A stretch of 64,000 nt of DNA from a phage. Below are positions 1 to 64,000 of the stretch, piece by piece; positions within the stretch are counted from its first letter, which is position 1; each line of letters opens with the position of its first letter. The notes beneath the pieces are model-generated. The model made no database searches, was not told where the DNA came from, and worked only from the letters and a program-made list of their open reading frames with translations. The stretch is from sequence record PZ019084.1; one strand, 5' to 3'. The position numbers and the translations under genes are program-made.

Positions 1-134
1 GACCCGTAAGCGTCATAATAAGCTTTTTCTTCGTGTTCACGTACTACAATATGAGGTTCATAATCAGTCGGAAACATGTCAAGGGCAGAAACTGCCCCTA
101 CGCGTTGATAGCTTGGAATTACGAATTGAATCAT
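1..134 (-). CDS. 5' part of unidentified gene downstream of gene 42 (continues beyond window start)
   Basis: Open minus-strand frame from ATG at 134-132 to position 1 (MIQFVIPSYQRVGAVSALDMFPTDYEPHIVVREHEEKAYYDAYG...); ATG overlaps the gene 42 stop (ATGA). Does not resemble the T4 beta-gt N-terminus as I remember it. Confidence 0.45.
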   Translation of the reverse strand, partial: MIQFVIPSYQRVGAVSALDMFPTDYEPHIVVREHEEKAYYDAYG

Positions 135-871
135 TTCCACTCACCATTATAATCTTTTTTCGCAATATGAGTTTCGCCAGTTTTCCACCAATGGTCAACC
201 AAATAAAAATGACGGGAATACACATGAAGGCTCCCGACATTCCATATAATGGAACCTGCTTTATACTGACGAGTTGAATCACCTGCATTCAAATCAGATA
301 CTAATTTATCTAGTACGTATTTTTGCCATGCATAATCATTACGGAATCCGAAGACCACGTCATTTGAACGCATGCTTACTACTGCATTGACTTTCTTATC
401 ACGAATCAGGTACTGTACTGTATTCGTACACATGAAATCTGACATACCATCTTTATTGTAGTCAAACTGCATGGATGGACGAGTATAAATCATGATACCA
501 CGTCGAGAATCAGGATTTTGACCAAGTTCAGCTAAACACATATCATACTGGGCATAGTTATCTTCTGACCAAATAGCCCAACCATAATTCGAGTTAATTT
601 CGCCTTTAGAAGATGCTACCTGTTGCCAAATCTTCGGTGTTTCACCCGGAATATCTTTAACAAACAAACTTTTAGATTTATACCATTCAAGTTCACGCTG
701 AATGTATTCATCATTAAGAGCGCCAAAAATAAAAGGTTCATCTGCTACAAATGATGCACCAATAATTTCAATAGTTTTAACCCCGGTTTTATCAATTACG
801 AAATCTTTTTCCTTTAATGCAAGACCCAAATCAAGACGGATTTCTTCAACTGTCATATAATCGTTAATCAT
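131..871 (-). CDS. 42: dCMP hydroxymethylase
   Basis: 246 aa ORF matching T4 gp42 in length and sequence as remembered; position upstream of imm and 43. Confidence 0.95.
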   Translation of the reverse strand: MINDYMTVEEIRLDLGLALKEKDFVIDKTGVKTIEIIGASFVADEPFIFGALNDEYIQRELEWYKSKSLFVKDIPGETPKIWQQVASSKGEINSNYGWAIWSEDNYAQYDMCLAELGQNPDSRRGIMIYTRPSMQFDYNKDGMSDFMCTNTVQYLIRDKKVNAVVSMRSNDVVFGFRNDYAWQKYVLDKLVSDLNAGDSTRQYKAGSIIWNVGSLHVYSRHFYLVDHWWKTGETHIAKKDYNGEWK

Positions 872-1024
872 TTAAACCTCAATTGATGCATTCATATTTA
901 ATTTGTAACAGTAATAAACTCCAACCTATAATAAGTGGCGGAATCATAAGAGGAACTGTTACGCTATAGTATATACTTATTATAATCATCAAGATTAAAA
1001 GCAATACTGCTAAAATTTTGCTTT

Positions 1025-1276
1025 TCATTCCTTCTCTCTGATGATAATTACTTGATTTTGCTGTACAGATTTTTTAGTTTCACCCGCAATTGACCAAATA
1101 AATGTAATAAACCAACCAATGATTGACCAGTTAAACAGTAAAGATGTGAAAAAGATTCCTACTGTCGATTTTGACCCACGCATCAAGGCGATGAACCACG
1201 GAAGCATGTATATAATAATAGCCAACACGCCTGAAACTAAAACCATAAAAATTGAACCTGCTACTAAAGTTTCCAT
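1025..1276 (-). CDS. imm: superinfection immunity membrane protein Imm
   Basis: 83 aa, two hydrophobic segments, position between 42 and 43 as in T4. Confidence 0.75.
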   Translation of the reverse strand: METLVAGSIFMVLVSGVLAIIIYMLPWFIALMRGSKSTVGIFFTSLLFNWSIIGWFITFIWSIAGETKKSVQQNQVIIIREKE

Positions 1277-1283
1277 GTTTTCC

Positions 1284-1664
1284 TCACTTAGTCAAATTTT
1301 TTACGCATGAATTGTAAGAATTTACTACATACTCCATCGGAGCATTTTTACCAGTACGCCATTGGTAATTATTAGCCCAATTAGCCCAAAGTTCAGCACA
1401 GTAGTTTTCAATTTTTTCTTCGCGTGTAATTACATCCGAATTACGATATGCTTGAGCAGATTCGTCTGGACGAATAGCTTCGTCAAAATTCGCCTGCATT
1501 TGTTCTACTGTCTGTTTTGGAGCTTCTTTATAACACTTGACGTTAGGATTATAAAATTTGCTTGAACAGTTTACAATTTTTCCTACATCAGACTGATTTA
1601 CTACTGGTCCTTGAGCTACACAACCAGTAAGACCTAATGCAATAACCAAAATAGCGATTTTCAT
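1284..1664 (-). CDS. predicted lipoprotein (126 aa)
   Basis: N-terminal signal with lipobox (LGLTGC); Cys-containing secreted-type sequence. Confidence 0.6.
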   Translation of the reverse strand: MKIAILVIALGLTGCVAQGPVVNQSDVGKIVNCSSKFYNPNVKCYKEAPKQTVEQMQANFDEAIRPDESAQAYRNSDVITREEKIENYCAELWANWANNYQWRTGKNAPMEYVVNSYNSCVKNLTK

Positions 1665-1676
1665 AACAATTTCCTC

Positions 1677-1928
1677 TTAAAACTTAACAAATAATTTTAA
1701 AGCATCTTCAGTTTTAATTCCTTTTCTTACACCCATAACAGAAATTGGCTGTGACTGAAATTTTCCTTTGCCATTATAAATTTCTAACCCAGTCACCATT
1801 CCATTTTGTTCTATAATACCATAAGTATTACCTTCATTTTCGAATTCTTTAACTTTAAAGAGTTTATTAGCTTTTTCTGCATTAACAACTTTTAAATTTT
1901 GAATAAAATTAGTTTGAATGTTTTTCAT
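1677..1928 (-). CDS. hypothetical protein (83 aa)
   Basis: ORF trimmed to ATG at 1928, preceded by GGAGGA RBS and an early promoter; the longer track ORF runs through the promoter. Confidence 0.55.
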   Translation of the reverse strand: MKNIQTNFIQNLKVVNAEKANKLFKVKEFENEGNTYGIIEQNGMVTGLEIYNGKGKFQSQPISVMGVRKGIKTEDALKLFVKF

Positions 1929-1945
1929 TTTGTGTTCCTCCGTAG

Positions 1946-1990
1946 TTGATAGTTGTATAGTACCACGGAGGAACAGTCTTGTAAACAGTT
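1946..1990 (-). promoter_or_regulatory. T4-type early promoter (GTTTAC -35, TATA-like -10)
   Basis: Minus-strand GTTTAC at 1986-1981 with AT-rich upstream tract and conserved core TGGTACTATACAACTATCAACT. Confidence 0.6.
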
Positions 1991-2074
1991 TTGTGAAAAA
2001 ATTTTTAATGAATTTACAGGACCTAGAATCATCTATTTTTCTTAAGTATAGATTTATATTACTTGTATGAAAAA

Positions 2075-2090
2075 GGGACCCGGAGGTCCC
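2075..2090 (-). terminator. stable stem-loop downstream of gene 43
   Basis: gggacc-cgga-ggtccc perfect 6-bp GC stem with tetraloop. Confidence 0.5.
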
Positions 2091-2103
2091 TAGATTTATT
2101 CTA

Positions 2104-4800
2104 TCAGCCAAACAGGAAGTCTAACGAAGCTTTTTCTTCATAGTCCATACCCGCCGATTCACACATACCCGCAAGAGGTTTAACAAACGATTTTTGGAAC
2201 AAAGTTGAGTAGTCAATCCAAGACAGTACATCAGAACGAATTTCTTTTGGAAGTTCTGTGCCTGATGGCCAAGCAATGCACTTGTCACCAAATGGATTTC
2301 CTTCACGTAATGGAAGAACCATTACCTTATTTCCATCCAAAATTGGAGCTACACCTAAACCGCTAACAGCTCGACGATAAGTTAGCACACCACGAATATG
2401 GAACGGGCATTTAAATCCTGGCCAACCTTTATCGTCATATTTCGCTATATCGTTCGCAGTTTTTACTTCAGCAATAACTTTATAGTCAAGTTGACGATAT
2501 TCTTTCTCAAAGTTCTTGTAGTATTCTTGGACAGACTCTTCGCCTTCCTGAAGAATACGACGAATACTTTCTTCGAGAGCTTCTTGTACTGCTTTTGGCG
2601 TTGAACTCTGCTGAGTTTCCATACCCATGATTTTTAGATGCGGTTCAGCAAATCGCTTATCTTCCATATCATAAACGTTCAGAGCATAACGTTTTTTCGC
2701 TTTCCAAAATCCACCGACACCCTTTGAACCAAGCGGAGGGCAAGAAATAGCTTCACGGTCCATATGCATCAGATGCTCGCGGTTATTCATATAATCACAT
2801 AACTCACGATATGCAACATCAATCATAGGTTCCATCTTTTTCTTACCAAACTGATTCATGAATTCAACTAAATCATTTTGTTCTTTAAAGCGATCAAGAC
2901 CTACTTTTTCAATTACTTTATCTACACAAACATATACCGAATCAGTATCACCTGCTGCGATGAAATCTTCACCATTAGTTCCACATACTTTATTCAGATA
3001 TTCATTAATTTTGCGAGCAATCCACTGAATACCGACTTGACCGAAAATTGTGATAGCAGTAGCATTTCGCAAATCATAGTAACGGAAATGAATATTACCA
3101 AGAGCACCATAAAGACTGTTAATAAGAATTTTACGGTTCAGCTGATTTGTGTTAGCAAGTGTAGCAGCTTTTTCACATTCTTCAATCAGACTATTAAGAA
3201 CAGATTCAGTGTAATTCGACAATTCGTTTAAGAAATCATCACTGAACTTAACATATCGTTCAACTTCTGGTTTAGTTGGGCAAGACCCTGCACCTTTCAT
3301 AATAATCTTTTTAATAGCTTCGGCATTCATTTCTTCAGCGAACATTTTCTTTTTCCAATCTTTACGCTGGAAAAATACTTTAGCGATTTCCTTTGGAATG
3401 ATACCTTCTTGGTGCTTATCATACATCCATCCATTCGGAGAACAAGAATATTCATCACTTGGCTTAGGAGCTGTTCCTGCGATATATTCATGAATTGGAT
3501 GAACTTTAAACTGCCCGCGAATAGTCTCAGGACTAATGTTAACCTGACGAATAATGCTAGGATACAGAGACGTCAAGTCAAAACTCATAATGTATCGACG
3601 AGCAATCGGTTTAGGTTCAAACACAAATGCACCTGGAAAACTCTGTTTAACGTGCGAACCTTGTTGAGGAATAACCTTATGTTCACTTTTAAGTGAGTTA
3701 AAAATAATAGCATCCCAAGTTTTAATAGGACTCATTACACCAGAAAAAGGCATTTTAGCATAATAAGACATACTTAAAACTAGATCGATAAACCCACGAA
3801 TTTTATCAATTGCTTGAACTGATTCTACGTCAATGATGTTATAACTAATGTATCGTTGATGATTAGTCTCACGAAGTTTATTAATAGGACCATCGTACGG
3901 CAATTTACCTTTTTTGGTTTCATGCTGAGCAACTGATTCCAAAGAGAATGATGGCAAATTAGTAAATGCGAATTTCTTGTACAAATCTAAATAATCAAGA
4001 ATAGATACGCCATCAATCGAATAAATTTCTTTGCTACCGTACATATTTTGAATTAGTTTAGATTTTACTCGACCGATTGGAGAGAAGCGTTTCATACTGC
4101 GTTCACCGAGAACCATTTTAACACGATTCATGATATACGGAACGTCAAATCCCTCAATATTCCAACCGGTAAAAATAGCAGGTCGTTTCTGTTCCCAGAG
4201 ATTAATATATTCCATGAGCATATCACGCTCATTATCAAATGGCATATAAATTACTCGGTCAAGAATTTCTTGAGGAACTTCATCACCACCTTCACAGTCA
4301 AGCTTAGCAGCTAACTTTGCGTCCCATTTTGATACTGAACCGTACATTGAATTCAACAAATCAAAGACGTAAAAACGATCATCAATTGAATCATAATGAG
4401 TGATAGCATCAATTTCATATTCTGCTTTCATTGGGTCAGGAAATTTATCACCAGTAACCTCAATGTCACAGTTAGCTACACGAACAAATTTTCGGTCATA
4501 AACAATTTCTGAACCATATGTATCACTGATATAAGCGAGTTTAAAATCGTTCATACCGAGAGCTTCGAGACCGATGTCTTCCATTCGCTTCATCCAGTCT
4601 CGTGCATCTTTCATTGATGGAAATTTTTGAGGAGCACAGTTTTTACCATAAATGTCTTTGTATTTTGACTCTTCCTTACAATGTCTAAACATAGTCGGAA
4701 GATATTCTACTTCACGAGTACGTTCCTTTCCATTTTCATCAATATAACGCTCAACAATGTTATTTCCGACTGTTTCGATAGAGATATAAAATTCTTTCAT
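2104..4800 (-). CDS. 43: DNA polymerase (family B) with 3'-5' exonuclease
   Basis: 898 aa; exonuclease and polymerase motifs (e.g. AAGDTDSVYV); T4 gp43 length. Confidence 0.97.
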   Translation of the reverse strand: MKEFYISIETVGNNIVERYIDENGKERTREVEYLPTMFRHCKEESKYKDIYGKNCAPQKFPSMKDARDWMKRMEDIGLEALGMNDFKLAYISDTYGSEIVYDRKFVRVANCDIEVTGDKFPDPMKAEYEIDAITHYDSIDDRFYVFDLLNSMYGSVSKWDAKLAAKLDCEGGDEVPQEILDRVIYMPFDNERDMLMEYINLWEQKRPAIFTGWNIEGFDVPYIMNRVKMVLGERSMKRFSPIGRVKSKLIQNMYGSKEIYSIDGVSILDYLDLYKKFAFTNLPSFSLESVAQHETKKGKLPYDGPINKLRETNHQRYISYNIIDVESVQAIDKIRGFIDLVLSMSYYAKMPFSGVMSPIKTWDAIIFNSLKSEHKVIPQQGSHVKQSFPGAFVFEPKPIARRYIMSFDLTSLYPSIIRQVNISPETIRGQFKVHPIHEYIAGTAPKPSDEYSCSPNGWMYDKHQEGIIPKEIAKVFFQRKDWKKKMFAEEMNAEAIKKIIMKGAGSCPTKPEVERYVKFSDDFLNELSNYTESVLNSLIEECEKAATLANTNQLNRKILINSLYGALGNIHFRYYDLRNATAITIFGQVGIQWIARKINEYLNKVCGTNGEDFIAAGDTDSVYVCVDKVIEKVGLDRFKEQNDLVEFMNQFGKKKMEPMIDVAYRELCDYMNNREHLMHMDREAISCPPLGSKGVGGFWKAKKRYALNVYDMEDKRFAEPHLKIMGMETQQSSTPKAVQEALEESIRRILQEGEESVQEYYKNFEKEYRQLDYKVIAEVKTANDIAKYDDKGWPGFKCPFHIRGVLTYRRAVSGLGVAPILDGNKVMVLPLREGNPFGDKCIAWPSGTELPKEIRSDVLSWIDYSTLFQKSFVKPLAGMCESAGMDYEEKASLDFLFG

Positions 4801-4860
4801 AGATATTCCTTAGTTTATAGCCCGAGTTATTAGGCTCTTGATATATTATACTCCAAATAA

Positions 4861-4874
4861 GGGGCCGAAGCCCC
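4861..4874 (-). terminator. CUUCGG tetraloop hairpin (transcript-stabilising / terminator-like)
   Basis: ggggc-cgaa-gcccc; on the minus-strand RNA this is GGGGC-UUCG-GCCCC. Confidence 0.5.
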
Positions 4875-4878
4875 TTGC

Positions 4879-5247
4879 TTAATTACCAATCGTATATTTA
4901 GGAACGAGTTTCCATTCGTGTTTTTGTTTAAAAGAAATAACTCGGAAGTTATTGGTTAAATCTTTCATAAAAGTTCTTTGACCAGGAACGATTTCAATCA
5001 GTCCCCAATCTTCTAACAGCCACGCAATCGAATCACGGCGAACTTCATCTTCTTCTGTCATTTCAACCTGACGGCCATCCATACGAAGCATTTCTTTAAA
5101 ATGAACGATATAGTATAGTCCTTTTTTCTGAAGAATGTGGCAGGACTGATACAGAACTTTATCTTTATTATTAGCAATTCCCATACGAGTCAAAGTTTCT
5201 TTTACTTTCAGAAAATCTTCAGGTTTTTTAAGAGTAATTTCAATCAT
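4879..5247 (-). CDS. regA: translational repressor RegA
   Basis: 122 aa, matches T4 RegA in length and sequence as remembered. Confidence 0.95.
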   Translation of the reverse strand: MIEITLKKPEDFLKVKETLTRMGIANNKDKVLYQSCHILQKKGLYYIVHFKEMLRMDGRQVEMTEEDEVRRDSIAWLLEDWGLIEIVPGQRTFMKDLTNNFRVISFKQKHEWKLVPKYTIGN

Positions 5248-5248
5248 T

Positions 5249-5812
5249 TTACCATTCCAATGCTAGTTTTTTGAGTTGTTTCTGTTCTTTTACATTCTTA
5301 GTCACTTCTTTCAAAAAATCATCCGTGACTAAACCTTTTAGTTCTTTTAATACTAAAGGAAGTTTTCCATTTTTAGCAAGAATTGATTTATAGTTAATTG
5401 CATCATTTGTATTAACTTGATACCGCTTAGCAAGTAACTTAATAATCAATACTTCAGTAGAATCTTCGACCAGTTTTGCCCATTTACCATATCTTTTACC
5501 CCGAGGAACAGCAGCCATCAGATAATTAAAATGGGCTTCATCGCTTAAACCTGATCCAATTAAATTCATCGCATATACAGCTGGCATGCATTCAGGAAAT
5601 TGTGATAATGCATTCTCAACCATGTATTTTGAATAATCTTTTTGAGCAATAGAGCATTTAGTTTTATTATTAATAGCTCCAATTATTTCAAAAAATTCAT
5701 TTTCAGCTTTTTCCTTAAAAGAATCAGCAGCAGATTGGACAGCTGTCCAATCTTTTGAATACCAAGCAACTTGATGCTCGTTTAATTGAATATCATCTTC
5801 AAATAAGCTCAT
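5249..5812 (-). CDS. 62: clamp loader small subunit
   Basis: 187 aa, position between regA and 44. Confidence 0.9.
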
Positions 5813-5813
5813 A

Positions 5814-6773
5814 TCACTTCCACTGCATTTCGCATGCTAATTGAATGAAAAGATATGCTAAATGTAATTCCGTATTAGCCGCAATTCCATGATACTGGTT
5901 ATTTTCACCAACAATTTCATACATACGAATAATACTTTGCGGAGTTACGCGTGTATAGATTTCTTCGGCAAGTTTACCTACGAACCACGAATAATCAGCT
6001 GCATATTTTGGTGCTAAAGCTCTGAGCTGTTTAACATCTTTATTTTTGAGAGATTCAAGAACATCATCAATAGCACCACGATCGTTAGTAACCAGTGATA
6101 AAATACCAGCATCCAAAACACCTTTAGATGAATAACTATCGAGCTCACCAATAGTTTTACGAAAATCAGGAAAATTCTTTTTAACCAAAGCTGCTACAAC
6201 TTTCATATCAGCTATAGCAATTCCTTCATGCTTGCAGATTTCAGTTAATCGACGAATCATCTGCTTCATCATTTCAATTTTATCTTCATCAGTCGGTTGA
6301 CCGAACGTAATAACTCGGCAGCGTGACTGAAGCGGTTTAATAATACCATCAATATTGTTAGCAGTAATAATAATACTACAGTTTGAACTATAAGCTTCCA
6401 TAAAGGAACGAAGATGTCGCTGAGACTCTGCTAACCCTGAGCGGTCAAATTCATCAATAACGATTACTTTTTGACGACCATCAAATGAAGCTGCACTAGC
6501 AAAATTAGTCAAAGGACCACGAACGAAATCAATTTTACAGTCTGATCCATTCACAAACATCATATCAGCATTTACATCATGACACAATGCTTTTGCTACA
6601 GTCGTTTTACCTGTTCCTGGAGAAGGAGAATGAAGAATAATATGTGGAATCTTACCTTTACTTGTAATAGATTTAAAGGTTTCTTTATCAAAGGCGGGAA
6701 GAATACATTCATCGATAGTAGATGGACGATATTTCTGTTCAAGAATGTGTTCTTTTTCATTTACAGTAATCAT
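5814..6773 (-). CDS. 44: clamp loader ATPase subunit
   Basis: Walker A GTGKTT; start set at MITVNEK (319 aa, T4 length); the track ORF extends 5 codons further to 6788. Confidence 0.93.
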
Positions 6774-6804
6774 AATTTCCTCATTCAAGTTTTAGTGTAA
6801 ATTT

Positions 6805-6820
6805 AAGGGCCGAAGCCCTT
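6805..6820 (-). terminator. CUUCGG tetraloop hairpin
   Basis: aagggc-cgaa-gccctt between genes 45 and 44. Confidence 0.5.
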
Positions 6821-6822
6821 TA

Positions 6823-7509
6823 TTAAAAGTCGTGGGTAGAATCAGCTTCAAGAGCTACTACATAATTCGCATGTTCACCTTCAAATTTAGCAGCGCCTTG
6901 TTTACCTTTTGCCCAGAGCAGAAGTTTATAATTTCCTGGTTGCATTTTCATATTTGCCATATTGATAATGAAATTAAATGTATTTTCACCATCATAATCA
7001 CCAAGAGTCAAAGAATATTTAACACGGGTCAAAGCAGAATCTTCCACTTTATTAAAACCGTTAATTACAATTTTACCTTCTTTTACTGTGATAGCAATTG
7101 TATCAATCTGCAGACCACGAGATACACGCAACAGCTGTTGAAGGTCTTCAGCTTTAATTTCAGTAACAACAGATGCTACCGGGAATGGAATTGGTTTATT
7201 AGGAGCAACTACTGTGCTCGGATCAGCTGCTGGCCAAAAAATTGTTGAACGGGCATCAGCAATTTTAATATTTCCATCTTCTGACTGGGAAATTTCTGCA
7301 TCGTCATTAACTAAGGACAGAATACCGAGAAAACCGTTCAAATCGTAAATCGCTACATCAAAATCAATAGTGTCAGAAATATTTGCTTCCGCATAAGTTG
7401 TACCATTAACTGCGCGAGTCATAATAAATTGACCGGATTTAAGCATAATACCGGAGTTAATAGTAGCGAAATTTTTAAGCAGAGCAGTAGTATCTTTAGA
7501 CAGTTTCAT
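6823..7509 (-). CDS. 45: sliding clamp / late transcription coactivator
   Basis: 228 aa, matches T4 gp45. Confidence 0.95.
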   Translation of the reverse strand: MKLSKDTTALLKNFATINSGIMLKSGQFIMTRAVNGTTYAEANISDTIDFDVAIYDLNGFLGILSLVNDDAEISQSEDGNIKIADARSTIFWPAADPSTVVAPNKPIPFPVASVVTEIKAEDLQQLLRVSRGLQIDTIAITVKEGKIVINGFNKVEDSALTRVKYSLTLGDYDGENTFNFIINMANMKMQPGNYKLLLWAKGKQGAAKFEGEHANYVVALEADSTHDF

Positions 7510-7564
7510 GTAATTTCCTTCAATTCAAATGAGATTTAATTTTATAACTAATTTAATAAAGCAA

Positions 7565-7954
7565 TTAACGATTAAAATCAGCAGCAATTGTTTCCGCAAC
7601 AATTTGAGCAGCAACAATTAGACGTTCATCTGCATTACCGCAATAATCATCTTCAAGGCGTTCACCACATGAAGTCATAATAAATTTAGCACCAGCATTT
7701 AGAGATTCTGCCGTATGTTTGCGCATCAGTTCAATCCATTTATCACTCACTTCACGATCGATGGCTTCATAATACGCATGACGAGCAGGTGCAGATTTAA
7801 TTTTGCTCTGAATAACTTCCATTGCGTTATCAGAAAGAGACAAAACCCATGCTCGACGAATTTTATTTTGGTTTTGTGGATTTGAATCAGAACGCACGTG
7901 TTTTGGCTGAATATCTTTTACATCAACAGTATAATTCACAGTAATTTTAGTCAT
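7565..7954 (-). CDS. rpbA: RNA polymerase binding protein RpbA
   Basis: 129 aa, position between 45 and 45.2. Confidence 0.8.
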
Positions 7955-7963
7955 AATACACCT

Positions 7964-8155
7964 TTAGTCATAATAATCAGTAACAGTCCAAGCTTCATTC
8001 CTGTTGGACATTATTTTCGTATATTCTGATTTAAATGCATTCTTAAGCATAGATTCAGTAACTATATGCTCTTCATTAGAAAAATTATTTCTCAGAATAT
8101 ATCGTTTTATTTCAGGAATAGTTAATAGATGCTGTCCAGTTGAATATTCTGCCAC
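7964..8155 (-). CDS. 45.2: hypothetical protein 45.2 (63 aa)
   Basis: Small ORF in the T4 45.2 position. Confidence 0.55.
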   Translation of the reverse strand: MAEYSTGQHLLTIPEIKRYILRNNFSNEEHIVTESMLKNAFKSEYTKIMSNRNEAWTVTDYYD

Positions 8156-8165
8156 AGTTCCTCCG

Positions 8166-8173
8166 TATAAATA
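8166..8173 (+). promoter_or_regulatory. T4 late promoter TATAAATA upstream of the HNH endonuclease gene
   Basis: Exact TATAAATA 34 nt upstream of ATG 8207; AAGGA RBS follows. Confidence 0.6.
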
Positions 8174-8206
8174 TGTTTATCACTCGCTGTATCAAAAGGA
8201 TATGTT

Positions 8207-8923
8207 ATGAATTATAAACTAATTTATGAAAAGTTAATCTCTAATGCTAAATCTCGAAAACTTGATTGCTATACTGAATCTCATCACATTATACCACGCT
8301 GTTTAAATGGTAGCGATGACGCTTCAAACTTAGTAGATTTAACACCAGAAGAGCACTATGTAGCTCATCAACTTTTAGTAAAAATTTATCCTTCTGAACC
8401 AAAATTAGTCTATGCTGCTAACATGATGACAGTTTCTACGAAATACGCTAAACGTAACAATAAAACTTTCGGCTGGATTCGTCGTAAACTCTGGGAAATA
8501 GAAAAGAATAAAGAGTTCTCCCAAGAGACACGAAAGAAAATGTCCGACGCAGTAGCTAATAAAGCAAGACTAACTTGTCCACATTGCGGTAAGTCTGGAT
8601 TAAGCGGGAATATGAATCGATGGCATTTTGATAACTGCCCAAATCACCCCAATCCTAAAGTTAGACCGCCAATGTCTAAAGAACACAGAAATAATATCTC
8701 AAACGGGCTTAAAGCAATCGTTCTTGAAGAAACATCATGCGAATTCTGCGGAATGATAGGCAAGAAATGCGTTATCGCAGCGCATAGAAATTTCTGCAAG
8801 AAAAATCCAAATGGACGCAAGAAAACTGAAAAGACTGGTACTTGCGTCCATTGTGGTAAAGTTACCACGTTCGGAAATTTATCAAGATGGCATAATGATA
8901 ATTGTAAATATAAACCTAGCTAA
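8207..8923 (+). CDS. freestanding HNH homing endonuclease with three C-terminal zinc-finger-like repeats
   Basis: 238 aa; HNH motif ESHHIIPRCLNGSDDASNLVDLTPEEHYVAH; three CxxC...(W)HxDNC units; opposite strand to all neighbours; 3' end overlaps the 3' end of gene 46 by 8 nt. Confidence 0.85.
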   Translation: MNYKLIYEKLISNAKSRKLDCYTESHHIIPRCLNGSDDASNLVDLTPEEHYVAHQLLVKIYPSEPKLVYAANMMTVSTKYAKRNNKTFGWIRRKLWEIEKNKEFSQETRKKMSDAVANKARLTCPHCGKSGLSGNMNRWHFDNCPNHPNPKVRPPMSKEHRNNISNGLKAIVLEETSCEFCGMIGKKCVIAAHRNFCKKNPNGRKKTEKTGTCVHCGKVTTFGNLSRWHNDNCKYKPS

Positions 8924-10604
8924 TCTTAGCTAAACTAAATCTACCAACTTTTTCCATTTGAATGTGCTGACCATATTCCTGTGGGTCATGGTCTTTATGC
9001 GAAATTATGAAGAAGTTGGTATCCTTCAAACCATCTAAAATTTTAGCCACATTTTTAATACCTTCAGCATCAAATGCACCGTCATACACTTCATCAAGAA
9101 ATAAACAACTTATTTTAACACCTGAAACTTTTTCAGCAATATCACGCCAAGTAAATAAAAGAGCAATATCAATTCGTGCTTTTTCACCTTGACTAAATGA
9201 AGCATAACTAAAATCTTCACGACCACGGGATTTAATTGTCTCATTAAATTCTTCATCTAATGTAAACACATAATCCGCTTCCATTATTTTAAGATAATGA
9301 TTAATCTGCTTATTAAATAATGGAATGTACTTTTTAATAATAGCACCTTTAATACCAGAATCTTTGAGCATATCAGTCAAAATTCCTCTATGGTATTTTT
9401 CCATTACTAAATTAGTTTTTGTCTTAACAATTTTATCAAGTTCTTCTTGAAGCAGTGCTATTTCATCAGCATGGTCAATAAACTCAGATGATGCTTTTTC
9501 TATAGCTGCTTTAACTTTTTTAGCTTTATCTACAGTCGTGATTAGAGATTGCTTTTTATTGCGAATATCATTCGCCAACGTCTGCTGGGTTTTAATATTA
9601 TCTCGGTATTCATCAACGAGAACTTTTAAATTATCACGATGTGTTGAAAGCTGTTCAAACGAATGCGTGCATTCAGAAACTTTATCTTTAATTTTAGAAA
9701 CAACTTTATCACCGGAACTTAATTGTGACAAACAGGTTGGACATAATCCACCTTCGTGATACATATTAATGACTTTATTATACGAGTCAATTTTTGATTT
9801 AATTAAAAATGCTTCTTGACCGATTTTATTAAATGCATCAGTCGGGTCTTCATCCAAAACAATATTAACTAATCTTTCATTAGCTTCTTCTATTTCCGAT
9901 TTTAGCGTTCTAGCTTCTTTTGCCAAATCATCATACATATTCTGCAGACGAGTAAGGTTATCACCGGTTAATTTTTTCTGACGTTCAACGTTATCATTAT
10001 ATATTTTAATTTGTTGGATAATACTATCTTTTTTAACATCAAGCACTTGGTTTTGTGAATTTAATTCACGTATTAGTGCTTTATTAAGCTTATCCATTTC
10101 AGCTAATGTTCCTACCTCGAGTAGGTCTTCGACAAGCTTTCTTCTTGCAGGAGTGGATAAGCCCATAAAAGGGGTATATCCAGCCGTGCCGAGTACGACG
10201 ATCTGTTTGAAACTGGCGTATGACATTCCGATAAGCTGTTCAAATTCTGCTTGGAAATCTTTACTGCTGGCAGATTCATTAAGACGTGTACCGTTAACGG
10301 TGATTTCGAAAACGTTTGGTTTTTGTCCTCTTTTGATATAGTACTTTTTCTCATCATATTCCATCCACAGTTCAACTAAAAGTTCTTTCTTATTTGTACT
10401 GTTTATTAATTGGCCTTTCTTTACATCACGAAATGGCTTGCCAAAAAGCCCAAATGTGATGGCTTCTAACATAGTAGACTTACCACCGCCATTTCGCCCA
10501 GTAATAAGAGTTTTTTGAACCTTATCTAGTTGAATGTCAATAGGATTTCCACCTACTGACATTATATTTTGATACCTAACTCGGTTTAGTTTAAAATTCT
10601 TCAC
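8916..10604 (-). CDS. 46: recombination endonuclease subunit (Rad50/SbcC-like ATPase)
   Basis: 562 aa; Walker A TGRNGGGKST, D-loop CLFLDEV, central coiled coil. Confidence 0.93.
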   Translation of the reverse strand: MKNFKLNRVRYQNIMSVGGNPIDIQLDKVQKTLITGRNGGGKSTMLEAITFGLFGKPFRDVKKGQLINSTNKKELLVELWMEYDEKKYYIKRGQKPNVFEITVNGTRLNESASSKDFQAEFEQLIGMSYASFKQIVVLGTAGYTPFMGLSTPARRKLVEDLLEVGTLAEMDKLNKALIRELNSQNQVLDVKKDSIIQQIKIYNDNVERQKKLTGDNLTRLQNMYDDLAKEARTLKSEIEEANERLVNIVLDEDPTDAFNKIGQEAFLIKSKIDSYNKVINMYHEGGLCPTCLSQLSSGDKVVSKIKDKVSECTHSFEQLSTHRDNLKVLVDEYRDNIKTQQTLANDIRNKKQSLITTVDKAKKVKAAIEKASSEFIDHADEIALLQEELDKIVKTKTNLVMEKYHRGILTDMLKDSGIKGAIIKKYIPLFNKQINHYLKIMEADYVFTLDEEFNETIKSRGREDFSYASFSQGEKARIDIALLFTWRDIAEKVSGVKISCLFLDEVYDGAFDAEGIKNVAKILDGLKDTNFFIISHKDHDPQEYGQHIQMEKVGRFSLAKIS

Positions 10605-10816
10605 AAAAGATTCCTTTTAATGTATCTTTTAGACCATTCTATCATATCATCATAATCTAAAAAGTATTCATCAAATTCAGCCATGCAAACAACACCTTGT
10701 GCTGCTTTTGATGTAATATAAATTATTCCAACATATCTAGAATCTTCTTCGGTGTAATCAATATTTGCTATGAATTCATCGTTAATGTCAAATGTCGAAA
10801 ACTTCACAGTATGCAT
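10601..10816 (-). CDS. hypothetical protein (71 aa from internal start; track ORF extends to 10864)
   Basis: Small ORF between 47 and 46, start ambiguous. Confidence 0.45.
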   Translation of the reverse strand: MHTVKFSTFDINDEFIANIDYTEEDSRYVGIIYITSKAAQGVVCMAEFDEYFLDYDDMIEWSKRYIKRNLL

Positions 10817-11051
10817 CCTTAATACAAGATACAGCCATATCTTGTAATGATTTAGGTGTGTCATTATCTAAAATGTTGAAGTTAAAAGATACAGCCCAGT
10901 CAGTGCAGACCGTGACCTTTTTAATACAATTATCTTCAACCTCTAGCGGTTCAAACCAATATTCAATAATTTCTTTATGCCCAATATCATCTTTTACTTC
11001 GCATTCAAAATGCTGACTCATCATAACATTTTTAAATTCATCAAAAGTCAT
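10788..11051 (-). CDS. hypothetical protein (87 aa)
   Basis: Small ORF coupled to the gene 47 stop. Confidence 0.5.
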   Translation of the reverse strand: MTFDEFKNVMMSQHFECEVKDDIGHKEIIEYWFEPLEVEDNCIKKVTVCTDWAVSFNFNILDNDTPKSLQDMAVSCIKDAYCEVFDI

Positions 11052-12067
11052 TGTGTTGCCTCTACATATAACTGATTTGCATATTGAATAAGTGCTTCGC
11101 GGTCAGAATCAGTGATGTCTGGAATTGTATTAATGTATTCTTCCATCAACGTCTGAAGAGATTGAACTTCAACTTCTTCACTATCATCTGACTCGATAGA
11201 GTTATCAATCTTTGACACAACTCGTAATGAATGCACAACTTTTTCTAGTTCAGATTCGAACTTCGTTAGATTTTTGTCTACCTCAGTTACTATAACACGT
11301 ACTGATAGATTTGTAAAATCTTTATAGTCAATTTTTCCCTTAAATGGATACTGAATTCGACGGTGCCAAGTAGTGTTGTTTGGAATAAATTCCATTCGTT
11401 CTGTTTCTGTATCAAACATCCAGAACCCGCGAGGGTCATTCTCGTCACCTGCAGTTAGTGTCCATGGTGTCCCAATATATCTGACGTTAGCAGCCTCAGA
11501 GATAGTATGGAAGTGACCAGACCACACCTCTTTATAAGTCTTAAGGAAATCAGGTTCAAGACCGTGAGATTTCATTCCTTTATAAAAATAAAATCCATTC
11601 AGTTCCCAGTGACCAACACAAAAAGAAGCAGATGAAGTTTTGATGTGTTCAAGAATTTCACCAGTATTTTCTTCGCACATCCAAGGAATTAAATCAATCA
11701 AACATCCGTCAAAATCTACTGTAGTAGGCTTATCATATACTTTAACATTAGGATATTTAGCCAAAAGCTCAGTAGAAGCATTTGGAGTTAAAGTATTTTT
11801 AAAGTGCATATCATGGTTTCCTACAACAGTATGTAGGGTAATACCAGCATCATCAAGCATTTGAACTATTTCACGAGCGAACTCCATAGTTTTATGCGTG
11901 ATTGCTTTTCGCACATCAAAAATATCGCCGTATTGAATCCATGTAGTAATTCCGTTTTTCTTAGAATATTCTATTGCTTGTTTAATTCCATCCAACTGAA
12001 TGGATTGAACCCACTCATCATCGGCTTTAACACCTAAATGCCAATCACCTAAATTTAAAATTTTCAT
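11048..12067 (-). CDS. 47: recombination endonuclease subunit (Mre11/SbcD-like phosphoesterase)
   Basis: 339 aa; calcineurin-like motifs GDWHLG, GDIFD, GNHD. Confidence 0.93.
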   Translation of the reverse strand: MKILNLGDWHLGVKADDEWVQSIQLDGIKQAIEYSKKNGITTWIQYGDIFDVRKAITHKTMEFAREIVQMLDDAGITLHTVVGNHDMHFKNTLTPNASTELLAKYPNVKVYDKPTTVDFDGCLIDLIPWMCEENTGEILEHIKTSSASFCVGHWELNGFYFYKGMKSHGLEPDFLKTYKEVWSGHFHTISEAANVRYIGTPWTLTAGDENDPRGFWMFDTETERMEFIPNNTTWHRRIQYPFKGKIDYKDFTNLSVRVIVTEVDKNLTKFESELEKVVHSLRVVSKIDNSIESDDSEEVEVQSLQTLMEEYINTIPDITDSDREALIQYANQLYVEATQ

Positions 12068-12204
12068 ATATCAAGAACCGTCATTGAAATGCAAAATAAA
12101 ATTATTGAAATAAATCCGTCCGGAGTGCTAAAGAACCCAATCCAACATGCTCTAGTGAATAGATAAAATGCGAGAAAAAGTATCACATATCCAAGAAATA
12201 TCAT
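12064..12204 (-). CDS. small hydrophobic protein (46 aa)
   Basis: Below the ORF-track size cut-off; MIFLGYVILFLAFYLFTRACWIGFF...; stop overlaps gene 47 ATG (ATGA). Confidence 0.4.
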   Translation of the reverse strand: MIFLGYVILFLAFYLFTRACWIGFFSTPDGFISIILFCISMTVLDI

Positions 12205-12227
12205 TATATCAAACTCCGTATAAAGCT

Positions 12228-12246
12228 AAAGGGCCGAAGCCCTTTA
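12228..12246 (-). terminator. CUUCGG tetraloop hairpin
   Basis: aaagggc-cgaa-gcccttt overlapping the alpha-gt stop codon. Confidence 0.5.
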
Positions 12247-13446
12247 TTTTGTAATAATGTCAAACTGTTCTTTAAAGCAGAAGCTTGAATCTTGATGCTG
12301 ATACAAAAATTCATAAGCTTTTTCGCGTTCACGGTCATAAAGAGCTCGGTCAGATGACAGTTCTTTAATACGCTCAAATGTTGATTCCATGTCATTTTCA
12401 TCAAACCAAACGATACCGCTATCATGAGAAATTAACGGAGTATTATCAACACGGAATTTTAAATTTTCGCCAGTAGATTTCCAAAATACTGGAATTGTTC
12501 CACATGCACCAAGCTCGAGATGAGTATATTCTAAAGAACGTTGTAGATATTTTTTGTCCAACTTACTCAGCTGATAACCAAATCCAGATTTACTCATGCG
12601 TTCAAGCATTTCGCTATTTACATAACGGTCAAGAATTTGCGTTGGCAAATTAGGAGCAATTTTAATTTGGTCTACTTGATGAAGACGATAATACTCGTAT
12701 GGAATTCCTTTTTCTTTAATAGGAATGAACGCTGGAGAACGTTCCAGACCTTCCATAATAGTACTTAACCCTGCAGGTTTAAGATGTTTTTCGTGAAAAT
12801 CAAACATCTGATAAAAACCTTTCCATGTAGTAGTACGACCAATCCAACGGTTGATATTCATGTTAATTTCAGAAACATCTTTCCAGTAAGTTGATCGAAC
12901 CTTCGCAATATCCATAGGAGGCTGAAAGTTGTATACAGTCGGTGCTTCTTCAATATCATCAAACAGTGAAACAGTTTCTGGATACCATTCTTTCATCAGA
13001 ACTTTATTAAAATCACCATTATCAGAATGACTAAAAATAACATCAGCTCGGCGAACAGTTTCTTCTAATCCCAAATTTCGACGCAAAGAAAGAGAAGAAT
13101 GGTCATGTTGATAAACTACAACACGAACCGAAGGTTTAATGTTATCAATAATTTTTTTATAGTTATTAATAGTGTCTTCTTCGACTGAAGTAGCAGGAAC
13201 TGAATTGATAACTAGAATATCACAATCATTTACCAGCTTAAGCGTTTTATCGTATTCTTTTGCCAATAAAACCGGAATTGAAAATGATTTATAATCATGC
13301 GCGCAATTACGTGTAAATGATTTATCTTTAGCATAAACCAAAGTTACTTCATGACCATTTTTAATAAACCAATCACGCTGCTCAAGAGAAAATTTAGTTA
13401 CGCCACAACCTTCAAGACCTCGAGCCATAAAAATGCATACTTTCAT
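12244..13446 (-). CDS. a-gt: alpha-glucosyltransferase for hydroxymethylcytosine DNA
   Basis: 400 aa glycosyltransferase, T4 alpha-gt length and position downstream of 55. Confidence 0.88.
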   Translation of the reverse strand: MKVCIFMARGLEGCGVTKFSLEQRDWFIKNGHEVTLVYAKDKSFTRNCAHDYKSFSIPVLLAKEYDKTLKLVNDCDILVINSVPATSVEEDTINNYKKIIDNIKPSVRVVVYQHDHSSLSLRRNLGLEETVRRADVIFSHSDNGDFNKVLMKEWYPETVSLFDDIEEAPTVYNFQPPMDIAKVRSTYWKDVSEINMNINRWIGRTTTWKGFYQMFDFHEKHLKPAGLSTIMEGLERSPAFIPIKEKGIPYEYYRLHQVDQIKIAPNLPTQILDRYVNSEMLERMSKSGFGYQLSKLDKKYLQRSLEYTHLELGACGTIPVFWKSTGENLKFRVDNTPLISHDSGIVWFDENDMESTFERIKELSSDRALYDREREKAYEFLYQHQDSSFCFKEQFDIITK

Positions 13447-13497
13447 TTAATATCCTCATTGTTTTGGTTTATTTTACCAAAAATTTATAAAGCAATA

Positions 13498-13516
13498 TAG
13501 GAGCCGAAGCTCCTAT
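13498..13516 (-). terminator. CUUCGG tetraloop hairpin
   Basis: taggagc-cgaa-gctccta. Confidence 0.45.
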
Positions 13517-13686
13517 CCGCATAATACGCCATACAAAGGCTCGTTAGAGCTTCTAAATTTTATGCGCTTATATGTTATAGTTCCTTCTGCTTTAGCTTTA
13601 TCGTGAGCCTCTTTAAAGCGTCTCATCATTTCTACTTTAGAGGAACGAATTTTATTATAATCTATTTCAGAAGTCTGGGTGTTCAT
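13513..13686 (-). CDS. hypothetical protein (57 aa)
   Basis: Sub-threshold ORF MNTQTSEIDYNKIRSSKVEMMRRFKEAHDKAKAEG... Confidence 0.35.
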   Translation of the reverse strand: MNTQTSEIDYNKIRSSKVEMMRRFKEAHDKAKAEGTITYKRIKFRSSNEPLYGVLCG

Positions 13687-13689
13687 CTT

Positions 13690-13896
13690 TCACAATTGCC
13701 ACCATTTTTTGACTTGATAAGAATCAACCCACACTTTCATGTTAGGGTCTGCTCTTACAATAGGAGGATTAACTTCTTTAATTGAACTATCATGGTATTC
13801 TTTTTCAGAAATTTTCACACAAAGATGACCATTCAAAGATTCAGTAAATCCTGCATTAATTTTAAGACGCTTGAATTTTACGTGTGTAAGCATCAA
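13690..13896 (-). CDS. hypothetical protein (68 aa)
   Basis: Minus-strand ORF in the alpha-gt to 55 interval. Confidence 0.45.
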   Translation of the reverse strand: MMLTHVKFKRLKINAGFTESLNGHLCVKISEKEYHDSSIKEVNPPIVRADPNMKVWVDSYQVKKWWQL

Positions 13897-14179
13897 TCAT
13901 ATCCTCAATCTGCGATCTAGTAGTCTTCCAAAGAATACTAATGAGTTCATCGTTATATGGCTGTTTTAGAATATCCCGACTTTTCTTGATAGCATATTCG
14001 TATTGAGCAAAATTATTGTTTTCAGCTGCAATCTGAGCGTGCTTATAAAGACGGTTCAGTTCGCGTTTATTTTTAGACAATAACTTATTTGCTTTTCTTT
14101 CTGCTTCAAGACGGTTCTTTTCTTCAATAGAAGAAATAAGCTTTTCCACTTCATCATTAATTTCGGGTTTATCAGTCAT
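13862..14179 (-). CDS. hypothetical protein (105 aa)
   Basis: Charged, likely helical small protein. Confidence 0.55.
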   Translation of the reverse strand: MTDKPEINDEVEKLISSIEEKNRLEAERKANKLLSKNKRELNRLYKHAQIAAENNNFAQYEYAIKKSRDILKQPYNDELISILWKTTRSQIEDMIDAYTRKIQAS

Positions 14180-14180
14180 A

Positions 14181-14399
14181 TTATTTCTCTAATATAAAAT
14201 AAAAATCATCATCTGTTAAATGATACCGATAGTTTAATTCTACACCATTAGATTTAAAAGCGGTATCATACGGATTTTCTGGATCAATATCAATGTCAAG
14301 AGCTAAAACTTCCCTGAGATACATTTTAAGTAAATAGGGAATAGCTTCAACTTCAGGTATTTCTTCCAAGAATCCGGAGAGGTTAATCGTTAGCCTCAT
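14181..14399 (-). CDS. hypothetical protein (72 aa)
   Basis: Small ORF tightly packed upstream of the 105-aa ORF. Confidence 0.5.
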
Positions 14400-14940
14400 A
14401 TAAAAAATCCAAACTAGGAGAATCGTCTACAACACTTTTCTTTTCAGCCCCCGGTGTTCTATAGGTTGATTCTTCGTAATGCGTCATTTTATCGTAGATG
14501 TCTTGAATAAAAGTTTCATCTACTAACGCAACCATATCGTCGTCACGACTGTCATAGACATTGTGAACGAAGTAACTGTATTTCTTTGCAACTTCCTTAC
14601 GTTCTTTTTTAATACGTTGGACGAATGCATTAAAACAAGCTTGAGTTATATATGCATGTGGGTTTTTATATTTCGTTTCATCAAAATTATGAAGCCCCTT
14701 AATAGAAGCTTCTATACCATCTGCAATCATTTCTTGTTTCCAGGATTGGGTGTATCCTGAAAAGTTGAAACGTTTAGATAAGCCTTCTGCAATAAGCATA
14801 ATGGCCAATCCGATAGTATCATTCTGACGAACTACTTTATTTGGGTCTTTATTATTTGCTAATTCTGTTTTCCAATCAATAATAGCTTGTAAAAGCTCTT
14901 TATTGTTTACGTAATTATATTTAGGCTTAGTTTCTGACAT
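14383..14940 (-). CDS. 55: late-transcription sigma factor gp55
   Basis: Start set at [10 protein letters not shown] (185 aa as in T4); track ORF starts 2 codons upstream. Confidence 0.92.
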
Positions 14941-15018
14941 TTTCACCTCTTAGCTCAATTCATAGATCTATTATATCATAATATTTGAAGATCTATCTTA
15001 AAGCATAGAGGATATCAG

Positions 15019-15288
15019 TTATCTAAGTAAGCAGTATGCTTGGAACACTTTCTCCATCATCTTTTTAAATTCATGAATATCTATGTAATGACTAGTTAAA
15101 TCAGCATGATATAAAAAGTCTAAAAACTTTTCATGCGTGCTAACATATTCAATTTCATTTAATTCAGAAACATGGCTTTCCCAATATCCAACACCAGTCT
15201 TATTTGGGAAAAATGAAATTTTCATATATTGGTCAACATAGAAAATTCCATAATTTTCAATAGTAATAGAAATATTAATAAATTTCAT
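15019..15288 (-). CDS. hypothetical protein (89 aa)
   Basis: 55.x-region small ORF. Confidence 0.5.
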   Translation of the reverse strand: MKFINISITIENYGIFYVDQYMKISFFPNKTGVGYWESHVSELNEIEYVSTHEKFLDFLYHADLTSHYIDIHEFKKMMEKVFQAYCLLR

Positions 15289-15500
15289 ACATTCATCAAC
15301 TTAGCCGCTTCAAGAGCTGCATCTAGTGAATCAAATTGGTCAACGTATTCAATCAATTTGCCGTAATTAGCGTATAACCACCATTGGCTAAATTCATACT
15401 CAAGAATGAATCCATTTCCTTCAATTTGAGTTAAACCAATGCCGTTTGTATTTACTTCATATCCGGCAAGACGTAAATCGTTAATAAGAGCTTCATTCAT
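15285..15500 (-). CDS. hypothetical protein (71 aa)
   Basis: 55.x-region small ORF, coupled stops and starts. Confidence 0.5.
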   Translation of the reverse strand: MNEALINDLRLAGYEVNTNGIGLTQIEGNGFILEYEFSQWWLYANYGKLIEYVDQFDSLDAALEAAKLMNV

Positions 15501-15502
15501 AA

Positions 15503-15829
15503 TTATGCCTTAGTAATTTTCAGATCAGCAAATTTTTTCTTGCGTTGATTTTTCATACGACGAATAGTTTTATCGGAAATTTCATGCTTTTGATAAGCTT
15601 TAGATTCTACACCAAAAGCTTTAACATCAAATTCTGACAAGATATATTGAACCAACAATTCACGGATAGTATTTCGTCCAATTTTTTGATCATTCTGTTT
15701 CATCGTCTGATGAAGCTCTTTTTCCCATTTATCCAAAATTTGAGGAGTTACAATATCGCCTTTTTCTAGCAGAGAAACTACTTTATCATATGCATAAGAA
15801 TTGATGGCGTTTTTAATTTGAATAGTCAT
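15503..15829 (-). CDS. hypothetical protein (108 aa)
   Basis: 55.x-region ORF. Confidence 0.55.
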   Translation of the reverse strand: MTIQIKNAINSYAYDKVVSLLEKGDIVTPQILDKWEKELHQTMKQNDQKIGRNTIRELLVQYILSEFDVKAFGVESKAYQKHEISDKTIRRMKNQRKKKFADLKITKA

Positions 15830-15867
15830 ACATTATCCTCAATTACGTTAAAATTTTATTATCCAAA

Positions 15868-15883
15868 AAGGGCCGAAGCCCTT
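15868..15883 (-). terminator. CUUCGG tetraloop hairpin
   Basis: aagggc-cgaa-gccctt. Confidence 0.5.
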
Positions 15884-16082
15884 AGCTAAACTGTTTGGCA
15901 CCCTTCCAGCCTTCGTACATCATTGCAGCTGATATTAATATTGCTCCTGCGCATTTTGAATATTTGTGATTCCAAAACCAGTTCAGAAAAACTTCGTCAT
16001 CAATACCTTGGGCTATCATATTTTCAAAGAACTGGCGACGAGCTTCAGCAATTCGTTGCGATAATTTAGATTCAGGATTCAT
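15882..16082 (-). CDS. hypothetical protein (66 aa)
   Basis: Small ORF. Confidence 0.45.
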   Translation of the reverse strand: MNPESKLSQRIAEARRQFFENMIAQGIDDEVFLNWFWNHKYSKCAGAILISAAMMYEGWKGAKQFS

Positions 16083-16214
16083 TTAAATTTTCCAGTTACC
16101 GTTTTCATCAATGAATTTAATCCAGTCATTTACTGACCACTTGGTGGTATCGCCTTTTGGAGCAATATTTAAAGTGTATAATCCTTGTTTAAAAAGCATG
16201 CGTTTGATATTCAT
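16083..16214 (-). CDS. hypothetical protein (43 aa from internal start MNIKRM; track ORF to 16298)
   Basis: GAGGA RBS before the internal ATG; the longer version would overlap the upstream gene. Confidence 0.35.
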   Translation of the reverse strand: MNIKRMLFKQGLYTLNIAPKGDTTKWSVNDWIKFIDENGNWKI

Positions 16215-16221
16215 ATTTTCC

Positions 16222-16515
16222 TCAGCTGTAACGATAGCACTCGTTTGATTTACGCTTAGCAACTCGTTGAGAAGTATTGTAATCAAAATCATCGTCAATG
16301 TAAACTGATTTTTTCAACTTTCTTACTTCACCACGCAATTGACGATTTAGCTCATCTTTAACTTCTGAATCAATGCCTTTCATTCTACGCCATTTATCAG
16401 AGCGAAAAATGTTTTCAACCATATCTTTATGACTTACACCATCAGGAGCTTTACGCTTTCCGAAATAGTCATAATCACGAACTTTCAAGTCTTTACGACG
16501 ATACGTTTTACCCAT
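16222..16515 (-). CDS. hypothetical basic protein (97 aa, start at MGKTYRR)
   Basis: Lys/Arg-rich; track ORF extends to 16554. Confidence 0.45.
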   Translation of the reverse strand: MGKTYRRKDLKVRDYDYFGKRKAPDGVSHKDMVENIFRSDKWRRMKGIDSEVKDELNRQLRGEVRKLKKSVYIDDDFDYNTSQRVAKRKSNECYRYS

Positions 16516-16690
16516 GGAGTTTAATTTCCTTAGCAACTGAACTAAATACAGCACGATCGCAAATCATCTGTTTATGTAACTTGAGTATAAGATAATAAAC
16601 TTCAAAACCGTTTACATAAGTAACACGAACAACATTACCATTAATAAAATAATATTGTCCCTTTTTAATTTCTTTATCAACCACAACCAT
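16508..16690 (-). CDS. hypothetical protein (60 aa)
   Basis: Small ORF just downstream of an early promoter. Confidence 0.45.
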   Translation of the reverse strand: MVVVDKEIKKGQYYFINGNVVRVTYVNGFEVYYLILKLHKQMICDRAVFSSVAKEIKLHG

Positions 16691-16717
16691 ATCAAATCCT
16701 CAAAGGCAATTCATGTG

Positions 16718-16750
16718 TTAATAATACCACAGTTTGAACTTCTTGTAAAC
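16718..16750 (-). promoter_or_regulatory. T4-type early promoter
   Basis: GTTTAC (16750-16745) and TATTAT-like -10 about 18 nt downstream. Confidence 0.5.
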
Positions 16751-16848
16751 AACTTTGTGAAAATTATTTTAGGGAATGATAAGAAGGGAACGATAGCTTA
16801 GAATGGTAATATACAGAATGTGAGAAAGAAAGGCCCAGAGGGCCCGTC

Positions 16849-17157
16849 TTAGTCTTCTATGATATCTCTATCATATCCAAGTGAAATGAGAGTTTCTTTG
16901 AAGTGTTTAATGTTCTTTTGTCTAGAATCATTGATGAAAATGACTGGATAACGAATGTTAAGAGATGTGAATCCAGCGCGTTTAGCAAGAGATACAATCA
17001 GTGGACGATCATACTCAATCTTACCATTATTTGTAAGAACTTTATAGAAAGTAAAAGGAGCATTGAGCTCCTTTAGAAGTTTTGTAACTGATTGACATCC
17101 AGGACAACGACCTACTTCATCTGGAATTCCATAGACTTCAATCTTGTTTTGTTTCAC
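16849..17157 (-). CDS. nrdH: glutaredoxin-like protein NrdH
   Basis: 102 aa, CPGC redox motif. Confidence 0.8.
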   Translation of the reverse strand: MKQNKIEVYGIPDEVGRCPGCQSVTKLLKELNAPFTFYKVLTNNGKIEYDRPLIVSLAKRAGFTSLNIRYPVIFINDSRQKNIKHFKETLISLGYDRDIIED

Positions 17158-17159
17158 AA

Positions 17160-17372
17160 CTATTCCTTACTAAGAGCAGCATTCAGCTTGTTAGTAATTT
17201 TATCCAGACGCTCATTGAACTCGCTAGAAGATAGTCCTTTTTCTGGAGAAATTAAGCTAATCACGAAAAATATAGCAATAAAAGGAATAAGGAAAATAGC
17301 TCCAACTGCCATAAACAAAAAGAATGTTACAGTTGTAAGAAAATCAGCTAAACCTTTACGAAATTTATACAT
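17160..17372 (-). CDS. small membrane protein (70 aa)
   Basis: One long hydrophobic helix. Confidence 0.5.
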   Translation of the reverse strand: MYKFRKGLADFLTTVTFFLFMAVGAIFLIPFIAIFFVISLISPEKGLSSSEFNERLDKITNKLNAALSKE

Positions 17373-17487
17373 ATTTTACCCTTAATTGATTAACCAAGCA
17401 TTGATAAGCACTAAACTATATTGCGAATAAAATTCTGGACCAAAATGAAAAATCATATCATTTATAGTGTCCATAATATAATTCAAT

Positions 17488-17958
17488 TTAATCATGTTTC
17501 CACACCCCATCGGTATTTGACCAAAGTCGCTGATTATCTGATCCTCGCCACAGCTTTTTAGTCGGAAGATTTTTCTCATACTTCCCATCAATAATAACAT
17601 CAACATATTTAAGCATTTCTAGTTGTTTAATATCTTCAAACTTGTATCCTGTCCACAACCAAATGCTTTTATTTGGATAAAGATTTTTTACCGTTTGAAC
17701 AATACAATGAACAACATCCCGGTTATCAGGATAAAGAGGGTCTCCTCCAGTTATAGTTAATCCTTCTATATAATCATTATTCAAACATTCAATTAATTGT
17801 TCTAGTGTTTCACCAGTGAATGGAACGCCATTTCTAGCATTCCATGTTGATTTATTATAACATCCTTCACATTTATGCAAACACCCCGTAACGAAAAGAA
17901 CGACCCTGCATCCAGGGCCATTCACAAAATCACAGGGATAAAATCTATCGTAATTCAT
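17488..17958 (-). CDS. nrdG: anaerobic ribonucleotide reductase activating protein (radical SAM)
   Basis: 156 aa; Cys cluster CDFVNGPGCRVVLFVTGCLHKCEGC. Confidence 0.92.
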   Translation of the reverse strand: MNYDRFYPCDFVNGPGCRVVLFVTGCLHKCEGCYNKSTWNARNGVPFTGETLEQLIECLNNDYIEGLTITGGDPLYPDNRDVVHCIVQTVKNLYPNKSIWLWTGYKFEDIKQLEMLKYVDVIIDGKYEKNLPTKKLWRGSDNQRLWSNTDGVWKHD

Positions 17959-19772
17959 TGGTGTTTAACCCTATGCATGATTTCTTTATTTTTGCCGAGA
18001 TTAAATCCACGTTCATTCGGATTTCCCAAATAACCACAAGTTCTTCTTATTGTGTTCATCTTTTTAGGATCAGTTTCTCCACAAATAGAACAAACAAACC
18101 CGTTTTCAGTAGGAGTCATTTCATGAGTACTTCCGCATGTAAAACATTTATCTACTGGCATATTAACACCAAAATAATCTAAATGTTGTGCAGCATAATC
18201 CCAGACAGCCTCAAGACCTTTTAGGTTATTTTTCATATCAGGAAGTTCAACATAAGAAATGTGACCACCTGTCGCAATGAAATGATATGGGGCTTCGCGA
18301 GAAATCTTTTCAAACGGGGTGATATTTTCTTCTACTGAAACGTGGAAACTGTTAGTGTACCAGCCTTTATCAGTAACATCCTTTACACTTCCATATTTCT
18401 CAGTATCAAGTTTACAGAAGCGATAGCACAGGTTTTCAGCAGGAGTAGAATACAAGCTAAAAGCAAAACCGGTTCTTTCAGTCCACTGCTTAAGACGAGC
18501 ATTCATTTTAGTTAAAATTTCCTGTCCAATATCACGACCGACAAGAATATTCAATTCGTGAATACCAATGTATCCTAGGGACACTGAACTTCTACCATTT
18601 TTAAATAACTCAATTATGTCATCATCAGGTTTAAGACGAACCCCGAATGCACCTTCTTGGTAAAGAATAGGAGCAACAGTCGCTTTAACTCCTTTTAAGG
18701 AACTAATTCTACACATCAAAGCTTCAAAACACAAATCCATTCGTTCATTGAACAATTCGGCAAATTTCTGTTCATTGAATTGTGTTCCAATATAAGAATC
18801 TAACGCAATACGAGGAAGATTCAGTGTTACAACACCAAGATTATTACGTCCATCAAGAATTTCATTACCAGTCGAATCTTTCCATACGCTCAAGAAACTG
18901 CGGCAACCCATTGGAGAAACAGGAATAGATGAACCTGTGATAGCTTTATTATTCTTAACTGAAATAATATCAGGATACATTCTTTTGCTTGCGCATTCTA
19001 GAGCAAGCTGCTTAATATCATAGTTCGGATCGTCTTTATAAAGATTGACACCCTCTTCAATGAACATAACAAGTTTAGGGAAAATAGGAGTTATCCCATC
19101 ACGACCAAGACCTTTAATACGATTTTTCAGAATTGCCTTCTGAATCATTCGTTCAGTCCAGTCAGTTCCCGTGCCAAACGTAATTGTTACAAAAGGCGTT
19201 TGTCCGTTTGAACTAAAGAGAGTATTTACTTCATATTCATAAGCTTGGAATGCATCGTATACGTCTTTTTCTGTTTTAGATTGGGCATAATTCAAAGCAT
19301 CAGCGATTTGCCATTTTTCTGCATCCTCAATATGTTTTGCATAGGTGCGTTTAACATAAGGAGAAAGTACTTTATCTACATTAGCAAAAGTCGTTCCGCC
19401 ATACTGATGTGAAGCAACCTGTGCGGTAATTTGTGCCATAATTGCAGTAGCAACACCAATCGATTTAGGCGTTTCAATTTGAGCATTACCTAGCTTAAAT
19501 CCTTTTTCAAGCATTCCTTTTAAATCTACTAAACAGCAATTAGTAAATGGAAGAGCAGGGGAATAATCAATATCATGAAAATGGATAATTCCGCTTTCAT
19601 GTGCTTTCATAATAAAAGACGGGACCATATTTTTGGCAATGTGCTTAGACACAATACCAGCCATAAGGTCCCGTTGAGTTGGAAAAACACGAGAATCTTT
19701 ATTAGCATTCTCGTTTAAAAGGTCTTTATTAGTTTTATGAATCAATCCTTCAATTTCTTTTTCAATTGTCAT
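17955..19772 (-). CDS. nrdD: anaerobic ribonucleoside-triphosphate reductase (class III), uninterrupted
   Basis: 605 aa; C-terminal glycyl-radical motif RRTCGYLG and Zn-ribbon cysteines; no intron. Confidence 0.95.
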   Translation of the reverse strand: MTIEKEIEGLIHKTNKDLLNENANKDSRVFPTQRDLMAGIVSKHIAKNMVPSFIMKAHESGIIHFHDIDYSPALPFTNCCLVDLKGMLEKGFKLGNAQIETPKSIGVATAIMAQITAQVASHQYGGTTFANVDKVLSPYVKRTYAKHIEDAEKWQIADALNYAQSKTEKDVYDAFQAYEYEVNTLFSSNGQTPFVTITFGTGTDWTERMIQKAILKNRIKGLGRDGITPIFPKLVMFIEEGVNLYKDDPNYDIKQLALECASKRMYPDIISVKNNKAITGSSIPVSPMGCRSFLSVWKDSTGNEILDGRNNLGVVTLNLPRIALDSYIGTQFNEQKFAELFNERMDLCFEALMCRISSLKGVKATVAPILYQEGAFGVRLKPDDDIIELFKNGRSSVSLGYIGIHELNILVGRDIGQEILTKMNARLKQWTERTGFAFSLYSTPAENLCYRFCKLDTEKYGSVKDVTDKGWYTNSFHVSVEENITPFEKISREAPYHFIATGGHISYVELPDMKNNLKGLEAVWDYAAQHLDYFGVNMPVDKCFTCGSTHEMTPTENGFVCSICGETDPKKMNTIRRTCGYLGNPNERGFNLGKNKEIMHRVKHQ

Positions 19773-20242
19773 TTTAAACTCTTTCTAAGCTGCTTCTTAA
19801 ATGAAGCTATTAATTGTGTTTTGGTGTCAGATTCATTATATTCAAATCCTCTTTGAAGCATCTCAGCCATCATTTCCTCTTTTCCTAAACGAGAAAATTC
19901 CTTTGATTTATCTCCAACGAAGTTAGGGTGAATATTATTTTGGGTGTAATCGGATTTTAAATAAGTAAGTAAATTTTCTAACCATTCAAGATAATCAACG
20001 CCTTGTCCCTTTAAGCCAGAACGATTAAATTTGTGCTTCATTTGACCTTCTGCAGCATTACACAGATTACATAGCAACCCACGTACCTTTCCTGCTTTTG
20101 GTCCATTTAATTCATGGTCATGGTCAAGGTGATTAGCTTGAACATCAGGATTTAGTTCTCGTTGGCAAATTAAGCATTTACCGTTTTGTGCATTATAAAA
20201 TTTCTGTTTTTCTTCTTTGTATAATTTGCCAGTCAATAACAT
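19769..20242 (-). CDS. 49: endonuclease VII (Holliday junction resolvase)
   Basis: 157 aa, Zn-binding cysteines and HDH motif; matches T4 gp49. Confidence 0.92.
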   Translation of the reverse strand: MLLTGKLYKEEKQKFYNAQNGKCLICQRELNPDVQANHLDHDHELNGPKAGKVRGLLCNLCNAAEGQMKHKFNRSGLKGQGVDYLEWLENLLTYLKSDYTQNNIHPNFVGDKSKEFSRLGKEEMMAEMLQRGFEYNESDTKTQLIASFKKQLRKSLK

Positions 20243-20291
20243 AATAAAACCCTTACCTTGAATAGATAAGGGTATTTATTATTTTCAAGTA

Positions 20292-20756
20292 TTAAAATGC
20301 TCGGCCAGAAAAAGAATTTTGAGTTTCAAGCCATTCAATATATTCTGCTGCAGCTTGCATTAAATTTCCTTCATAGCCATCGTTATTTTCTTGTGCAGCT
20401 AATTTAGCTAATGCATATGAAATACGTTCACCTTGAAAAGCGGCTTTAGGTTTATGAATAGCTTGATCAACTCGTTCTACAACTTCTTCAATCTCGCCAT
20501 TTTCTACTGATTCAGTATTCCACAAGCACCAATACGTAATTGGCTTATCATAGATGTTAATAACCTTTCCGTCAGAAAGTTCAATTTCAATAATTCCAGT
20601 ATCAGGTTCTATATCATCTTCGCATTCTTTTGCAAGTTCACGAACTTTAAAGACAGTACCTGCACTAAGTTCCGGCCAGTAATTACACAGCCCTTTATCA
20701 GCACGATTAATTCTAAACCACTTATCTACTGTAATCATGTCCCATCTCCATATCAA
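20292..20756 (-). CDS. hypothetical protein (154 aa); position compatible with T4 pin
   Basis: Acidic protein; assignment by position only. Confidence 0.4.
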   Translation of the reverse strand: MIWRWDMITVDKWFRINRADKGLCNYWPELSAGTVFKVRELAKECEDDIEPDTGIIEIELSDGKVINIYDKPITYWCLWNTESVENGEIEEVVERVDQAIHKPKAAFQGERISYALAKLAAQENNDGYEGNLMQAAAEYIEWLETQNSFSGRAF

Positions 20757-20861
20757 TTAAGTCATTTATTGTTGGTTCATTATATACTGTTTCTTCATCA
20801 GTGTAAACCGGTTCTTCCGGCTCTGGCTCTACTGTTTCCCATCTAGCCGCCCACCAAGGTT

Positions 20862-21182
20862 TTATAGCGTAATCCATTCTCGTATTGTCTGAGTTACTAC
20901 ACGTTCACGGGGCTCGACTAGTTCAACAGTCGGAACTGCATAATACCAGTCAGAATGGTAAGAACCTGAGCGAGATTCATTTACAGACACATGAACGTTA
21001 TGTTTTGGACTAAAATAAACGCACTGCCGATATTGGCATTTGCCATCTTGTACCCAATCTTCTATTTCGACAGGTTTAAGATAATCCGAAAAATCGAAAT
21101 CATAATTTTCTGAAAATGCATCATGGTCTTCGATGATTTCACTCAGAACTGCATCAACATCTAATTTATTTTCAATAGTCAT
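20862..21182 (-). CDS. hypothetical protein (106 aa)
   Basis: Small ORF. Confidence 0.5.
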   Translation of the reverse strand: MTIENKLDVDAVLSEIIEDHDAFSENYDFDFSDYLKPVEIEDWVQDGKCQYRQCVYFSPKHNVHVSVNESRSGSYHSDWYYAVPTVELVEPRERVVTQTIREWITL

Positions 21183-21192
21183 TTGTCACCAA

Positions 21193-21402
21193 TTAATTTC
21201 GCAATTTATTAAGTTCTTCATAATCAATCCAGGATTCTAATCCTGATGGCAAATCAGATTCAATTTCCCAAAGAAGTTCTTCAATTTTCTGAAGACGATC
21301 TAATTCTTCGGCAGGAATAGTAACCATTGACGGAGTTCTTGATACACTAATATCGTAAATCATATTTACCCCAGTTTGACCATGCAATCGCCATATTTCC
21401 AT
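21193..21402 (-). CDS. hypothetical protein (69 aa)
   Basis: Small ORF. Confidence 0.45.
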   Translation of the reverse strand: MEIWRLHGQTGVNMIYDISVSRTPSMVTIPAEELDRLQKIEELLWEIESDLPSGLESWIDYEELNKLRN

Positions 21403-21581
21403 TTAGAAATAGACTTTTCACCGTTAGAATAATAAACTTCGAGTTTAGCACGATTATTTTTAATTTGAATAACCTTGGCTGTCATCAAAGTTCCATACCC
21501 GTAATAAACTGCAACCTCATCACCTACATATACCGCGCTTCCGCGGTAGTCATGGATATAATCAGTTCCTTCGAGCATCAT
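21366..21581 (-). CDS. hypothetical protein (71 aa)
   Basis: Small ORF, coupled to nrdC stop. Confidence 0.45.
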   Translation of the reverse strand: MMLEGTDYIHDYRGSAVYVGDEVAVYYGYGTLMTAKVIQIKNNRAKLEVYYSNGEKSISKWKYGDCMVKLG

Positions 21582-21841
21582 TTAAAGTATTCCCGCAATT
21601 GGTCAAATCCACCAATATGACTTCCATCAGGAGCAAATACTTGTGGCATTGTCAAACCAATTTGAGTATCACGACCTAGTTTAGTCAGAAGCTCAGCGAT
21701 TTTCTCATCATCAAAAACACCTTTTTCTGGCATAATGTTGATAAATTCAAATGGCTGTTTCTTCACAGTCAAGAGACGTTTTGCATTATCGCAATACACA
21801 CATTTATGGATGTTGCTATCATAACCATATACTTTAAACAT
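21578..21841 (-). CDS. nrdC: glutaredoxin / thioredoxin
   Basis: 87 aa, CVYC active site. Confidence 0.88.
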   Translation of the reverse strand: MFKVYGYDSNIHKCVYCDNAKRLLTVKKQPFEFINIMPEKGVFDDEKIAELLTKLGRDTQIGLTMPQVFAPDGSHIGGFDQLREYFK

Positions 21842-21842
21842 A

Positions 21843-22085
21843 TTATTCCTTAATTCCTAGTACTTGTTTAAAAGTCTCGTCGTAATCAAGACTTTGACCT
21901 GTTTGTTCTTTATGTTTGTATATAATATCACTTACTTCTGATAGCATATTTTTATATGAACGAGTTAAAGCAGATTTAAGCACGCTGTATCTATCAGGAA
22001 ATTTACCATGTTCATTATAATACGCTATTGCTAATTCACGGACTGCCCTTTCAGCAGTCTCCATATATTCTTTACGCTTTGTCAT
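21843..22085 (-). CDS. hypothetical protein (80 aa)
   Basis: Small ORF. Confidence 0.5.
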
Positions 22086-22368
22086 TTTCTTCTCGGTTAA
22101 ATCGGTGTTTGCAATGACGGCATTTATAACGAAGATTACTAGTCTGCCAATGGACTAATTGAACCTGTTCAGTACCGCATTCAGGACAATTAGGAACGTT
22201 TTTAGAAGCCCTTTCGCGACGTTCAACCATAGCCATAATGGCATCCCAAGCTGGAGGTTTAAAATCTAAATCGTCAGTAACTAGCAGTCCTTTATCAAAC
22301 CCAGCGCATGGAGTCCATTCAGGAAAATCTGAAGCTTCGGCAATATCTTCTAATAGACGCTTTTTCAT
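22072..22368 (-). CDS. zinc-ribbon protein (98 aa)
   Basis: CPECG...CRHCKHRF paired CxxC motifs. Confidence 0.5.
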
Positions 22369-23294
22369 TTCAATACCTCAATAGCATTACGTAAACCATT
22401 TGCTTTTGCATTAAGAGCTTTTAACAATTTAGTGTGTTCGGCAATCTGGGCTTCAACTTCAATCAAACGAGCATTGAGATATTCGCGTTCTTCGCTCAGG
22501 CTATCAACCTTTTCTACTTTAGGTTCTTTTACAATTGGCTTGTATGTATTAGGGTTCTTCAGTTTAATTAGAATGCGTGAGCTGTATAACATTGAACCAT
22601 TATCTTCGGTTTCGTCATACATTTCTACTACGTCCATGATTTTTAACATCATGCGGAGTTTATAAGACAACGAACGAATAGTTTTGTTGTGCTTATTAAT
22701 TTCTCTAGCTGTCATGGTGCCGAGATTACGTGAGTAATAATAAGGAACCTGGATATTAATTAATACTGATGAACCACCTGGCTTGTGTGTTACTTCATCA
22801 GCAATAACCCAGTCCTTAACATGAACTGTATTTGTACGGTCATCACCCGCGGTAAACAGTTTGCGAGCATGCTTAAAAAGCATATTCACTTGGTCATTGA
22901 ATTGACAAGCAAATTTATCAGCAAATTTAGTTTCAGGAATGGTAGATAACCAATCAGCCAAATGGGTCTTTTTAACATCGTTAACAATAGTAAATTCAAC
23001 CAAATCGGTTATAGATGTCGCAGATTTAATGAAGCTCGGCTTCATAAAGTTTTTAATGTTATCACTAGCTACAGTAGAAGATAACAGACGAGAACGTTTA
23101 AACCATTGAAGCAAATTGCCTAACGAATGAGAATAAGCGTTTTGAGTATCTTTACAGATATGATTTTCCTGGCCAACATATTGAAGGAAATCACGAAGAA
23201 TATTATTGATTATTGCTCTGTGCCCAATCTGATAATTACGATGTTTAGTAATAAGACTGTCAAAATAATCAATATAATGTTTACGAGTTTTCAT
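22365..23294 (-). CDS. hypothetical protein with C-terminal coiled coil (309 aa), member of tandem paralogue array
   Basis: N-terminal MKTRKHYIDYF resembles the neighbouring paralogues; C-terminal heptad-repeat helix. Confidence 0.6.
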   Translation of the reverse strand: MKTRKHYIDYFDSLITKHRNYQIGHRAIINNILRDFLQYVGQENHICKDTQNAYSHSLGNLLQWFKRSRLLSSTVASDNIKNFMKPSFIKSATSITDLVEFTIVNDVKKTHLADWLSTIPETKFADKFACQFNDQVNMLFKHARKLFTAGDDRTNTVHVKDWVIADEVTHKPGGSSVLINIQVPYYYSRNLGTMTAREINKHNKTIRSLSYKLRMMLKIMDVVEMYDETEDNGSMLYSSRILIKLKNPNTYKPIVKEPKVEKVDSLSEEREYLNARLIEVEAQIAEHTKLLKALNAKANGLRNAIEVLK

Positions 23295-23346
23295 GTTCTT
23301 CTCACTTGGTTAATGATTTATACTCCGAGCCATCCTTGGCTTTAAA

Positions 23347-24348
23347 TTACTTAATTAACTGTAAAGCTTGTTCAAGACGATCCAGACGATTAACAGATTC
23401 TTCCCAAATCCTTTTAGCCTGCTCATATTCTTTCTGCGCTTTATTAGAAATTTCTAGAGCTTCTTTATAAGCTTTTTCTAGTGCAATAACTTCTGGACGA
23501 ATTTCTACATGTTCAGGCGAATCATCAAGATTATCCATTAGTTCCTCAAGTGTAATTTCTTCTTTAGGAGTATTCACAATTTCATCACATTTTTGTTGGT
23601 AAATTTCTTTATCAGTCGGTAAATAAGCACATTTCACTTCACGAAGACTAACTACAATTTTATATCCTTCCCAACCGCATATATTCTTAAAAGGATACGT
23701 ATGAATATTTTCTACTGTTTCCATACAAAGTAATGCGGTTTCTAATTGACGAGTTATAGTGCTAGCAATTGAGAAAAATTTATTAATGTTCTTTTGGTTA
23801 GTTTCTGGTGTAAAAAATCCATAATTCACAAAAATAGATACTTTATTTTTATCAAGTTCATATTCTTTTATGATAATCATATCAGAAGCCAAAGGATGAA
23901 TTTGACGATAATCGCCATAACATAATTTAGAAGCTGATTTTAGAATCTGTCCTTTGAAAAGTCTGAAATTACTAATCCAACGACGAGTAAAAATATTCTC
24001 AGGGTCTTCTTTATTATTAAGATGATAAGAATTAACATCACCGAACCAATTATATCCTACTACATCTTTGGTTCGTTTAATTTCTTTCCCAAAATTACCA
24101 AGAATATCCCGATTAACCAAATATGAAAGAAGACGAGACTCTTTAAAGGTTTTCTTGATAACATCTTTATCTACACGGCTAGAAATTTTACGAATTTCAT
24201 GAATAAATTTAGTAGAAGAAACAATACCTGCATCAACACTATTGAGCCATTGATTGATAATAGAAATAACGCTATTTTGACCAAACATCGGTATAGCTTT
24301 ATCATCAATAACGCTGTTGAATGATTTGATATATTCGTTACGAGTCAT
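23347..24348 (-). CDS. hypothetical protein with C-terminal coiled coil (333 aa), paralogue
   Basis: Start trimmed to MTRNEY because an early promoter lies inside the longer ORF; shares motif FRLFKGQILKSASKL with the next gene. Confidence 0.6.
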   Translation of the reverse strand: MTRNEYIKSFNSVIDDKAIPMFGQNSVISIINQWLNSVDAGIVSSTKFIHEIRKISSRVDKDVIKKTFKESRLLSYLVNRDILGNFGKEIKRTKDVVGYNWFGDVNSYHLNNKEDPENIFTRRWISNFRLFKGQILKSASKLCYGDYRQIHPLASDMIIIKEYELDKNKVSIFVNYGFFTPETNQKNINKFFSIASTITRQLETALLCMETVENIHTYPFKNICGWEGYKIVVSLREVKCAYLPTDKEIYQQKCDEIVNTPKEEITLEELMDNLDDSPEHVEIRPEVIALEKAYKEALEISNKAQKEYEQAKRIWEESVNRLDRLEQALQLIK

Positions 24349-24375
24349 AATAATCTCCTCAGTAGAAAGTAAGAA

Positions 24376-24408
24376 CATTATACCACATCCTTGTGGCGAA
24401 GTAAACTA
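24376..24408 (-). promoter_or_regulatory. T4-type early promoter
   Basis: GTTTAC (24406-24401), 18-nt spacer, perfect TATAAT (24382-24377). Confidence 0.55.
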
Positions 24409-25434
24409 GTTTAGTGCATTTAGTGCATTGTTTAGTTTAGAACGTTGCTTCGTGAGATTTTTGACTTTTTCTTGAGCTTTTTCTAGCATCTTTTCAGCTT
24501 CTAACACTTCATTAGTTGCTTTAACGAGTTCATCATCTACTGCCTTGATAGACTTCTCAATCGCATCGGCATGCCATTTTTCAACAGGTTTAAGACTCGG
24601 ATTTTCAACAGGAAGAAAATTCACTTTATTGAATTTCCATGCATCATTATTACCTGAACTATACATCCAAAATTTAGGATCGTTTGATGAGTAATTGGAT
24701 AAATTTAAATTTAAGTTATCTTGCACTTCTTGCTTTTTCTCTTGTGTAACTTCGTCCTTTCTCAAAAATTCATATTTAAATGAAACGATCATATCAAGTT
24801 CATACGTTGTTGTATGTTCCCAATTTCGCTCAAAACGAGGTAAAATCTTAGACTGAACTGCAGCAACAACATCCATATACTTAAATGCTTCTGTCAACTG
24901 CGATTTAAGGCATTCGCAAATTGAAAGAGAATTTTTTGTATTAGGTTTAAAGCTAATTCGTGCAGTTCTGTTATTTTCTTTTAATGGTCTTACTTCCATC
25001 TGAAGAGTATAACCATCAAATTTCAGATTCTTTAAGTTAATATCAGAACCTTTTAATCGACTCGCAGTTGATAAAATTTGCTTTAATTGTCTACGGAACA
25101 GAGCAATAAATCTCCATTCAATACGATAATGATTTGGATTGAAAAATCCAGATAATAAATCGACCTTACTTTGACCAACGCCTTGAACAAATAGAGGATT
25201 TTTATAATCAATAGTTTTACAGAAATCTGTGAGCTGCTCACGAGCCGTCATTTGTGTAATATACCCCGCTTTACTAAAATTACTCACCCATTCACTGCTA
25301 TTTAGATATTTAAAATGATGAATAGCACGATTAACTTTATCAGGGTCTAAATTATTTTGACACAAAAATGTCATAACATCACGAGTATAGCTGGCATTAC
25401 GAACCATATCTTCAATTTGAGAACGAGTTTTCAT
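24406..25434 (-). CDS. hypothetical protein with C-terminal coiled coil (342 aa), paralogue
   Basis: Motif FRRQLKQILSTASRL aligned with the preceding gene; N-terminal MKTRSQIEDM. Confidence 0.6.
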   Translation of the reverse strand: MKTRSQIEDMVRNASYTRDVMTFLCQNNLDPDKVNRAIHHFKYLNSSEWVSNFSKAGYITQMTAREQLTDFCKTIDYKNPLFVQGVGQSKVDLLSGFFNPNHYRIEWRFIALFRRQLKQILSTASRLKGSDINLKNLKFDGYTLQMEVRPLKENNRTARISFKPNTKNSLSICECLKSQLTEAFKYMDVVAAVQSKILPRFERNWEHTTTYELDMIVSFKYEFLRKDEVTQEKKQEVQDNLNLNLSNYSSNDPKFWMYSSGNNDAWKFNKVNFLPVENPSLKPVEKWHADAIEKSIKAVDDELVKATNEVLEAEKMLEKAQEKVKNLTKQRSKLNNALNALN

Positions 25435-25442
25435 GGTGTTCC

Positions 25443-26354
25443 TTAAGATTTAAGTAAATCAACAATTTTAATTAACTTTTCACGCTCAGATTTAGCTTTA
25501 CTACTCAATCCAGATAGTCTGAAAATTTCATCGTCATATTGTTGAATAGAAATATTCAGCTCTTCAATCTGCTTATTAAAATAATCAATTTGTTCAGAAT
25601 GTTTTTCGTTACTACGAACTGGTACAGGTTTTGTAGGCAATGTAGTTGAACTGGATTCATCCGGGCGATAAATTAAAATACAGCTTGAACCAATAGGGCA
25701 TTTTTCACCAGATGAATATTCTAATGTTCCAGCTTCTTTTAAAACTTCAAAAGCTAAACAGAGATGATGACCCATATTAACATAATCTGTAGAGTGAGCT
25801 CTGATGTAATAATCATCTCCACGAATACTAAATTTAAAGCATTTAAGGTCTTCTGTATTATTGGTCTTAAAAATCATTTGTTTATCTAGACCTTTAGCTA
25901 ATCGAGCGCCTAATGCTAATAGTCGTCGTTGATTTTCCCACAAATCTGCGATCATTTGATCGAATGATAATTTTGGCATCAGTCGACCATAAAGGTCATA
26001 TCCTTTATTGTAATTACGAAGAATTTCACTCGCGTTAATACGAGACAATGCTCCAATTTTATTAAGGGCTTTCATAATGCGATTAGATAAACTCATTCCA
26101 GACCCATTTGTTCGCTGTAAATGTTTTTCTAATCCAAATCCAATATCAACTTTAAACTTATCTAAAATTTCTGCATGAACATCTCTGTCGATAACATTCA
26201 AATCCAAAGTTGAGTTAAATCTATGAAAAAATTTATCTGGCTCTCCACGACGAAGTACAGTCCATTCATTCATCATTTTTTTATTAACTAAAGATTTAAT
26301 TACTGCATTGACATTATTAATTACTACTGACATATTTTCCTCACTCAATTTCAA
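25443..26354 (-). CDS. hypothetical protein with C-terminal coiled coil (303 aa), possible diverged paralogue
   Basis: Same size class and C-terminal heptad helix; weak internal similarity. Confidence 0.55.
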   Translation of the reverse strand: MKLSEENMSVVINNVNAVIKSLVNKKMMNEWTVLRRGEPDKFFHRFNSTLDLNVIDRDVHAEILDKFKVDIGFGLEKHLQRTNGSGMSLSNRIMKALNKIGALSRINASEILRNYNKGYDLYGRLMPKLSFDQMIADLWENQRRLLALGARLAKGLDKQMIFKTNNTEDLKCFKFSIRGDDYYIRAHSTDYVNMGHHLCLAFEVLKEAGTLEYSSGEKCPIGSSCILIYRPDESSSTTLPTKPVPVRSNEKHSEQIDYFNKQIEELNISIQQYDDEIFRLSGLSSKAKSEREKLIKIVDLLKS

Positions 26355-26748
26355 TTTTACTAAATATACAGAATAAGATGGAACAGACTATATAAGCACC
26401 ACACACAGATTGAACTAATACCATTCCAAAGAACCAAACAATATTATCAAACAATGTCTGTTTTACGTCGAAAGGACGTAAACTTACAGTAATATTATCA
26501 CCTTTTTCTATTGAAGAATACATCTCTGGGGAAATATATTCACTAAATCTATAACCATCTTTGAGTTCATATACGGCAATAAACGATAAACTAGACCCTT
26601 TTCCTTGTGTTCCTGTAATGGTATTAACTACAGTAACATCATAATCTTTATAATGCATATAATCATTAATTGCGTAATAACCATATGCAACTACTACACA
26701 TAAACAACATATCAATAAATTCAATCTTTTAATTATCAACTGTTTCAT
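26341..26748 (-). CDS. membrane protein (135 aa)
   Basis: N-terminal and C-terminal hydrophobic helices. Confidence 0.55.
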   Translation of the reverse strand: MKQLIIKRLNLLICCLCVVVAYGYYAINDYMHYKDYDVTVVNTITGTQGKGSSLSFIAVYELKDGYRFSEYISPEMYSSIEKGDNITVSLRPFDVKQTLFDNIVWFFGMVLVQSVCGAYIVCSILFCIFSKIEIE

Positions 26749-26777
26749 AATAATCTCAATTAAAAGGGCTTAGAACC

Positions 26778-26801
26778 ATTATACCATCCTTGGTATAAAG
26801 C
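26778..26801 (-). promoter_or_regulatory. possible T4 middle (MotA-dependent) promoter
   Basis: Minus strand GCTTTA MotA-box-like element 12 nt upstream of a perfect TATAAT. Confidence 0.35.
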
Positions 26802-26803
26802 GG

Positions 26804-27331
26804 TTATGCGAGTACCGTCTTTAACCGTTCTTCAAACTTCCGAAGAGTATTTTGGCGTTCAGCTCTTTGCTTTTTGTAAGTTTCAATACGCTCTGAAATG
26901 AGAGTGTATCGTTCATTTACTGATTCTTTCATAAAATCAGGAATTTCACGAGAAGCTTTAATCTCGTCAAATTTATCAATAACAGCTTGCTCTTCAGCAA
27001 TTAAGTTATCATACATTAAAATATCTTTCTTGATGAACTCAATATCTTCTTGAGTTACACGAGATAATTTAGATGCTTTATCCTTTTTGTACTGTTCATT
27101 AGTATCACGAGACCAGTGTAATGTACGATTTTTATTCGTATTTTTGTAAATTTCTACAATACCAATCTCATCAATAATAACGATCCAATTCCAACGGGAT
27201 TTGTAAATTTGTCCTCCATCAACAGTGATTTCACCTCCGATTGAGATGTCGTTAAAGAACTTGCTTTGTGCTTCAGATTTAAATTTACCATCGTTGTAAT
27301 TTACCAAGTTGAAAATATCTTTAGCGTTCAT
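26804..27331 (-). CDS. hypothetical protein (175 aa)
   Basis: Preceded by an early promoter and leader almost identical to the one at 1928-1990. Confidence 0.6.
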   Translation of the reverse strand: MNAKDIFNLVNYNDGKFKSEAQSKFFNDISIGGEITVDGGQIYKSRWNWIVIIDEIGIVEIYKNTNKNRTLHWSRDTNEQYKKDKASKLSRVTQEDIEFIKKDILMYDNLIAEEQAVIDKFDEIKASREIPDFMKESVNERYTLISERIETYKKQRAERQNTLRKFEERLKTVLA

Positions 27332-27348
27332 TTTGTGTTCCTCCGTAG

Positions 27349-27391
27349 TTGATAGTTGTATAGTACCACAGAGGAACAGTCTTGTAAACTA
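27349..27391 (-). promoter_or_regulatory. T4-type early promoter
   Basis: GTTTAC (27389-27384); conserved core TGGTACTATACAACTATCAACT. Confidence 0.6.
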
Positions 27392-27706
27392 CTAAAAGAA
27401 ACTTCTTTCACAATTTTTTCCACTGAACCATGCGCTCACTACTTTCTTAGTCTCAGGAGCAGTGTTATCCATAAACCATTCAAAGGCAGCCTTTTTATGA
27501 TTCTGGAGGGCTTCTCGGGCTTTAATCTGCTCGCGGTCTATTAACACTAACATATGAGCCTTTCTTGTCACCATGGGCTTCTTATGATTTTTTGAATACT
27601 CCCAGTCATTTGTCCATCGCATTGTCGTTGCGAACTGAAATACTGCTTCTTTAATTTTAGTTTCGTAAATTTCACGAGCCTTTGAGTATAACATCACTAC
27701 CTCCAT
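27392..27706 (-). CDS. hypothetical protein (104 aa)
   Basis: Minus-strand ORF. Confidence 0.5.
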   Translation of the reverse strand: MEVVMLYSKAREIYETKIKEAVFQFATTMRWTNDWEYSKNHKKPMVTRKAHMLVLIDREQIKAREALQNHKKAAFEWFMDNTAPETKKVVSAWFSGKNCERSFF

Positions 27707-27795
27707 TCACCAGTTTAATTCTAGTCATCTTTTTAATGGCAGTCCATATAATCTATTTCTGAACTGCCTTTTTGTCATAGAAGTCCTCTTATGAA

Positions 27796-28764
27796 TTATT
27801 TCAGAAGAGTAACCTCAGCGATTTCTTCCCAACCGTTTTTATCGGTCATAATAAAGTCAGCAAGATAAAGAGCAGTACGCAGTGAAACATTGCGTAAACG
27901 ATTAACATTAACTTTCATCCATGATAATGCTTTATAAGTTTCTTCATCAGAAAGACCGCGCTTTTGCATCATGTCAGTTGAAAGAATAACATCTTCAACC
28001 CTGACCATAATTTCTTCATTAGTGTGAACACCCAAATCCAAATAAACCGAGCGGGACACTAATGCTTGTAAATGTGGAGCAAGTTTAGTACCACGGTCTA
28101 ATTCGCGGTCAATGTCAACGTTTGTGATAAAAACAATCGTTCCTTTAAATTCAAACTCACGGTCAATGCCTTTTTCTTCTAAGTAAGAAGACGCAGTGCT
28201 CCAGCAGACTTTACGGGTCTCTCCAGTGTCCAGAGCGGCTTTTAGAAGATTAAGAATGTCCATATCAGAGAAAACATCCACATCATCAATCAAAAGGACA
28301 GAATTCTCTTCACGATTATTCCAAAGCTGCTCATAAAGACCAATACCAGAGATTTTACCATTAATACTTTTATATTCAATGTATCCAATATCATTTGCTT
28401 TATTTAAAGCTTTATCTAAAGAATACGTTTTACCAATACCTGCTGCGCCAGAGATAATCAATGAACGAATATTTCCGTTAATAATACCATTCGTCATCAT
28501 TCCCATAACATTAAATCTTTTATTAATGCGGGTTTTCATATCTTCATACGATTCTTTAACTTCCTCAACTTTTACACCATCATATGAAATATCTGATTTG
28601 TAAACCCAAACACCGCGACGTTTACCGTCAATTTCAACAAAAACTTTACCATCTCCTTGTGCATCTACCGGAGCATTATCTGGGAACCATTCGCCTAAGA
28701 GCTCAAAAGTTCCAGAGATTTCTTTACCGAAGTAGATACCCTTATTGATAGTTACAGTTTTCAT
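27796..28764 (-). CDS. P-loop NTPase, AAA-like (322 aa)
   Basis: Walker A GAAGIGKT, Walker B VLLIDDVD, sensor-like VFITN; start trimmed to MKTVTINK downstream of an early promoter. Confidence 0.65.
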   Translation of the reverse strand: MKTVTINKGIYFGKEISGTFELLGEWFPDNAPVDAQGDGKVFVEIDGKRRGVWVYKSDISYDGVKVEEVKESYEDMKTRINKRFNVMGMMTNGIINGNIRSLIISGAAGIGKTYSLDKALNKANDIGYIEYKSINGKISGIGLYEQLWNNREENSVLLIDDVDVFSDMDILNLLKAALDTGETRKVCWSTASSYLEEKGIDREFEFKGTIVFITNVDIDRELDRGTKLAPHLQALVSRSVYLDLGVHTNEEIMVRVEDVILSTDMMQKRGLSDEETYKALSWMKVNVNRLRNVSLRTALYLADFIMTDKNGWEEIAEVTLLK

Positions 28765-28788
28765 TTTATTCTCCAAATCCGTATCAGT

Positions 28789-28830
28789 TGATAGTTGTAT
28801 AGTACCATAAAGCTTTATGCTTGTAAACCG
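28789..28830 (-). promoter_or_regulatory. T4-type early promoter
   Basis: GTTTAC (28828-28823); conserved core repeat. Confidence 0.6.
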
Positions 28831-28860
28831 TTTTGTGAAAAAATTTTGAAATAAAAAAAG

Positions 28861-28878
28861 GGAGCCCGAAGGCTCCCT
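28861..28878 (-). terminator. CUUCGG tetraloop hairpin
   Basis: gggagcc-cgaa-ggctccc immediately after the NTase-like gene stop. Confidence 0.55.
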
Positions 28879-28879
28879 A

Positions 28880-29893
28880 TCATTTATAATAACTTCGGTG
28901 GTTTTCAAGATAAACCCTCTCAAGGAAGTCATCCCAGAAACCCATGTCTACTTTTTGCTGCATACCGTTCTTAGAAGCTTCAATGGATGCTGCTTCTACT
29001 TGATCGACCACATCTTCCAAAAACTCTTGAACAGTTTTAAATGGATGTTTACCCAGCTTCACGTCGAGAATAAATGGAGCGTCTTGAAGTGGATAGACTA
29101 AGTCACCAGTTTTGTAAATTTCCAATAGTTGGAGTCCACCACGACAAGCATGACTCAGAGCTTTCCAGTCAATGCCCTCATTCGCTTCAGCCTTACGAGC
29201 ACGTTCGCCATATTCAGCATCTAATTTATTCAGTGACTGTTTAAGCTCGATAAGAGAAAGCGTTGTTTGATATTTACGACCCAACACAGTGTAGAACGTT
29301 TGTGGGCCTGTTTTCTCATGATTATGGAATACCCATTCACAGAATTCGTTCTCTGGAAGACGATGCTTAATATCTTCAACTTTAGTTCGACGAAGTCTAT
29401 CAGGGATTCCTTCTTGATAATCAACCCACTGATCGGGGATTTGATTAACTACTTTCAATACATCACGCAATGCGGCCAAACGAGAACCCTTGACGCCGTA
29501 TTTAGAAGCTTGCTTGCGAACATATCCTAAATAGGATTTCATGTTAGTCGTATAAAAACGAGAACGATTGTCTTGAATAAACTTCCATACATCAGGCAAA
29601 TCAGATTTAACTACCAGTTCAGGTGGAGTGTGAAGCATATCCAATGCTACAGTTTCACCATCTGCTGCTAATTTAAAGAAATATTTAAGACTATATAGTT
29701 CATGGTCAATATCATCTTTAGTGTTTTTAGATGATGTATTGTTAGTGTTTTTGCTCATATGCTCTTTAACATTTCCGATAAGAATATCGCGAGCAGGAGG
29801 AACAAAGATTTCTTTAAAATCTACATCAGATTCTGGAGTAGAAGTTCCATAAAGATGACTACCAAAATAGCTTTTCATTACTGTTTTCATCAT
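28880..29893 (-). CDS. nucleotidyltransferase-fold protein (337 aa)
   Basis: Pol-beta-type NTase signature GSHLYGTSTPESDVDF (GS...DxD) plus downstream acidic residue; ATG overlaps upstream stop. Confidence 0.6.
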   Translation of the reverse strand: MMKTVMKSYFGSHLYGTSTPESDVDFKEIFVPPARDILIGNVKEHMSKNTNNTSSKNTKDDIDHELYSLKYFFKLAADGETVALDMLHTPPELVVKSDLPDVWKFIQDNRSRFYTTNMKSYLGYVRKQASKYGVKGSRLAALRDVLKVVNQIPDQWVDYQEGIPDRLRRTKVEDIKHRLPENEFCEWVFHNHEKTGPQTFYTVLGRKYQTTLSLIELKQSLNKLDAEYGERARKAEANEGIDWKALSHACRGGLQLLEIYKTGDLVYPLQDAPFILDVKLGKHPFKTVQEFLEDVVDQVEAASIEASKNGMQQKVDMGFWDDFLERVYLENHRSYYK

Positions 29894-30351
29894 TCAGCCT
29901 TATATTCAATAACAGGACATACTTTAGCTTTACGCGCTTTTAAAAATTCGACGATAATAGATTTCTTGGGTTGAATAGGAGGTAAACCCTTATACGCCCT
30001 ATCAATATTTTCTACATGTAAAGCATAATCCTTTTTCCATTTATAATCTTTATATTTTTCATGCAGTTGTGCAGGAATAACAAATGAACCAATAATAAGT
30101 AAAACAAGCAAAATGGCAAGTATAAATGCTGATGGAATAAGAGTCCATAAACTACCAAAAATAAGCCATTTCTGTATGATTTCTGCGCAGATAATAGTTA
30201 GACCTGCGAGCATAGTACATCCGAATAAAGAAACGAAAAATGTAGGGATAACAATAGACCAAAAATACGCGCACAGTGTCTTAGGTCGTTTCCATTCGTC
30301 GTTAAACATTTTGAATAATTTATAATGCCAAGAGTTTTCATTAATAATCAT
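29890..30351 (-). CDS. membrane protein (153 aa)
   Basis: Three predicted transmembrane helices, basic C-terminus. Confidence 0.6.
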   Translation of the reverse strand: MIINENSWHYKLFKMFNDEWKRPKTLCAYFWSIVIPTFFVSLFGCTMLAGLTIICAEIIQKWLIFGSLWTLIPSAFILAILLVLLIIGSFVIPAQLHEKYKDYKWKKDYALHVENIDRAYKGLPPIQPKKSIIVEFLKARKAKVCPVIEYKAE

Positions 30352-30353
30352 AA

Positions 30354-30875
30354 TTATCCTTTCATTGAAGGTGTAACAGTTGTTAAATACTTAATCATAG
30401 CTTCAGCTTCTGATTTTGATAATGAAATTTCTCCACTGTTTTGACGAATAGAAATAAAATCCGGATGACGGTCACCACCAGCTTTTAAAACACACATATA
30501 AGTATCAGTTTCATCTTCAATATCTGAAATGATTGAAGCAGTTCCGCATGAATGCGGTTTTTGATAAATCAATGCAGCTTTTCTTCCACCGTTTGACTGT
30601 TCATAAACTTTTAACACATCAAACAAATCACTTCTTTTATCAATAGCTAAGATGTTGTTTTCATCTTCAATGTTAAATCCTTCGGATACTTCATAAAGTG
30701 TCACCCATAAATCACCTATATCGATAGTAGCATTTACTTTTCCATGGCTTTCAAGAGCATGACAAATTTTCTTGATTTCGTCATAACTCATTTTAATAAT
30801 ATCATCTCCTTGAATAAGGAAGATGTCATTTTTAAATTCAACACGAATTAAACCACTTTCACTTGAAATAAACAT
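30354..30875 (-). CDS. hypothetical protein (173 aa), tandem paralogue
   Basis: C-terminal motif SEAEAMIKYLTTVTPSM shared with next gene. Confidence 0.55.
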   Translation of the reverse strand: MFISSESGLIRVEFKNDIFLIQGDDIIKMSYDEIKKICHALESHGKVNATIDIGDLWVTLYEVSEGFNIEDENNILAIDKRSDLFDVLKVYEQSNGGRKAALIYQKPHSCGTASIISDIEDETDTYMCVLKAGGDRHPDFISIRQNSGEISLSKSEAEAMIKYLTTVTPSMKG

Positions 30876-30881
30876 ATTTCC

Positions 30882-31439
30882 TCACTTTGAAATCATAGTT
30901 GGAATGACAGAATCAAGATAAGTCTTTAGCGCAATAGCTTCGTCTTTGGTAAATGTGACAATATGTGATCGAAAATCGTCAATTTGGCGAATAGTTAAGA
31001 CATCTCCCTCTTCATAACATTTTGATACATTTAAAAGAGTTTCATCATTCTGATTGCAAGCGTTAGTAATAATAGCATTGCAATTTTTGAGCCATTTTAA
31101 ACTATGTTTTCTTTCATTAGAATAATAAAAATATTTAATCTTAGCTATAAAACTATCCCAATGGATAACTGATAAACACATTGACTCACTGTTAATATTA
31201 AATCCTGGGCATGAAGAATAAAAATGAATTTTGTGCTCATCATTGATGCTTACTATTTTATCAGTATAAGGATATTCAATTTGGGTTAAATGAATGATTT
31301 CACTAGGCGTAAAATATAGCATATCGTCTTCTTGCGTCAAACGATACATGTTATTTACTTTTTCTATAGCCAATTCACCAAAAAGTGGACTAACTTCTAA
31401 TACCAATCGTTTCATATTGATTCTCTTCGACTCACTCAC
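30882..31439 (-). CDS. hypothetical protein (185 aa), tandem paralogue
   Basis: C-terminal motif KDEAIALKTYLDSVIPTM. Confidence 0.55.
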   Translation of the reverse strand: MSESKRINMKRLVLEVSPLFGELAIEKVNNMYRLTQEDDMLYFTPSEIIHLTQIEYPYTDKIVSINDEHKIHFYSSCPGFNINSESMCLSVIHWDSFIAKIKYFYYSNERKHSLKWLKNCNAIITNACNQNDETLLNVSKCYEEGDVLTIRQIDDFRSHIVTFTKDEAIALKTYLDSVIPTMISK

Positions 31440-31566
31440 AATTACATACTCCTTTGAATAGTATCAATAATGTTGTTCACCAGATTATAAGTAAACATTG
31501 GATAATTATATTGAATCATCACATACACAACAAACAAAACTTTCATTCTCTTCTCCTTGGCAGTTG

Positions 31567-31606
31567 ACAAGATTACTATACCATAACCTTGCCAACTTGT
31601 AAACAA
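31567..31606 (-). promoter_or_regulatory. T4-type early promoter
   Basis: GTTTAC (31604-31599) and TATAGT -10. Confidence 0.5.
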
Positions 31607-31769
31607 TTAAATGACGTTTTCAATAAAATTCTGAAGCTTTGTGTGAGCATCAACCATGATTTTCATTTCTTCCTTTGCGAAAGCTGTACCTCTTTCTCGA
31701 GCAGAATACTCATAGTCAGAAACTGCATTAGCATATTCTTCAATTAGCTTCATTAAAAACATCTGCTTT

Positions 31770-31964
31770 TCAGTTTTCATTATTCCACCTAATCATTTCA
31801 AGATATTGAACTAACTTAGCTTTGGATTTATCCAAATCCTTTTTAGCTGCTTCTATACCATCGTACGAATATCCTTCACAGTGCTCAACTGCCAATTGGT
31901 ATGAATCTATTTCAATATCACGTGCTAATTTAATGATTTTTTCAAACTGTTCACGTGTTAGCAT
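31770..31964 (-). CDS. hypothetical protein (64 aa)
   Basis: Small ORF. Confidence 0.45.
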   Translation of the reverse strand: MLTREQFEKIIKLARDIEIDSYQLAVEHCEGYSYDGIEAAKKDLDKSKAKLVQYLEMIRWNNEN

Positions 31965-31966
31965 AC

Positions 31967-32170
31967 TTAAACTCTCGTATTATGATCGATAATTTCATCA
32001 AGAAACATATCTAAAGCTTCTACAGCATTATCAACTTTAGCTTCAAGTTCTTCAGCACCTTTATTTGCAATGCCTGACGAAAACCAAGCAAAGTCACTAA
32101 GTTCCTCATCTGCTTTGCGAATTAAAGCTACCAATTCTTTAATTTTATCTGCTTGTTCAATGCTAATCAT
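31967..32170 (-). CDS. hypothetical protein (67 aa from MISIEQ)
   Basis: ATG overlaps upstream stop (TAATG). Confidence 0.45.
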   Translation of the reverse strand: MISIEQADKIKELVALIRKADEELSDFAWFSSGIANKGAEELEAKVDNAVEALDMFLDEIIDHNTRV

Positions 32171-32403
32171 TATTCCACCACATATGAAAGAGAGAATATT
32201 GCACACGCCATGTGAGTTGCAGCTTCATCACACATATCATAACGTTTCTTAAGAAGTTCTACAAGTTCTTCACTAGTAACGTCATCCATGTTGACGAAAA
32301 AATCACCATTAATGATGACGTAGATATTTCCTTCTTGATTAAGTGCTTCAATTTTCATGATGTTCTCCTCTTTATCCGATGGTTGTATAGTATCACAGCT
32401 CAA
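32170..32403 (-). CDS. hypothetical protein (77 aa)
   Basis: Small acidic ORF. Confidence 0.45.
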
Positions 32404-32432
32404 ATGGAAAGTAAACCGGTAAAATGAAAAAA

Positions 32433-32448
32433 GTCTCCCGAAGGAGAC
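32433..32448 (-). terminator. CUUCGG tetraloop hairpin
   Basis: gtctcc-cgaa-ggagac. Confidence 0.5.
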
Positions 32449-32453
32449 TATTG

Positions 32454-32840
32454 TTATTCGAGGGAAAGAAGATACTTACTCTGGTAAAACATTCCAGTAA
32501 TATCATCTATCGTGCTTTGAATGGCTGGAGGCATTTCTTTATAAATGCTGTTAGATTGGTCTAGTATGCGATCAATCATTTTAACTGTATCAGTAGGAAG
32601 TTTACTAGCATCTGGAATTGAAGGTGTGTATTTTCTACCAGAATACCCCAAATATTGCTCACCAAATTTATCAATCAAATCTGGCAACTCAGAGAAAATA
32701 AAATCGTATGCTTTGTGTCTAGCATAACTTTTAGTTTCAAAATGCGCAGAATGAAAATAAGCTTGTGCAGCCATTAATAAACCTAAGTATTCATCTGCCT
32801 TTGAAGGTTTTCCGCTTTGTGAAAAGTCGCTGAATTTCAT
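32454..32840 (-). CDS. hypothetical protein (128 aa)
   Basis: ORF immediately upstream of rI. Confidence 0.5.
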
Positions 32841-33130
32841 TCAGTCTCCAATTTAATGTTCATAATTCTAGCGTATGATTGTGCCATCTCCGCGCCTCGT
32901 TCTATGCATTCAAAATCAGAAGAGCACGGGTCATTTTTATAGGTCGTTCGCATGAAACTATAGAACTGTTTAGATGATTCTACGCTTTTATTTTCAAAAA
33001 GCGTATAAACATGTCTAATACCAGATTCCATAAATTTATCAAAATGAGGATCAACATTCGCTTCAATCGGCGGAGATAAAACAAATGCTAATCCTAGCAT
33101 GGCGAATAATGCCGCTGCTTTTAAGGCCAT
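32837..33130 (-). CDS. rI: lysis inhibition regulator rI (periplasmic antiholin)
   Basis: 97 aa with signal-anchor; matches T4 RI. Confidence 0.88.
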   Translation of the reverse strand: MALKAAALFAMLGLAFVLSPPIEANVDPHFDKFMESGIRHVYTLFENKSVESSKQFYSFMRTTYKNDPCSSDFECIERGAEMAQSYARIMNIKLETE

Positions 33131-33142
33131 AAAGGCCTCCTA

Positions 33143-33355
33143 TCATTTTTGTCCTGTATTTACTTTATGCCGATGCACGGCCTTAACTTTATCAAGGTAT
33201 TTTTCAAAATTTCGCAATCTAGTATAGTCTGCCGGAGATTGGTTGAGTGATACTTCTCGACGCAAAGCTGAAATGATATTTCCAACTTCCCTACGAATTT
33301 CATCTAATTGAAGAACAGTAAGATTGCGAAGTTGCTTTTCAGTTAATTGTAGCAT
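33143..33355 (-). CDS. hypothetical protein (70 aa)
   Basis: Small basic ORF. Confidence 0.45.
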
Positions 33356-33403
33356 ATATACATATACCCCTTTAGTTAGATAAACCTATTTATAACTTTT
33401 GCA

Positions 33404-33985
33404 CTAACCGAGCTTTTTAGTTAATTCATTCCAATGTTTTCTACACAAAGAAACATAAATTTCATCACCAATACAGATTTGATTACCTTCTTTAACTGGT
33501 GTTCCATCTTCCATTAATCGAGCTGTCATAATAGCTTTTTTACCACAATGACAAACTGCTTTTAGTTCAATAAGTTTATCTGCAATCGCCAAAAGTTCTT
33601 TAGAACCTTCAAATAATTTTCCGGCGAAATCAGTCCTTAACCCATAAGCCATAACAGGAACATTATATGTATCAACAATTCGGCTTAATTGATGCACCTG
33701 TTCAGTTTTTAAAAACTGAGCTTCATCTACAAATACACAATGAATATCTTTTTGTGCTTCAGCCCATTTATAGAACTCAAAAATATCCATATTATCCGTA
33801 ATAATATTCGCTTCCTGTTTAATTCCAATGCGAGAAACGACTTCACAGACAGAATCGCGAGTATCAATAGCAGGCTTAAGAACTAATACACCCATTCCAC
33901 GTTCTTTATAATTATGCGCAGCAGTCAAAAGAGAAGCAGATTTTCCAGCATTCATTGCTGCATAAGTAAAAATTAAACTCGCCAT
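33404..33985 (-). CDS. tk: thymidine kinase
   Basis: 193 aa; P-loop AMNAGKS and C-terminal Zn cysteines. Confidence 0.92.
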   Translation of the reverse strand: MASLIFTYAAMNAGKSASLLTAAHNYKERGMGVLVLKPAIDTRDSVCEVVSRIGIKQEANIITDNMDIFEFYKWAEAQKDIHCVFVDEAQFLKTEQVHQLSRIVDTYNVPVMAYGLRTDFAGKLFEGSKELLAIADKLIELKAVCHCGKKAIMTARLMEDGTPVKEGNQICIGDEIYVSLCRKHWNELTKKLG

Positions 33986-33986
33986 C

Positions 33987-34175
33987 TTAGTCCTTAGTTA
34001 AATTTTCTAAATATGTTTCTAAATCATTTTCAGCTTTATCGATAGATTTTACTAATTCGTAATATGTTTCGGCATCTCCATAATCTGAAGCCGCTTCAAA
34101 AGATAAATCTCGTTCTAAACTAACAATTTCGCTGATTAAAAATCGTATTTCATTCTTTTGTTCGCGAGTAATCAT
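33987..34175 (-). CDS. hypothetical protein (62 aa)
   Basis: tk.1 position. Confidence 0.45.
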   Translation of the reverse strand: MITREQKNEIRFLISEIVSLERDLSFEAASDYGDAETYYELVKSIDKAENDLETYLENLTKD

Positions 34176-34378
34176 AAGGAATTTATATAATCAATAAGTT
34201 CTTGTTCTTTATCGTCGAAATCTTTACACAGTTCTTCGTATTCATCGGTATTAAAAGGACCGCATTCATCACAAACTTTTTCTAATTCATTGTTTTTATC
34301 CATAACTTCGTGAATAAGAGAAAATAGTCTGTCTTTTTGTTCTTTACTCAGACTCATAACCATGTAACCTTTAAGCAA
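34172..34378 (-). CDS. hypothetical protein (68 aa)
   Basis: tk.2 position. Confidence 0.45.
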   Translation of the reverse strand: MLKGYMVMSLSKEQKDRLFSLIHEVMDKNNELEKVCDECGPFNTDEYEELCKDFDDKEQELIDYINSL

Positions 34379-34566
34379 TATTCTTCTACGTGCTGTTTAC
34401 GACCTTTCTTATCAATAAAGGTATATTCAACGAATGTTCCAATATAGTCTTTATCTACATTATGTGGACTATTAATTGGGCATTTAGTACTGCAAATGCG
34501 TTCCCATTGACGAATAATTTCCACTTTGTTTTTAGGATCAAACGGATGCGGGTAATGTACTTTCAT
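34354..34566 (-). CDS. hypothetical protein (70 aa)
   Basis: tk.3 position. Confidence 0.45.
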   Translation of the reverse strand: MKVHYPHPFDPKNKVEIIRQWERICSTKCPINSPHNVDKDYIGTFVEYTFIDKKGRKQHVEEYCLKVTWL

Positions 34567-35017
34567 AATCCACCACTATTAAATCAATATCAGGAGTAAA
34601 CATGTCAATTAATTTAGAAACCTTATCCCAATCACCACCAGCAATACCGCAACCTATGCGTGGAATGTAAATTACTGGTTTAAACAAAAGGGTTTCTGCC
34701 TGTAGATTTAATTCTATCATGCAGTTTACTAAAGCACCATAATCAAGATTAGGACCCGGTTCGTATTGCGTATACAGGTTATAGCATATACCAAATCCTG
34801 TAGGACTATGTTTAAAAACAATAGACATATCGCCTAATTTATCACGAGAACCGTACTCGGTAGTGGTTTTATCTATTTCTAAAATTTTGGGATAGGCTCT
34901 TGCTAATTGACCTGCTACGCCAGAGCCCATTGTGTGGAAGCAATTGCACCCGTGCGCAATAATATTACCTTGAAGAAATAGGGCGACAATATCGCCCTTG
35001 ATATATTTTACAATCAT
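34538..35017 (-). CDS. macro-domain protein (ADP-ribose binding/processing), 159 aa
   Basis: Macro-domain-like motifs HGCNC, GSGVAGQLA and PRIGCGIAGGDW. Confidence 0.6.
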   Translation of the reverse strand: MIVKYIKGDIVALFLQGNIIAHGCNCFHTMGSGVAGQLARAYPKILEIDKTTTEYGSRDKLGDMSIVFKHSPTGFGICYNLYTQYEPGPNLDYGALVNCMIELNLQAETLLFKPVIYIPRIGCGIAGGDWDKVSKLIDMFTPDIDLIVVDYESTLPASV

Positions 35018-35361
35018 CTAGTACTCAATCCTCGATTATAAGAATCTACCAAACGGTCAACCATTGAATGACAAGCGGCTTTATCTTTCTCCTCCGCAAC
35101 TGAACATTCTAAGGTATTCCACTTTTTAGCATATCGTTTTAATAAAGTATCGTTCTTGTATCTACTTGTTTTATCTCTTTCTCCGTCTTTATATGCATAT
35201 ATTAATTTCTGCGCAAATTCAGCTTGGCATGCTTTATTTTTCCCACAATAATCCGCGGCAGTACGGTTTACATACTCTCTAACTTCAGAATATGATATAT
35301 CTGCTGATGCAGAAGCAGAAAATGAAATTAATCCTATACATAAAACCAAAATTTTAGTCAT
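35014..35361 (-). CDS. vs: secreted protein in the T4 vs position (115 aa)
   Basis: Signal peptide; assignment by position and size. Confidence 0.5.
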   Translation of the reverse strand: MTKILVLCIGLISFSASASADISYSEVREYVNRTAADYCGKNKACQAEFAQKLIYAYKDGERDKTSRYKNDTLLKRYAKKWNTLECSVAEEKDKAACHSMVDRLVDSYNRGLSTR

Positions 35362-35899
35362 TTACTATTTCCAAAAGTTTATTATTTTTAAGGTAGTTAG
35401 CCTTTTCTAGGACTTCAGAAGCATATTTAGAACCTGCTTTAACATTCCATCCCGAATTATAAGAGGATATTGCTTTTCTTATATCACCCTTATGTATATT
35501 TAACCAATAAGAAAGTTCAATGTACGCCCAGGAAGCTGAATTGGACCGTTTATTCAACATTCTTTTTATTTCAGCATCAGTCATATTATAACCAAGTTCC
35601 TTAACTCTTGCTCGCATAGTTGGCAAATAATTTTGGAACATTCCATAGGCATGATGCTTTGGTTTAGATTTTAAATTAACTCCGGCAGAGCTTTCTTGCC
35701 ATAAAATAGCAGCCATTATATGACCTAATCCGCTCTTGTGGATGTTTTTGTGTGTTTTATATTTTCCATCCTTAGAAAATTGTTCCCCGAATTGATACGC
35801 GTAACGCATGTTATCGAGTTGGACATTACTGAAAGTATGCTCGGAGCTATGCGCCATCATTGAAATGGCCAATAGACCAGCGAGTAGTGCTTTTCTCAT
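35354..35899 (-). CDS. secreted lytic-transglycosylase-like protein (181 aa)
   Basis: Signal peptide plus SLT-type motif (ESSAGV ... YGMFQ). Confidence 0.55.
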   Translation of the reverse strand: MRKALLAGLLAISMMAHSSEHTFSNVQLDNMRYAYQFGEQFSKDGKYKTHKNIHKSGLGHIMAAILWQESSAGVNLKSKPKHHAYGMFQNYLPTMRARVKELGYNMTDAEIKRMLNKRSNSASWAYIELSYWLNIHKGDIRKAISSYNSGWNVKAGSKYASEVLEKANYLKNNKLLEIVND

Positions 35900-35906
35900 G
35901 CTTACC

Positions 35907-36368
35907 TCATTGAGTTTTAATTACTGCTTTAGAAGCCTTTCCCGGTAAACGACGACTGTTGATAATTGCCATCCTGCATTGAAGCGACGGGTCTTTGAAC
36001 TTCGCATTAGGTTTACAAACTGTAAATCCAAGCCAAAGATTTCCATCTGTGATTTCTAAACGCCCAGGACGATATTCAACCCCATCAATAAAATCCTCGT
36101 CAATGTCAGGACGCGGAGGCATACTCAGGAATTCATTAACTTCTAAAACATGGTCTTTTATTTTGTGGAATAATTCAAAAACATATGTCTCATCAATCTC
36201 CCGTTGAATTGCACGATCAAGGAGATGCTGAGAATATTTTAGATGAAACGATGAGACCCCTGCTGCTTTTGATGCCTCACGAATCTCATTGTTAATTTGA
36301 CGAAACTCCGACTCAAAGTGACGACGAAGCTTATTTCGACGGATAAAAACTTCTGTGTTGATAGTCAT
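35907..36368 (-). CDS. regB: site-specific RNA endonuclease RegB
   Basis: 153 aa, matches T4 RegB. Confidence 0.9.
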   Translation of the reverse strand: MTINTEVFIRRNKLRRHFESEFRQINNEIREASKAAGVSSFHLKYSQHLLDRAIQREIDETYVFELFHKIKDHVLEVNEFLSMPPRPDIDEDFIDGVEYRPGRLEITDGNLWLGFTVCKPNAKFKDPSLQCRMAIINSRRLPGKASKAVIKTQ

Positions 36369-36387
36369 GTTATTCTCCTCTTAACTG

Positions 36388-36427
36388 ATAGAAAAATTAT
36401 ACCACAGTCAAGAGGAAAAGTAAACAG
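36388..36427 (-). promoter_or_regulatory. T4-type early promoter
   Basis: GTTTAC (36425-36420). Confidence 0.5.
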
Positions 36428-36748
36428 TTATTCTTTAAATCTAATCAATTTATTCATAGACTTTGTAACTTCTGCACGAACCTCATGTAAGTTTTTAAGC
36501 TGTTCAAGACGCTGCTCGTAGTAAGCAATTTCATCTTCTTCGAGACAGTCTTGTGAATCTTCTTTAAGATAACGTGCATAATCCTGGAAAGCTTTACGGA
36601 CTACTTCTTGGAAGTCATCAAGACTTTGAATTTTCTTAGGAGCAACAGATACACGACGAGGGGCAGTATAATACTCATAACCAAACCCTGCGCTTAATTG
36701 AGCCATTAATATTTTTCCTCTGGTTGGAACACAGCACGACAAGCCCAC
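36428..36748 (-). CDS. hypothetical protein (106 aa)
   Basis: vs.3 position. Confidence 0.5.
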
Positions 36749-36972
36749 ATACTAGCTTCTTTGAGTTTCGTTTTAGCAATAGTTAACTGATCGAGGCTTT
36801 CAGCATAATTCTTTGCGAATTCGCAGTCTTCACAATTATCTAGTGCTTCCCAGAATTCGTCATATAAAGCGTCAAAGATAAGTCCTAAACGAACTTCAGC
36901 GTCTTTGATAGCATTCACTTTACCGATTTTCTCTTCAGTGTGCGGCTTATAACCTTTAATGTCTTCAATCAT
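36706..36972 (-). CDS. hypothetical protein (88 aa) in the vs.4 position; candidate Acb2-type cyclic-nucleotide sponge
   Basis: By position only; the T4 vs.4 product is reported to antagonise CBASS. Confidence 0.45.
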
Positions 36973-37186
36973 ATTCTACTTCCTCACCAGTACATAAATC
37001 ATATTCAACTAAACGAATAGGTTCATGAATGCCATATCCTTGAACAGAAATTTCTGTCGTAGGATAAATTCCATCAATATCACCCATGGTCCACGCTTCA
37101 TTAAATTGCTGTTCGCCTGAATTACTAAACCACTCGGCGAAAGCATTTAACACATCTTTAGAACCTTCAATAATTATCTTTGCCAT
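36965..37186 (-). CDS. hypothetical protein (73 aa)
   Basis: Small acidic ORF. Confidence 0.45.
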   Translation of the reverse strand: MAKIIIEGSKDVLNAFAEWFSNSGEQQFNEAWTMGDIDGIYPTTEISVQGYGIHEPIRLVEYDLCTGEEVEYD

Positions 37187-37548
37187 TACAAGCTCTCAGT
37201 AAAGGTACGAGCGATAACGTCGCGCTGCTGTTCCGGAGTCAGAGAGTTAAAGCGAACTGCATAACCGGATACACGGATGGTCAGCTGCGGATATTTTTCC
37301 GGATGCTTAACTGCATCTTCCAGAGTTTCACGACGCAGAACGTTAACGTTCAGGTGTTGACCACCTTCAATTTTAACTGTAGGCTGTTGTTCAATTTCAA
37401 TTTCACGGGTGTGCAAACCGTAGAAAATTTCTGGGTCTACAAAAGAGTCCTCTTTAAAAGTTTTAGAGACAATAATTCGTGCCTGAATACCATCTTCAAA
37501 ATAAATAGTACCTTTATGTGTGCCTTCAAGAATTTGATATGCTTTCAT
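37186..37548 (-). CDS. autonomous glycyl-radical cofactor (GrcA/YfiD-like)
   Basis: 120 aa; C-terminal half matches E. coli GrcA as remembered, with glycyl-radical motif RVSGYAVRF; coding DNA 37190-37390 is GC-rich unlike its surroundings. Confidence 0.85.
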
Positions 37549-37554
37549 ATAACC

Positions 37555-37935
37555 TCAATTAGAAAATAAATTTATCCAAGACTGTTCTTTAATTAAAAAT
37601 GGCTCAGAATCATATGCCATTAAACTTTGGGTGATTAGTCCTTTAAAAGGCCCATCAATAAATTCCATGGTAAAATATGGAATTTTATTCATTAATCTTG
37701 CATTAGGAGCAGTGCACAAAACTCTGCATCCTTTGAATACGCCTTTTTGTAATTTGTATTGCTTAGGATAAAATTCGCTCAAGACGTTGTTATTTGCCAA
37801 AATTTCAAAATGATTCACCAATTTATTTTTAATAGTTTTTGGCGAAAAATAAAGATATTCGAAAAGTTGCGTATCTGTCATCATTGCATTCCAATTACGA
37901 AAAACTGTGGACGAGTAATACCACCAATGCAACAT
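37555..37935 (-). CDS. hypothetical protein (126 aa)
   Basis: Minus-strand ORF. Confidence 0.5.
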   Translation of the reverse strand: MLHWWYYSSTVFRNWNAMMTDTQLFEYLYFSPKTIKNKLVNHFEILANNNVLSEFYPKQYKLQKGVFKGCRVLCTAPNARLMNKIPYFTMEFIDGPFKGLITQSLMAYDSEPFLIKEQSWINLFSN

Positions 37936-38420
37936 TTACTATTGCAGCAGTGTTGCACAGTTTCAATATGAATATCGTAAATTTTATCCATATCAGGAGA
38001 TTTAACAGGCTCATCGATTATATACAAGATTCGAGAAAGCGATAAACCTCTGAACTTGCTACCTCTATTACCAACAAAACTACGGACAGAATCGGTAAAT
38101 AAGCGAAATCGAATATCATCGCTAGAATAACGAGAAAATTCTTTTTTAATGTGGCCCGCAGAAATTTTAGCGTAAGCTGAAGTATTAGAAAGAACAATAA
38201 CTGTTCCACCGTCATACAGCCAATTAGCAGCAAAATTAGTCACAGCAGTTGATTTACCAGATTGGCGTCCACCATCTAGTCGAAGTGTACAATATTGTTT
38301 AAGCAAGTCTTCAAATGGTGGGATATAATCGTTTTTACAAATTTCTTCTACTCTAGCATCAGAATGGTGTGTAAAAGCATTCATCAGGGATAGATAAGGA
38401 CCAGTTAAAAATGTTCTCAT
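37881..38420 (-). CDS. P-loop NTPase (179 aa from MRTFLT; track ORF starts at 38468)
   Basis: Walker A GGRQSGKST, Walker B YIIDEP. Confidence 0.55.
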   Translation of the reverse strand: MRTFLTGPYLSLMNAFTHHSDARVEEICKNDYIPPFEDLLKQYCTLRLDGGRQSGKSTAVTNFAANWLYDGGTVIVLSNTSAYAKISAGHIKKEFSRYSSDDIRFRLFTDSVRSFVGNRGSKFRGLSLSRILYIIDEPVKSPDMDKIYDIHIETVQHCCNSKCCIGGITRPQFFVIGMQ

Positions 38421-38573
38421 TTTATTCTCTCTAAATTTGGGCCATTCCATGGCGCATGAATTGTCCATTTCTGTATTTACCCATTACCGCACTTGGGCTC
38501 GACCTTATTACAGGTTGGCGGGAATCCCTCATAGAATCATGAGGTCCAGCTTGTTCCCATATTTCTTATTTGC

Positions 38574-39047
38574 TTATTTGAATGATTTGACGTACTGAAT
38601 AGAGCCTTTGCTATTCACGAAAGCGATTTTACCATTTTTATTATACATGGTAGCAGTACGCTGATAACCATAAGTTTGCTTACCAGATTGATAACCAACT
38701 AATGCAAAATTATCTTCACCCATTTTATTCTGTTTAGCGCGGATGCGTTCATGACCGTGTGCCATAAGAACCTTAGCGTCGCCAGTTGCAATGGATCTAC
38801 GAGTTTTTTCATCTTCAACTGTATTAACAAAATCGTCAAATGAATCAAATTTAGCATGGGATTTATTATACAGTTTTCCATCTACTGCATAATTATATCC
38901 TTGTACATCCATCTCAACTTCTGTACCGTCATCCAATACAGCAGTGATTTTTTGACCTTTTTTAAATTTCAAAAGATCAGTAAAAGATTCAGCAATAATT
39001 TGAGAATTAATAGCTGCTTCAGTAATAAATTCTTGGTATGTTTTCAT
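38574..39047 (-). CDS. capsid-targeted internal protein (157 aa)
   Basis: N-terminal capsid targeting sequence MKTYQEFITEA with prohead-protease site ITE/A. Confidence 0.7.
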   Translation of the reverse strand: MKTYQEFITEAAINSQIIAESFTDLLKFKKGQKITAVLDDGTEVEMDVQGYNYAVDGKLYNKSHAKFDSFDDFVNTVEDEKTRRSIATGDAKVLMAHGHERIRAKQNKMGEDNFALVGYQSGKQTYGYQRTATMYNKNGKIAFVNSKGSIQYVKSFK

Positions 39048-39153
39048 GTATATCCTTTAAATGTAAATAATTTTATTCTTTAAGTTTGGGACAATTCACA
39101 CATGAATTGTCCATTTCTGTATTTATCTATTACCGAGTTCGGACTTGGCTTTA

Positions 39154-39732
39154 TTAATTACCACGGGCTGCATTAGCAACGGCGTAAGCATACTGAACAT
39201 TAGCGTCCTTAAACGTACCTTTAGAGGTATCTATTTCTGCCTTAAAGCCGCCTTTAGCCATAACATCAGCAAATTCTTTACGGAAGGCCATTGCATCAAG
39301 ACCTTTCCATGATGATTTATGCTTGGCGAATTCAAGACCAGCGTAGTTGACAGCCTTAGCTAATTTATTATCAATAACCCATTTACCAGCTTTAGGCACA
39401 AACACCGGGCCTTTCTGTTTAGAGAATAGTTTTAAATTCCAGCGACGAAGGTCACCGTCAGCTTTAACAAAAGCTGCATCCAAGTTACTAGCAACAACAT
39501 CTTGAATATGGCCAAATTTAAGCCCATCAACTTCAATATTTAGATCAGTACGCCAGCGAAGTCCTTCCCAAGCGAAAGCTTTAAAGTCGGAAGCTTTTGT
39601 GGCTAGATATCGTTCAAGTGGAGCAGTTTTAGGGTCAAAGCCGTTTCCACCACGATAGTTCCACTCGTCCTTATTAATGCCTTTGGCCTTTTCCGCAGAA
39701 GCTTCAGCGATAAATTCTTTATACGTTTTCAT
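39154..39732 (-). CDS. capsid-targeted internal protein (192 aa, IPIII-like size)
   Basis: N-terminal MKTYKEFIAEA targeting sequence. Confidence 0.7.
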   Translation of the reverse strand: MKTYKEFIAEASAEKAKGINKDEWNYRGGNGFDPKTAPLERYLATKASDFKAFAWEGLRWRTDLNIEVDGLKFGHIQDVVASNLDAAFVKADGDLRRWNLKLFSKQKGPVFVPKAGKWVIDNKLAKAVNYAGLEFAKHKSSWKGLDAMAFRKEFADVMAKGGFKAEIDTSKGTFKDANVQYAYAVANAARGN

Positions 39733-39764
39733 GTGTTTCCTTTAAATATTTTAATTAGTAACTA

Positions 39765-39802
39765 TGAATATACTATCACAGTTCTAGGAGAAAGTAAACA
39801 AC
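39765..39802 (-). promoter_or_regulatory. T4-type early promoter
   Basis: GTTTAC (39800-39795). Confidence 0.5.
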
Positions 39803-39803
39803 T

Positions 39804-40334
<531 letters not shown>

Positions 40335-40790
40335 TTAAAAGAGGCTGTTCATTATTCGGTAAAGTGAAGGACCCATCACATATTGCCATTGAGCACGAGG
40401 AATAAGAGCAAAAGCATCCATCTCTGGAATCATAACGCCATCTTTATTTTCAAAATAAGACTCGCAATAGCAATTTCTAAACATCTCATGCTCTACTGGA
40501 ATCGTATAATAAAATAACTGTAAGTCTTTATTACTAGAATATTTAAATACACCTAGGTCTTCTAGAAGGTCTGGATTATAATTGCTAAAACCGGTCTCTT
40601 CTAAGCATTCTCTTCGTGCTGCATCTAGTGCGCTCAAATCAGAATTTTCTACACGGCCTTTTGGAATATCCCAGCGATGTGCCATCATTCCAGGCTTACG
40701 AGAACCAGTAACTCGTCCCATAAATAAATCTTTATCTTCTGTCATAAAGATAATACCAGCTGATAGTGTTTTCATTTTAATTTCCTGCAT
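40335..40790 (-). CDS. nudE: Nudix hydrolase
   Basis: Nudix box GRVENSDLSALDAARRECLEETGF. Confidence 0.88.
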   Translation of the reverse strand: MQEIKMKTLSAGIIFMTEDKDLFMGRVTGSRKPGMMAHRWDIPKGRVENSDLSALDAARRECLEETGFSNYNPDLLEDLGVFKYSSNKDLQLFYYTIPVEHEMFRNCYCESYFENKDGVMIPEMDAFALIPRAQWQYVMGPSLYRIMNSLF

Positions 40791-41260
40791 TCAGTGATAA
40801 AGTTATTTAAATTTTGAGCATATTTCTTTTCATCAAAAATCTTTTGCTGCCTACGTAAACGCCATGGCATTTCAATGAACACGCACCATATTCCTGATAG
40901 TACTGCTGCTGTAAAAATATTAACAAGTATGATTAAAAGAATCCAATCTCCCGTTCTGCCTACTGGACTTTCTCCAAAGAAGCAAAATACAAATGATGTC
41001 ACAGGAAAACTAATAATATACCACAGAATCATAATCTTATCTGTGAACCAATCAGCGTTCGTTAATTTAGCGCGACCATTATGAATACACACGAATTTAT
41101 CATCTGTTGCAGTAGATGGCTTAACTGGTTGATATCCCATTCTAAACTCCCTAATCAGCAAATTTTTCATATCTTCGGAACAGCCATTCCAGTCAACTCT
41201 ATCAACTGAAATGCCATCGTCCCCATCATCTAAATCATACCAGCGAGTTTTTAAAATCAT
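40772..41260 (-). CDS. membrane protein (162 aa), tandem paralogue family
   Basis: Two TM helices; C-terminal motif ECRKLK. Confidence 0.55.
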   Translation of the reverse strand: MILKTRWYDLDDGDDGISVDRVDWNGCSEDMKNLLIREFRMGYQPVKPSTATDDKFVCIHNGRAKLTNADWFTDKIMILWYIISFPVTSFVFCFFGESPVGRTGDWILLIILVNIFTAAVLSGIWCVFIEMPWRLRRQQKIFDEKKYAQNLNNFITECRKLK

Positions 41261-41631
41261 TTAATTTTCCTACAATCACTCACAAACTCTTCCATTGATT
41301 CTTTTTCAATATAAGACATGTAGTTATTATATTCCTTTAATTGTATTTTGTAATCCTTTTTTCTTTGCCAATTTATTTTAAAATTATCATAATGAAAATA
41401 TAACATGGTACCAAAGAATGAAAATAATGAAATTGCTATAGTATAACGAAGTTCACTCCAAACTTCTATTATATCTACTATACCGCTGACATTACTGCGG
41501 ATGTTTAAAATAATACAATCAATCATTAATCCAATAAGACTACCAGCAAGAGCTGCAGCCAACGCCACAGCAAAAATTAAAAATGACTCAGAAAAAGAAT
41601 ATTTAACTTTATTTAGTTTTGGCTTTTGCAT
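41257..41631 (-). CDS. membrane protein (124 aa), tandem paralogue family
   Basis: Two TM helices; C-terminal DCRKIK. Confidence 0.55.
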   Translation of the reverse strand: MQKPKLNKVKYSFSESFLIFAVALAAALAGSLIGLMIDCIILNIRSNVSGIVDIIEVWSELRYTIAISLFSFFGTMLYFHYDNFKINWQRKKDYKIQLKEYNNYMSYIEKESMEEFVSDCRKIK

Positions 41632-42026
41632 CGTGATTCCTTAACAAATTTCATAATTTCATTAAATTCATGCATATCTAATTTAAGCTGGTGTTCCTTT
41701 TTAATCTTTTTACACTGAGCTTTCCATTCGCGTACACGTTTACGATAATGTCTTCCTTGATACCAATATCCTACCCAATTTACAGGTACCAATAAAAATG
41801 GAACTACTAATGGAAGAATTAATACTAACAAAAATATTACGCCAGATTCAATATCAGTCATAAAGTCTATAACCATTCCAATAATCAATAGAATTACAAA
41901 TGATATAGCTGTCACAGGACCTATTAATACATCAGTAGGAATTAGCTGGCGCTTTAATTCATACTTCACAGGTTTACTTGGAAGGTATAGTGATGGCTTT
42001 AACATATTCTCTACATTCCTTAACAA
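41613..42026 (-). CDS. membrane protein (137 aa), tandem paralogue family
   Basis: Two TM helices; C-terminal ESRCK. Confidence 0.55.
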   Translation of the reverse strand: MLRNVENMLKPSLYLPSKPVKYELKRQLIPTDVLIGPVTAISFVILLIIGMVIDFMTDIESGVIFLLVLILPLVVPFLLVPVNWVGYWYQGRHYRKRVREWKAQCKKIKKEHQLKLDMHEFNEIMKFVKESRCKSQN

Positions 42027-42582
42027 ATTTTTCTAATAATAAATCGCTTTCAAAACTAGGATTTTCCACGAATTTATCAAAAAGATCATCAACAATATTC
42101 AAGATATTCCTTTTACTAAGAATACGTTTATTTTCATGTTTCGTTTCAGAATCAACTATAAGAGTAAAGAAATATTTCTTTCCCTGAAATTTTACTGTAG
42201 TATCAATATAGAATAAATTTGACTTTTGTAAGTTACGTTTAAACCATGCGTCACTTAAACTATAAACACCGAGATAATCAAAATCGTCGTTTAAATAACA
42301 TACTGTCCATTCAGGAGAAATGAAATCAGTAAATTCAACATCAAAATCACACGTCAATGAATGAATTGATTCAATACTGTTAATAAGTATTCCAGGGCGT
42401 ATTAAAGACTTTTTACCTCTAGAAAATCTTCCAGAAAGACTTTCATCAGTTTCATATGAAGACCCCCAATAGTAATTACGTCCTTCTGCCATACGTTTAA
42501 GAGCATTTAGTAATTGGTCTGGAACATCAACCTGTCTTTGGAACTCTTCAAACATTGAATTGAAATCACTTTGCATTTTCAT
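41974..42582 (-). CDS. hypothetical protein (202 aa)
   Basis: Minus-strand ORF. Confidence 0.55.
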   Translation of the reverse strand: MKMQSDFNSMFEEFQRQVDVPDQLLNALKRMAEGRNYYWGSSYETDESLSGRFSRGKKSLIRPGILINSIESIHSLTCDFDVEFTDFISPEWTVCYLNDDFDYLGVYSLSDAWFKRNLQKSNLFYIDTTVKFQGKKYFFTLIVDSETKHENKRILSKRNILNIVDDLFDKFVENPSFESDLLLEKFVKECREYVKAITIPSK

Positions 42583-42603
42583 TCCTATTTACTCCAAGTA
42601 ATA

Positions 42604-42617
42604 GGGGCCGAAGCCCC
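42604..42617 (-). terminator. CUUCGG tetraloop hairpin
   Basis: ggggc-cgaa-gcccc. Confidence 0.5.
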
Positions 42618-42623
42618 TTATCA

Positions 42624-43217
42624 TTATTTCAGAGAATTAATATATTCCTGAACATCGGCAGAGGTAGTTTCAACCCCGGAAATATTACCGTTAAAGGTTT
42701 CAACTCGAGCAAGGGTATCTTCAATATCAACCTTAGTCAGCGCTGCGATTTCAACTACATCATCGGCAGTACTAATTCCAAGGGCATTTGCTGCACGAGT
42801 TTCACGGATATATTCCAATTTAACTGCAAGTTCTTGGCGAGCATCATCTAATTCAACTACTTTCTTGGCGATTTCAATTCGCATTTCAGCATAACCGTCA
42901 GCTTTAGTAGTCAACTGCTCAGCTGTTCGACGATATAGTAAACCGAGTTTAGCATGCATTGTTACATCTTGACCTTCAGAAAGAAGTTTACGAATTTCAC
43001 GCTCTTTTGATTCGGCTTGTCGATTCTTTTCGACAATAAGTTCACGAATACGTTTTTCTTCATTAATAGATTTAACAGAAGCAGTTTTTAGATCTTTAAT
43101 TTTATCAAGCAGTTTTGCTGCTGCAGCAGTATACTGTTCTTCAACAGATAGATTTTTAGCCATAGCAGAACCAAGTTTAGTGCGAATAAACTCAACAATT
43201 TTCTTCAGTGTGTTCAT
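42624..43217 (-). CDS. coiled-coil protein, PspA/IM30-like architecture (197 aa)
   Basis: Long amphipathic helical repeats; family assignment tentative. Confidence 0.5.
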
Positions 43218-43260
43218 AGTATTTCCTTAGGTTAATTGAGATTTAAAATCCGTGGGAGTA

Positions 43261-43437
43261 TTATACTCCAAAGAGTTTATAAACTATTTCGACATCGCCT
43301 TTTGCTGCTTTATAACCTTCAGCCCAGGATACAACCGAATTTTTATCTGAAGATTCAAACTCTGGCATTGGGCTTTCACCAATATTCACGCAGTATGTTT
43401 CTTCATTCTCGTCAAACCAAATAATTAAAGTAGTCAT
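43261..43437 (-). CDS. hypothetical protein (58 aa)
   Basis: Sub-threshold ORF MTTLIIWFDENEETYCVNIGESPMPEFESSDKNSVVSWAEG... Confidence 0.4.
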   Translation of the reverse strand: MTTLIIWFDENEETYCVNIGESPMPEFESSDKNSVVSWAEGYKAAKGDVEIVYKLFGV

Positions 43438-43511
43438 TTATTTCTCCGTTTCTGTATTTGTTTTGATAAGTCTATAATAACACCATCCTTGGTGTTTGTA
43501 CATCATTATTT

Positions 43512-43844
43512 TTAATTTTTCCAACTTAACAACTTGTAGTGTCCTTCATTCATACGTGGTTTATCCCAAGAAATACTAATATATGATTCACTGTCAATAG
43601 AAGTCGCCGGGTTTTTCTCTACCGTAAGACCTTCACTTTCCAGCCATTCAATAGTATTTGCGCATAAATCGGAAGAACACCTCATCGGAAACCGGCAAGA
43701 TTTTTCACCTTTAGATGCAGCGTTATACATCTTTTCTAAAATACGCTTTTGCACGTTTTTAAAAATAGTTTCAGCGGATTCTTCAGATTTTTTATTCAGT
43801 TCAATATAAAGACTCATAACATTCTTCTCATTAATAGGGCTCAT
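43512..43844 (-). CDS. hypothetical protein (110 aa)
   Basis: Minus-strand ORF. Confidence 0.5.
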   Translation of the reverse strand: MSPINEKNVMSLYIELNKKSEESAETIFKNVQKRILEKMYNAASKGEKSCRFPMRCSSDLCANTIEWLESEGLTVEKNPATSIDSESYISISWDKPRMNEGHYKLLSWKN

Positions 43845-43872
43845 AATATCTCAATCATGAGCCTGTGTAAAC

Positions 43873-44148
43873 TTATTTCATATTATTGAAATATTCTTCT
43901 GCGATTTCGTCGTTATCATGGTAAACTTTAGAAGACAGTTTAACATAACCTTCAGCAGTGAACATGTTAATCACAACCTTTACAGTATACCACTGACCGT
44001 CTTCATTACCCATTACTGCGTAAGTTTCAAACATCGGATGGTCAGGACCGATAACTTTAATATCATTCACTGTACGACCGAAATCTTCTGAAACGCATTT
44101 CATAAAGAAGTTGAACAGTTCGCCGTAATTATCCATTTTATTCTCCAA
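43873..44148 (-). CDS. hypothetical protein (91 aa)
   Basis: ORF downstream of an early promoter. Confidence 0.5.
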   Translation of the reverse strand: MENKMDNYGELFNFFMKCVSEDFGRTVNDIKVIGPDHPMFETYAVMGNEDGQWYTVKVVINMFTAEGYVKLSSKVYHDNDEIAEEYFNNMK

Positions 44149-44168
44149 GTTGTTTTCAGTATCAGTAG

Positions 44169-44211
44169 TTGATAGTTGTATAGTACCATGGAAGAACAGA
44201 GATGTAAACCG
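44169..44211 (-). promoter_or_regulatory. T4-type early promoter
   Basis: GTTTAC (44209-44204); conserved core repeat. Confidence 0.6.
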
Positions 44212-44374
44212 TTTTGTGAAAAAATTTTAAAAATTTTTAGGGAATTCTAGGGCAGGGAGGGGCAATTAAAAGATAGGATAATATATTATAAAGGGTAGAA
44301 ACTAAATGATGCCTAGAGAGGTCCAGAAAGGCCTAGATGCCAAAAAGCCCTATCATTTAGATAGGGATTTAAAA

Positions 44375-44938
44375 TTATTTATCTAGTTTAGTTATTATAG
44401 CTTCTGCGGCAGCTTTTAGCTTAGATGCGGTGTTAATACGATTTTTAATTTCAGTATACGCATCGCCAAGAACATCAAGGCTATCAGAATAAACACTTAC
44501 ACTATTGCGTTCGCTATTTGAAATAGAACCTTTAGTTTTACGATCAAAATCGGTGTACACGTCTTGAAGATCACGGGCTGCCTTCTTTGCATCATCCAAT
44601 GCGTCAAGAGCTTTATTCAAAGCATTAACGTATTTTTTAGTGTCAAACATATTCTTAGAAATTTTAACAGGTGCGCGTTCAGGAGTAGCTAATGCAGATT
44701 TAGGAACCTGAGCGCCAGATGCCAATTTCTTAGAAATTTTGAAAAACGCTTTATTGAATTTATTTTCTTGACTCATCGTAAAAGAACTATTATCGATGTT
44801 GTACATTTCAATAGCTTTAGCTTTCCACTTAAGAAAATTGCCGCGGTCTTTTGGGTCCAAGTGGAAGAATACTTTAGTAAGATCTGCTTCAGATGGTAAT
44901 TTTGCTGCTTCGGTTAAAAATTCGGCATAGGTTTTCAT
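44375..44938 (-). CDS. capsid-targeted internal-protein-like protein (187 aa)
   Basis: N-terminal MKTYAEFLTEA targeting sequence. Confidence 0.65.
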   Translation of the reverse strand: MKTYAEFLTEAAKLPSEADLTKVFFHLDPKDRGNFLKWKAKAIEMYNIDNSSFTMSQENKFNKAFFKISKKLASGAQVPKSALATPERAPVKISKNMFDTKKYVNALNKALDALDDAKKAARDLQDVYTDFDRKTKGSISNSERNSVSVYSDSLDVLGDAYTEIKNRINTASKLKAAAEAIITKLDK

Positions 44939-45033
44939 TTAAAATCCTTGAAATAATTTATCAGTTGGTTATTAATTATTTATTACTTTGTTATTATCCG
45001 TAACAGCATTCTCTATGTGATTCAAACTAAAAA

Positions 45034-45055
45034 GCCCCAACCTTTCGGTCGGGGC
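45034..45055 (-). terminator. intrinsic terminator (GNRA-loop hairpin plus U-tract)
   Basis: gccccaacc-tttc-ggtcggggc preceded on the plus strand by aaaaa (U-tract on the minus-strand RNA). Confidence 0.6.
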
Positions 45056-45063
45056 TAAGAATG

Positions 45064-45537
45064 TTATTTGATTTGTTTAGCAGACCAAATGCGGTCTTTA
45101 ATAATTTTTTGGATGTCTTCAACATACTCAAGAGAGTGAACATGTGGATTATCTTTGAAACTATAAGCACGGGCTAACTTTTGGCCTTCGGTTTTGATTA
45201 CTAAAAGCTCTTTAAGGATAGCTTCATATTTAGCGATAATTCCTTTAACGATATTTTTTTCTTGTGCAGCTTTAGGATCTGCTTTAGGAGCAGGTTTACC
45301 CGAAGCCTTTGCAAAAGCAGCACCAGTAGCAACTAAACTTTTCCAGGCCATACTAACCGCATTTCCCGTAAATCCTTCTGCTTTCATGTCGCGAGCAAAT
45401 TGGAATCGTGATTCGTCAGAAGCATCTTTATAGGAATATTTACCCGCTGCAATGGCTGCTTTTGCGACAGCTTGAATTTCGGTGCTAGATGCTTCATTTA
45501 ACACCGCTTCATTTAAAAATTGAGCATATGATTTCAT
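45064..45537 (-). CDS. capsid-targeted internal-protein-like protein (157 aa)
   Basis: N-terminal MKSYAQFLNEA targeting sequence; flanked by direct-repeat terminators. Confidence 0.65.
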   Translation of the reverse strand: MKSYAQFLNEAVLNEASSTEIQAVAKAAIAAGKYSYKDASDESRFQFARDMKAEGFTGNAVSMAWKSLVATGAAFAKASGKPAPKADPKAAQEKNIVKGIIAKYEAILKELLVIKTEGQKLARAYSFKDNPHVHSLEYVEDIQKIIKDRIWSAKQIK

Positions 45538-45592
45538 CTTATTTCCTGTTTTAATTCGTAGATTTAATATACTACTATATTTATACTAAAAA

Positions 45593-45614
45593 GCCCCGAC
45601 CTTTCGGTCGGGGC
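45593..45614 (-). terminator. intrinsic terminator (GNRA-loop hairpin plus U-tract)
   Basis: gccccgacc-tttc-ggtcggggc; direct repeat of the element at 45034-45055. Confidence 0.6.
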
Positions 45615-45926
45615 TAAGCCTTGCGGCAACCTTGTCGGGGTTCCACCTGCTAAGGCAAGTGTTTGTACGAAACGCCGGGATTCGAACCCGGTTATTAAGC
45701 AGTTGACGCTACTCAATATTTTTAAAAGGCCATATCTCGACCATATCCGAACGTTCCGTCAAAAACGCTACTCGGCTTACGGCAAAGATATTTCCTCGAA
45801 TCGATAATTCTGTGCGCCGTTTCTGCTGTGATGTAAGGGGACATTAACAGATCGTAAAGATTTGTTAATGCCAGTCCTTACCCAGGGAACATCAGTCCGA
45901 CGACTTACCGGTAGCGACCCGGTTTC
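45615..45926 (-). ncRNA. putative small stable RNA(s) co-transcribed with the tRNA cluster (candidate T4 RNA C/D-type species)
   Basis: About 310 nt with no ORF, GC-rich against an AT-rich genome, tRNA-like T-arm CCGGGTTCGAATCCCGG on the minus strand, terminated by the hairpin at 45593-45614. Confidence 0.4.
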
Positions 45927-46277
45927 TTAATATTCTTTTAAAGCATTAATCTGTTCACGACGTTTACGCCATAAATCAATTACTTCATACGCAGATTCAG
46001 CATTTCGAATTGGACGGCATTTATATAAAGACTTATGATTTTGATATTGTGTAGATAACGGAATTTTATCTAAAAGGTCTTTACGTTCAAAGTATTCGTA
46101 ACCATCTAAGCCAAATGAACGATTTTTGAGAAATTGCCAATGACCAAATTCGTTTTGAATATAAATATAATCCGCGTGTTGATAAAGTAAATTAATTTCA
46201 CGAAATGAGATATGTTTTTCATATTCATTGAAGTAAAATGTTAAATCATGAACTACTAAATAAACATTACCTTTCAT
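45927..46277 (-). CDS. hypothetical protein (116 aa)
   Basis: ORF between tRNA-Arg and the structured RNA region. Confidence 0.5.
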   Translation of the reverse strand: MKGNVYLVVHDLTFYFNEYEKHISFREINLLYQHADYIYIQNEFGHWQFLKNRSFGLDGYEYFERKDLLDKIPLSTQYQNHKSLYKCRPIRNAESAYEVIDLWRKRREQINALKEY

Positions 46278-46295
46278 ATTTTCCTCACTTATAAT

Positions 46296-46371
46296 TGGTC
46301 GAGGCAGTAGGGATCGAACCTACGACCTAGGACTTAGAAGGTCCTTGCTCTTCCTTCTGAGCTATGCCCCG
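46296..46371 (-). tRNA. tRNA-Arg: tRNA-Arg (anticodon UCU)
   Basis: Manual cloverleaf: acceptor CGGGGCA/TGCCTCG, anticodon loop CTTCTAA, T-loop TTCGATC, CCA encoded. Confidence 0.88.
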
Positions 46372-46375
46372 TAAT

Positions 46376-46451
46376 TGGGGTGACCGATGGGAGTCGAACC
46401 CATGACTACGAGAATCACAATCTCGAGTTCTACCAACTGAACTACGGCCAC
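46376..46451 (-). tRNA. tRNA-His: tRNA-His (anticodon GUG)
   Basis: Manual cloverleaf: acceptor GTGGCCG/CGGTCAC, anticodon loop TTGTGAT, CCA encoded; no encoded G-1. Confidence 0.8.
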
Positions 46452-46565
46452 ATTAATACCTACTCCAACAATCAAGATGTCTTCACACGAAATTAAGAGA
46501 AGAGTGATCAGTTCAACCCCTATAATCGCGTCAAGTAGATATTAATGTGACAGTTGTCACAAATT

Positions 46566-46640
46566 TGGCGGACGTGATAGGATTCGAACCTATAACCAAT
46601 CGCTTAACAGGCGATCGCTCTGCCATTGAGCTACACATCC
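46566..46640 (-). tRNA. tRNA-Asn: tRNA-Asn (anticodon GUU)
   Basis: Manual cloverleaf: acceptor GGATGTG/CACGTCC, anticodon loop CTGTTAA, T-loop TTCGAAT. Confidence 0.8.
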
Positions 46641-46644
46641 AAAT

Positions 46645-46731
46645 TGGTGGGGAGTGATGGAGTCGAACCACCCGAGTCGCAATGACAATGGATTTACAGT
46701 CCACACCGCTACCTCTACGGGATAACTCCCC
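46645..46731 (-). tRNA. tRNA-Tyr: tRNA-Tyr (anticodon GUA), long variable arm
   Basis: Acceptor GGGGAGT/ACTCCCC; anticodon arm GGACTGTAAATCC resembles E. coli tRNA-Tyr; 87 nt. Confidence 0.8.
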
Positions 46732-46744
46732 TTAATTCTTAATT

Positions 46745-46819
46745 TGGTGGCCCTGGGTGGAATTGAACCACCATCTGGCGATTATGAGTCGCTTGCTTGA
46801 ACCTTCCAGCTACAGGGCC
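46745..46819 (-). tRNA. tRNA-Ile: tRNA with anticodon CAU (Ile2/AUA-reading type, or Met)
   Basis: Acceptor GGCCCTG/CAGGGCC; anticodon arm GCGACTCATAATCGC as in E. coli tRNA-Ile2. Confidence 0.8.
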
Positions 46820-46820
46820 T

Positions 46821-46896
46821 TGGTGCTGATTGACGGAATCGAACCGCCGACCTTCTCATTACAAGTGAGTTGCTCTACCTACTGAGCTAAATCAGC
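46821..46896 (-). tRNA. tRNA-Thr: tRNA-Thr (anticodon UGU)
   Basis: Acceptor GCTGATT/AATCAGC; anticodon loop CTTGTAA. Confidence 0.85.
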
Positions 46897-46901
46897 AAAA
46901 C

Positions 46902-46991
46902 TGGCGGAGGCGATAGGATTTGAACCTATGAGTCGCCGGAGCGACTGCCGGTTTTCAAGACCGGTGCATTAAACCACTCTGCCACGCCTCC
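46902..46991 (-). tRNA. tRNA-Ser: tRNA-Ser (anticodon UGA), long variable arm
   Basis: Acceptor GGAGGCG/CGCCTCC; anticodon arm CCGGT-CTTGAAA-ACCGG; 90 nt. Confidence 0.85.
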
Positions 46992-46993
46992 AG

Positions 46994-47067
46994 TCTCCAT
47001 ACAAGGATTTGAACCTTGGACCTCCTGATCCCAAATCAGGCGCTCTACCAAACTGAGCTACACGGAG
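46994..47067 (-). tRNA. tRNA-Pro: tRNA-Pro (anticodon UGG)
   Basis: Anticodon arm CCTGA-TTTGGGA-TCAGG; CCA not encoded. Confidence 0.85.
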
Positions 47068-47077
47068 TAAATTAAAT

Positions 47078-47151
<74 letters not shown>

Positions 47152-47156
47152 AAATT

Positions 47157-47243
47157 TGGTGCGAGAAGTGGGACTCGAACCCACAAGGAAATCATTCCGC
47201 AGCATTTTAAGTGCTGTGCCTTTACCAATTTGACCATTCTCGC
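47157..47243 (-). tRNA. tRNA-Leu: tRNA-Leu (anticodon UAA), long variable arm
   Basis: Acceptor GCGAGAA/TTCTCGC; anticodon arm CAGCA-CTTAAAA-TGCTG; 87 nt. Confidence 0.85.
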
Positions 47244-47244
47244 G

Positions 47245-47317
47245 CTGGGAATAAAGGACTTGAACCTTTGCATCCTGGAATCAAAATCCAGTGCCTTACC
47301 AACTTGGCTAATTCCCA
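47245..47317 (-). tRNA. tRNA-Gln: tRNA-Gln (anticodon UUG)
   Basis: U1-A72 acceptor like E. coli tRNA-Gln; anticodon arm CTGGA-TTTTGAT-TCCAG. Confidence 0.85.
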
Positions 47318-47414
47318 ATTATTAACAAAGGCTCTCAAACAAGAACCCTTGATGATAGAGGGTATTAATCAGTGCGATATGAGTTAATAATAACAAATAA
47401 TTCTTAAAGCATAT

Positions 47415-47702
47415 TTACCATTTATGATAATACATATTTACGATGCATTCAAGATCTAAAGGATTCTTGAAAATATCATATTCAAGAGGACCTTTTTCCG
47501 TTTCAATAAAGAAATCAAAGTTAACTGTGTTAAATTTACGGTCTTCCTTCACTAATTTAACTTGAGAAGATGAACGGTCAATGTAAACCTTTTCAACTTC
47601 AAAATATGTTAAAATGCCATAATCATCAATCAAGGCTTTAGCCGCGTCTTGATCATATTTATATCCATTTTCAATGGACGATACTTTCGCATAAAGAATC
47701 AT
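47415..47702 (-). CDS. hypothetical protein (95 aa)
   Basis: ORF upstream of the tRNA cluster. Confidence 0.5.
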   Translation of the reverse strand: MILYAKVSSIENGYKYDQDAAKALIDDYGILTYFEVEKVYIDRSSSQVKLVKEDRKFNTVNFDFFIETEKGPLEYDIFKNPLDLECIVNMYYHKW

Positions 47703-47704
47703 TA

Positions 47705-48115
47705 TTAACCTTTATCAACAATAGTATGAGTATGGGCATTTACAATTTGCCACCAGTCGAAACTATCGCCAAATCGTTTTGATTTATTGTCTTCAATAAT
47801 TTGGCGTAATTCATCTTCTGTTTCAGCATACGCAATCAAATCATCATATCCACCGCAAGGATAGTAATTATCGCCTGCGAACAAAAGAAAATTTACTTTA
47901 GATGGGTCTACATAATAATGCTCTTTAGGATATTTAGTTCCTCTCCAATCAGTTACTTCAACATAACGATAAGAAAATCCATTTTTACTTTCAATCCAAC
48001 TCCACGCTTCAAAAGGAGTATTAAAAACTTTATCAGGTATTAAATTACCTTCAAAATGAGAAGGATTTGCATAATCCCCAGCATAAACATAGTATTCGTT
48101 AATACTTACACTCAT
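47705..48115 (-). CDS. hypothetical protein (136 aa from MSVSINEY)
   Basis: ATG coupled to upstream stop; Trp/Tyr-rich. Confidence 0.5.
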   Translation of the reverse strand: MSVSINEYYVYAGDYANPSHFEGNLIPDKVFNTPFEAWSWIESKNGFSYRYVEVTDWRGTKYPKEHYYVDPSKVNFLLFAGDNYYPCGGYDDLIAYAETEDELRQIIEDNKSKRFGDSFDWWQIVNAHTHTIVDKG

Positions 48116-48116
48116 T

Positions 48117-48302
48117 CTATTCACCTTTAGAAATTTTATCCATAACAATAGCGATTAAACCAATTAAAAATGCTACTACAAGTGAAAAAACATTTTCTGC
48201 TGTAGTCAATAATCCGCATATAAATCCAACAAACATTGAAAAACTAAAAGCGGAAGCAGAAATTGCAATAGCAACATTTCGAATTAATTCACAACGTTTC
48301 AT
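48117..48302 (-). CDS. small membrane protein (61 aa)
   Basis: Two hydrophobic helices. Confidence 0.5.
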   Translation of the reverse strand: MKRCELIRNVAIAISASAFSFSMFVGFICGLLTTAENVFSLVVAFLIGLIAIVMDKISKGE

Positions 48303-48321
48303 TTTATTCTCCTCGGTAGTT

Positions 48322-48362
48322 GATAGGGTAATAGTATCACAACTAAAACCCTATGTAAACAA
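48322..48362 (-). promoter_or_regulatory. T4-type early promoter
   Basis: GTTTAC (48360-48355). Confidence 0.5.
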
Positions 48363-48378
48363 CTTTGTGAAATATTTA

Positions 48379-48666
48379 TTACAAAAGATTTTTAGCAATA
48401 ATCTTGAGATATGCCGCAGAAATGTGTTTAGCTTTAAACAACGCAGTTTCTTCAGCAGGAGAGATAATGATTGTAGCACCATCCTTTTTAGCAGACCACC
48501 CATCACCTAGGTAAACAGTACCTTTGATTTCTTCGCCATCAACCAAGCTAATCATTGGTTTACCTTCTCGTCCTTTATTTGCTTTAATAACTTCAGAAGT
48601 AAGAGTAGCTTCAGTAATAGTAGAAACCGGGGTAGTTGTAGAAGTAAATTCTTTGAAAGTTTTCAT
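48379..48666 (-). CDS. ipI: internal protein I (capsid-targeted, injected with DNA)
   Basis: 95 aa; targeting sequence MKTFKEF...ITE/A (cleavage would leave 76 aa); position between 57B and tRNAs. Confidence 0.8.
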   Translation of the reverse strand: MKTFKEFTSTTTPVSTITEATLTSEVIKANKGREGKPMISLVDGEEIKGTVYLGDGWSAKKDGATIIISPAEETALFKAKHISAAYLKIIAKNLL

Positions 48667-48689
48667 TTTATTTTCCTAATTAATTTTGA

Positions 48690-48728
48690 TGAGATAATAG
48701 TATCACTACCTCATCAGCATGTAAACAA
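48690..48728 (-). promoter_or_regulatory. T4-type early promoter
   Basis: GTTTAC (48726-48721), TACTAT -10. Confidence 0.5.
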
Positions 48729-48738
48729 CTTTGTGAAA

Positions 48739-49435
<697 letters not shown>

Positions 49436-49436
<1 letters not shown>

Positions 49437-50149
49437 TATAGTACCTTTAGTGTATTTTTAATTTTAGAAAAAAGTTCTTCAAGAGAACCATCGTTTGTAA
49501 TTACTAAATCGCCATCACGAATTGGCAATCCAGCTTCTGTAATATGAGTATCATTGGATTTTTGACCAGGACGAACTACATGAATTACTGTAGCACCCAT
49601 CGCCCTAGCCGCATCCATTTCATGATCTTGACGAGTATCAGGAACGATATAATAATCATAACCTGAGTTAAATTTATCAAGATAATCTAAAGCAAATAAT
49701 TTTACCCAATACATGCGGTCGAAGTTATTAACAATCAAATCCGTACCTAGGGCTTGCATCAGACGACGGACTGACCATTGATCTTCAATATTATTTATAA
49801 CGTCAGCAATCTTGTTAAATGCTACGAAATTAACTGCGTCATCAAAAACAAACACACCTTTAATTGGACTTTTACTATTAAGATAGCAAAATGCTTGTCC
49901 CATAATCGTAATTACTTCTAATTTAGTCAGATTTAAATTAGTCTCACGATCATAGTCAATTCCTTCAAACTCTTTACGAGTTAAGCAAGGATAGTCAGTG
50001 TTTGCTGCAAATACACCCCATGCATAAGCCAATGCATCTTTAATAGGACCAGCAAGTTGATATTTAACTGCAGAATAATTATTCATAATAAAATCTGCAG
50101 TAGTATCTTTTCCACTACGCTTTACACCACTTAAAAAGATTAGTTTCAT
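49436..50149 (-). CDS. 1: deoxynucleoside monophosphate kinase
   Basis: P-loop GVKRSGKDT at N-terminus. Confidence 0.9.
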
Positions 50150-50198
50150 ATGTTTCTCCTCAAATTTAGTTAAGATTATAACACATGAAACTGAAGCA

Positions 50199-50729
50199 TT
50201 AAACTTCTGCTATAATTTTACCATCTTTTTCTACTTGAAAATACGTATAAGGAATCGTTGCTGTACATACTAAAGCCGGGTCTGAATCTTCCGTGTAGCT
50301 AAATTCTACTTCAGACAGGTCAGAAACCCAAGGCTTATAAAAATTTATTGACATCACGATTTCAGTTTTACTATTATCTAAAATGTAAAGCGTAATGTAT
50401 TCAGGACCTGTTTTTTGGGCAGTATTTTCGCCTGTAAGATAGTTACTAGTTCCTAGCATCCATTCATACATTCCTATCCACGACTTAAGTTCTTCATCAA
50501 CTATAAATCTCACGATGAGTGGGTCGTACTCAAATGTAACACCTGGACGTTGTGCTCGGCCTAGTCCAAACGGCCCAGTCACGGTATCAGTAACAGGTAT
50601 CCTAATTCCCGGAATAGGAACTGACTGAGCATTTAAAGTAAAAGCAGATGTAGTATTACTATGCGGTATTGATACTACAAAGTTAGTTGTATTTGCTTGG
50701 TTAAAAATTTGTTGTAGTGCTTGCGACAT
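50199..50729 (-). CDS. 3: tail completion / sheath stabiliser gp3
   Basis: Start set at MSQALQQ (176 aa) with GAGGAA RBS; track ORF extends to 50810. Confidence 0.8.
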   Translation of the reverse strand: MSQALQQIFNQANTTNFVVSIPHSNTTSAFTLNAQSVPIPGIRIPVTDTVTGPFGLGRAQRPGVTFEYDPLIVRFIVDEELKSWIGMYEWMLGTSNYLTGENTAQKTGPEYITLYILDNSKTEIVMSINFYKPWVSDLSEVEFSYTEDSDPALVCTATIPYTYFQVEKDGKIIAEV

Positions 50730-50835
50730 ATATTCCTCATAATGCTTCATAAATGTTAGTGGTATAATGGGTCTAAGTCCCTTCCATTCAATTCCAATTA
50801 GAACAAACAATAGAAAAGAATGGAAGATAATAGAA

Positions 50836-51660
50836 TTAGATATTTGACCAGACTTTGTTTGCAGAGAAACGTTTTCCTTTTGAAACGAACTGCTGAAGTG
50901 GCATTAACACAACGTTCGCCCAGTCTTTCGGGGCGATTTCAACAAGGCTACCCATAATATTACCGGGTATATATGCCTTAATCATTTGGTCTGCACCCCT
51001 AAATCCTTTCACTTGACTCCAATCAATTTTTAATTTCGTTTTATTAGTAATAGTAGGCGTATTTGAATATTGCTTTAAAAGCTCTTCTAGAAATTGCTGA
51101 CGAGCTTTAGGTGGAATATAGTGCAAGTTCAATCCGTACATTAAATTATGTTTACCTAAACCGAGGTAAATTATCAAAGGAAATTTATCCCAGTAAGGAA
51201 GAGTTTCTTTGTGTTTAGCATCATAAGCAAAAGCATATATTCGTCCCGGCTGAGGGCGAACAACTTTATGTCCTTTTACTTGCTTAATAGTTTCAGCAAA
51301 CCACTTTCTGGTTTTATTATTAATTGCTGCACCTTCATTACGAATTTTATCACGCAATGTTTGCCTGAATGAATTTATCATAAGCAGTTGTCTTTCTTGC
51401 TTATTGAGTTTATTCATTGGTTTTGATTCAAGCTTTTGAATCTTTTCAGCCGTTTTAATTCCTGAAGCATATTTTGACATTGCCGAAGTAAACGTAGAGT
51501 ATTTGATTCCTCTTTCTTCAGCAAATTGCTTTCCTGTCATTCCTTTTGCTTTGGCCTTTCTGTATTCAAGACCTATCTGAATCCATTTCTTTTCGTTTAA
51601 TGATTGCTTAACCTTTGGAACTTGGGGAGTGCTTTCATTAATTATTTGAAAAATAGCCAT
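50836..51660 (-). CDS. 2: DNA end protector protein gp2
   Basis: 274 aa, T4 gp2 length and position. Confidence 0.85.
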
Positions 51661-52112
51661 TATGCCCCCTTAAAGCCAAGAGCTCGTAATCCATCTTCTG
51701 TTAGAATTCTAAATTTTATTCCACGCTTTTCAGCTAAAGCTTGCGCTGCTTTCCATTTGTCAGTATTAACGGAATATGTATAAATTTCATTCATAAATCT
51801 TTTCTTCGCTGCAGTTGTTAGATGTGCTGGTTTAACTGGTGGTTGTGTTTCTTTTTTAGGTTTTATTTCAATAAAAAATTCTTGTCCAGAAGAATCTTTC
51901 ATCCAAATGTCCATGAAGTATCTACGTTTTTTCCCTTCTGCATTACAAAAATAAGGAATTACTGCTGTTTCACTACCCCATGCAATAATTTCTGGATTTT
52001 TATCTAACCATTCAAAAAAGAATTTTTCCCAATTTGATCTATACGTAATTTTTTTAGGGTCACCTCTATATTTTGATATATTTTTAGGAACCCATTTTCC
52101 AGAATATGCCAT
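51660..52112 (-). CDS. 4: head completion protein gp4
   Basis: 150 aa, position between gp2 and the divergent gene 53. Confidence 0.85.
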
Positions 52113-52123
52113 TGGATTCTCCT

Positions 52124-52131
52124 TATAAATA
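52124..52131 (+). promoter_or_regulatory. T4 late promoter TATAAATA for gene 53 (divergent region also carries a minus-strand TATAAATA)
   Basis: Exact TATAAATA 28 nt upstream of ATG 52160. Confidence 0.6.
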
Positions 52132-52159
52132 GATAATATATTTATAAACAGGAGGGCCC

Positions 52160-52750
52160 ATGCTCTTTACATTTTTTGATCCGATTGAATATGCGGCCAA
52201 AACGGTGAATAAAAACGCGCCGACTATTCCTATGACAGATATTTTTAGAAACTATAAAGACTATTTTAAACGCGCTCTTGCGGGATACCGCTTACGTACT
52301 TACTATATCAAAGGTTCACCACGCCCGGAAGAATTAGCAAATACTATATATGGAAATCCACAGTTGTATTGGGTTTTATTGATGTGTAATGATAATTATG
52401 ATCCGTATTATGGATGGATTACTTCGCAAGAAGCTGCTTATCAAGCATCTATACAAAAATATAAAAATGTAGGTGGAGACCAAATAGTATATCACGTGAA
52501 TGAGAATGGTGAAAAATTTTATAATTTAGTATCATACGATGATAATCCATATGTTTGGTATGACAAAGGCGATAAAGCTAGAAAATATCCTCAATATGAA
52601 GGAGCACTTGCTGCTGTTAATACGTATGAAGATGCTGTTCTTGAAAATGAAAAACTTCGTCAAATAAAAATAATAGCAAAATCAGACATCAATTCATTTA
52701 TGAACGACCTTATACGTATAATGGAGAAATCTTATGGAAATGATAAGTAA
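52160..52750 (+). CDS. 53: baseplate wedge protein gp53
   Basis: 196 aa, first gene of the plus-strand baseplate block. Confidence 0.88.
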   Translation: MLFTFFDPIEYAAKTVNKNAPTIPMTDIFRNYKDYFKRALAGYRLRTYYIKGSPRPEELANTIYGNPQLYWVLLMCNDNYDPYYGWITSQEAAYQASIQKYKNVGGDQIVYHVNENGEKFYNLVSYDDNPYVWYDKGDKARKYPQYEGALAAVNTYEDAVLENEKLRQIKIIAKSDINSFMNDLIRIMEKSYGNDK

Positions 52751-54461
52751 TAACCTTAATTGGTTTGTCGGTGTTGTTGAAGATAGAATGGACCCATTAA
52801 AATTAGGTCGTGTTCGTGTTCGTGTGGTTGGTCTGCATCCACCACAAAGAGCACAAGGTGATGTAATGGGTATTCCAACTGAAAAATTACCATGGATGTC
52901 AGTTATTCAACCTATAACTTCTGCAGCAATGTCAGGAATTGGAGGTTCTGTTACTGGACCGGTAGAAGGAACTAGAGTTTATGGTCATTTTTTAGACAAA
53001 TGGAAAACTAACGGAATTGTCCTTGGCACGTATGGTGGAATAGTTCGCGAAAAACCGAATAGACTTGAAGGATTTTCTGACCCAACTGGGCAGTATCCTA
53101 GACGTTTAGGAAATGATACTAACGTATTAAACCAAGGCGGAGAAGTAGGATATGATTCCTCTTCTAATATTATCCAAGATAGTAACTTAGACACCGCAAT
53201 AAATCCTGATGATAGACCACTATCAGAGATTCCAACCGATGATAATCCAAATATGTCAATGGCTGAAATGCTTCGCCGTGATGAAGGATTAAGATTAAAA
53301 GTTTATTGGGATACTGAAGGATATCCGACAATTGGTATTGGTCATCTTATCATGAAGCAGCCAGTTCGTGATATGGCTCAAATTAATAAAGTTTTATCGA
53401 AACAAGTTGGTCGTGAAATTACTGGAAACCCAGGTTCTATTACAATGGAAGAAGCGGTAACTTTATTTGAACGTGATTTAGCTGATATGCAACGTGACAT
53501 TAAATCACATTCTAAAGTTGGCCCAGTTTGGAAAGCAGTTAATCGTTCTCGTCAAATGGCGTTAGAAAATATGGCATTTCAGATGGGTGTTGGTGGTGTA
53601 GCTAAATTTAACACAATGTTAACTGCTATGTTAGCCGGAGATTGGGAAAAAGCATATAAAGCTGGTCGTGATTCATTATGGTATCAACAAACAAAAGGCC
53701 GTGCATCCCGTGTTACCATGATTATTCTTACGGGAAATTTGGAATCATACGGTGTTGAAGTGAAAACCCCAGCTAGGTCTCTATCAGCAATGGCTGCTAC
53801 TGTAGCTAAATCTTCTGACCCTGCTGACCCTCCTATTCCAAATGACTCGAGAATTTTATTCAAAGAACCAGTTTCTTCATATAAAGGCGAATATCCTTAT
53901 GTGCATACAATGGAAACTGAAAGTGGACATATTCAGGAATTTGATGATACCCCTGGGCAAGAACGATACAGATTAGTTCATCCAACTGGAACTTATGAAG
54001 AAGTATCACCGTCAGGAAGAAGAACAAGAAAAACTGTTGATAATTTGTATGATATAACCAACGCTGATGGTAATTTTTTGGTAGCTGGCGATAAAAAGAC
54101 TAACGTCGGTGGATCAGAAATTTATTACAACATGGATAATCGTCTTCACCAAATAGATGGAAGCAATACAATATTTGTACGTGGCGATGAAACTAAGACG
54201 GTTGAAGGTAATGGAACTATCCTAGTCAAAGGTAATGTTACTATTGTAGTTGAAGGTAATGCTGACATTACAGTTAAAGGAGATGCTACCACTTTAGTTG
54301 AAGGTAATCAAACTAATACAGTAAATGGAAATCTTTCTTGGAAAGTTGCTGGGACGGTTGATTGGGACGTTGGCGGTGATTGGACAGAAAAAATGGCATC
54401 TATGAGTTCTATTTCATCTGGTCAATACACAATTGATGGATCGAGGATTGACATTGGCTAA
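52734..54461 (+). CDS. 5: baseplate hub / tail-associated lysozyme gp5
   Basis: 575 aa; lysozyme domain (MAEMLRRDEGLRLKVYWDTEGYPTIGIGH) and C-terminal VEGN beta-helix repeats. Confidence 0.95.
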   Translation: MEMISNNLNWFVGVVEDRMDPLKLGRVRVRVVGLHPPQRAQGDVMGIPTEKLPWMSVIQPITSAAMSGIGGSVTGPVEGTRVYGHFLDKWKTNGIVLGTYGGIVREKPNRLEGFSDPTGQYPRRLGNDTNVLNQGGEVGYDSSSNIIQDSNLDTAINPDDRPLSEIPTDDNPNMSMAEMLRRDEGLRLKVYWDTEGYPTIGIGHLIMKQPVRDMAQINKVLSKQVGREITGNPGSITMEEAVTLFERDLADMQRDIKSHSKVGPVWKAVNRSRQMALENMAFQMGVGGVAKFNTMLTAMLAGDWEKAYKAGRDSLWYQQTKGRASRVTMIILTGNLESYGVEVKTPARSLSAMAATVAKSSDPADPPIPNDSRILFKEPVSSYKGEYPYVHTMETESGHIQEFDDTPGQERYRLVHPTGTYEEVSPSGRRTRKTVDNLYDITNADGNFLVAGDKKTNVGGSEIYYNMDNRLHQIDGSNTIFVRGDETKTVEGNGTILVKGNVTIVVEGNADITVKGDATTLVEGNQTNTVNGNLSWKVAGTVDWDVGGDWTEKMASMSSISSGQYTIDGSRIDIG

Positions 54462-54990
54462 TATACTTCCAATGAGCGCTGATTTAGGAGAATCCATGGA
54501 AGGTTCTTCTATCGACGTCACCTTTACCGCTCAATTAGAAACAGGTGAAACGTTAGTATCTATAAATATAACTAGTTACGAAGAAACTCCTGGGGTTTTA
54601 GTAGAAGAAAATCGTTTATATGGAACGTATGAATCTGTATTTGGATTTGGAAATGATGCGTTGAAATATCGTTTAGATAATGAATTTAAAACCGCTGCTT
54701 CATGGGAAGACCTTCCAACTGATTCTAATACTCAGTTATATCTATGGAAAGCTCCTCAAAACCTCCAGAAGACATTCACTTACGAAGTAACATTAATATA
54801 TGACTACCAAGAACAAGGTGAATCTGGAGGTTCTGGCAGTAATTCTAGGTCATCTTCTGATACTACTGAACCAACGAATCCTCCGGCTCCAATAAGAAAA
54901 ACTCTTGTTAAAAATTACACAAAAACTATAGTTGGAAATTGGAGTCGTTGGGCTAATAAATTGAGAAGCTACGTGTATGAGAGGCCATAA
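54433..54990 (+). CDS. 5.1: hypothetical protein 5.1 (185 aa)
   Basis: ORF between gp5 and the PAAR-like 5.4. Confidence 0.6.
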
Positions 54991-55284
54991 ATGTCAGGAT
55001 TAAGTTATGATAAGTGTGTTACTGCCGGCCATGAAGCATGGCCTCCAACGGTTGTGAATGCTACACAAAGTAAAGTATTCACCGGAGGAATTGCTGTTCT
55101 TGTAGCAGGCGATCCAATTACAGAACATACAGAAATTAAAAAGCCATATGAAACACATGGCGGAGTGACACAACCTAGAACTTCTAAGGTATATGTCACT
55201 GGAAAGAAAGCTGTTCAAATGGCTGATCCAATATCATGCGGTGATACTGTGGCTCAGGCATCATCTAAAGTATTCATTAAATAG
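54991..55284 (+). CDS. 5.4: PAAR-repeat spike tip protein gp5.4
   Basis: 97 aa, T4 gp5.4 size. Confidence 0.8.
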
Positions 55285-55292
55285 GATTTAAA

Positions 55293-57275
55293 ATGGCAAA
55301 TACCCCTGTAAATTATCAATTAACAAGAACAGCAAATGCTATTCCCGAGATATTCGTCGGGGGTACGTTTGCTGAAATAAAACAAAACCTCATTGAATGG
55401 CTTAATGGCCAAAATGAATTTTTGGATTATGATTTTGAAGGCTCAAGATTAAACGTTCTGTGTGACCTTTTGGCTTATAATACGCTGTACATTCAGCAGT
55501 TTGGTAATGCTGCTGTGTATGAAAGCTTTATGCGTACTGCTAACTTACGTAGTTCAGTAGTTCAAGCGGCACAAGATAATGGATATTTACCTACTTCAAA
55601 ATCAGCTGCTCAAACTGAAATTATGCTAACTTGTACAGACGCATTGAATAGAAATTACATTACTATTCCTCGCGGTACTCGCTTTTTAGCATATGCAAAA
55701 GATACTTCAGTTAATCCTTACAACTTTGTATCTACTGAAGATGTTATTGCTATTCGTGATAAAAATAACCAATATTTTCCACGTTTAAAATTGGCCCAGG
55801 GACGTATAGTAAGAACTGAAATCATTTATGATAAATTAACACCTATTATCATTTATGACAAAAATATTGATAGAAACCAGGTTAAATTATATGTTGATGG
55901 AGCGGAATGGATTAACTGGACAAGAAAGTCAATGGTTCATGCTGGTTCAACATCAACGATTTACTATATGCGTGAAACTATTGATGGAAACACTGAATTC
56001 TATTTTGGCGAAGGTGAAATTTCTGTTAATGCTTCTGAAGGAGCTTTGACCGCTAATTATATCGGAGGTCTTAAACCTACCCAGAACTCTACGATTGTTA
56101 TTGAGTACATCAGTACTAACGGCGCAGATGCGAATGGCGCAGTCGGATTTTCATATGCAGATACATTAACAAATATAACTGTCATCAATATTAACGAAAA
56201 CCCAAATGATGACCCAGATTTTGTTGGGGCAGATGGCGGCGGCGATCCAGAAGATATTGAACGTATTCGCGAATTGGGTACTATTAAACGCGAAACCCAG
56301 CAACGCTGCGTAACTGCGACTGACTATGATACATTCGTTTCAGAGAGATTTGGTTCTATTATTCAAGCAGTTCAGACGTTCACTGATTCTACTAAACCTG
56401 GTTATGCATTTATTGCTGCTAAACCTAAATCAGGGCTATATTTAACTACTGTACAGCGCGAAGATATTAAAAATTATCTCAAAGACTATAATTTAGCTCC
56501 TATTACGCCATCAATTATTTCTCCTAATTATCTTTTTATTAAGACTAATTTAAAAGTCACATATGCTTTAAATAAGCTACAAGAATCCGAACAGTGGCTC
56601 GAAGGTCAAATAATTGATAAAATTGATCGTTATTATACCGAAGACGTAGAAATTTTTAACTCATCTTTCGCTAAATCTAAGATGTTGACATATGTAGATG
56701 ATGCAGATCACTCTATCATTGGCTCATCAGCGACAATTCAAATTGTTCGTGAAGTACAAAACTTCTATAAAACGCCTGAAGCAGGTATTAAATACAATAA
56801 TCAAATAAAAGATCGTTCTATGGAATCTAATACGTTTTCATTTAATTCTGGACGAAAGGTTGTGAATCCTGATACTGGTTTAGAAGAAGATGTATTATAT
56901 GACGTTCGTATAGTATCAACAGACCGAGATTCTAAAGGAATTGGTAAAGTTATTATTGGTCCATTTGCTTCTGGCGATGTTACAGAAAATGAAAACATTC
57001 AGCCGTATACAGGCAACGATTTTAACAAATTAGCAAATTCTGATGGACGCGACAAATACTATGTTATCGGTGAAATAAATTATCCAGCTGATGTGATTTA
57101 TTGGAATATCGCTAAAATTAATTTAACATCTGAAAAATTTGAAGTTCAGACCATCGAATTATATTCTGACCCAACCGATGATGTTATCTTTACTCGCGAC
57201 GGTTCACTGATTGTATTTGAAAATGACTTACGTCCACAATACTTAACTATCGATTTGGAGCCTATATCACAATGA
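55293..57275 (+). CDS. 6: baseplate wedge protein gp6
   Basis: 660 aa. Confidence 0.9.
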   Translation: MANTPVNYQLTRTANAIPEIFVGGTFAEIKQNLIEWLNGQNEFLDYDFEGSRLNVLCDLLAYNTLYIQQFGNAAVYESFMRTANLRSSVVQAAQDNGYLPTSKSAAQTEIMLTCTDALNRNYITIPRGTRFLAYAKDTSVNPYNFVSTEDVIAIRDKNNQYFPRLKLAQGRIVRTEIIYDKLTPIIIYDKNIDRNQVKLYVDGAEWINWTRKSMVHAGSTSTIYYMRETIDGNTEFYFGEGEISVNASEGALTANYIGGLKPTQNSTIVIEYISTNGADANGAVGFSYADTLTNITVININENPNDDPDFVGADGGGDPEDIERIRELGTIKRETQQRCVTATDYDTFVSERFGSIIQAVQTFTDSTKPGYAFIAAKPKSGLYLTTVQREDIKNYLKDYNLAPITPSIISPNYLFIKTNLKVTYALNKLQESEQWLEGQIIDKIDRYYTEDVEIFNSSFAKSKMLTYVDDADHSIIGSSATIQIVREVQNFYKTPEAGIKYNNQIKDRSMESNTFSFNSGRKVVNPDTGLEEDVLYDVRIVSTDRDSKGIGKVIIGPFASGDVTENENIQPYTGNDFNKLANSDGRDKYYVIGEINYPADVIYWNIAKINLTSEKFEVQTIELYSDPTDDVIFTRDGSLIVFENDLRPQYLTIDLEPISQ

Positions 57276-60200
57276 CAGTAAAAGCACCTTCAGTCACTAG
57301 TCTCAGAATTTCCAAGTTATCCGCAAATCAGGTGCAAGTACGCTGGGATGACGTTGGTGCTAATTTCTACTATTTTGTAGAAATCGCTGAGACAAAAACA
57401 AACTCGGGGGAAAATCTCCCGAGTAATCAATATAGATGGATTAACTTAGGATATACTGCAAATAACAGCTTCTTTTTTGATGATGCTGACCCGTTGACAT
57501 CATACATTATCAGAGTAGCTACTGCTGCGCAAGATTTTGAGCAGTCTGATTGGATTTATACCGAAGAGTTTGAAACTTTTGCTACAAATGCTTATACATT
57601 TCAAAACATGATTGAAATGCAATTAGCTAATAAATTCATTCAGGAAAAATTTACTCTTAATAATTCTGATTATGTCAATTTTAATAATGACACTATAATG
57701 GCTGCATTAATGAATGAATCATTTCAGTTCAGCCCATCATATGTTGACGTTTCATCAATAAGCAATTTTATTATTGGTGAAAATGAGTATCATGAAATAC
57801 AGGGTTCTATTCAGCAAGTATGTAAGGATATTAACCGAGTTTATTTGATGGAATCAGAAGGGATTCTATACCTTTTTGAGCGTTATCAACCTGTAGTTAA
57901 AGTATCCAATGATAAAGGACAAACTTGGAAAGCTGTAAAGCTCTTCAATGACCGCGTAGGATATCCTTTATCTAAGACAGTATATTACCAATCTGCGAAC
58001 ACAACATACGTTCTAGGATACGACAAGATTTTCTATGGCCGCAAATCGACTGATGTTAGATGGTCAGCTGACGATGTCAGATTTAGTTCGCAGGATATAA
58101 CATTCGCTAAACTTGGCGACCAATTACATTTAGGATTTGATGTAGAAATTTTTGCCACTTACGCGACTTTACCAGCGAATGTATATCGCATTGCAGAAGC
58201 TATTACTTGCACCGATGATTACATTTACGTTGTCGCCAGAGACAAAGTTAGATACATAAAAACGAGCAATGCACCTATAGATTCTGATCCATTATCTCCA
58301 ACATATTCGGAAAGGCTTTTTGAACCTGATACGATGACTATAACCGGAAATCCTAAAGCAGTATGCTATAAAATGGATTCTATCGGTGATAAAGTTTTTG
58401 CTCTTATTATTGGTGAAGTTGAAACATTAAATGCTAATCCTAGAACATCAAAAATAATTGATTCTGCTGATAAAGGAATATATGTTTTAAATCATGACAC
58501 AAAAACATGGAAAAGAGTTTTTGGCAATACTGAAGAAGAAAGAAGACGTATTCAACCGGGGTATGCGAATATGTCAACTGATGGTAAATTAGTTTCTCTA
58601 TCATCGAGTAATTTTAAATTTTTAAGTGATAATATTGTTAATGACCCTGAAACTGCAGTAAAATATCAGTTAATCGGTGCTGTTAAATATGAATTTCCTC
58701 GTGAATGGTTAGCTGATAAGCATTATCATATGATGGCATTTATAGCAGATGAAAAGTCTGATTGGGAAACTTTTACTCCTCAGCCGATGAAATACTATGC
58801 AGAACCATTCTTTAACTGGTCTAAAAAATCTAACACACGTTGTTGGATAAACAACTCTGATAGGGTTGTAGTAGTTTATGCTGATTTGAAATACACTAAG
58901 GTTATAGAAAATATTCCTGAAACATCACCAGATAGATTAGTTCATGAATACTGGGATGATGGCGATTGCACTATAGTAATGCCAAATGTTAAATTCACTG
59001 GATTTAAAAAATATGCGTCTGGGATGCTTTTCTATAAAGCCTCTGGCGAAATAATTTCTTACTATGATTTTAACTATCGTGTTAGAGACACTGTCGAAAT
59101 TATTTGGAAGCCAACTGAAGTATTTTTAAAAGCATTTTTACAAAACCAAGAGCATGAAACTCCTTGGTCGCCTGAAGAAGAGCGTGGATTAGCTGACCCT
59201 GATTTAAGACCGTTGATTGGCACAATGATGCCTGATTCTTATTTGTTACAGGATTCGAATTTTGAGGCATTTTGCGAAGCATATATTCAGTATCTTTCTG
59301 ATGGATATGGAACCCAGTATAATAATTTACGAAATTTAATTCGTAACAAATATCCACGAGAAGAGCATGCATGGGAATATTTGTGGTCAGAGATATATAA
59401 AAGAAACATTTATTTAAATGCTGACAAACGCGATGCTGTTGCAAGATTTTTCGAATCACGTAGCTATGATTTTTATTCTACTAAAGGAATTGAAGCATCA
59501 TACAAATTTCTTTTTAAAGTTCTTTATAATGAAGAGGTTGAAATTGAAATTGAATCTGGGGCTGGTACTGAATATGATATAATCGTTCAATCTGATTCTT
59601 TGACTGAAGACTTAGTAGGACAAACGATTTATACAGCCACAGGAAGATGTAATGTTACTTATATAGAAAGAAGCTATTCTAATGGTAAATTGCAATGGAC
59701 CGTAACTATTCATAATCTTTTGGGAAGATTGATTGCCGGTCAAGAAGTTAAAGCAGAAAGACTTCCTAGTTTTGAAGGCGAAATTATTCGTGGCGTTAAA
59801 GGAAAGGATTTGCTTCAAAACAATATAGACTATATTAATAGAAGTAGATCATACTATGTAATGAAAATTAAATCCAATTTACCTTCTTCCCGCTGGAAAT
59901 CTGACGTTATTCGTTTTGTTCATCCAGTAGGATTTGGATTTATAGCAATTACCCTTTTAACAATGTTTATTAATGTTGGTTTAACTCTTAAACATACAGA
60001 GACTATAATTAATAAATACAAAAACTATAAATGGGATTCTGGATTGCCTACTGAATACGCTGATAGAGTAGCTAAATTGACTCCAACTGGAGAAATTGAG
60101 CATGATTCAGTAACAGGCGAAGCAATTTATGAGCCTGGCCCAATGGCTGGCGTAAAATATCCTCTTCCTGATGACTATAATGCTGAAAATAATAATTCAA

Positions 60201-60370
60201 TATTTCAAGGTCAATTGCCGTCTGAACGACGTAAATTAATGAGTCCTTTATTTGATGCATCTGGAACAGCATTTGCACAATTTAGGGATTTAGTTAATAA
60301 ACGTCTAAAAGATAATATAGGAAATCCAAGAGACCCTGAAAATCCAACACAGGTTAAAATAGATGAATGA
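57272..60370 (+). CDS. 7: baseplate wedge protein gp7
   Basis: 1032 aa. Confidence 0.9.
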   Translation: MTVKAPSVTSLRISKLSANQVQVRWDDVGANFYYFVEIAETKTNSGENLPSNQYRWINLGYTANNSFFFDDADPLTSYIIRVATAAQDFEQSDWIYTEEFETFATNAYTFQNMIEMQLANKFIQEKFTLNNSDYVNFNNDTIMAALMNESFQFSPSYVDVSSISNFIIGENEYHEIQGSIQQVCKDINRVYLMESEGILYLFERYQPVVKVSNDKGQTWKAVKLFNDRVGYPLSKTVYYQSANTTYVLGYDKIFYGRKSTDVRWSADDVRFSSQDITFAKLGDQLHLGFDVEIFATYATLPANVYRIAEAITCTDDYIYVVARDKVRYIKTSNAPIDSDPLSPTYSERLFEPDTMTITGNPKAVCYKMDSIGDKVFALIIGEVETLNANPRTSKIIDSADKGIYVLNHDTKTWKRVFGNTEEERRRIQPGYANMSTDGKLVSLSSSNFKFLSDNIVNDPETAVKYQLIGAVKYEFPREWLADKHYHMMAFIADEKSDWETFTPQPMKYYAEPFFNWSKKSNTRCWINNSDRVVVVYADLKYTKVIENIPETSPDRLVHEYWDDGDCTIVMPNVKFTGFKKYASGMLFYKASGEIISYYDFNYRVRDTVEIIWKPTEVFLKAFLQNQEHETPWSPEEERGLADPDLRPLIGTMMPDSYLLQDSNFEAFCEAYIQYLSDGYGTQYNNLRNLIRNKYPREEHAWEYLWSEIYKRNIYLNADKRDAVARFFESRSYDFYSTKGIEASYKFLFKVLYNEEVEIEIESGAGTEYDIIVQSDSLTEDLVGQTIYTATGRCNVTYIERSYSNGKLQWTVTIHNLLGRLIAGQEVKAERLPSFEGEIIRGVKGKDLLQNNIDYINRSRSYYVMKIKSNLPSSRWKSDVIRFVHPVGFGFIAITLLTMFINVGLTLKHTETIINKYKNYKWDSGLPTEYADRVAKLTPTGEIEHDSVTGEAIYEPGPMAGVKYPLPDDYNAENNNSIFQGQLPSERRKLMSPLFDASGTAFAQFRDLVNKRLKDNIGNPRDPENPTQVKIDE

Positions 60371-61367
60371 TTCAAGTGTTATCTATCGTGCGATAGTTAC
60401 TTCAAAATTTAGAACAGAAAAAATGTTGAATTTTTATAATTCAATTGGAAGTGGTCCGGATAAAAACACTATCTTTATCACATTTGGAAGATCAGAACCA
60501 TGGTCATCAAATGAAAATGAGGCGGGCTTTGCCCCGCCTTATCCCACTGATTCTGTATTAGGTGTAACTGATATGTGGACACATATGATGGGAACAGTAA
60601 AGGTTCTTCCATCAATGCTTGATGCTGTTATTCCTCGCAGAGATTGGGGAGATACTAGATATCCGGATCCATACACATTTAGAATTAACGATATTGTAGT
60701 GTGTAACTCAGCTCCTTACAATGCTACTGAATCAGGCGCAGGCTGGCTAGTATATCGTTGTTTAGATGTTCCTGATACTGGAATGTGTTCAATAACATCT
60801 TTAACTGATAAGGATGAATGCCTCAAATTAGGTGGAAAATGGACTCCTTCTGCTAGGTCAATGACTCCTCCTGAAGGTCGAGGAGACGCGGAAGGAACAA
60901 TCGAACCCGGCGACGGATATGTTTGGGAATATCTTTTTGAGATTCCGCCTGATGTATCTATAAATAGATGCACGAATGAATATATCGTGGTTCCTTGGCC
61001 TGAGGAATTAAAAGAAGACCCGGCTAGATGGGGGTATGAAGATAATCTCACTTGGCAACAAGATGATTTTGGATTAATTTACCGTGTTAAGGCAAATACT
61101 ATCCGTTTTAAAGCATATTTAGATTCAGTTTATTTTCCTGAAGCTGCATTGCCGGGAAATAAAGGATTTAGACAAATATCAATAATCACGAATCCTCTTG
61201 AAGCTAAAGCTAATCCAAATGACCCAAACGTTAAAGCTGAAAAGGATTATTATGATCCGGAAGATTTAATGAGGCATTCGGGCGAAATGATTTATATGGA
61301 AAATAGGCCACCTATTATCATGGCAATGGATCAAACAGAAGAAATCAATATTCTGTTTACATTTTAA
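60363..61367 (+). CDS. 8: baseplate wedge protein gp8
   Basis: 334 aa. Confidence 0.9.
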   Translation: MNDSSVIYRAIVTSKFRTEKMLNFYNSIGSGPDKNTIFITFGRSEPWSSNENEAGFAPPYPTDSVLGVTDMWTHMMGTVKVLPSMLDAVIPRRDWGDTRYPDPYTFRINDIVVCNSAPYNATESGAGWLVYRCLDVPDTGMCSITSLTDKDECLKLGGKWTPSARSMTPPEGRGDAEGTIEPGDGYVWEYLFEIPPDVSINRCTNEYIVVPWPEELKEDPARWGYEDNLTWQQDDFGLIYRVKANTIRFKAYLDSVYFPEAALPGNKGFRQISIITNPLEAKANPNDPNVKAEKDYYDPEDLMRHSGEMIYMENRPPIIMAMDQTEEINILFTF

Positions 61368-61372
61368 CTTAA

Positions 61373-61395
61373 GGGAGCCCATGGGCTCCCTTTTT
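61373..61395 (+). terminator. intrinsic terminator after gene 8
   Basis: gggagccc-atg-ggctccc followed by ttttt. Confidence 0.6.
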
Positions 61396-61398
61396 CTT

Positions 61399-61406
61399 TA
61401 TAAATA
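61399..61406 (+). promoter_or_regulatory. T4 late promoter TATAAATA for gene 9
   Basis: TATAAATACTAT 25 nt upstream of ATG 61431. Confidence 0.6.
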
Positions 61407-61430
61407 CTATAAACTCATAAGGAAACCGCT

Positions 61431-62297
61431 ATGTTCATTCAAGAACCAAAGAAATTGATTGATACCGGCGAAATTGGTAACGCTTCTACTGGTGATATCT
61501 TATTCGACGGTGGTAATAAAATTAATAGTGATTTTAACGCAATTTATAATGCGTTTGGCGATCAACGCAAAATGGCAGTAGCAAATGGCACTGGAGCAGA
61601 TGGCCAAATTATCCATGCTACTGGATATTATCAAAAACACTCTATTACAGAGTACGCAACTCCAGTAAAAGTTGGCACTAGGCATGATATTGATACCTCT
61701 ACTGTAGGTGTTAAAGTTATCATTGAAAGAGGCGAACTCGGCGATTGTGTTGAATTCATTAACTCAAATGGATCAATATCAGTTACTAATCCTTTAACAA
61801 TTCAAGCTATTGATTCAATTAAAGGTGTTTCGGGTAATTTAGTAGTAACTAGTCCATATAGTAAAGTTACTTTACGCTGTATTTCATCTGATAATTCTAC
61901 ATCGGTTTGGAACTATTCTATTGAAAGTATGTTTGGGCAAAAGGAATCACCAGCTGAAGGTACATGGAATATTTCTACATCCGGATCAGTTGATATTCCA
62001 CTATTTCATCGCACTGAATACAATATGGCTAAATTGTTAGTTACATGCCAATCGGTAGATGGAAGAAAAATTAAAACAGCAGAAATAAATATTCTTGTGG
62101 ATACTGTTAATTCAGAGGTAATTTCTTCTGAATATGCTGTCATGCGAGTTGGTAATGAAACCGAAGAAGACGAAATCGCTAATATTGCATTTAGTATTAA
62201 AGAAAATTATGTAACGGCGACTATAAGTTCTTCAACTGTCGGTATGAGAGCAGCAGTTAAAGTTATCGCTACGCAGAAAATCGGGGTGGCTCAATAA
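61431..62297 (+). CDS. 9: baseplate wedge / long-tail-fibre socket protein gp9
   Basis: 288 aa. Confidence 0.9.
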   Translation: MFIQEPKKLIDTGEIGNASTGDILFDGGNKINSDFNAIYNAFGDQRKMAVANGTGADGQIIHATGYYQKHSITEYATPVKVGTRHDIDTSTVGVKVIIERGELGDCVEFINSNGSISVTNPLTIQAIDSIKGVSGNLVVTSPYSKVTLRCISSDNSTSVWNYSIESMFGQKESPAEGTWNISTSGSVDIPLFHRTEYNMAKLLVTCQSVDGRKIKTAEINILVDTVNSEVISSEYAVMRVGNETEEDEIANIAFSIKENYVTATISSSTVGMRAAVKVIATQKIGVAQ

Positions 62298-64000
62298 TGA
62301 AACAAAATATTAATATCGGTAATGTTGTAGATGATGGTACCGGTGACTACCTGCGTAAAGGTGGTATAAAAATAAATGAAAACTTTGATGAGCTTTATTA
62401 TGAGCTCGGTGATGGAGATGTTCCATATTCAGCCGGTGCCTGGAAAACTTATGATGCTTCATCTGGCCAAACATTAAAAGCTGAGTGGGGGAAATCATAC
62501 GCTATTAATACCTCTTCTGGAAGAGTAACTATAAATCTTCCAAAAGGAACTGTCAATGATTACAACAAGGTAATTAGAGCTAGAGACGTATTTGCTACAT
62601 GGAACGTCAACCCAGTTACATTAGTAGCTGCTTCCGGCGATACGATTAAAGGGTCTGCAGTACCAGTTGAAATTAATGTTCAATTCAGCGATTTGGAATT
62701 AGTGTATTGCGCCCCAGGACGTTGGGAATATGTCAAAAATAAGCAAATTGACAAAATTACCAGTTCAGACATTAGTAATGTAGCTCGTAAAGAATTTTTA
62801 GTCGAAGTCCAAGGACAAACAGACTTTTTAGATGTTTTCCGTGGAACTAGTTATAATGTAAATAACATCAGAGTAAAACATCGTGGTAACGAATTGTATT
62901 ACGGCGATGTATTTAGTGAAAACAGCGATTTTGGCTCTCCGGGCGAAAACGAAGGTGAATTAGTTCCTCTTGATGGATTTAATATTCGATTAAGACAGCC
63001 TTGTAATATTGGTGATACTGTTCAAATTGAAACATTTATGGATGGCGTATCACAGTGGAGAAGTTCATATACAAGACGTCAAATTAGATTGTTAGATTCA
63101 AAATTAACGTCAAAAACTTCTCTAGAAGGAAGTATTTACGTTACTGATTTATCAACAATGAAATCAATTCCATTTTCTGCTTTTGGATTAATTCCAGGAG
63201 AACCTATTAATCCTAACTCTCTTGAAGTTCGTTTTAATGGAATTTTACAGGAATTGGCTGGCACAGCTGGAATGCCATTATTTCATTGTGTTGGTGCCGA
63301 TTCAGACGATGAAGTAGAATGCTCTGTTTTAGGTGGAACTTGGGAACAATCTCATACCGATTATTCAGTTGAAACTGATGAAAACGGCATACCAGAAACA
63401 TTGCACTTCGATAGAGTATTTGAGCATGGCGACATTATCAATATCACCTGGTTTAATAATGATTTAGGTACATTATTAACAAAAGATGAGATTATTGATG
63501 AAACCGATAATCTCTATGTATCGCAAGGGCCGGGAGTAGATATTTCTGGTGATGTAAATTTAACAGACTTCGATAAAATTGGTTGGCCAAATGTAGAAGC
63601 AGTTCAATCTTATCAACGCGAATTTAATGCTGTTTCAAATATCTTTGATACGATTTATCCTATTGGAACTATATATGAAAACGCTGTTAATCCAAATAAC
63701 CCTGTTACATATATGGGATTCGGCTCATGGAAATTATTTGGGCAAGGAAAAGTTTTAGTTGGATGGAATGAAGATATTTCGGACCCTAACTTTGCTCTAA
63801 ATAACAACGATTTAGATTCGAGCGGAAATCCTTCGCATACTGCAGGTGGAACAGGTGGTTCTACTTCTGTTACATTGGAAAATGCTAATCTTCCTGCAAC
63901 TGAAACAGATGAAGAAGTTCTAATAGTTGATGAAAATGGATCAGTCATTGTTGGTGGGTGTCAATACGATCCAGATGAATCCGGTCCAATTTACACTAAA
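62297..64000 (+). CDS. 10: baseplate wedge / short-tail-fibre attachment protein gp10 (5' part, continues beyond window)
   Basis: ATG overlaps gp9 stop (TAATG); frame reads MKQNINIGNVVDDGTGDYLRKGG... from 62297; I did not verify that it stays open to the window end. Confidence 0.8.
   Translation, partial: MKQNINIGNVVDDGTGDYLRKGGIKINENFDELYYELGDGDVPYSAGAWKTYDASSGQTLKAEWGKSYAINTSSGRVTINLPKGTVNDYNKVIRARDVFATWNVNPVTLVAASGDTIKGSAVPVEINVQFSDLELVYCAPGRWEYVKNKQIDKITSSDISNVARKEFLVEVQGQTDFLDVFRGTSYNVNNIRVKHRGNELYYGDVFSENSDFGSPGENEGELVPLDGFNIRLRQPCNIGDTVQIETFMDGVSQWRSSYTRRQIRLLDSKLTSKTSLEGSIYVTDLSTMKSIPFSAFGLIPGEPINPNSLEVRFNGILQELAGTAGMPLFHCVGADSDDEVECSVLGGTWEQSHTDYSVETDENGIPETLHFDRVFEHGDIINITWFNNDLGTLLTKDEIIDETDNLYVSQGPGVDISGDVNLTDFDKIGWPNVEAVQSYQREFNAVSNIFDTIYPIGTIYENAVNPNNPVTYMGFGSWKLFGQGKVLVGWNEDISDPNFALNNNDLDSSGNPSHTAGGTGGSTSVTLENANLPATETDEEVLIVDENGSVIVGGCQYDPDESGPIYTK

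What the first reader, a model, noticed from the sequence alone, without database searches (positions are those of the whole stretch)
1..134. Unidentified gene in the slot where T4 has beta-glucosyltransferase
The gene translationally coupled to the 3' end of gene 42 starts MIQFVIPSYQRVGAVSALDMFPTDYEPHIVV..., which does not resemble the T4 beta-gt N-terminus I recall. The phage does carry alpha-gt (12244-13446), so the partner DNA-modification enzyme may differ (for example a T2/T6-type beta-alpha glucosyltransferase or something else).
Basis: partly seen in the sequence, partly recalled or inferred. Interest (0 to 1): 0.45.

Follow-up and report, generated by a model that had tools for sequence, protein, structure and literature searches.

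The report
T2/T6-type second-glucose DNA glucosyltransferase gene
The gene fragment at the window's edge is the start of the well-known T2/T6-type enzyme that adds a second glucose to already glucosylated phage DNA; most T4-like coliphages carry it in this slot, so the finding is ordinary.

Summary
On the minus strand an ORF starts at 134, overlaps the stop of gene 42 (ATGA) and runs off the window after 44 codons with the quoted sequence. It shows no similarity to T4 beta-gt. The alpha-gt at 12244-13446 is real.

The gene is not unidentified. The 44 residues match exactly the N-terminus of a 280-aa protein annotated as beta-glucosyl-HMC-alpha-glucosyltransferase (ba-gt/ggt), which sits between gene 42 and uvsX in several hundred Tequatrovirus records. 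Phage T2 itself carries it, and the proxy differs from the T2 protein at 4 of 280 residues.

The full-length proxy passes Pfam's threshold for TAGT (PF20691). Its predicted structure is a GT-A fold with an invariant DDD motif, unrelated to the GT-B fold of T4 alpha- and beta-gt.

Published work shows that the enzyme adds a beta-1,6 glucose to alpha-glucosyl-hmC, making gentiobiosyl-hmC. A T6 ba-gt deletion is more sensitive to the Brig1 glycosylase. The pairing of alpha-gt with TAGT is the common state, and T4 is the exception.

Only 16% of the gene lies in the window, so whether it is intact downstream is inferred from relatives.

Verdict: already known, low interest.

The parts
1..134 (-). 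First 44 codons (plus 2 nt) of ba-gt/ggt, the beta-glucosyl-HMC-alpha-glucosyltransferase (TAGT family). In the model they form the first beta-alpha-beta-alpha of the nucleotide-sugar-binding domain (strand 2-7 IQFVIP, helix 16-20, strand 28-32, helix 33-43). The remaining ~236 codons lie outside the window.
   Evidence: 134/134 nt identical to L007, whose gene encodes 280 aa; secondary structure.
131..871 (-). Gene 42, dCMP hydroxymethylase, which makes the hmC precursor. Its TGA stop overlaps the ba-gt ATG (ATGA). Homology with T4 ends at about 147-150, five codons before this stop, which marks the edge of the exchanged cassette.
   Evidence: PF00303; alignment with T4.
12244..13446 (-). a-gt, DNA alpha-glucosyltransferase (GT-B). 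It makes alpha-glucosyl-hmC, the acceptor substrate of ba-gt.
   Evidence: ORF; PDB 1xv5/1y6f, E=7e-257, 400/400 residues aligned.

Best explanation
Window 1..134 (minus strand) is the 5' end of the T2/T6-type beta-alpha glucosyltransferase gene (ba-gt, also called ggt; 'beta-glucosyl-HMC-alpha-glucosyl-transferase'; Pfam TAGT, PF20691). The pathway runs as follows. gp42 makes hm-dCMP and hmC is incorporated during replication. The alpha-gt at 12244-13446 transfers glucose from UDP-glucose to hmC in alpha linkage. This enzyme then transfers a second glucose from UDP-glucose onto the 6-OH of that glucose in beta linkage, giving gentiobiosyl-hmC. The enzyme is a GT-A-fold, DXD-motif (D79-D80-D81) glycosyltransferase. 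It is therefore presumably dependent on a divalent metal and inverting, since UDP-alpha-Glc yields a beta linkage. It is unrelated to the GT-B enzymes alpha-gt and T4 beta-gt. The second glucose changes which host defences can attack the DNA, for example by giving partial protection from the alpha-glucosyl-hmC glycosylase Brig1. Basis of each step: identity of the fragment with the family, and the fold, are shown here. The chemistry and the Brig1 effect are shown in the literature for T2/T6. Intactness and activity of the gene in this particular phage, metal dependence, and D175 as a candidate catalytic base are inferred.
Against: Only 44 of about 280 codons are in the window. The exact source genome was not retrieved; the best contig is 99.66% identical over 1,743 nt. 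An intact gene downstream is therefore inferred. Lesions in this gene do occur in deposited genomes: the two T6 records carry, respectively, an amber at codon 10 and a loss of one Asp of the DDD motif. The extent of gentiobiosylation varies widely between phages with near-identical enzymes, about 5% of cytidines in T2 against 72% in T6 (PMC13390438), so the degree of modification in this phage cannot be predicted. No biochemical test was done here. The structural model is of moderate quality, with residues 129-150 and 196-211 below pLDDT 50.
Confidence: 0.93

Rival explanations
1. It is a divergent T4-type beta-glucosyltransferase (GT-B, GT63) that glucosylates bare hmC in beta linkage.
For: It occupies the same slot between gene 42 and uvsX as T4 b-gt.
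Confidence: 0.01
2. It is a TAGT-family enzyme with a different specificity from the T2/T6 enzyme, for example another sugar donor, bare hmC or beta-glucosyl-hmC as acceptor, or a different linkage.
For: TAGT homologues accompany beta-gt rather than alpha-gt in other genera: Karamvirus myPSH1140 and Serratia phage Muldoon. PMC13216743 notes that TAGTs may fall into two kinds or may not discriminate by linkage.
Against: Those homologues are only 48-66% identical. The proxy here differs from the T2 enzyme at 4 of 280 residues, and its partner alpha-gt is present. Tequatrovirus phages with the same gene pair contain alpha-gentiobiosyl-hmC by LC-MS (PMC13390438).
Confidence: 0.03
3. The gene is a pseudogene, or is inactivated in this phage beyond the window edge, so the DNA carries only alpha-glucosyl-hmC and bare hmC.
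For: The downstream 84% of the gene is unseen. Two deposited T6 genomes carry lesions in this gene.
Against: The visible 134 nt are intact and 100% identical to a contig with an intact 280-aa gene. By tblastn, 686 of 690 records cover at least 80% of the protein in one place. The amber at codon 10 is unique to one record among 474.
Confidence: 0.03

Closest known systems
Phage T2 / T6 beta-glucosyl-HMC-alpha-glucosyltransferase (ba-gt / ggt; Pfam PF20691 TAGT; PHROG 842)
   Same: The N-terminal 44 aa differ from T2 at 1 residue and are identical to PP01. The full-length proxy differs from T2 at 4 of 280 residues. It sits in the same position between gene 42 and uvsX, has the same ATGA overlap with gene 42, and has the same partner alpha-gt.
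   Different: Nothing of substance. The host phage is a different Tequatrovirus isolate, about 96-97% identical at DNA level to its best matches over 25 kb. Only the first 44 codons are visible.
T4 beta-glucosyltransferase (b-gt, GT-B fold, PDB 1JG7)
   Same: The same genomic slot downstream of gene 42. Both use UDP-glucose and form a beta linkage on T-even DNA (established knowledge; PMC13216743).
   Different: No sequence similarity. The fold is GT-B there and GT-A here. The acceptor is bare hmC for T4 b-gt and alpha-glucosyl-hmC for ba-gt. In T4 the gene is separated from gene 42 by 23 nt and is followed by segA.
GT2-like GT-A glycosyltransferases (e.g. TarP/TarS, SpsA, AvpGT, chondroitin and cellulose synthases)
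   Different: No sequence-level relationship is detectable with a profile against all PDB sequences. The acceptor is a sugar on duplex DNA rather than a polysaccharide or lipid. The C-terminal half is poorly modelled.

Membership tests
T2/T6 beta-glucosyl-HMC-alpha-glucosyltransferase (ba-gt), Pfam TAGT PF20691 | Sequence match to the family model above the curated threshold | tested here: met
   The full-length proxy (PP01 protein, identical in the 44 window residues) scores 38.8 bits against the gathering cut-off of 27.5. PHROG 842 scores E=3.6e-89. The 44-aa window fragment alone hits PHROG 842 at E=2.6e-14 but is too short for Pfam (no hit).
T2/T6 beta-glucosyl-HMC-alpha-glucosyltransferase (ba-gt), Pfam TAGT PF20691 | Orthology with the enzyme of T2/T6 (near identity, same locus) | tested here: met
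   43 of 44 window residues are identical to T2, and 42 of 44 to T6 record MH550421.1, one of the two T6 differences being that record's amber codon. The proxy differs from T2 at 4 of 280 residues. The order 42-[gene]-uvsX is the same in T2, T6 and PP01.
T2/T6 beta-glucosyl-HMC-alpha-glucosyltransferase (ba-gt), Pfam TAGT PF20691 | Full-length intact ORF of about 280 aa in this genome | not testable with these tools
   The window ends after codon 44. The exact source contig was not found; the nearest is L007, 99.66% identical over 1,743 nt and 100% over the 134 nt.
T2/T6 beta-glucosyl-HMC-alpha-glucosyltransferase (ba-gt), Pfam TAGT PF20691 | Presence of the enzyme that makes its acceptor (alpha-gt) and of gp42 | tested here: met
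   alpha-gt at 12244..13446, E=7e-257 to PDB 1xv5. gp42 at 131..871.
T2/T6 beta-glucosyl-HMC-alpha-glucosyltransferase (ba-gt), Pfam TAGT PF20691 | Catalytic activity: UDP-glucose plus alpha-glucosyl-hmC DNA gives beta-1,6-glucosyl-alpha-glucosyl-hmC (gentiobiosyl-hmC) | not testable with these tools
   Known for T2/T6 from the literature (PMC13216743 refs 17, 18, 21; PMC11078745 T6 delta-ba-gt; PMC13390438 LC-MS of relatives). Not measured for this phage.
GT-A fold glycosyltransferases | Single Rossmann-like alpha/beta/alpha nucleotide-sugar domain with a DXD motif | tested here: met
T4 beta-glucosyltransferase (GT-B) | Sequence or fold similarity to T4 b-gt | tested here: not met
   BLASTP best E=3.3. 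No b-gt-like sequence anywhere in the 64-kb window, tblastn best E=3.2. No GT-B structure among the top fold hits.

The most novel reading that the evidence does not exclude
The unseen 84% of the gene in this phage might differ from the T2/T6 enzyme, for example as a recombinant C-terminal acceptor-binding half with altered specificity, or as an inactivating lesion like those in the two deposited T6 genomes. The phage's DNA modification would then differ from the alpha-glucosyl/gentiobiosyl pattern expected. Nothing in the visible sequence suggests this.
Probability: 0.04. Interest if true: 0.3.

Novelty: already known. Interest (0 to 1): 0.06.

Why it matters
It matters little beyond correct annotation. 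Knowing that this phage pairs alpha-gt with ba-gt (TAGT) rather than with T4-type beta-gt predicts DNA carrying a mix of hmC, alpha-glucosyl-hmC and gentiobiosyl-hmC, and no beta-glucosyl-hmC. That bears on its sensitivity to modification-dependent defences (Brig1, GmrSD/BrxU-type type IV enzymes, McrBC) and on its use in phage therapy panels. The comparison also shows that T4 is the atypical member of its genus at this locus, so 'differs from T4' is not by itself a signal of novelty.

Tried and rejected
1. Direct phmmer of the full-length proxy against PDB sequences gave only noise, E of 0.9 or worse. A 6-sequence profile against PDB sequences gave no hits at E up to 10. The fold therefore had to be tested by structure prediction.
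2. Pfam on the 44-aa fragment alone gave no hit because it is too short.
3. I tried to recover the exact source genome by exact-match look-up of gp42. Four contigs encode the identical gp42 but none is DNA-identical to the window; the best, L007, is 99.66% identical. The literal 'extend the window' check could only be done by proxy.
4. The T4-type beta-gt hypothesis is rejected.
5. I asked whether the Met20 start annotated in T6 record MH550421.1 means the window's ATG at 134 is not the real start. It does not. That annotation follows from an amber at codon 10 unique to that record. The other T6 record, T2, PP01 and the more distant homologues all keep the MIQFVIPSY start, whose I2, Q3, I6 and P7 are invariant in alignment A3.
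6. Three literature searches failed on syntax. The primary cloning paper for the T2/T6 genes, which from my own recollection is Winkler and Rueger, Nucleic Acids Res 1993, was not found in the searchable library and is not cited as evidence.

Full report
OBSERVATION. The window is read on its minus strand here. Gene 43 (DNA polymerase, 2104..4800), imm.1 (1284..1664), imm (1025..1276) and gene 42 (dCMP hydroxymethylase, 131..871) follow each other as in T-even phages. The stop codon of gene 42 overlaps an ATG at 134 (…GAG TGG AAA TGA TTC…, an ATGA overlap). The frame opened there reads MIQFVIPSYQRVGAVSALDMFPTDYEPHIVVREHEEKAYYDAYG for 44 codons until the window ends. The alpha-glucosyltransferase it cites at 12244..13446 is also real: 400 residues align end to end with the crystallised T4 enzyme (PDB 1xv5, E=7e-257). 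Translational coupling is a reasonable inference from the overlap and was not tested.

WHAT IT IS. A megablast of window 1-1300 found 505 phage records, nearly all Tequatrovirus, with the best at 98.2% identity. Those records annotate the gene under the match as 'beta-glucosyl-HMC-alpha-glucosyl-transferase'.

- In phage PP01 the gene is 843 nt (280 aa) and lies between gene 42 and uvsX. Its first 44 residues are identical to the window's.
- The same gene sits at the same place in phage T2 and T6.
- I tried to extend the window literally by looking up contigs that encode the identical gp42. Four were found and none is the source genome.
- One of them, L007, is 99.66% identical over 1,743 nt and 100% identical over the 134 nt of the finding. 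Its gene encodes a 280-aa protein differing at 1 residue from PP01's and at 4 from T2's.

The fragment is therefore the 5' end of the T2/T6-type beta-alpha glucosyltransferase gene (ba-gt, also called ggt).

The full-length proxy shows no similarity to T4 beta-gt (best BLASTP E=3.3), and T4 beta-gt finds nothing anywhere in the 64-kb window (best E=3.2). DNA homology between the window and T4 runs through gene 42 and stops at about window 147-150, five codons before the gene 42 stop. Beyond that point the two phages carry unrelated sequence. T4 has b-gt followed by segA in the slot, and this phage has ba-gt.

FAMILY AND FOLD.

- Pfam places the proxy in TAGT (TET-associated glycosyltransferase, PF20691) at 38.8 bits against a 27.5-bit cut-off, covering residues 3-207.
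- PHROG 842, named for this enzyme, matches at E=3.6e-89, and the 44-aa fragment alone matches at 2.6e-14.
- No solved structure is detectable by sequence, either with the single protein or with a profile of six homologues.
- An alignment reaching down to a 22%-identical homologue from an unrelated 40-kb phage keeps M1, I2, Q3, I6 and P7, the GIAxxR motif at 58-63, D79-D80-D81, H126-G127, N152-T153, D175, G206-G207 and R212 invariant.
- One database search gave 11 homologue clusters. The nearest, P0001, stands for 485 member sequences and has the same first 44 residues.
- An AlphaFold2 model built on nine of them has mean pLDDT 72.3 and pTM 0.74. The N-terminal 80 residues are confident, with block means of 79-94, while two loops (129-150 and 196-211) are poor.
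- The window's 44 residues form the first strand-helix-strand-helix of the nucleotide-binding domain.

MECHANISM. Shown here: family membership, the GT-A fold, the invariant DDD motif, and the presence of gp42 and alpha-gt.

Shown in the literature for T2/T6 and close relatives:

- The enzyme adds a glucose to already alpha-glucosylated hmC, giving gentiobiosyl-hmC (PMC13216743, citing Lehman and Pratt 1960 and Kornberg et al.).
- Tequatrovirus phages that encode alpha-gt plus TAGT and lack beta-gt contain hmdC, alpha-glucosyl-hmdC and alpha-gentiobiosyl-hmdC by LC-MS. The paper's modification groups include NR1 and QOTSP, which are among my closest hits (PMC13390438).
- Deleting ba-gt from T6 makes it more sensitive to the Brig1 glycosylase, which excises alpha-glucosyl-hmC (PMC11078745).

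Inferred:

- The enzyme is metal-dependent through the DXD motif.
- It is inverting, because UDP-alpha-glucose gives a beta linkage.
- D175, invariant and about 95 residues after the DXD as in GT2 enzymes, may be the catalytic base.
- The gene is intact and active in this phage.

CAVEATS. Only 16% of the gene is visible, so intactness downstream rests on relatives. The proportion of hmC that ends up gentiobiosylated differs greatly between phages with near-identical enzymes, about 5% of cytidines in T2 against 72% in T6 (PMC13390438), and cannot be predicted here.

SIDE OBSERVATIONS.

1. The two deposited T6 genomes each carry a different lesion in this gene. MH550421.1 has TAG at codon 10, which explains its shortened 'ggt' annotation from Met20, and it is the only one of 474 matching records with that exact 101-nt stretch. 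AP018814.1 has Gln10 but has lost one Asp of the invariant DDD (WMIDDTTIR).
2. In Karamvirus myPSH1140 and Serratia phage Muldoon the TAGT homologue lies immediately upstream of a beta-gt homologue.
3. The window holds 11 tRNA genes at 46296-47317.
4. A 49-aa hydrophobic ORF (879..1028, minus strand), overlapping the imm stop, is intact and 86-100% conserved in T4, T2, T6 and PP01, though their records do not annotate it.
5. Window 1676-1944, between imm.1 and gene 43, does not align with PP01, T4, T6 or L005.

VERDICT. The feature is an already known, widely distributed gene cut by the window edge, and its interest is low.

Noticed in passing
L004 (T6 MH550421.1) 4951-4953 region, and L013 (T6 AP018814.1) 911-1750: The two deposited T6 genomes carry different lesions in ba-gt. 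MH550421.1 has an in-frame TAG at codon 10 (MIQFVIPSY*RVG), so it is annotated from Met20, and it is the only one of 474 matching records with that sequence. AP018814.1 has Gln10 but lacks one Asp of the invariant DDD motif (WMIDDTTIR, 279 aa). T6 is the phage reported to have the most gentiobiosyl-hmC, so these may be stock mutations or sequencing errors.
   Followed up: partly
L009 1501-3404 (Enterobacter phage myPSH1140) and L011 1492-3440 (Serratia phage Muldoon): In these genera a TAGT homologue (66% and 48% identical) lies directly upstream of a beta-gt homologue. There TAGT partners with beta-gt rather than alpha-gt, which implies a different acceptor or relaxed linkage specificity.
   Followed up: no
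window 879-1028 (-): A 49-aa strongly hydrophobic ORF (MKSKILAVLLLILMIIISIYYSVTVPLMIPPLIIGWSLLLLQIKYECIN) lies between imm and gene 42, its ATG overlapping the imm stop. It is intact and 86-100% conserved in T4, T2, T6 and PP01 but is not annotated in those records. Some other records appear to call it a second 'immunity protein'.
   Followed up: partly
window 46296-47317 (-): A cluster of 11 tRNA genes: Arg-tct, His-gtg, Asn-gtt, Tyr-gta, Met/Ile-cat, Thr-tgt, Ser-tga, Pro-tgg, Gly-tcc, Leu-taa and Gln-ttg. From my own knowledge T4 has 8, so His, Asn and Tyr are extra relative to T4.
   Followed up: no
window 1676-1944 (between imm.1 and gene 43): This stretch does not align with PP01, T4, T6 or the OZ035756.1 contig, although both flanks do at 95-98%. 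It looks like a variable small-ORF slot. The ORF here (within 1677..2111, minus strand; probably starting at an internal ATG, MKNIQTNF...) was not characterised.
   Followed up: no
window 131-150 (-): The last five codons of gene 42 differ from T4 (window ...KKDYNGEWK*, T4 ...KKDYVGKYA*). The boundary of the ba-gt/b-gt cassette exchange therefore lies inside the 3' end of gene 42.
   Followed up: yes

Follow-up and report, generated by a model that had tools for sequence, protein, structure and literature searches.

The element repeated in the window, as we call the whole 64,000-nucleotide stretch of phage DNA analyzed here (PZ019084.1), very probably belongs to a set of dispersed, sigma-70-dependent immediate-early promoters with standard leaders, which would occasionally exchange segments with one another and some of which would fold into hairpins in read-through RNA. 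The phage is a Tequatrovirus (T4/RB51-like) with 96-97% DNA identity to the RB51/Ozark type; the early genes are encoded on its minus strand. The opening minutes of the T4 programme are governed by the early promoters, whose repetition is accepted as one of the sources from which modular gene exchange arises among T4-like phages. A dispersed early-promoter element with a possible gene-shuffling role has already been published under the name of PeSL (promoter-early stem-loop), a mobile regulatory cassette (Arbiol 2010, PMC2839356; Comeau 2014, PMC4122927); the finding is real but ordinary.

As the first-pass annotation had stated, the 22-mer AGTTGATAGTTGTATAGTACCA occurs exactly at 1944-1965, 27347-27368, 28786-28807 and 44167-44188. 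The chance expectation for such a 22-mer is 0, it appeared in none of 100 dinucleotide-preserving shuffles, and no extra copy with up to three mismatches was found in the window. Since all copies are functionally minus-oriented, the plus-strand sequence given earlier is the reverse complement of the element, which reads TGGTACTATACAACTATCAACT on the minus strand. The variant reported near 48318 is real and lies at 48318-48339 (TGATACTATTACCCTATCAACT, minus strand, five mismatches).

The core repeat corresponds to an extended −10 and start region, with GTTTACA (−35) and an A/T-rich UP element upstream. The pattern GTTTACW-N14-TGRTANNAT has 11 matches in the window against 0 expected, all on the early-gene strand and including all four copies of the 22-mer, and the addition of two slightly relaxed sites brings the number of promoters to 13. 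On the minus strand, the layout is a UP element (AAAATTTTTTCACAAAAC), a −35 GTTTAC(A/T), a variable spacer of 14 nt, TG(G/A)TAnnAT, a conserved start region, a GGAG-type Shine-Dalgarno sequence (SD), and an ATG about 58 nt past the −35 G, with a leader of about 22 nt. All 13 are on the minus strand, 57-73 nt 5′ of an ATG, and have both SD and ATG; the −35-to-ATG distance is 57-60 nt in nine. Copies 1, 3, and 4 are preceded by AAAATTTTTTCACAAAAC, and a related A/T-rich sequence is found at most other promoters; the UP region of copy 2 deviates because it is occupied by the coding sequence of nrdC.9. The candidate promoters and the features next to them are as follows.

1677-1928, minus strand: ORF83 (ATG 1928-1926), behind cassette 1
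1926..2010, minus strand: cassette 1, with UP element, −35 GTTTACA at 1980-1986, TGG+TACTAT, core 1944-1965, and SD GGAGG
2074..2091, minus strand: intrinsic terminator 3′ of gene 43, about 90 nt upstream of cassette 1
16688..16774, minus strand: 55.6 early promoter cassette
24346..24430, minus strand: nrdC.4 early promoter cassette
27329..27389, minus strand: cassette 2 (nrdC.8), the twin of cassette 1, with one C/T difference that keeps a G:U pair
28762..28852, minus strand: cassette 3 (nrdC.10), with UP element, −35, core 28786-28807, and leader GGAGAATAAAATG
28859..28878, minus strand: intrinsic terminator with UUCG loop, adjoining the UP element of cassette 3
31544..31628, minus strand: early-type promoter (TATAGT) of mobD.2, with hairpin 31562-31597 (−19 kcal/mol, z = −3.9)
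32356..32440, minus strand: mobD.5 early promoter cassette, adjoined by an intrinsic terminator at 32432-32449
36366..36449, minus strand: regB early promoter cassette, invariant in 8 genomes
39730..39823, minus strand: ipIII early promoter cassette, with replacement edges at 39700-39757
43815..43896, minus strand: early-type promoter lacking TG, in front of the e.7-slot ORF, with hairpin 43838-43863
44134..44233, minus strand: cassette 4 (e.8), with UP element, −35, core 44167-44188, and a longer leader with GGAGAATAAAATG
48300..48384, minus strand: tRNA.4 early promoter cassette, with variant core 48318-48339 and hairpin 48323-48354
48664..48750, minus strand: ipI early promoter cassette (Pfam IPI_T4), with hairpin 48687-48716

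The proposal that these are early promoter and leader cassettes of a T4-type phage is borne out by the −35, extended −10, and UP anatomy together with orthology to T4. T4 has the same four exact 22-mers at the syntenic imm.1, nrdC.8, nrdC.10, and e.8, and the annotation of fPS-90 labels the orthologous nrdC.8 and nrdC.10 sites "predicted early promoter." The early promoters of T4 are sigma-70 "uber" promoters with an extended UP/−35/TGn/−10 consensus (Hinton 2010, PMC2988021), and promoters of T4-like phages have been surveyed (Nolan et al. 2006, PMC1524935). The sites described here share with those of T4 the GTTTAC −35, 17-bp spacing, TGn, TAnnAT, an A/T-rich UP element, and location on the early strand, and occupy T4-orthologous positions at imm.1, nrdC.8, nrdC.10, e.8, regB, ipIII, mobD.5, nrdC.4, and 55.6. 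There is no essential difference from the T4 promoters, except that the copy at ORF83 has a spacer and leader of the nrdC.8 type. From the promoter consensus and T4 orthology, we infer the putative start sites and the early timing; unmodified host RNA polymerase would fire the cassettes immediately after infection. For annotation, this places 13 early transcription units in the window and marks accessory genes such as ORF83, ipI, and the e.7-slot ORF as being carried on cassettes.

Two of the copies are far more alike than a shared promoter type demands. Over 63 nt, from the G of the −35 to ATGAA, the segments 1924-1986 and 27327-27389 differ at a single position (43 nt exact), which confirms the near-identity noted earlier and extends it beyond the approximately 57 nt given then. 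As was also claimed, the ORFs behind them are unrelated (BLASTP E = 9.3 between the downstream proteins), and each of six cassette-proximal proteins belongs to a PHROG family of its own. Most other pairs of copies have only 22-24 nt of exact homology, a short stretch for homologous recombination in T4 to work efficiently. It could be proposed that selection alone, acting on promoter strength and translation, made the copies alike, with neither exchange nor a role in gene shuffling. Across 8 genomes, the 22-mer indeed hardly varies at orthologous sites while its flanks are about 4-5% different, and the extended consensus of T4 early promoters (PMC2988021) points in the same direction, as does the nonsignificant breakpoint test at gene junctions described below. 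However, other functional early promoters in the window vary freely in spacer, start region, and leader, and function therefore does not need a 63-nt identity that includes a nonconsensus spacer. Considering also that cassettes of paralogue type differ at orthologous loci, that chimeras and mosaic segments (the latter at imm.1) occur, and that insertion joints lie inside cassettes, we regard selection alone as a very improbable explanation.

The evidence for exchange comes from a breakpoint comparison of the window with seven relatives. At imm.1, three spacer and leader variants were found (T4, RB14, and the window), each matching a cassette elsewhere in these genomes, and one cassette, from −35 to ATGAA, is common to nrdC.8, ORF83, and ndd.4 of RB14. 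RB14 has a chimeric promoter at 47329, and in Shfl2 the core is duplicated; the chimeras were presumably caused by recombination. Joints lie inside the elements at 1939, 28774-28822, 39700-39757, 43814-43873, 48297-48377, and 48632-48643. G50 and ECML-134 carry different ORFs inserted inside the nrdC.10 cassette, with one joint falling at the −35 or the core and the other at the SD, and ECML-134 has a cassette on either side of its two inserted ORFs. The swaps of internal-protein (IP) genes run precisely from one cassette to another, with edges at 48377 and 48632-48643; RB51, RB14, and Shfl2 have a different gene between the ipI cassette and the cassette next to it, and replacements in all comparators have their right edge at the promoter 43815..43896. 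As dispersed direct repeats in a highly recombinogenic genome, the cassettes would occasionally exchange segments by ectopic conversion and would also act as joints for the insertion, loss, or swap of an ORF with its own cassette. We attribute the near-identical copies before unrelated genes to these two properties.

The genes around the cassettes include stable as well as variable ones. Those behind three exact copies, nrdC.8, nrdC.10, and e.8, were found in every comparator. The imm.1 promoter of T4 drives imm.1 directly, whereas in the phage of the window the 83-aa ORF83 is inserted between them; ORF83 has only 31 Tequatrovirus records at ≥95% identity, and its family, with its own terminator and early promoter, occurs at different loci in two genera. 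The first-pass annotation had named full synteny and invariance of the flanked genes as the observation that would speak against its idea; what we found instead is a sporadic ORF83 and three versions of the gene content at the nrdC.10 cassette.

With several insertion and replacement junctions inside cassettes, the elements fit the published idea of mobile promoter cassettes (PMC2839356, PMC4122927), as had been suggested. They resemble PeSLs in combining an early promoter, a stem-loop, and SD/ATG, in being concentrated in hyperplastic regions, in having indel or replacement joints between −35, −10, and SD, and in having stem-loops either upstream (the terminators at 28859-28878 and 32432-32449) or spanning the −10. 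In the T4/PST pair, where PeSL-associated exchanges were described with the promoter pattern TTTACW-N17-TAYWAT (PMC4122927), the stem-loops lie upstream of the promoter, whereas here about half of the promoters also have one that spans the −10, as in RB49. The repeated promoter-like elements at the IP loci of T-even phages (Repoila et al. 1994, as cited in PMC2839356 and PMC4122927) are similar: the ipI/tRNA.4 and ipIII cassettes here bound IP genes, which differ by swaps between RB51, RB14, Shfl2, ECML-134, and the window; compared with that description, the same type of cassette is found here also outside the IP loci (imm.1, nrdC.8, nrdC.10, e.8, and ndd.4).

A stronger version of the PeSL model holds that the cassettes are dedicated mobile elements that excise together with their ORF as mini-circles, maybe with the aid of a specific protein, and are the main driver of plasticity in hyperplastic regions. 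Mini-circles formed by PeSL x PeSL recombination have been shown for RB49/phi1 (PMC2839356), and the T4/PST exchanges (PMC4122927), the two ORFs between two cassettes in ECML-134, and the ORF83 family, found in two genera at different places behind a terminator and early promoter of its own, agree with this model. However, no significant enrichment over ordinary gene junctions was found: a breakpoint coincides with the gene start in 6 of 13 cassette-bearing genes and 27 of 87 others (odds ratio 1.9, p = 0.35, seven comparators), which is also where the elements differ from PeSLs as published. Measured against random positions, cassette windows, which make up 3.1% of the region, contain 13 of the 66 breakpoint edges, a 6-fold excess (p = 1e-7). 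Seven of the 13 cassettes are free of rearrangement across the seven comparators. Among the indels, many occur at junctions without a promoter or are due to homing endonucleases or introns; at least eight are of the latter kind and unrelated to promoters. Since most events here are due to homing endonucleases or do not involve a cassette, and exact homology in most pairs is limited to 22-24 nt, we consider the strong PeSL model improbable. As for the recombination hotspots proposed earlier, some joints do lie inside cassettes, but there is no significant excess compared with gene starts, and the label "hotspot" is weakly supported statistically. In view of this p value, the syntenic genes, and the homing-endonuclease and intron indels, the cassettes are among the sites of exchange, and hotspots are not demonstrated.

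About half of the promoters lie inside a predicted hairpin whose arms come from the spacer and the leader. Hairpins spanning the −10 reach z ≤ −2.2 in 7 of 13 promoters, and z < −2.5 was obtained for 5 of 13 promoters versus 3 of 87 other gene starts (p = 0.0008). A control scan independently recovered the hairpins of gene e and gene 49. No promoter-spanning hairpin was predicted for cassette 3 (nrdC.10), and cassette 4 (e.8) has a weak, bulged anti-SD pairing of GTTCTTCCA with TTGGAGAAT. The following three hairpins include the SD.

1933..1975, minus strand: cassette 1 hairpin (−22.4 kcal/mol, z = −6.2), with the left arm in the spacer (1962-1975), the −10 in the loop, and the right arm (1933-1946) with the SD
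27336-27378, minus strand: cassette 2 hairpin (−20.8 kcal/mol, z = −4.4)
36373-36419, minus strand: regB hairpin, covering SD GAGGAG (−22.4 kcal/mol, z = −4.8)

According to these folding predictions, the hairpins may function in read-through RNA. A read-through transcript would fold the spacer-leader hairpin with the −10 in its loop and, in several cases, the SD buried, while the cassette's own transcript would start inside the loop and stay open. For ORF83, nrdC.8, and regB, read-through lowers the fraction of the SD predicted to be unpaired from 0.62-0.74 to 0.01-0.06. The right arm is the SD itself in three cassettes here, in T4 denV, and in nrdC.8 of Dhakavirus; in the same five cases (ORF83, nrdC.8, and regB being those of the window), the SD is in the predicted hairpin and the own transcript lacks the 5′ arm. 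The nrdC.8 orthologue of Dhakavirus, another genus, keeps an SD-covering hairpin with different arms (CTCCAGTAG/CTACTGGAG). We tentatively suggest, as one possibility, that in many T-even early promoters the spacer serves as an anti-leader, often an anti-SD, such that read-through RNA is untranslated, the own short transcript is translated, and the cassette is an early-only unit. The enrichment of hairpins over other gene starts and the retention of the nrdC.8 hairpin in Dhakavirus are compatible with this reading, which was not found in the papers on T4 promoters and PeSLs that we consulted. Since four of the seven hairpins leave out the SD and no significant hairpin was obtained for six of the 13 promoters, hiding the SD cannot be what these hairpins do in general.

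The hairpins could instead be attenuators or terminators, or barriers for RNA 3′-end formation or processing, that act on upstream transcripts, rather than gates for translation; such a role has been proposed for PeSL stem-loops. An RB49 PeSL stem-loop lowered downstream lacZ expression (PMC2839356), and the four hairpins that leave the SD untouched are compatible with such a role. However, no U tract was found 3′ of any of the seven promoter-spanning hairpins, separate U-tract terminators exist just upstream of cassettes, and the SD forms the right arm in the three cassettes, T4 denV, and Dhakavirus nrdC.8. We therefore consider the attenuator or barrier role somewhat unlikely.

The tentative early-only reading has a counterpart in the hairpins of the T4 genes e, 49, soc, and I-TevI (Uzan and Miller 2010, PMC3014915), where the SD is likewise buried in upstream transcripts and an internal promoter omits the 5′ arm. 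There, the internal promoter is late and translation is late-only, whereas here it is early sigma-70 and translation is predicted to be early-only and from the own promoter only. The late promoter TATAAATA is not the internal promoter of the cassettes, and since their internal promoters are early sigma-70, they are an analogue rather than a member of that class. If true, early-only gating would be the mirror image of late-only gating and would explain the transfer of cassettes between genomic contexts without misexpression; if functional, the anti-SD hairpins would represent a simple rule for insulating portable phage cassettes from upstream transcription.

The leaders have a further property in common with published early mRNA sites. 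The RegB/S1 consensus GGAGRAYARAA (Durand et al. 2006, as summarised in PMC3014915) has three exact matches in the window, all in cassette leaders (nrdC.10, e.8, and tRNA.4), whereas the nrdC.8/ORF83 leader, GGAGGAACACA, departs from it. Judging from the sequence, predicted RegB/S1 cleavage in the three matching cassettes would later inactivate early mRNAs, and read-through transcripts folded into hairpins might also be shielded from RegB. GGAG is present in the SD of 9 of 13 promoter-proximal genes versus 11 of 87 others (p = 4e-5), and such a leader would give efficient translation.

The 22-mer AGTTGATAGTTGTATAGTACCA was found in a search of the window as an exact match at 1944, 27347, 28786 and 44167, the four core copies claimed by the first-pass annotation, with no further match at three or fewer mismatches, and it was absent from 100 of 100 shuffles of the window. 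The variant noticed near 48318 is present at 48318-48339, with five mismatches. Two of the copies had been described as identical over about 57 nt apart from one mismatch; the single mismatch holds, and the shared stretch is slightly longer, with one base differing over 63 nt (1924-1986 versus 27327-27389). The ORFs behind the copies had been called unrelated, and this holds as well: the two proteins behind the 63-nt pair gave a BLASTP E value of 9.3, and six cassette-proximal proteins belong to six different PHROG families, one of which is internal protein IPI.

The window is 96-97% identical to the genomes of RB51, RB68 and Ozark, which places the phage in Tequatrovirus, and it extends roughly from gene 42 to the baseplate genes, with the prereplicative genes on the minus strand. 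On that strand the 22-mer reads TGGTACTATACAACTATCAACT; GTTTACA lies 14 nt upstream, preceded by an A/T-rich AAAATTTTTTCACAAAAC, and a short leader, a GGAG-type Shine-Dalgarno sequence (SD) and an ATG follow downstream. T4 early promoters have been described as an UP element, a -35 GTTTAC, a TGn, a -10 and additional consensus regions (PMC2988021; PMC1524935), and the surroundings of the repeat are, judged from sequence, of this architecture. The pattern GTTTACW-N14-TGRTANNAT was matched 11 times in the window, always on the minus strand, with 0 expected. With two slightly relaxed sites, at 31604 (TATAGT) and 43872 (no TG), we count 13 promoters, which we name by the position of the -35 G; in nine of them this G is 57-60 nt away from the ATG. 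A generic sigma-70 consensus scan was non-discriminating (83 sites versus 85 expected), and a position weight matrix based on 12 sites returned just its own seeds above 18 bits and added nothing; discrimination comes only from the T4-specific extended pattern. The promoter-proximal genes are:

Genes 1-5 of 13: ORF83 (then imm.1 and imm), 55.6, nrdC.4, nrdC.8, nrdC.10
Genes 6-10 of 13: mobD.2, mobD.5, regB, ipIII, an ORF in the e.7 slot
Genes 11-13 of 13: e.8, tRNA.4, ipI

The function of nrdC.10 (27799-28764, minus strand; 322 aa) is unannotated in T4, and its product shows weak, sub-threshold matches to AAA/STAND NTPase domains (AAA_14, nSTAND3).

T4 carries the same four exact 22-mers in synteny, at imm.1, nrdC.8, nrdC.10 and e.8, and an extra copy with three mismatches at denV, while the nrdC.8 and nrdC.10 sites of Yersinia phage fPS-90 are annotated as "predicted early promoter". 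The shared synteny and this annotation argue that the four copies are conserved positional orthologues of early promoters and not new insertions in this phage. A scan of IMG/VR for the 22-mer returned 20 stretches on a few T4-like contigs, a number too small to survey the genes behind it, and in the window Rfam recognised 11 tRNAs but no family that fits the cassettes. The repeats are very probably best explained as T4 early promoter-leader cassettes of the promoter-early stem-loop (PeSL) type, so that finding them is a correct recognition of an already known element. Their near-identity before unrelated genes would come from strong constraint on function, joined by occasional ectopic exchange and by the insertion of genes borne on cassettes.

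The SD region contains GGAG in 9 of the 13 promoter-proximal genes and in 11 of the 87 others (p = 4e-5). The consensus of strong RegB/S1 sites, GGAGRAYARAA (PMC3014915), is matched three times across the window, where 0.54 matches are expected, and each match is a cassette leader:

28764-28774, minus strand: RegB/S1-consensus match, nrdC.10 leader
44136-44146, minus strand: RegB/S1-consensus match, e.8 leader
48302-48312, minus strand: RegB/S1-consensus match, tRNA.4 leader

The GGAGAATAAAA leader of these three cassettes thus contains candidate RegB cleavage sites. Taken together, the GGAG enrichment and the three consensus leaders suggest that the likeness of the leaders is partly the SD-plus-RegB-site signal of early mRNAs.

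RNA was folded from the -35 to ATG+5, as in a read-through transcript that starts at an upstream promoter and crosses the cassette. A strong predicted hairpin with the -10 in its loop was found at 7 of the 13 promoters:

-35 G 1986, ORF83: MFE -22.4 kcal/mol, z -6.2
-35 G 27389, nrdC.8: MFE -20.8 kcal/mol, z -4.4
-35 G 36425, regB: MFE -22.4 kcal/mol, z -4.8
-35 G 31604, mobD.2: MFE -19.0 kcal/mol, z -3.9
-35 G 48726, ipI: MFE -14.8 kcal/mol, z -3.2
-35 G 43872, ORF in the e.7 slot: MFE -14.3 kcal/mol, z -2.8
-35 G 48360, tRNA.4: MFE -14.2 kcal/mol, z -2.2

Values of z < -2.5 were counted at 5 of 13 promoters versus 3 of the 87 promoter-less gene starts scanned as controls (p = 0.0008). The three control starts with strong 5' hairpins (z < -4) are those of gene e (40298), gene 49 (20242) and gene 1 (50149), and hairpins that sequester the SD are known for genes e and 49 (PMC3014915). 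Gene 1 encodes dNMP kinase.

It might be supposed that the hairpins spanning the -10 are canonical intrinsic terminators; a U tract follows none of the seven, and we therefore reject this interpretation. In the predicted folds of ORF83, nrdC.8 and regB, the SD itself forms the right arm, and its predicted unpaired fraction falls from 0.62-0.74 in the gene's own transcript, which starts inside the cassette, to 0.01-0.06 in read-through RNA; smaller drops are predicted for e.8 and nrdC.10. In Dhakavirus the orthologous nrdC.8 promoter also has a hairpin that covers the SD, with arms of another sequence, CTCCAGTAG/CTACTGGAG (z = -3.5), the one in Mosigvirus has a different hairpin, AGGTCTAT/ATAGACCT, which still brackets the -10, and the arms at T4 denV are CTCCTGTAG/CTACAGGAG. 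Across paralogous cassettes the stems occupy different registers around the -10. The hairpins might alternatively extrude from DNA as cruciforms and serve as a recombination signal, although a role in RNA is more plausible, given their 4-15 nt loops and a logic that depends on the transcript. We suggest that the hairpins may gate the SD, so that translation would proceed only from RNA made at the gene's own promoter. The stem-loops of the RB49 PeSLs, which lie between the -35 and -10 or overlap the -10, were read as attenuators (PMC2839356), whereas SD gating is proposed for the hairpins here. This early-promoter-embedded anti-SD hairpin, as a putative own-promoter-only translation gate, is the only mildly new angle of the analysis.

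Exchange at the cassettes can be followed among relatives. In T4, imm.1 is the first gene behind the promoter, which has the spacer AGACTGTTCTTCCA and a leader like that of nrdC.10, and the RB14 locus has a spacer and leader of the e.8 type. The window and RB51 carry an nrdC.8-type spacer and leader and then an extra ORF, inserted with its left joint inside the promoter and its right joint at the imm.1 ATG:

1677-1928, minus strand: ORF83, 83 aa, phrog_18567, between the imm.1 promoter and imm.1

ORF83 has no Pfam match and occurs in 38 of 50,697 phage records; by comparison, 491 records include most of the 8 kb around it. Tequatrovirus accounts for 31 of the 38 (identity at least 95%; about the same position among the matches listed) and Dhakavirus for seven (about 54% identity); the homologue in Dhakavirus IME08 is located in the mobD/rI region and has a terminator and an early promoter of its own in front of it. 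A single cassette, from the -35 to ATGAA, precedes nrdC.8 in most records, ORF83, and RB14 ndd.4, whose 37-aa product is unrelated to the other two.

The nrdC.10 cassette exists in three states: without an insert in the window and T4, with a 66-aa ORF joined at the -35 and SD in G50, and with two ORFs joined at ...ACAACTATCAA in ECML-134, where the next element is a second promoter with the same -10 and leader as the ECML-134 promoter at the IP locus:

ECML-134, -35 G at 16602, 16122 and 36074: identical -10 and leader at two distant loci

In RB51, RB14 and Shfl2 another sequence takes the place of the IP gene that cassettes 48726 and 48360 enclose, and the exchanged segment runs exactly from leader to -35. 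A chimeric cassette of RB14 (-35 G at 47329) combines a spacer of the tRNA.4 type with a leader of the ipI type, and in a Shfl2 promoter (-35 G at locus position 4362) the 22-mer core is tandemly duplicated. We take these variants and joints to be traces of recombination inside cassettes. All of the exchange evidence fits the PeSL model, published for RB49 and phi1 (PMC2839356) and extended to T4 and PST (PMC4122927), and is in keeping with the proposal of mobile promoter cassettes.

It had also been proposed that the cassettes mark recombination hotspots. When the window was compared with T4, RB51, RB14, Shfl2, REP4, G50 and ECML-134 by chained BLAST alignments, the early region showed 66 unique edges of indels or replacements. 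Of these, 13 lie inside cassette windows, which make up 3.1% of the sequence (binomial p = 1e-7). Gene boundaries, however, are the usual place for breakpoints in this region, and an edge is found at 6 of 13 cassette gene starts versus 27 of 87 other starts, a non-significant difference (odds ratio 1.9, p = 0.35). The cassettes are, as these alignments indicate, real exchange sites; special hotspot status is not demonstrated with this sample of seven comparators. Insertions of homing endonucleases or introns account for at least eight events, namely a mobB-like ORF missing from T4 and RB14, a seg-like gene, and T4 mobB, mobC, mobD and I-TevII, which are further differences between T4 and the window:

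8207-8923, plus strand: mobB-like homing endonuclease ORF, between 45.2 and gene 46, on the opposite strand

Repeated intrinsic terminators bound some other events and appear to act as exchange joints as well:

45033-45056 and 45592-45615, minus strand: near-identical intrinsic terminators, AGCCCCGACCGAAAGGT[C/T]GGGGCTTTTTAGT

This pair flanks a 157-aa ORF (45064-45537), and almost exactly the ORF/terminator interval is missing from Shfl2 and RB14. Another terminator, at 44348-44366 on the minus strand, is the edge of a T4/RB51 deletion. Around the cluster of 11 tRNA genes (46299-47317, minus strand), the content of the region also differs among relatives; RB51, for example, has a homing endonuclease within the cluster, and ECML-134 has one close to it.

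Follow-up and report, generated by a model that had tools for sequence, protein, structure and literature searches.

A probable free-standing Mob-type HNH homing endonuclease gene linked to a divergent gene 46 terminus in a T-even phage

The window analysed here, a 64,000-nt stretch of phage DNA (PZ019084.1), is occupied from about position 1 to 52,000 by a block of minus-strand genes, inside which a single substantial plus-strand ORF is found at 8207-8923. This ORF starts with ATG, ends with the TAA at 8921-8923 and encodes 238 amino acids. Its minus-strand neighbours are the replication and recombination genes 44, 45 (6823-7509), rpbA (7565-7954), 45.2 (7964-8155), 46 (8916-10604), and 47 (11048-12067), and it runs tail-to-tail into gene 46, with which it shares the 8 nt at 8916-8923; both the ORF and this overlap had been described in an earlier note on this DNA. 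The only other plus-strand ORFs of at least 120 amino acids in the block, at 6832-7248 and 37180-37569, look like antisense shadows, as they overlap gene 45 and the minus-strand ORF 37186-37548, respectively. On the basis of its similarity to Mob and HNH proteins, and of annotated copies that are 99-100% identical, the ORF at 8207-8923 has been assigned as a putative free-standing Mob-type HNH homing endonuclease gene.

The 45.2-46 junction was aligned among relatives, as the earlier note had proposed, and the left boundary of the element was located at the 45.2 start codon. On the left, the start of 45.2 (8153-8155, minus strand) is altered to GTG and followed by an extra Ala codon, while T4 has ATG; no fixed differences between phages carrying the gene and those with an empty site exist from 5500 to 8145, and the first ones appear at this start codon. 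On the right, gp46 ends in ...GRFSLAKIS in the window versus ...GRFTVMV in T4, and the sequence encoding these last residues arrived with the endonuclease element. No intrinsic terminator was found 3' of the endonuclease gene, and a scan for sigma-70 consensus promoters (3 sites versus 6.4 expected) was uninformative.

The encoded protein is predicted to consist of an N-terminal HNH nuclease domain, followed by short helices, the first of which gives a weak NUMOD3-like match, and by three CCHC zinc fingers. The HNH (beta-beta-alpha-metal) catalytic motif, with the string ESHHIIPRCLNGSDDASNLVDLTPEEHYVAH, spans residues 24-54 (8276-8368, plus strand) and is delimited by conservation and by an AlphaFold model (pLDDT 94.2). 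It is intact: no variation occurs among 71 homologues at E24, H26, H27, P30, G35, N41, L45, H50, or H54, and the model shows strands at 24-27 and 42-45 and a helix at 47-60. The weak match to Pfam NUMOD3 (PF07460) covers residues 103-115 (E 0.14), and its 12.6 bits fall short of the cut-off of 20.4; this family is present in many more distant homologues, and here the zinc fingers come after that region instead.

Finger 1 (C124, C127, H140, C144; 8576-8638) is predicted to form strands 121-123 and 130-132 and helix 133-143, finger 2 (C178, C181, H193, C197; 8738-8797) strands 175-177 and 184-186 and helix 187-196, and finger 3 (C213, C216, H229, C233; 8843-8905) strands 210-212 and 219-221 and helix 222-232, all of them on the plus strand. 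Fingers 1 and 3 end in WHxDNC and finger 2 in HRNFC, in agreement with the HNH motif and the three zinc-finger-like repeats (CxxC...HxxxC) pointed out previously. The twelve zinc ligands and the catalytic residues are all retained across five genera, and the four ligands of finger 3 are invariant in the 71-sequence alignment. These beta-beta-alpha CCHC fingers probably bind DNA. When the model was compared with the PDB by Foldseek, the best matches were CTCF and other finger arrays, with E values of 0.011 or worse and nothing at E ≤0.001, this extended multi-domain model (pTM 0.59) being ill-suited to a whole-chain fold search. A phmmer search of PDB sequences gave only matches with E 0.17 or worse. 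None of the Pfam zinc-finger families was above its cut-off; the finger half and two homologues give sub-threshold zinc-ribbon or finger matches.

The affiliation to the Mob family is clear. The profile search that had been suggested as a check for HNH-family similarity returned phrog_655 ("homing endonuclease") at 8.6e-69, and BLASTP matched the ~120 N-terminal residues to T4 MobB (44% over 126 aa, E 6e-30), MobE (43% over 120 aa, E 2e-29), MobD (53% over 75 aa, E 9e-24), and MobC (37% over 142 aa, E 1e-22). Foldseek aligned the model with 85 predicted structures of viral proteins at E ≤0.001, including those of T4 MobB (4.9e-11) and MobC (5.5e-9). The Pfam HNH model remained below threshold (16.9 bits versus a cut-off of 21.4), so a check relying on Pfam only would have appeared negative, and NCBIfam provided only a far-sub-threshold IscB HNH match. 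Membership of the Seg family was rejected, as no GIY-YIG match was obtained in Pfam, PHROGs, or NCBIfam, and tblastn with T4 SegA, SegB, and SegC likewise found nothing in the window. From the original assignment to a homing endonuclease of mob/seg type, the mob (HNH) half is therefore kept and the seg (GIY-YIG) half is dropped. Among the Tequatrovirus copies compared, pS is 0.12-0.13 and pN 0-0.002, which yields a dN/dS of about 0.01; judged from these values, the protein is under strong purifying selection.

An exact T4-type late-promoter motif, TATAAATA, is present at 8166-8173 (plus strand), separated from the ATG by 33 nt, which bears out its earlier recognition just upstream of the ORF. 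T4 late promoters precede the transcription start by about 6-7 nt and depend on gp55 and gp33. Its frequency in the window is at the chance level (13 matches versus 11.2 expected), and this expected count gives an estimated probability of only about 0.5% that a particular start codon has the motif within 60 nt in the correct orientation. It is also found exactly at the equivalent position in the Mosigvirus and Dhakavirus orthologues; Cronuts has CTAAATA there and phT4A TTAAATA. According to the T4 late-promoter consensus, TATAAATA would be the late promoter of the endonuclease gene; no other driver is plausible, given that all neighbouring genes run antisense to it. A Shine-Dalgarno sequence, AAGGA, can be read at 8196-8200 (plus strand), 6 nt before the ATG, and the orthologues from Dhakavirus and Mosigvirus keep AAGGAT. 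Folding of the late transcript predicted no hairpin that would mask this site in the way known from I-TevI and Aeh1 mobE (z = -0.17).

The conserved fingers, together with a late transcript that would proceed antisense into gene 46 with no terminator found, might also suggest a DNA-binding regulator with a vestigial HNH domain, involved for instance in the late shutdown of early/middle 46-45 transcription; I-TevI doubles as an autorepressor (PMC2988022). Nevertheless, the invariance of the HNH catalytic residues in the 71 homologues is at odds with a vestigial domain, nothing ties the protein to regulation, and the sporadic distribution described below speaks against a regulator that is needed, which makes this explanation extremely improbable.

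In T4 (NC_000866), the start of 45.2 (33246) and the stop of gene 46 (33302) are separated by a 55-bp spacer that contains no orthologue, in agreement with the earlier note. Among the Tequatrovirus records of the phage collection, 60 carry the gene and 444 have an empty site (88% empty). The empty sites are highly uniform, 409 of the 444 being at least 99% identical over 111 nt, and the 60-nt stretch AGCATAATCTCTTATAAATTAAACCATTACAGTAAATCGACCAACTTTCTTCATTTGAAG is invariant in six aligned empty-site genomes. The carriers belong to several Tequatrovirus species on mosaic backgrounds. Moreover, orthologues occur tail-to-tail with gene 46, at the same site and in the same orientation, in Dhakavirus (64% identity), Mosigvirus (58%), Pseudotevenvirus (47%), and Slopekvirus (43%). 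The insertion had been proposed to be mobile and lineage-specific; its mobility is supported by the sporadic distribution (60 versus 444) and by the linked flanking haplotype, both of which, as far as sequence comparison goes, fit a mobile element, whereas the presence of the gene in several species and in four other genera contradicts lineage specificity. Between genera, the divergence of the endonuclease roughly tracks that of gp46, a pattern compatible both with repeated invasion and with a long vertical residence.

The gene travels with a divergent haplotype of the 3'-terminal ~220 nt of gene 46 (8916-9136, minus strand), a candidate co-conversion tract and self-immunity region. In a sample of 5 carriers and 6 non-carriers, the two classes are 22.5% divergent at 8937-9136, versus 1.6% within the carriers, while beyond 9137 both classes show about 2% divergence. 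This gene 46 stretch contains 20 fixed differences, and none is found at 9137-9886. In the left flank and in the distal right flank, between-class divergence (2.5% and 2.0%, respectively, in the same sample) equals that within classes, and carriers are interspersed with non-carriers. Flanks were taken from separate left and right multi-genome alignments; a pairwise MAFFT alignment with T4 misplaced the insertion gap. In the whole collection, exactly 60 records contain the carrier haplotype (at least 95% identity), and in 59 it is contiguous with the 3' end of the endonuclease gene, so that collection-wide linkage of gene and haplotype is indicated by matching counts (60, 60, and 59). An origin of the carrier tract by import from another carrier genus was rejected, as it is 56-68% identical to its counterparts there, no closer than the remainder of gene 46.

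Such a short linked tract amid unlinked mosaic flanks is, from the alignments, the footprint of homing or co-conversion, with some ambiguity left by a third divergent haplotype of the gene 46 3' end, which occurs in RB14 and Sf22 without the endonuclease gene and indicates that this stretch may be hypervariable for reasons other than the endonuclease. We infer that the target in empty-site phages is likely to comprise the last codons of gene 46 and the 46/45.2 spacer. A target at the 45.2-46 junction, as first envisaged, is thus retained on the gene 46 side and in the spacer, but not in 45.2.

The adjacency to gene 46 would be incidental if the protein were a nuclease with a different job, such as competitor exclusion, anti-defence, or DNA-end processing. 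HNH nucleases act in diverse processes, DNA processing would be compatible with late expression too, and a T-even Seg endonuclease has been reported to aid immune evasion (PMC13096335). However, all the nearest relatives are putative homing endonucleases of the Mob type, the gene occupies one and the same intergenic site throughout five genera, it is missing from most close relatives, and a co-conversion-like tract is predicted by homing and not by a housekeeping role. In addition, excluding a competitor's markers would be the same mechanism seen from another angle. A separate function of this kind is accordingly considered very unlikely.

Taking these data together, the ORF is very probably a functional free-standing T4 Mob (HNH) homing endonuclease gene inserted between 45.2 and 46, which most likely copies itself into relatives without it. 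Late in infection, the gene would be transcribed from its own gp55-type promoter TATAAATA. During co-infection with an empty-site relative, the protein, presumably bound to DNA through its fingers, would nick or cleave DNA close to the strongly conserved gene 46 3' end or the 46/45.2 spacer, and the break would be repaired by phage recombination with the gene-carrying genome as the template. The recipient would thereby acquire the gene together with about 200 nt of neighbouring gene 46 sequence. Immunity of the carrier is proposed to come from destruction of the site by the insertion and by the ~22%-divergent terminus of gene 46. Late expression would be a sensible timing, because the predicted target is in gene 46, whose product is needed for break repair.

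The DNA of the insertion may also carry signals used by its neighbours. An extended -10 element, TGGTATAAT, lies inside the HNH-coding region (8288-8296, minus strand) and is a candidate promoter for 45.2-rpbA-45. The orthologues from Tequatrovirus, Dhakavirus, and Mosigvirus share the 16-nt sequence CATCACATTATACCAC without a single change, even though they are close to saturation at synonymous sites, and among the genera compared TGGTATAAT occurs only in these three Tevenvirinae genera. Several other minus-strand matches to TGNTATAAT are found in the window between listed ORFs, upstream of genes. The empty spacer of T4 has a MotA-type match, TGCTTTA-N11-TATAAT, that is removed by the insertion. 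A weak candidate for a MotA-type middle promoter, TGCTTTA-N13-TATTAT, is located inside the ORF (8691-8716, minus strand); it is present in the window and in RB32 and absent from the Dhakavirus and Mosigvirus orthologues, and the pattern reaches 42 matches in the window versus 24 expected by chance.

These signals bear on the possibility of a former homing endonuclease that no longer homes and is retained because the host has come to depend on its DNA. The 3' end of the gene encodes the gp46 C terminus and its body may carry a promoter for 45.2-rpbA-45, so a simple deletion would be harmful. The 8-nt overlap with gene 46, the altered gp46 tail, the loss of the MotA-type match of the empty spacer combined with the antisense TGGTATAAT kept in three genera, and the endonuclease divergence that tracks gp46 between genera are all in line with this, and embedded host promoters have been discussed as favouring the retention of seg and mob genes (PMC2988022). 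Nonetheless, the whole-protein dN/dS of about 0.01 shows that selection acts on the protein itself and is not confined to DNA signals embedded in the gene. Moreover, the catalytic residues and the twelve zinc ligands are kept in five genera, 88% of the Tequatrovirus records do well with an empty site, and recent movement is indicated by the close association of the gene with a short flanking tract in otherwise mosaic surroundings. Retention without homing is consequently regarded as quite unlikely, and an active homing endonuclease remains the preferred reading.

A more elaborate and rather doubtful extension of this preferred reading is that the three-finger array reads the target, making the protein a "zinc-finger nuclease" with an HNH domain; that its specificity and the 3' terminus of the Rad50-like gene 46 have diverged together in the five genera; and that TGGTATAAT, in the codons of the catalytic HHIIP, has taken over the transcription of 45.2-rpbA-45.

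The gene itself is already known. It has been present in public annotation since the RB32 genome (2006), and it belongs to the ordinary class of T-even free-standing homing endonucleases. The 2006 annotation describes RB32ORF054w (ABI94878.1) as a putative endonuclease "similar to mobB"; its counterparts in RefSeq are named "homing endonuclease", e.g., YP_010069620.1 (vB_EcoM-G28) and YP_009197396.1 (slur07). All of them are the same gene, 99.6% identical, on the opposite strand between 45.2 and 46 and overlapping gene 46. A literature search on the gene or its site found no specific paper, and gp46 is not mentioned by Barth et al. 2023. The locus is of interest as a well-defined system, with a near-invariant empty site and a sharply bounded ~200-nt linked tract in an essential recombination gene. 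Furthermore, the orthologues at one site in five genera make the co-evolution of endonuclease and target comparable, and no family in the searched copy of Pfam captures the conserved module of three fingers.

Among the known systems, the closest parallel is T4 MobE, encoded between nrdA and nrdB, which shares a homologous HNH region, is free-standing, and adjoins a conserved gene with co-conversion-type polymorphisms. MobE nicks the neighbouring conserved nrdB site-specifically, promoting its own inheritance (Wilson and Edgell 2009, PMC2790892), and it is the sole Mob comparator here with experimental mobility and nicking. Contrary to MobE, which is promoterless, co-transcribed with nrdA and on the same strand, the window gene is antisense and has its own late-promoter motif. 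No similarity to the annotated T4 MobE (141 aa) was found past residue 115, which leaves the three-finger half without a counterpart in that protein, and the target is nrdB for MobE and, as predicted, gene 46 for the window gene.

With T4 MobB, MobC, and MobD, the window protein has in common the N-terminal ~75-140 aa, with MNY..IY..L and (T)E.HHIIP..GG.DD..NLV.LT..EH..AH, and the predicted folds of MobB and MobC match. In contrast, the C-terminal halves are unrelated, BLASTP giving no significant match beyond about residue 135. These three genes are located at a-gt/a-gt.2, nrdG/nrdD, and nrdC.11/mobD.1, respectively, on the same strand as their neighbours, unlike the window gene, and none of them has a homologue in the window.

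The combination of a small nuclease domain with zinc/DNA-binding modules is also seen in I-TevIII from phage RB3 (HNH plus zinc finger) and in I-TevI (GIY-YIG plus a linker zinc finger). Both are intron-encoded, whereas the window gene is free-standing, and I-TevI has a different catalytic fold. In I-TevIII the zinc finger is N-terminal and the HNH domain C-terminal, the reverse of the order in the window protein. The same architecture as in the window, an HNH domain followed by three CCHC fingers in 236-239 aa, is exhibited by the orthologues from Dhakavirus 04086, Mosigvirus 348Ecol098PP, Pseudotevenvirus Cronuts, and Slopekvirus phT4A, which also have a TA(T/A)AATA-like motif upstream and are 43-64% identical in protein sequence.

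The endonuclease gene is an ORF of the plus strand (8207..8923; ATG start, 238 aa) and, among ORFs of at least 120 aa, the sole credible plus-strand gene in a minus-strand block that extends from ~1 to 52,000. Its neighbours are T4-type replication/recombination genes of the minus strand: gene 44 (5814-6788 in the mechanical ORF list), gene 45 (6823-7509), rpbA (7565-7954), 45.2 (7964-8155), gene 46 (8916-10604), and gene 47 (11048-12067). The mechanical ORF of gene 44 starts at a TTG and yields 324 aa, against 319 aa (960 nt) in the annotations of T4 and its relatives, so translation probably begins at an internal ATG (MITVNEKE...). The endonuclease ATG is preceded on the plus strand by the late-promoter motif TATAAATA (8166-8173) and by AAGGA (8196-8200), and the TAA stop (8921-8923) lies within the final codons of gene 46, with which the ORF overlaps by 8 nt. 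The ORF, its late-promoter motif, and the 8-nt overlap, together with an HNH motif and three fingers, had been described in the earlier note from the sequence alone and were confirmed, and the comparisons below support its interpretation of the gene as a homing endonuclease.

The HNH string covers residues 24-54, and the three fingers are formed by C124/C127/H140/C144, C178/C181/H193/C197, and C213/C216/H229/C233. Although the curated Pfam models alone remain below threshold (HNH, 16.9 bits for a cut-off of 21.4; NUMOD3, E 0.14), the profile check advised in that note returned clear matches to phrog_655 "homing endonuclease" (E 8.6e-69) and to T4 MobB (E 6e-30, 44% over 126 aa), MobE (E 2e-29, 43% over 120 aa), MobD (E 9e-24, 53% over 75 aa), and MobC (E 1e-22, 37% over 142 aa). 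By these phage-specific and pairwise comparisons, the predicted Mob/HNH assignment is unambiguous, the likeness to the T4 Mob proteins being limited to the N-terminal ~120 aa. A search of a large protein collection yielded 2299 relatives at E <=1e-5, and 71 of these were aligned, the alignment also serving as the AlphaFold2 input. Residues E24, H26, H27, P30, G35, N41, H50, and H54 are invariant in it, as are the finger-3 ligands C213, C216, H229, and C233. In the resulting model, which was called confident (mean pLDDT 94.2, pTM 0.59), the HNH region forms a beta-beta-alpha unit (strands 24-27 and 42-45, helix 47-60). There are also four helices and a beta-beta-alpha unit for each of the three fingers, and one more helix (158-170) separates fingers 1 and 2. 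Compared with predicted viral structures, the model matches 85 proteins at E <=0.001, among them T4 MobB (4.9e-11), T4 MobC (5.5e-9), and numerous "Mob-like HNH homing endonucleases".

No gene is found at this site in T4 (NC_000866), in line with the earlier note; a spacer of 55 bp separates the start of 45.2 (33246) from the stop of gene 46 (33302). Copies with >=95% protein identity are present in 60 records of the phage collection. The T4-type empty junction (111 nt) occurs in 444 records, of which 409 match at >=99% identity, so about 12% of Tequatrovirus-type records are occupied. Among the carriers, which are spread over several ICTV species, are RB32, G28, slur07, Aplg8, fFiEco06, Ozark, teqhad, and PhiZZ30. 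Another record with the locus (98.6% DNA identity; protein 100% identical) is PV654520.1, a 142-kb "Pseudomonas phage vB_PSGBLB0006" with P. aeruginosa ATCC 9027 as host, which suggests a mislabelled or contaminated record, that is, a Tequatrovirus sequence under a Pseudomonas name. Beyond this genus, four others have orthologues with this architecture at the corresponding position, flanked by the 45.2 equivalent and by gene 46, each running opposite to its neighbours and meeting gene 46 tail-to-tail: Dhakavirus 04086 (64% protein identity, gp46 69% identical to that of the window; gene unannotated in the record), Mosigvirus 348Ecol098PP (58% and 82%), Pseudotevenvirus Cronuts (47% and 45%), and Slopekvirus phT4A (43% and 45%). 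The HNH residues and 12/12 finger ligands are kept across them.

The flanks of five carriers (the window, RB32, SYGD1, G28, and slur07) were aligned with those of six non-carriers (T4, BP32, HY01, RB14, PYps10T, and Sf22). Across these genomes, no fixed difference between the classes occurs in the left flank (5500 to 8145) or at 9137 to 9886. The first fixed differences coincide exactly with the start codon of 45.2 (GTG followed by an extra Ala codon in carriers, ATG in non-carriers), and 20 fall within the 3'-terminal ~200 nt of gene 46 (8937-9136). Divergence within carriers, within non-carriers, and between classes is 2.7%, 2.4%, and 2.5% in the left flank and 1.8%, 2.2%, and 2.0% in the distal right flank, but 1.6%, 13.9%, and 22.5% in the 200-nt tract. 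In both unlinked regions the classes are interleaved, slur07 being nearest to T4 and the window to SYGD1 and BP32. The carrier-type tract occurs at >=95% identity in exactly 60 records collection-wide and in none at 90-95%, the next matches being ~80% or lower among those listed; in 59 records it is contiguous with the 3' end of the endonuclease gene. These counts, together with the mosaic flanks, argue that the gene moves together with a short piece of gene 46. Such a linked tract is the pattern expected of break-initiated gene conversion, in which a resistant target region would be co-converted. Import of the tract from one of the other genera with the gene was considered and rejected, as the tract resembles none of them more closely than the remainder of gene 46 does.

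This reading calls for some caution, as non-carriers themselves have two tract haplotypes, a T4 type and an RB14/Sf22 type, ~24% apart (47-49/200 nt). The latter is ~23-25% from both the carrier and the T4 types and accompanies an empty 46/45.2 junction; it could be a resistant allele, a remnant left by a former carrier, or unrelated hypervariability. In rpbA, substitutions cluster densely in RB32 alone (CATGACCATGTGCCATAAGAACC vs CACCACATGAAGTCATAATAAAT in all others aligned; ~7665-7690 of the window, alignment columns ~2168-2192), which looks like a short local replacement.

Homing endonucleases usually exploit highly conserved sequence. A 60-nt stretch with 20 fixed differences is the longest one that is invariant in 6/6 non-carriers yet disrupted in carriers; it covers the spacer and the final ~13 codons of gene 46, whose terminal ~43 nt are 88-93% conserved even in phages of Acinetobacter, Enterobacter, Citrobacter, and Klebsiella. 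This supports a candidate target at the 45.2-46 junction, where the earlier note had tentatively placed it, though on the side of gene 46 and not of 45.2, because the 45.2 coding sequence lacks linked differences. The plus strand of the empty T4 spacer holds TATAAATT, 7/8 of the late-promoter motif, immediately before the gene 46 stop (T4 33,284-33,304; 8285-8305 of the T4 locus extract, L001).

A decaying relic, as in the case of T4 mobA or T4 I-TevIII, is strongly opposed by the low dN/dS: Tequatrovirus copies show synonymous differences of 12-13% and non-synonymous ones of 0-0.2% (dN/dS ~0.01), and the ratio between the Dhakavirus and Mosigvirus copies is ~0.2. Judged from sequence comparison, this is almost certainly a functional gene for a free-standing HNH homing endonuclease of the Mob type, and gene 46 shows a clear footprint that resembles co-conversion.

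Promoters of downstream genes are often embedded in seg/mob ORFs, favouring their retention (PMC2988022), and a host promoter inside this ORF can be hypothesized. On the minus strand of the empty T4 spacer, a MotA-type match (TGCTTTA-N11-TATAAT) closely precedes the ribosome-binding site of 45.2; the insertion abolishes this match. The antisense of codons H26-H27-I28-I29-P30 reads TGGTATAAT (8296-8288, minus strand), a perfect extended -10 directed at 45.2 and a candidate promoter element; the Tequatrovirus, Dhakavirus, and Mosigvirus copies share the 16-nt CATCACATTATACCAC without a single difference, even though synonymous sites between them are near saturation (pS ~0.73). Matches to the extended -10 TGNTATAAT are enriched in the window (12 observed, 6.8 expected), and five on the minus strand between listed ORFs, upstream of genes (12203-12211, 14970-14978, 24377-24385, 26778-26786, and 36396-36404), are probably real early or middle promoters. 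The ORF also contains a minus-strand MotA-type match (8716-8691) in Tequatrovirus only, a pattern common by chance (42 window matches vs 24 expected).

No other Mob/Seg-type endonuclease gene was detectable by tblastn in the window (1-64000): T4 MobB, MobC, MobD, I-TevII, SegA, SegB, and SegC found no homologue besides this ORF. The equivalent T4 stretch (~25-88 kb) holds mobB, mobC, I-TevII, mobD, segB, and segC, so the source phage is poor in homing endonucleases over this stretch. In its closest relatives, SYGD1 and G28, another homing endonuclease gene is annotated (855 bp, minus strand; 6121-6975 in each locus extract, L004 and L007) just upstream of gene 46; beyond it, 46.1 is kept in G28 and not listed for SYGD1. 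The window has no such gene there (~10604), indicating that insertion at one end of gene 46 is independent of insertion at the other.

The gene is already annotated publicly (RB32ORF054w in RB32; "homing endonuclease" in RefSeq) and would not surprise a T4 specialist; RB32 holds two mob-like HNH genes by the count of Petrov et al. 2010 (PMC2993671), and the literature search found no paper on this one. As far as we found, the CCHC module with its three fingers, the gene's strict linkage to the 200-nt gene 46 tract, the site conserved over five genera, and the possible embedded antisense promoter had no earlier description, and they leave its category, a Mob-type free-standing homing endonuclease gene, unchanged.

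Because all surrounding genes are antisense, read-through from neighbours cannot express the gene, and the predicted late promoter is the only candidate driver. Its motif TATAAATA is no commoner in the window than chance (13 observed, 11.2 expected), so its weight comes from placement, which by our estimate would arise by chance (<=60 nt from a start codon, right strand) at ~0.5% of starts, and from recurrence at orthologous loci, being exact upstream of the Tequatrovirus, Mosigvirus, and Dhakavirus copies, with CTAAATA in Cronuts and TTAAATA in phT4A as counterparts. The predicted late 5' UTR has no structure above chance (z = -0.17). A search 3' of the gene found no terminator, so late transcripts, if made, would extend antisense into gene 46. 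This arrangement differs from that of T4 mobE, which has no promoter and is transcribed together with nrdA (PMC2790892), whereas the gene described here is antisense with its own predicted late promoter. It also differs from T4 segD, the other opposite-strand case, which lacks a recognisable promoter of its own (PMC2988022), while this gene is preceded by TATAAATA.

Follow-up and report, generated by a model that had tools for sequence, protein, structure and literature searches.

The two adjacent genes at positions 30354-31439 of the phage DNA analysed here (the 64,000 nucleotides of record PZ019084.1, hereafter the window) almost certainly encode diverged members of the MobD.1 (Y05I) family, i.e. 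proteins of 173 and 185 amino acids related by an old paralogy, and the conserved unit of this family is a C-domain of ~70 amino acids carrying a signature helix. Both genes, like all the features described below, lie on the minus strand (30354..30875 for the 173-aa protein, of the RB32ORF097c type and with an ATG start; 30882..31439 for the 185-aa protein, with a GTG start), and are separated by 6 nt in the open reading frame list. A sequence-only reading of the region had quoted the C-terminal strings of the two proteins, ...SKSEAEAMIKYLTTVTPSMKG and ...TKDEAIALKTYLDSVIPTMISK, as indicating a duplication; both are present as quoted and agree at 9 of 19 positions. Pairwise alignment extends the similarity beyond this short C-terminal stretch, and Smith-Waterman, Pfam and PHROG comparisons establish the paralogy over the entire length. 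Residues 3-171 of the 173-aa protein align with 16-182 of the 185-aa protein at 26-28% identity with a score of 92 (BLOSUM62, -11/-1), a value reached by 0 of 1000 shuffles (mean 31.0, sd 5.3, max 58; z = 11.5). Both proteins match PF24449 (T4_y05I_N, cut-off 24.9 bits; residues 2-95 with 113.4 bits in the 173-aa and 12-108 with 132.1 bits in the 185-aa protein), PF24448 (T4_y05I_C, cut-off 27; residues 102-171 with 82.5 bits and 113-182 with 74.9 bits, respectively) and, end to end, phrog_1502. Composition-adjusted BLASTP of one protein against the other gave no significant alignment, a false negative of that setting which is overruled by the shuffled Smith-Waterman scores and the Pfam matches. 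The similarity of the pair to mobD.1 was already known to the databases, where it is contained in the two Pfam families, in the RB14 record and in hundreds of phages.

The 185-aa protein is the orthologue of T4 MobD.1 (UniProt Y05I_BPT4, P39240), with 152 of 176 residues identical (86%), and it is the only one of the two to qualify as such. Its gene is flanked by mobD.2 and occupies the slot held by mobD.1 in T4, from mobD.2 to nrdC.11. The GTG start at 31439 coincides in position with the T4 start and is preceded, 9 nt upstream, by an AAGGAG sitting in the 3' end of mobD.2 (31442..31546; 34 aa, near-identical to T4 MobD.2); an alternative internal ATG at 31415 (177 aa) is annotated in some records. 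T4 MobD.1 is an early product, dispensable on laboratory hosts: mobD.1 falls in the early class for RNA and protein and its product has been detected by MS as Y05I_BPT4 (PMC9697503 supplement), and a T4 deletion spanning nrdC.11-mobD.3 is viable (PMC9825161). The literature on mobD.1, y05I, P39240, T4p097, RB69ORF104c, DUF7189 and PF24448 yielded no functional study. The 173-aa protein shares both Pfam domains with T4 MobD.1, the Pfam naming of whose family is a prediction, and its counterparts RB32ORF097c and RB14ORF98 (92.5% protein identity) include one that the RB14 record annotates as "similar to mobD.1". With 28-29% identity to MobD.1 and a branching position outside the clade of MobD.1 orthologues, it is a MobD.1 paralogue, not an orthologue. 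The mobD.1 gene upstream of RB14ORF98 is frameshifted beyond ~residue 127; otherwise RB14 shows no difference of substance from the window.

A neighbour-joining tree places the 173-aa type, together with P0044, outside all the MobD.1 orthologues of Tequatro-, Mosig-, Dhaka- and Gapriverviruses; the last three genera carry a single family copy, and P0044, which is 57% identical to the 173-aa type, is the sole family copy in its phage (L011). Because of the low identity within the pair, this deep branching and the occurrence of P0044 as sole copy, the pair derives either from an ancient duplication or from recombination stacking two old lineages. What stands of the duplication proposed from the sequence is therefore a homologous pair, whereas deep separate lineages at 26-28% identity do not fit a recent copy. 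A recent tandem duplication in situ, with the motif kept through shortness of time or because its DNA serves the next gene as a promoter or ribosome-binding site, would agree with the adjacency, common orientation and similar length of the genes, and promoters are known in the 3' end of T4 mobD.1 (PMC2988022). We nevertheless consider it very nearly excluded, and the tree, the conservation of the motif in proteins that stand alone in six further genera and the dN/dS values refute it: besides the identity being so low, the 173-aa type forms its own deep clade outside the orthologues of four genera, both copies are under purifying selection, and the codons differ at 4 of the 9 identical motif residues (gcg/gct, ctt/tta, gtc/gtt, cca/cct), which indicates that the motif is conserved at the protein level.

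Purifying selection maintains both copies, with dN/dS of ~0.1-0.4, similar to that of the membrane-protein gene downstream (0.10-0.26 for the 185-aa gene among Tequatroviruses, mostly 0.12-0.40 for the 173-aa gene); values computed with the upstream gene of phage bov10K1 are invalid, this being a different allele of different length. Full-length family members were found in 729 phage records and the 173-aa protein, at >=80% identity, in 434. The pair appears to be carried by most of the ~500 Tequatrovirus records, and with the membrane gene behind it, it seems to represent the normal arrangement of this genus. As far as searches show, the MobD.1 family, made up of acidic accessory proteins, would be confined to T4-like phages.

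The one new point to emerge from the locus is that a gene encoding the family C-domain lies directly before a membrane-protein gene. In the window the latter (29890..30351; 153 aa, phrog_944, RB69ORF104c / RB32ORF096c type) begins 2 nt past the stop of the 173-aa gene and encodes two long hydrophobic stretches; its RB32 counterpart, RB32ORF096c, is annotated as "similar to RB69ORF104c, replaces mobD". Homologues occur in 931 phage records, and the termini are conserved in 10 genera, with NxNSWHYKL...LCxYFW at the N-terminus and KARKxKxCPxIEY at the C-terminus. A C-domain gene stands directly upstream (<=21 nt) of the membrane gene in 10 of the 10 Tevenvirinae-type genera sampled and in one metagenomic phage; in the Aeromonas phage Assk, the membrane-protein homologue is preceded by a gene that was not detectable as a family member. 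Genes of 159 and 144 aa that follow stand-alone C-domains were considered as relics of the N-domain and rejected, since they are themselves membrane-protein homologues. The stop of the membrane gene is overlapped by the start of nrdC.11 (28880..29893), which encodes a nucleotidyltransferase of the RlaP family (PF10127, E = 3e-11; phrog_388) 100% identical to ime09 NrdC.11 and closes the predicted transcription unit. The best sigma-70 / T4-early-like promoter match of the region, TTTACA-17-TATAGT with TG (31575..31603; 10/12, a consensus match only), has mobD.2 as the first gene past it, and directly 3' of nrdC.11 an intrinsic-terminator-like hairpin (28859..28878; 8 bp, 6 GC, UUCG loop, T-run) parts the unit from nrdC.10. 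The suggestion that the pair may belong with a membrane/NTase/ATPase module is supported only in part: the membrane gene is adjacent in 10 genera, the link to the NTase is looser, and there is none to the ATPase nrdC.10 beyond the strong terminator. Between the membrane gene and nrdC.11 there are 0-3 other genes, and nrdC.11 is found in 1518 phage records versus the 729 with a full-length family member. Given the high general synteny of T4-like phages, however, adjacency alone is weak evidence for joint function. NCBIfam gave no match for the locus, nor did the PADLOC-DB HMMs at E <=0.1 for any of its five proteins.

T4 itself departs from this arrangement. Where the window has two family copies and then the membrane-protein gene, T4 has one MobD.1 copy followed by mobD, and it lacks the membrane gene while retaining MobD.1, nrdC.11 and nrdC.10. 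The T4 breakpoints correspond to positions 29895-30856 of the window, and in the T4-type records (47 of 502) mobD, a homing endonuclease gene, has taken the place of both the 173-aa gene and the gene for the membrane protein, making the locus a clean case of such a gene displacing two resident ones. Since MobD.1 is intact and expressed in T4, which has no copy of the membrane protein, the T4 MobD.1 cannot be strictly dependent on that protein.

The C-terminal motif is predicted to form the amphipathic helix of the third structural unit and to be the most conserved element across the MobD.1 family. In the 185-aa protein it covers K165-M182 (KDEAIALKTYLDSVIPTM; 30894..30947), with a helix at 165-178 in the model, and in the 173-aa protein K154-M171 (KSEAEAMIKYLTTVTPSM; 30363..30416), with a helix at 154-167. 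Residues K165, E167, A168, Y174, L175, V178 and M182 of the former are invariant in an alignment of 16 family sequences; when stand-alone C-domains are included (29 sequences), E156 and L164 of the 173-aa protein are invariant and Y163, V167, P169 and M171 nearly so. The same motif recurs in the stand-alone proteins, of 67-87 aa, from the six further genera, and in a natural hybrid, P0021, a MobD.1 N-part is followed by a C-part like that of the 173-aa type. In the predicted AF2 structures, DSSP assigns beta4-alpha, beta4-alpha, beta5-alpha to both proteins, and the strings of the two independent models agree; pLDDT is 85 for the 173-aa and a low 64 for the 185-aa protein, in whose low-confidence model DSSP does not assign strand 3 of unit 2. 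Each protein is thereby predicted to consist of three beta4-alpha units, the third being the C-domain. Units 1 and 3 are related at the profile level (hhalign 90%, E = 1.5e-6), and hhalign detected no relation of unit 2 to either.

From these models we lean towards a PC4/PUR-like fold. Foldseek searches of the PDB with the whole models retrieved, with the probabilities in brackets, 2nvn (0.89), SsgB (0.77), an SsgA-like protein (0.72) and MoSub1 (0.25) for the 173-aa protein, and EF_3132 (0.94), SP_0782 (0.44-0.63) and repeat III of fly and human Pur-alpha (0.85-0.87; target-normalised TM 0.59-0.66) for the 185-aa protein; nothing reached E <=0.001 in these searches, the best relevant E being 0.14-1.2 and the target-normalised TM 0.38-0.66. 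Sliding-clamp matches were disregarded (probability <=0.18, rmsd >17 A). Against viral models, Foldseek returned family members and uncharacterised phage proteins only, Pfam gave no PurA, PC4, Whirly or SsgA match at E <=1 for either protein, and PDB sequences searched with profiles of the family and C-domain alignments produced chance matches only (CsoS1D, E = 0.49; proteasome alpha-4, E = 0.3). A weak match in an exhaustive search, P0069 (2078 aa), is itself a Laminin_G/Glug repeat protein and thus spurious.

In the PC4-like protein Pur-alpha, repeats I and II combine into an intramolecular domain and repeat III pairs with its counterpart in another chain, and heterodimers of the paralogues Pur-alpha and Pur-beta through repeat III have been proposed. 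Like Pur-alpha (PURA), the phage proteins are predicted to have three beta4-alpha repeats, with units 1-2 forming one domain and unit 3 remaining a lone repeat, for which a partner would be required. The likeness is architectural only, there being no sequence similarity and no significant Foldseek score, and Pur-alpha binds nucleic acids whereas the phage proteins are acidic. Because the layout mirrors that of Pur-alpha, the C-domain may act as a helix-swapped pairing module that would give homodimers and, where both genes are present, possibly heterodimers; dimerisation through the C-domain, argued by this analogy, is in our view evenly balanced. Single-repeat PC4-like proteins of bacteria and phages (SP_0782, YdbC/DUF2128, EF_3132, the T5 PC4-like protein) resemble the stand-alone C-domains in having ~70 aa and a beta4-alpha unit, but they are ssDNA binders, whereas the phage C-domains are mostly acidic, have a fifth strand and show no sequence relationship to them. 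SsgA and SsgB, actinomycete cell-division activators of whirly-like fold, match the 173-aa model with probabilities of 0.72-0.77 but are trimers, unrelated to the phage proteins in sequence and biology.

Binding of single-stranded nucleic acid is made conceivable by the fold and by the Pfam label "putative transcription factor", though we judge it doubtful. In its full form this explanation has the proteins as classical PC4-like binders of ssDNA or RNA via their beta-sheets, serving as cofactors of early transcription, replication or RNA metabolism and perhaps supplying substrates to NrdC.11. The beta4-alpha-beta4-alpha topology of the models speaks for it, as do the best-probability fold matches, since SP_0782, EF_3132, Pur-alpha and Sub1 are ssDNA/RNA binders, and the predicted co-transcription with nrdC.11; PC4-like domains are generally nucleic-acid binders and phage T5 has one (PMC7549692). 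We hold it to be unlikely all the same. The family is acidic throughout, with a pI of 4.2-5.8 in its full-length members and a net charge between -3 and -22. Most of its invariant residues are hydrophobic, the others being Q, E and K, and the sheet bears no conserved basic or aromatic residue, a combination which argues against classical ssDNA binding. Moreover, SsgB, one of the fold matches, uses this fold to bind protein and not nucleic acid (PMC8061694), nrdC.11 is found in twice as many records as full-length family members, and the fold matches lack statistical significance.

Acidic, early and dispensable proteins would also suit accessory functions in an arms race, each copy binding or inhibiting a host protein (for example of defence or of the envelope), with the fold as a mere scaffold and with copies and alleles as diversification against variable host targets, without any heterodimer. 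The plasticity of the region, struck by a homing endonuclease, the existence of hybrid, truncated and frameshifted family forms, and the alleles of phages bov10K1, JK1 and TB37, 44-47% identical within one genus and mixed with the 173-aa type, are in line with this. On the other hand, dN/dS within each lineage is purifying and not diversifying, neither a PADLOC match nor functional literature was found, and the way the family genes strictly adjoin that of a single conserved phage membrane protein suggests a partner of the phage itself, so that we regard such a role as improbable.

The explanation that we prefer combines the paralogy, pairing through the C-domain and a membrane partner, and taken as a whole we give it about an even prospect. 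The family would act early in infection in concert with the membrane protein whose gene directly follows, a functional coupling that could equally well hold or fail. It is tempting to speculate further, at low probability, on a conserved two-gene early module of T-even phages, in which an acidic PC4/PUR-like single-repeat protein (the y05I C-domain), dimerised by helix swap, would dock on the cytoplasmic ends of a membrane protein that has at least two hydrophobic spans and in which Trp, His and two Cys are conserved. MobD.1-type proteins would then be only the second known architecture, after Pur-alpha, with both intra- and intermolecular PC4-like domains, and the Tequatrovirus pair the first asymmetric (heterodimeric) type II PC4-like domain, for recognition of protein rather than of nucleic acid. 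While the pair itself matters little, a dimerising adaptor with a membrane partner offers a testable idea for a family that has been labelled, speculatively, "transcription factor", and may be of some value for annotating the numerous uncharacterised early genes of T-even phages.

The window is a genome segment of a Tequatrovirus (T4-like), 97-98% identical over 29800-31700 to many Escherichia and Shigella phages, and its minus-strand genes keep the T4 order: tk, rI.1, rI, rI.-1, mobD.5 to mobD.2, two ORFs of 185 aa (30882-31439, minus strand, GTG start) and 173 aa (30354-30875, minus strand) lying 6 nt apart, a membrane-protein gene, nrdC.11 and nrdC.10. From an early-type promoter match upstream of mobD.2 (31603-31575, minus strand) to a strong terminator directly after nrdC.11, a near-perfect UUCG-loop hairpin (28859-28878, minus strand), genes are spaced by at most 6 nt or overlap; nrdC.10 lies on the far side of this terminator. 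Another near-perfect UUCG-loop terminator hairpin follows rI.-1 (32432-32449, minus strand), the two bracketing the mobD.5-to-nrdC.11 block, and the region has an excess of terminator-like sites (8 observed, 2.8 expected). The mechanical nrdC.10 ORF (378 aa, 27796-28932, minus strand) spans the first hairpin and overlaps nrdC.11; since its PHROG alignment begins at residue 57 and annotated homologues measure 322-325 aa, translation probably begins at the ATG near 28764. DUF7438 is another family of very small early proteins present here in several copies, matched in Pfam by five products of 57-79 aa (E = 1e-15 to 1e-19; mobD.2a, mobD.3, mobD.4, tk.2 and tk.3 types), whose minus-strand genes (31607-31780, 31770-31964, 31967-32206, 33987-34175 and 34172-34378) form two tandem clusters on either side of the tk-rI block.

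The 185-aa protein shares 86% identity with T4 MobD.1 (UniProt P39240, Y05I_BPT4), which is early by RNA and protein and has been detected by mass spectrometry (PMC9697503 supplement); a spontaneous T4 deletion of nrdC.11-mobD.3 is viable (PMC9825161). The sequence-only reading had proposed that the two ORFs share a C-terminal motif, which is found in both proteins, and the similarity proved to be full-length rather than confined to that short stretch, as Smith-Waterman alignment, profile matches and predicted structures all support. The alignment covers nearly the entire lengths with a score of 92 (1000 shuffles: mean 31, sd 5.3, maximum 58; z = 11.5), both proteins match Pfam T4_y05I_N (PF24449; 113 bits for the 173-aa and 132 for the 185-aa protein), T4_y05I_C (PF24448; 82 and 75 bits) and, end to end, phrog_1502, and their AlphaFold2 models present secondary-structure elements in identical order. 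Composition-adjusted BLASTP of the two proteins reported no alignment, a false negative. Of the nine motif residues that are identical, four are encoded by different codons, and therefore the motif is conserved at the protein level; conservation at the DNA level is refuted as its reason.

Paralogy is thus real, but the pair does not stem from a recent tandem duplication, as the 173-aa protein shares only 26-29% identity with any MobD.1 orthologue. A neighbour-joining tree places it with P0044 (57% identical), the sole family member of a metagenomic phage in which it occupies the same slot, outside the clade of Tequatro-, Mosig-, Dhaka- and Gaprivervirus MobD.1 orthologues; the last three genera carry one copy each. 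Because of this low identity, deep clade and single copies elsewhere, the pair is old by either of two routes: an early duplication whose copies were later lost differentially, or recombination that stacked two old lineages. Judged from dN/dS values of mostly 0.1-0.4, similar to those of the membrane gene, both copies are under purifying selection. The paralogy was already known at the annotation level, since the RB14 record labels the downstream gene "similar to mobD.1" (and the membrane gene "replaces mobD"). In that phage the upstream mobD.1 (L019 362-900) is frameshifted past about residue 127, the remainder of the protein going on in another frame.

The 173-aa gene occurs at an identity of at least 80% in 434 phage records, and the T4 arrangement in 47 of the 502 matching records. 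In T4, mobD stands in place of window positions 29895-30856, removing all but the first 19 nucleotides of the 173-aa gene together with the entire membrane gene, MobD.1 being kept without the latter. A hybrid gene, P0021 (179 aa; metagenomic contigs L007, 3001-3540, and L008-L010), seen on six contigs, joins a MobD.1 N-part to a 173-aa-type C-part, which suggests that the two copies have recombined. It is 95% identical to MobD.1 across the N-domain and takes the place of the pair, with the membrane gene and then nrdC.11 still downstream. In some Tequatroviruses the 173-aa type is preceded by an allele resembling that of Mosigvirus (44-47% identical); in that of bov10K1 (L020 352-894) the last 24 residues differ from the T4 type at only 1 position. 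Family fragments are present in other phages.

HMMER, run exhaustively against 1.84 billion representative proteins, retrieved only 30 clusters at E <= 0.001, a few of them full-length and many stand-alone proteins of 67-87 aa consisting of the C-domain alone, with the C-terminal consensus TKxEAxALVxYLNxVIPTMK. Across the whole family, invariant or nearly invariant positions fall mainly within the C-terminal helix, and hence the motif reads as the signature of the family; as the sequence itself shows, its conserved hydrophobic residues are spaced i, i+3, i+4, i+7, the pattern of an amphipathic helix. In Jiaodavirus (Klebsiella phage 15882-3-2) the gene immediately preceding the stand-alone C-domain encodes a 63-aa DUF7189 (PF23819) protein (L013 1093-1284), and DUF7189 weakly matches C-domain proteins and unit 1 of the 173-aa protein (residues 16-38; E = 3e-5 to 0.01). 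Neighbouring genes for single units may have fused to give the three-unit proteins.

The C-domain gene either runs into the start of a membrane-protein homologue or stops at most 21 nt short of it in Tequatro-, Mosig-, Dhaka-, Gapriver-, Moon-, Marfa-, Jiaoda-, Karam-, Kanagawa- and Tegunavirus and in the metagenomic locus L011, the upstream gene being a stand-alone C-domain in the last six genera. Upstream of the homologue in Aeromonas phage Assk, the gene is not detectable as a family member. Between membrane gene and nrdC.11 lie 0-3 other genes, and phage records number 1518 for nrdC.11, 931 for the membrane protein and 729 for full-length family members. On these grounds, the evidence backs the membrane protein as a partner in the suggested membrane/NTase/ATPase module, speaks weakly for the NTase (nrdC.11) and gives no support to the ATPase (nrdC.10), which lies beyond the terminator. 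The membrane protein, covered by no Pfam family, has two long hydrophobic stretches and conserved ends (NxNSWHYKL and LCxYFW at the N-terminus, KARKxKxCPxIEY at the C-terminus). In the window protein (29890-30351, minus strand) and its homologues (L003-L006, L011-L017) the Trp-His near the N-terminus is strictly conserved, as are two Cys, in LCxYFW and KxCP; these residues should lie on one side, the cytoplasmic one, and may therefore form a metal or redox site.

The AlphaFold2 model of the 173-aa protein (pLDDT 85; N-domain >90) comprises three beta4-alpha units, the third being beta5-alpha: unit 1 with strands 2-3, 10-15, 17-22 and 25-29 and helix 31-43; unit 2 with strands 49-53, 56-60, 67-70 and 75-78 and helix 81-94; unit 3 with strands 101-104, 113-116, 125-130, 140-145 and 148-153 and helix 154-167. 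The 185-aa model is weaker (pLDDT 64) and agrees with it. Profile comparison relates unit 1 to unit 3 (hhalign 90%, E = 1.5e-6) and detects no relation of unit 2 to either. Foldseek gave neither model a significant PDB match; the non-significant probabilities were 0.89 for 2nvn, 0.77 for SsgB, 0.72 for an SsgA-like protein and 0.25 for MoSub1 with the 173-aa model, and 0.94 for EF_3132, up to 0.63 for SP_0782 and 0.85-0.87 for Pur-alpha repeat III of fly and human (target-normalised TM 0.59-0.66) with the 185-aa model. The highest-probability matches all appear to share one superfold, of which we take 2nvn, from the SsgB structural literature, to be a member. In its predicted build, a two-unit N-domain plus a single-unit C-domain, the MobD.1 family matches Pur-alpha. 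A single PC4-like repeat probably does not fold by itself, no protein other than Pur-alpha is known to have both types of PC4-like domain, intramolecular and intermolecular, and for type II only symmetric homodimers are known (PMC7549692).

The family could be a true ssDNA or RNA binder, and the Pfam label "putative transcription factor" presumably derives from this fold class; counting against simple nucleic-acid binding, full-length members are all acidic (pI 4.2-5.8, net charge -3 to -22) and in the family alignments neither basic nor aromatic sheet residues are conserved. SsgB illustrates that a protein-binding use of the fold is possible (PMC8061694), and a further alternative is a host-protein binder within an arms race. 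The mechanism we propose instead is that the C-domain would serve as a pairing module of the PUR-repeat-III kind, forming homodimers and, wherever a phage carries both genes, possibly heterodimers, and that the MobD.1 family would act early in infection jointly with the membrane protein. Though real, the pair was already known from Tequatrovirus genomes and falls in an existing uncharacterised Pfam family; our analysis adds how old the divergence of the two copies is, the exact extent of the mobD replacement, and the conserved pairing of C-domain and membrane-protein genes together with a predicted Pur-alpha-like three-repeat build.
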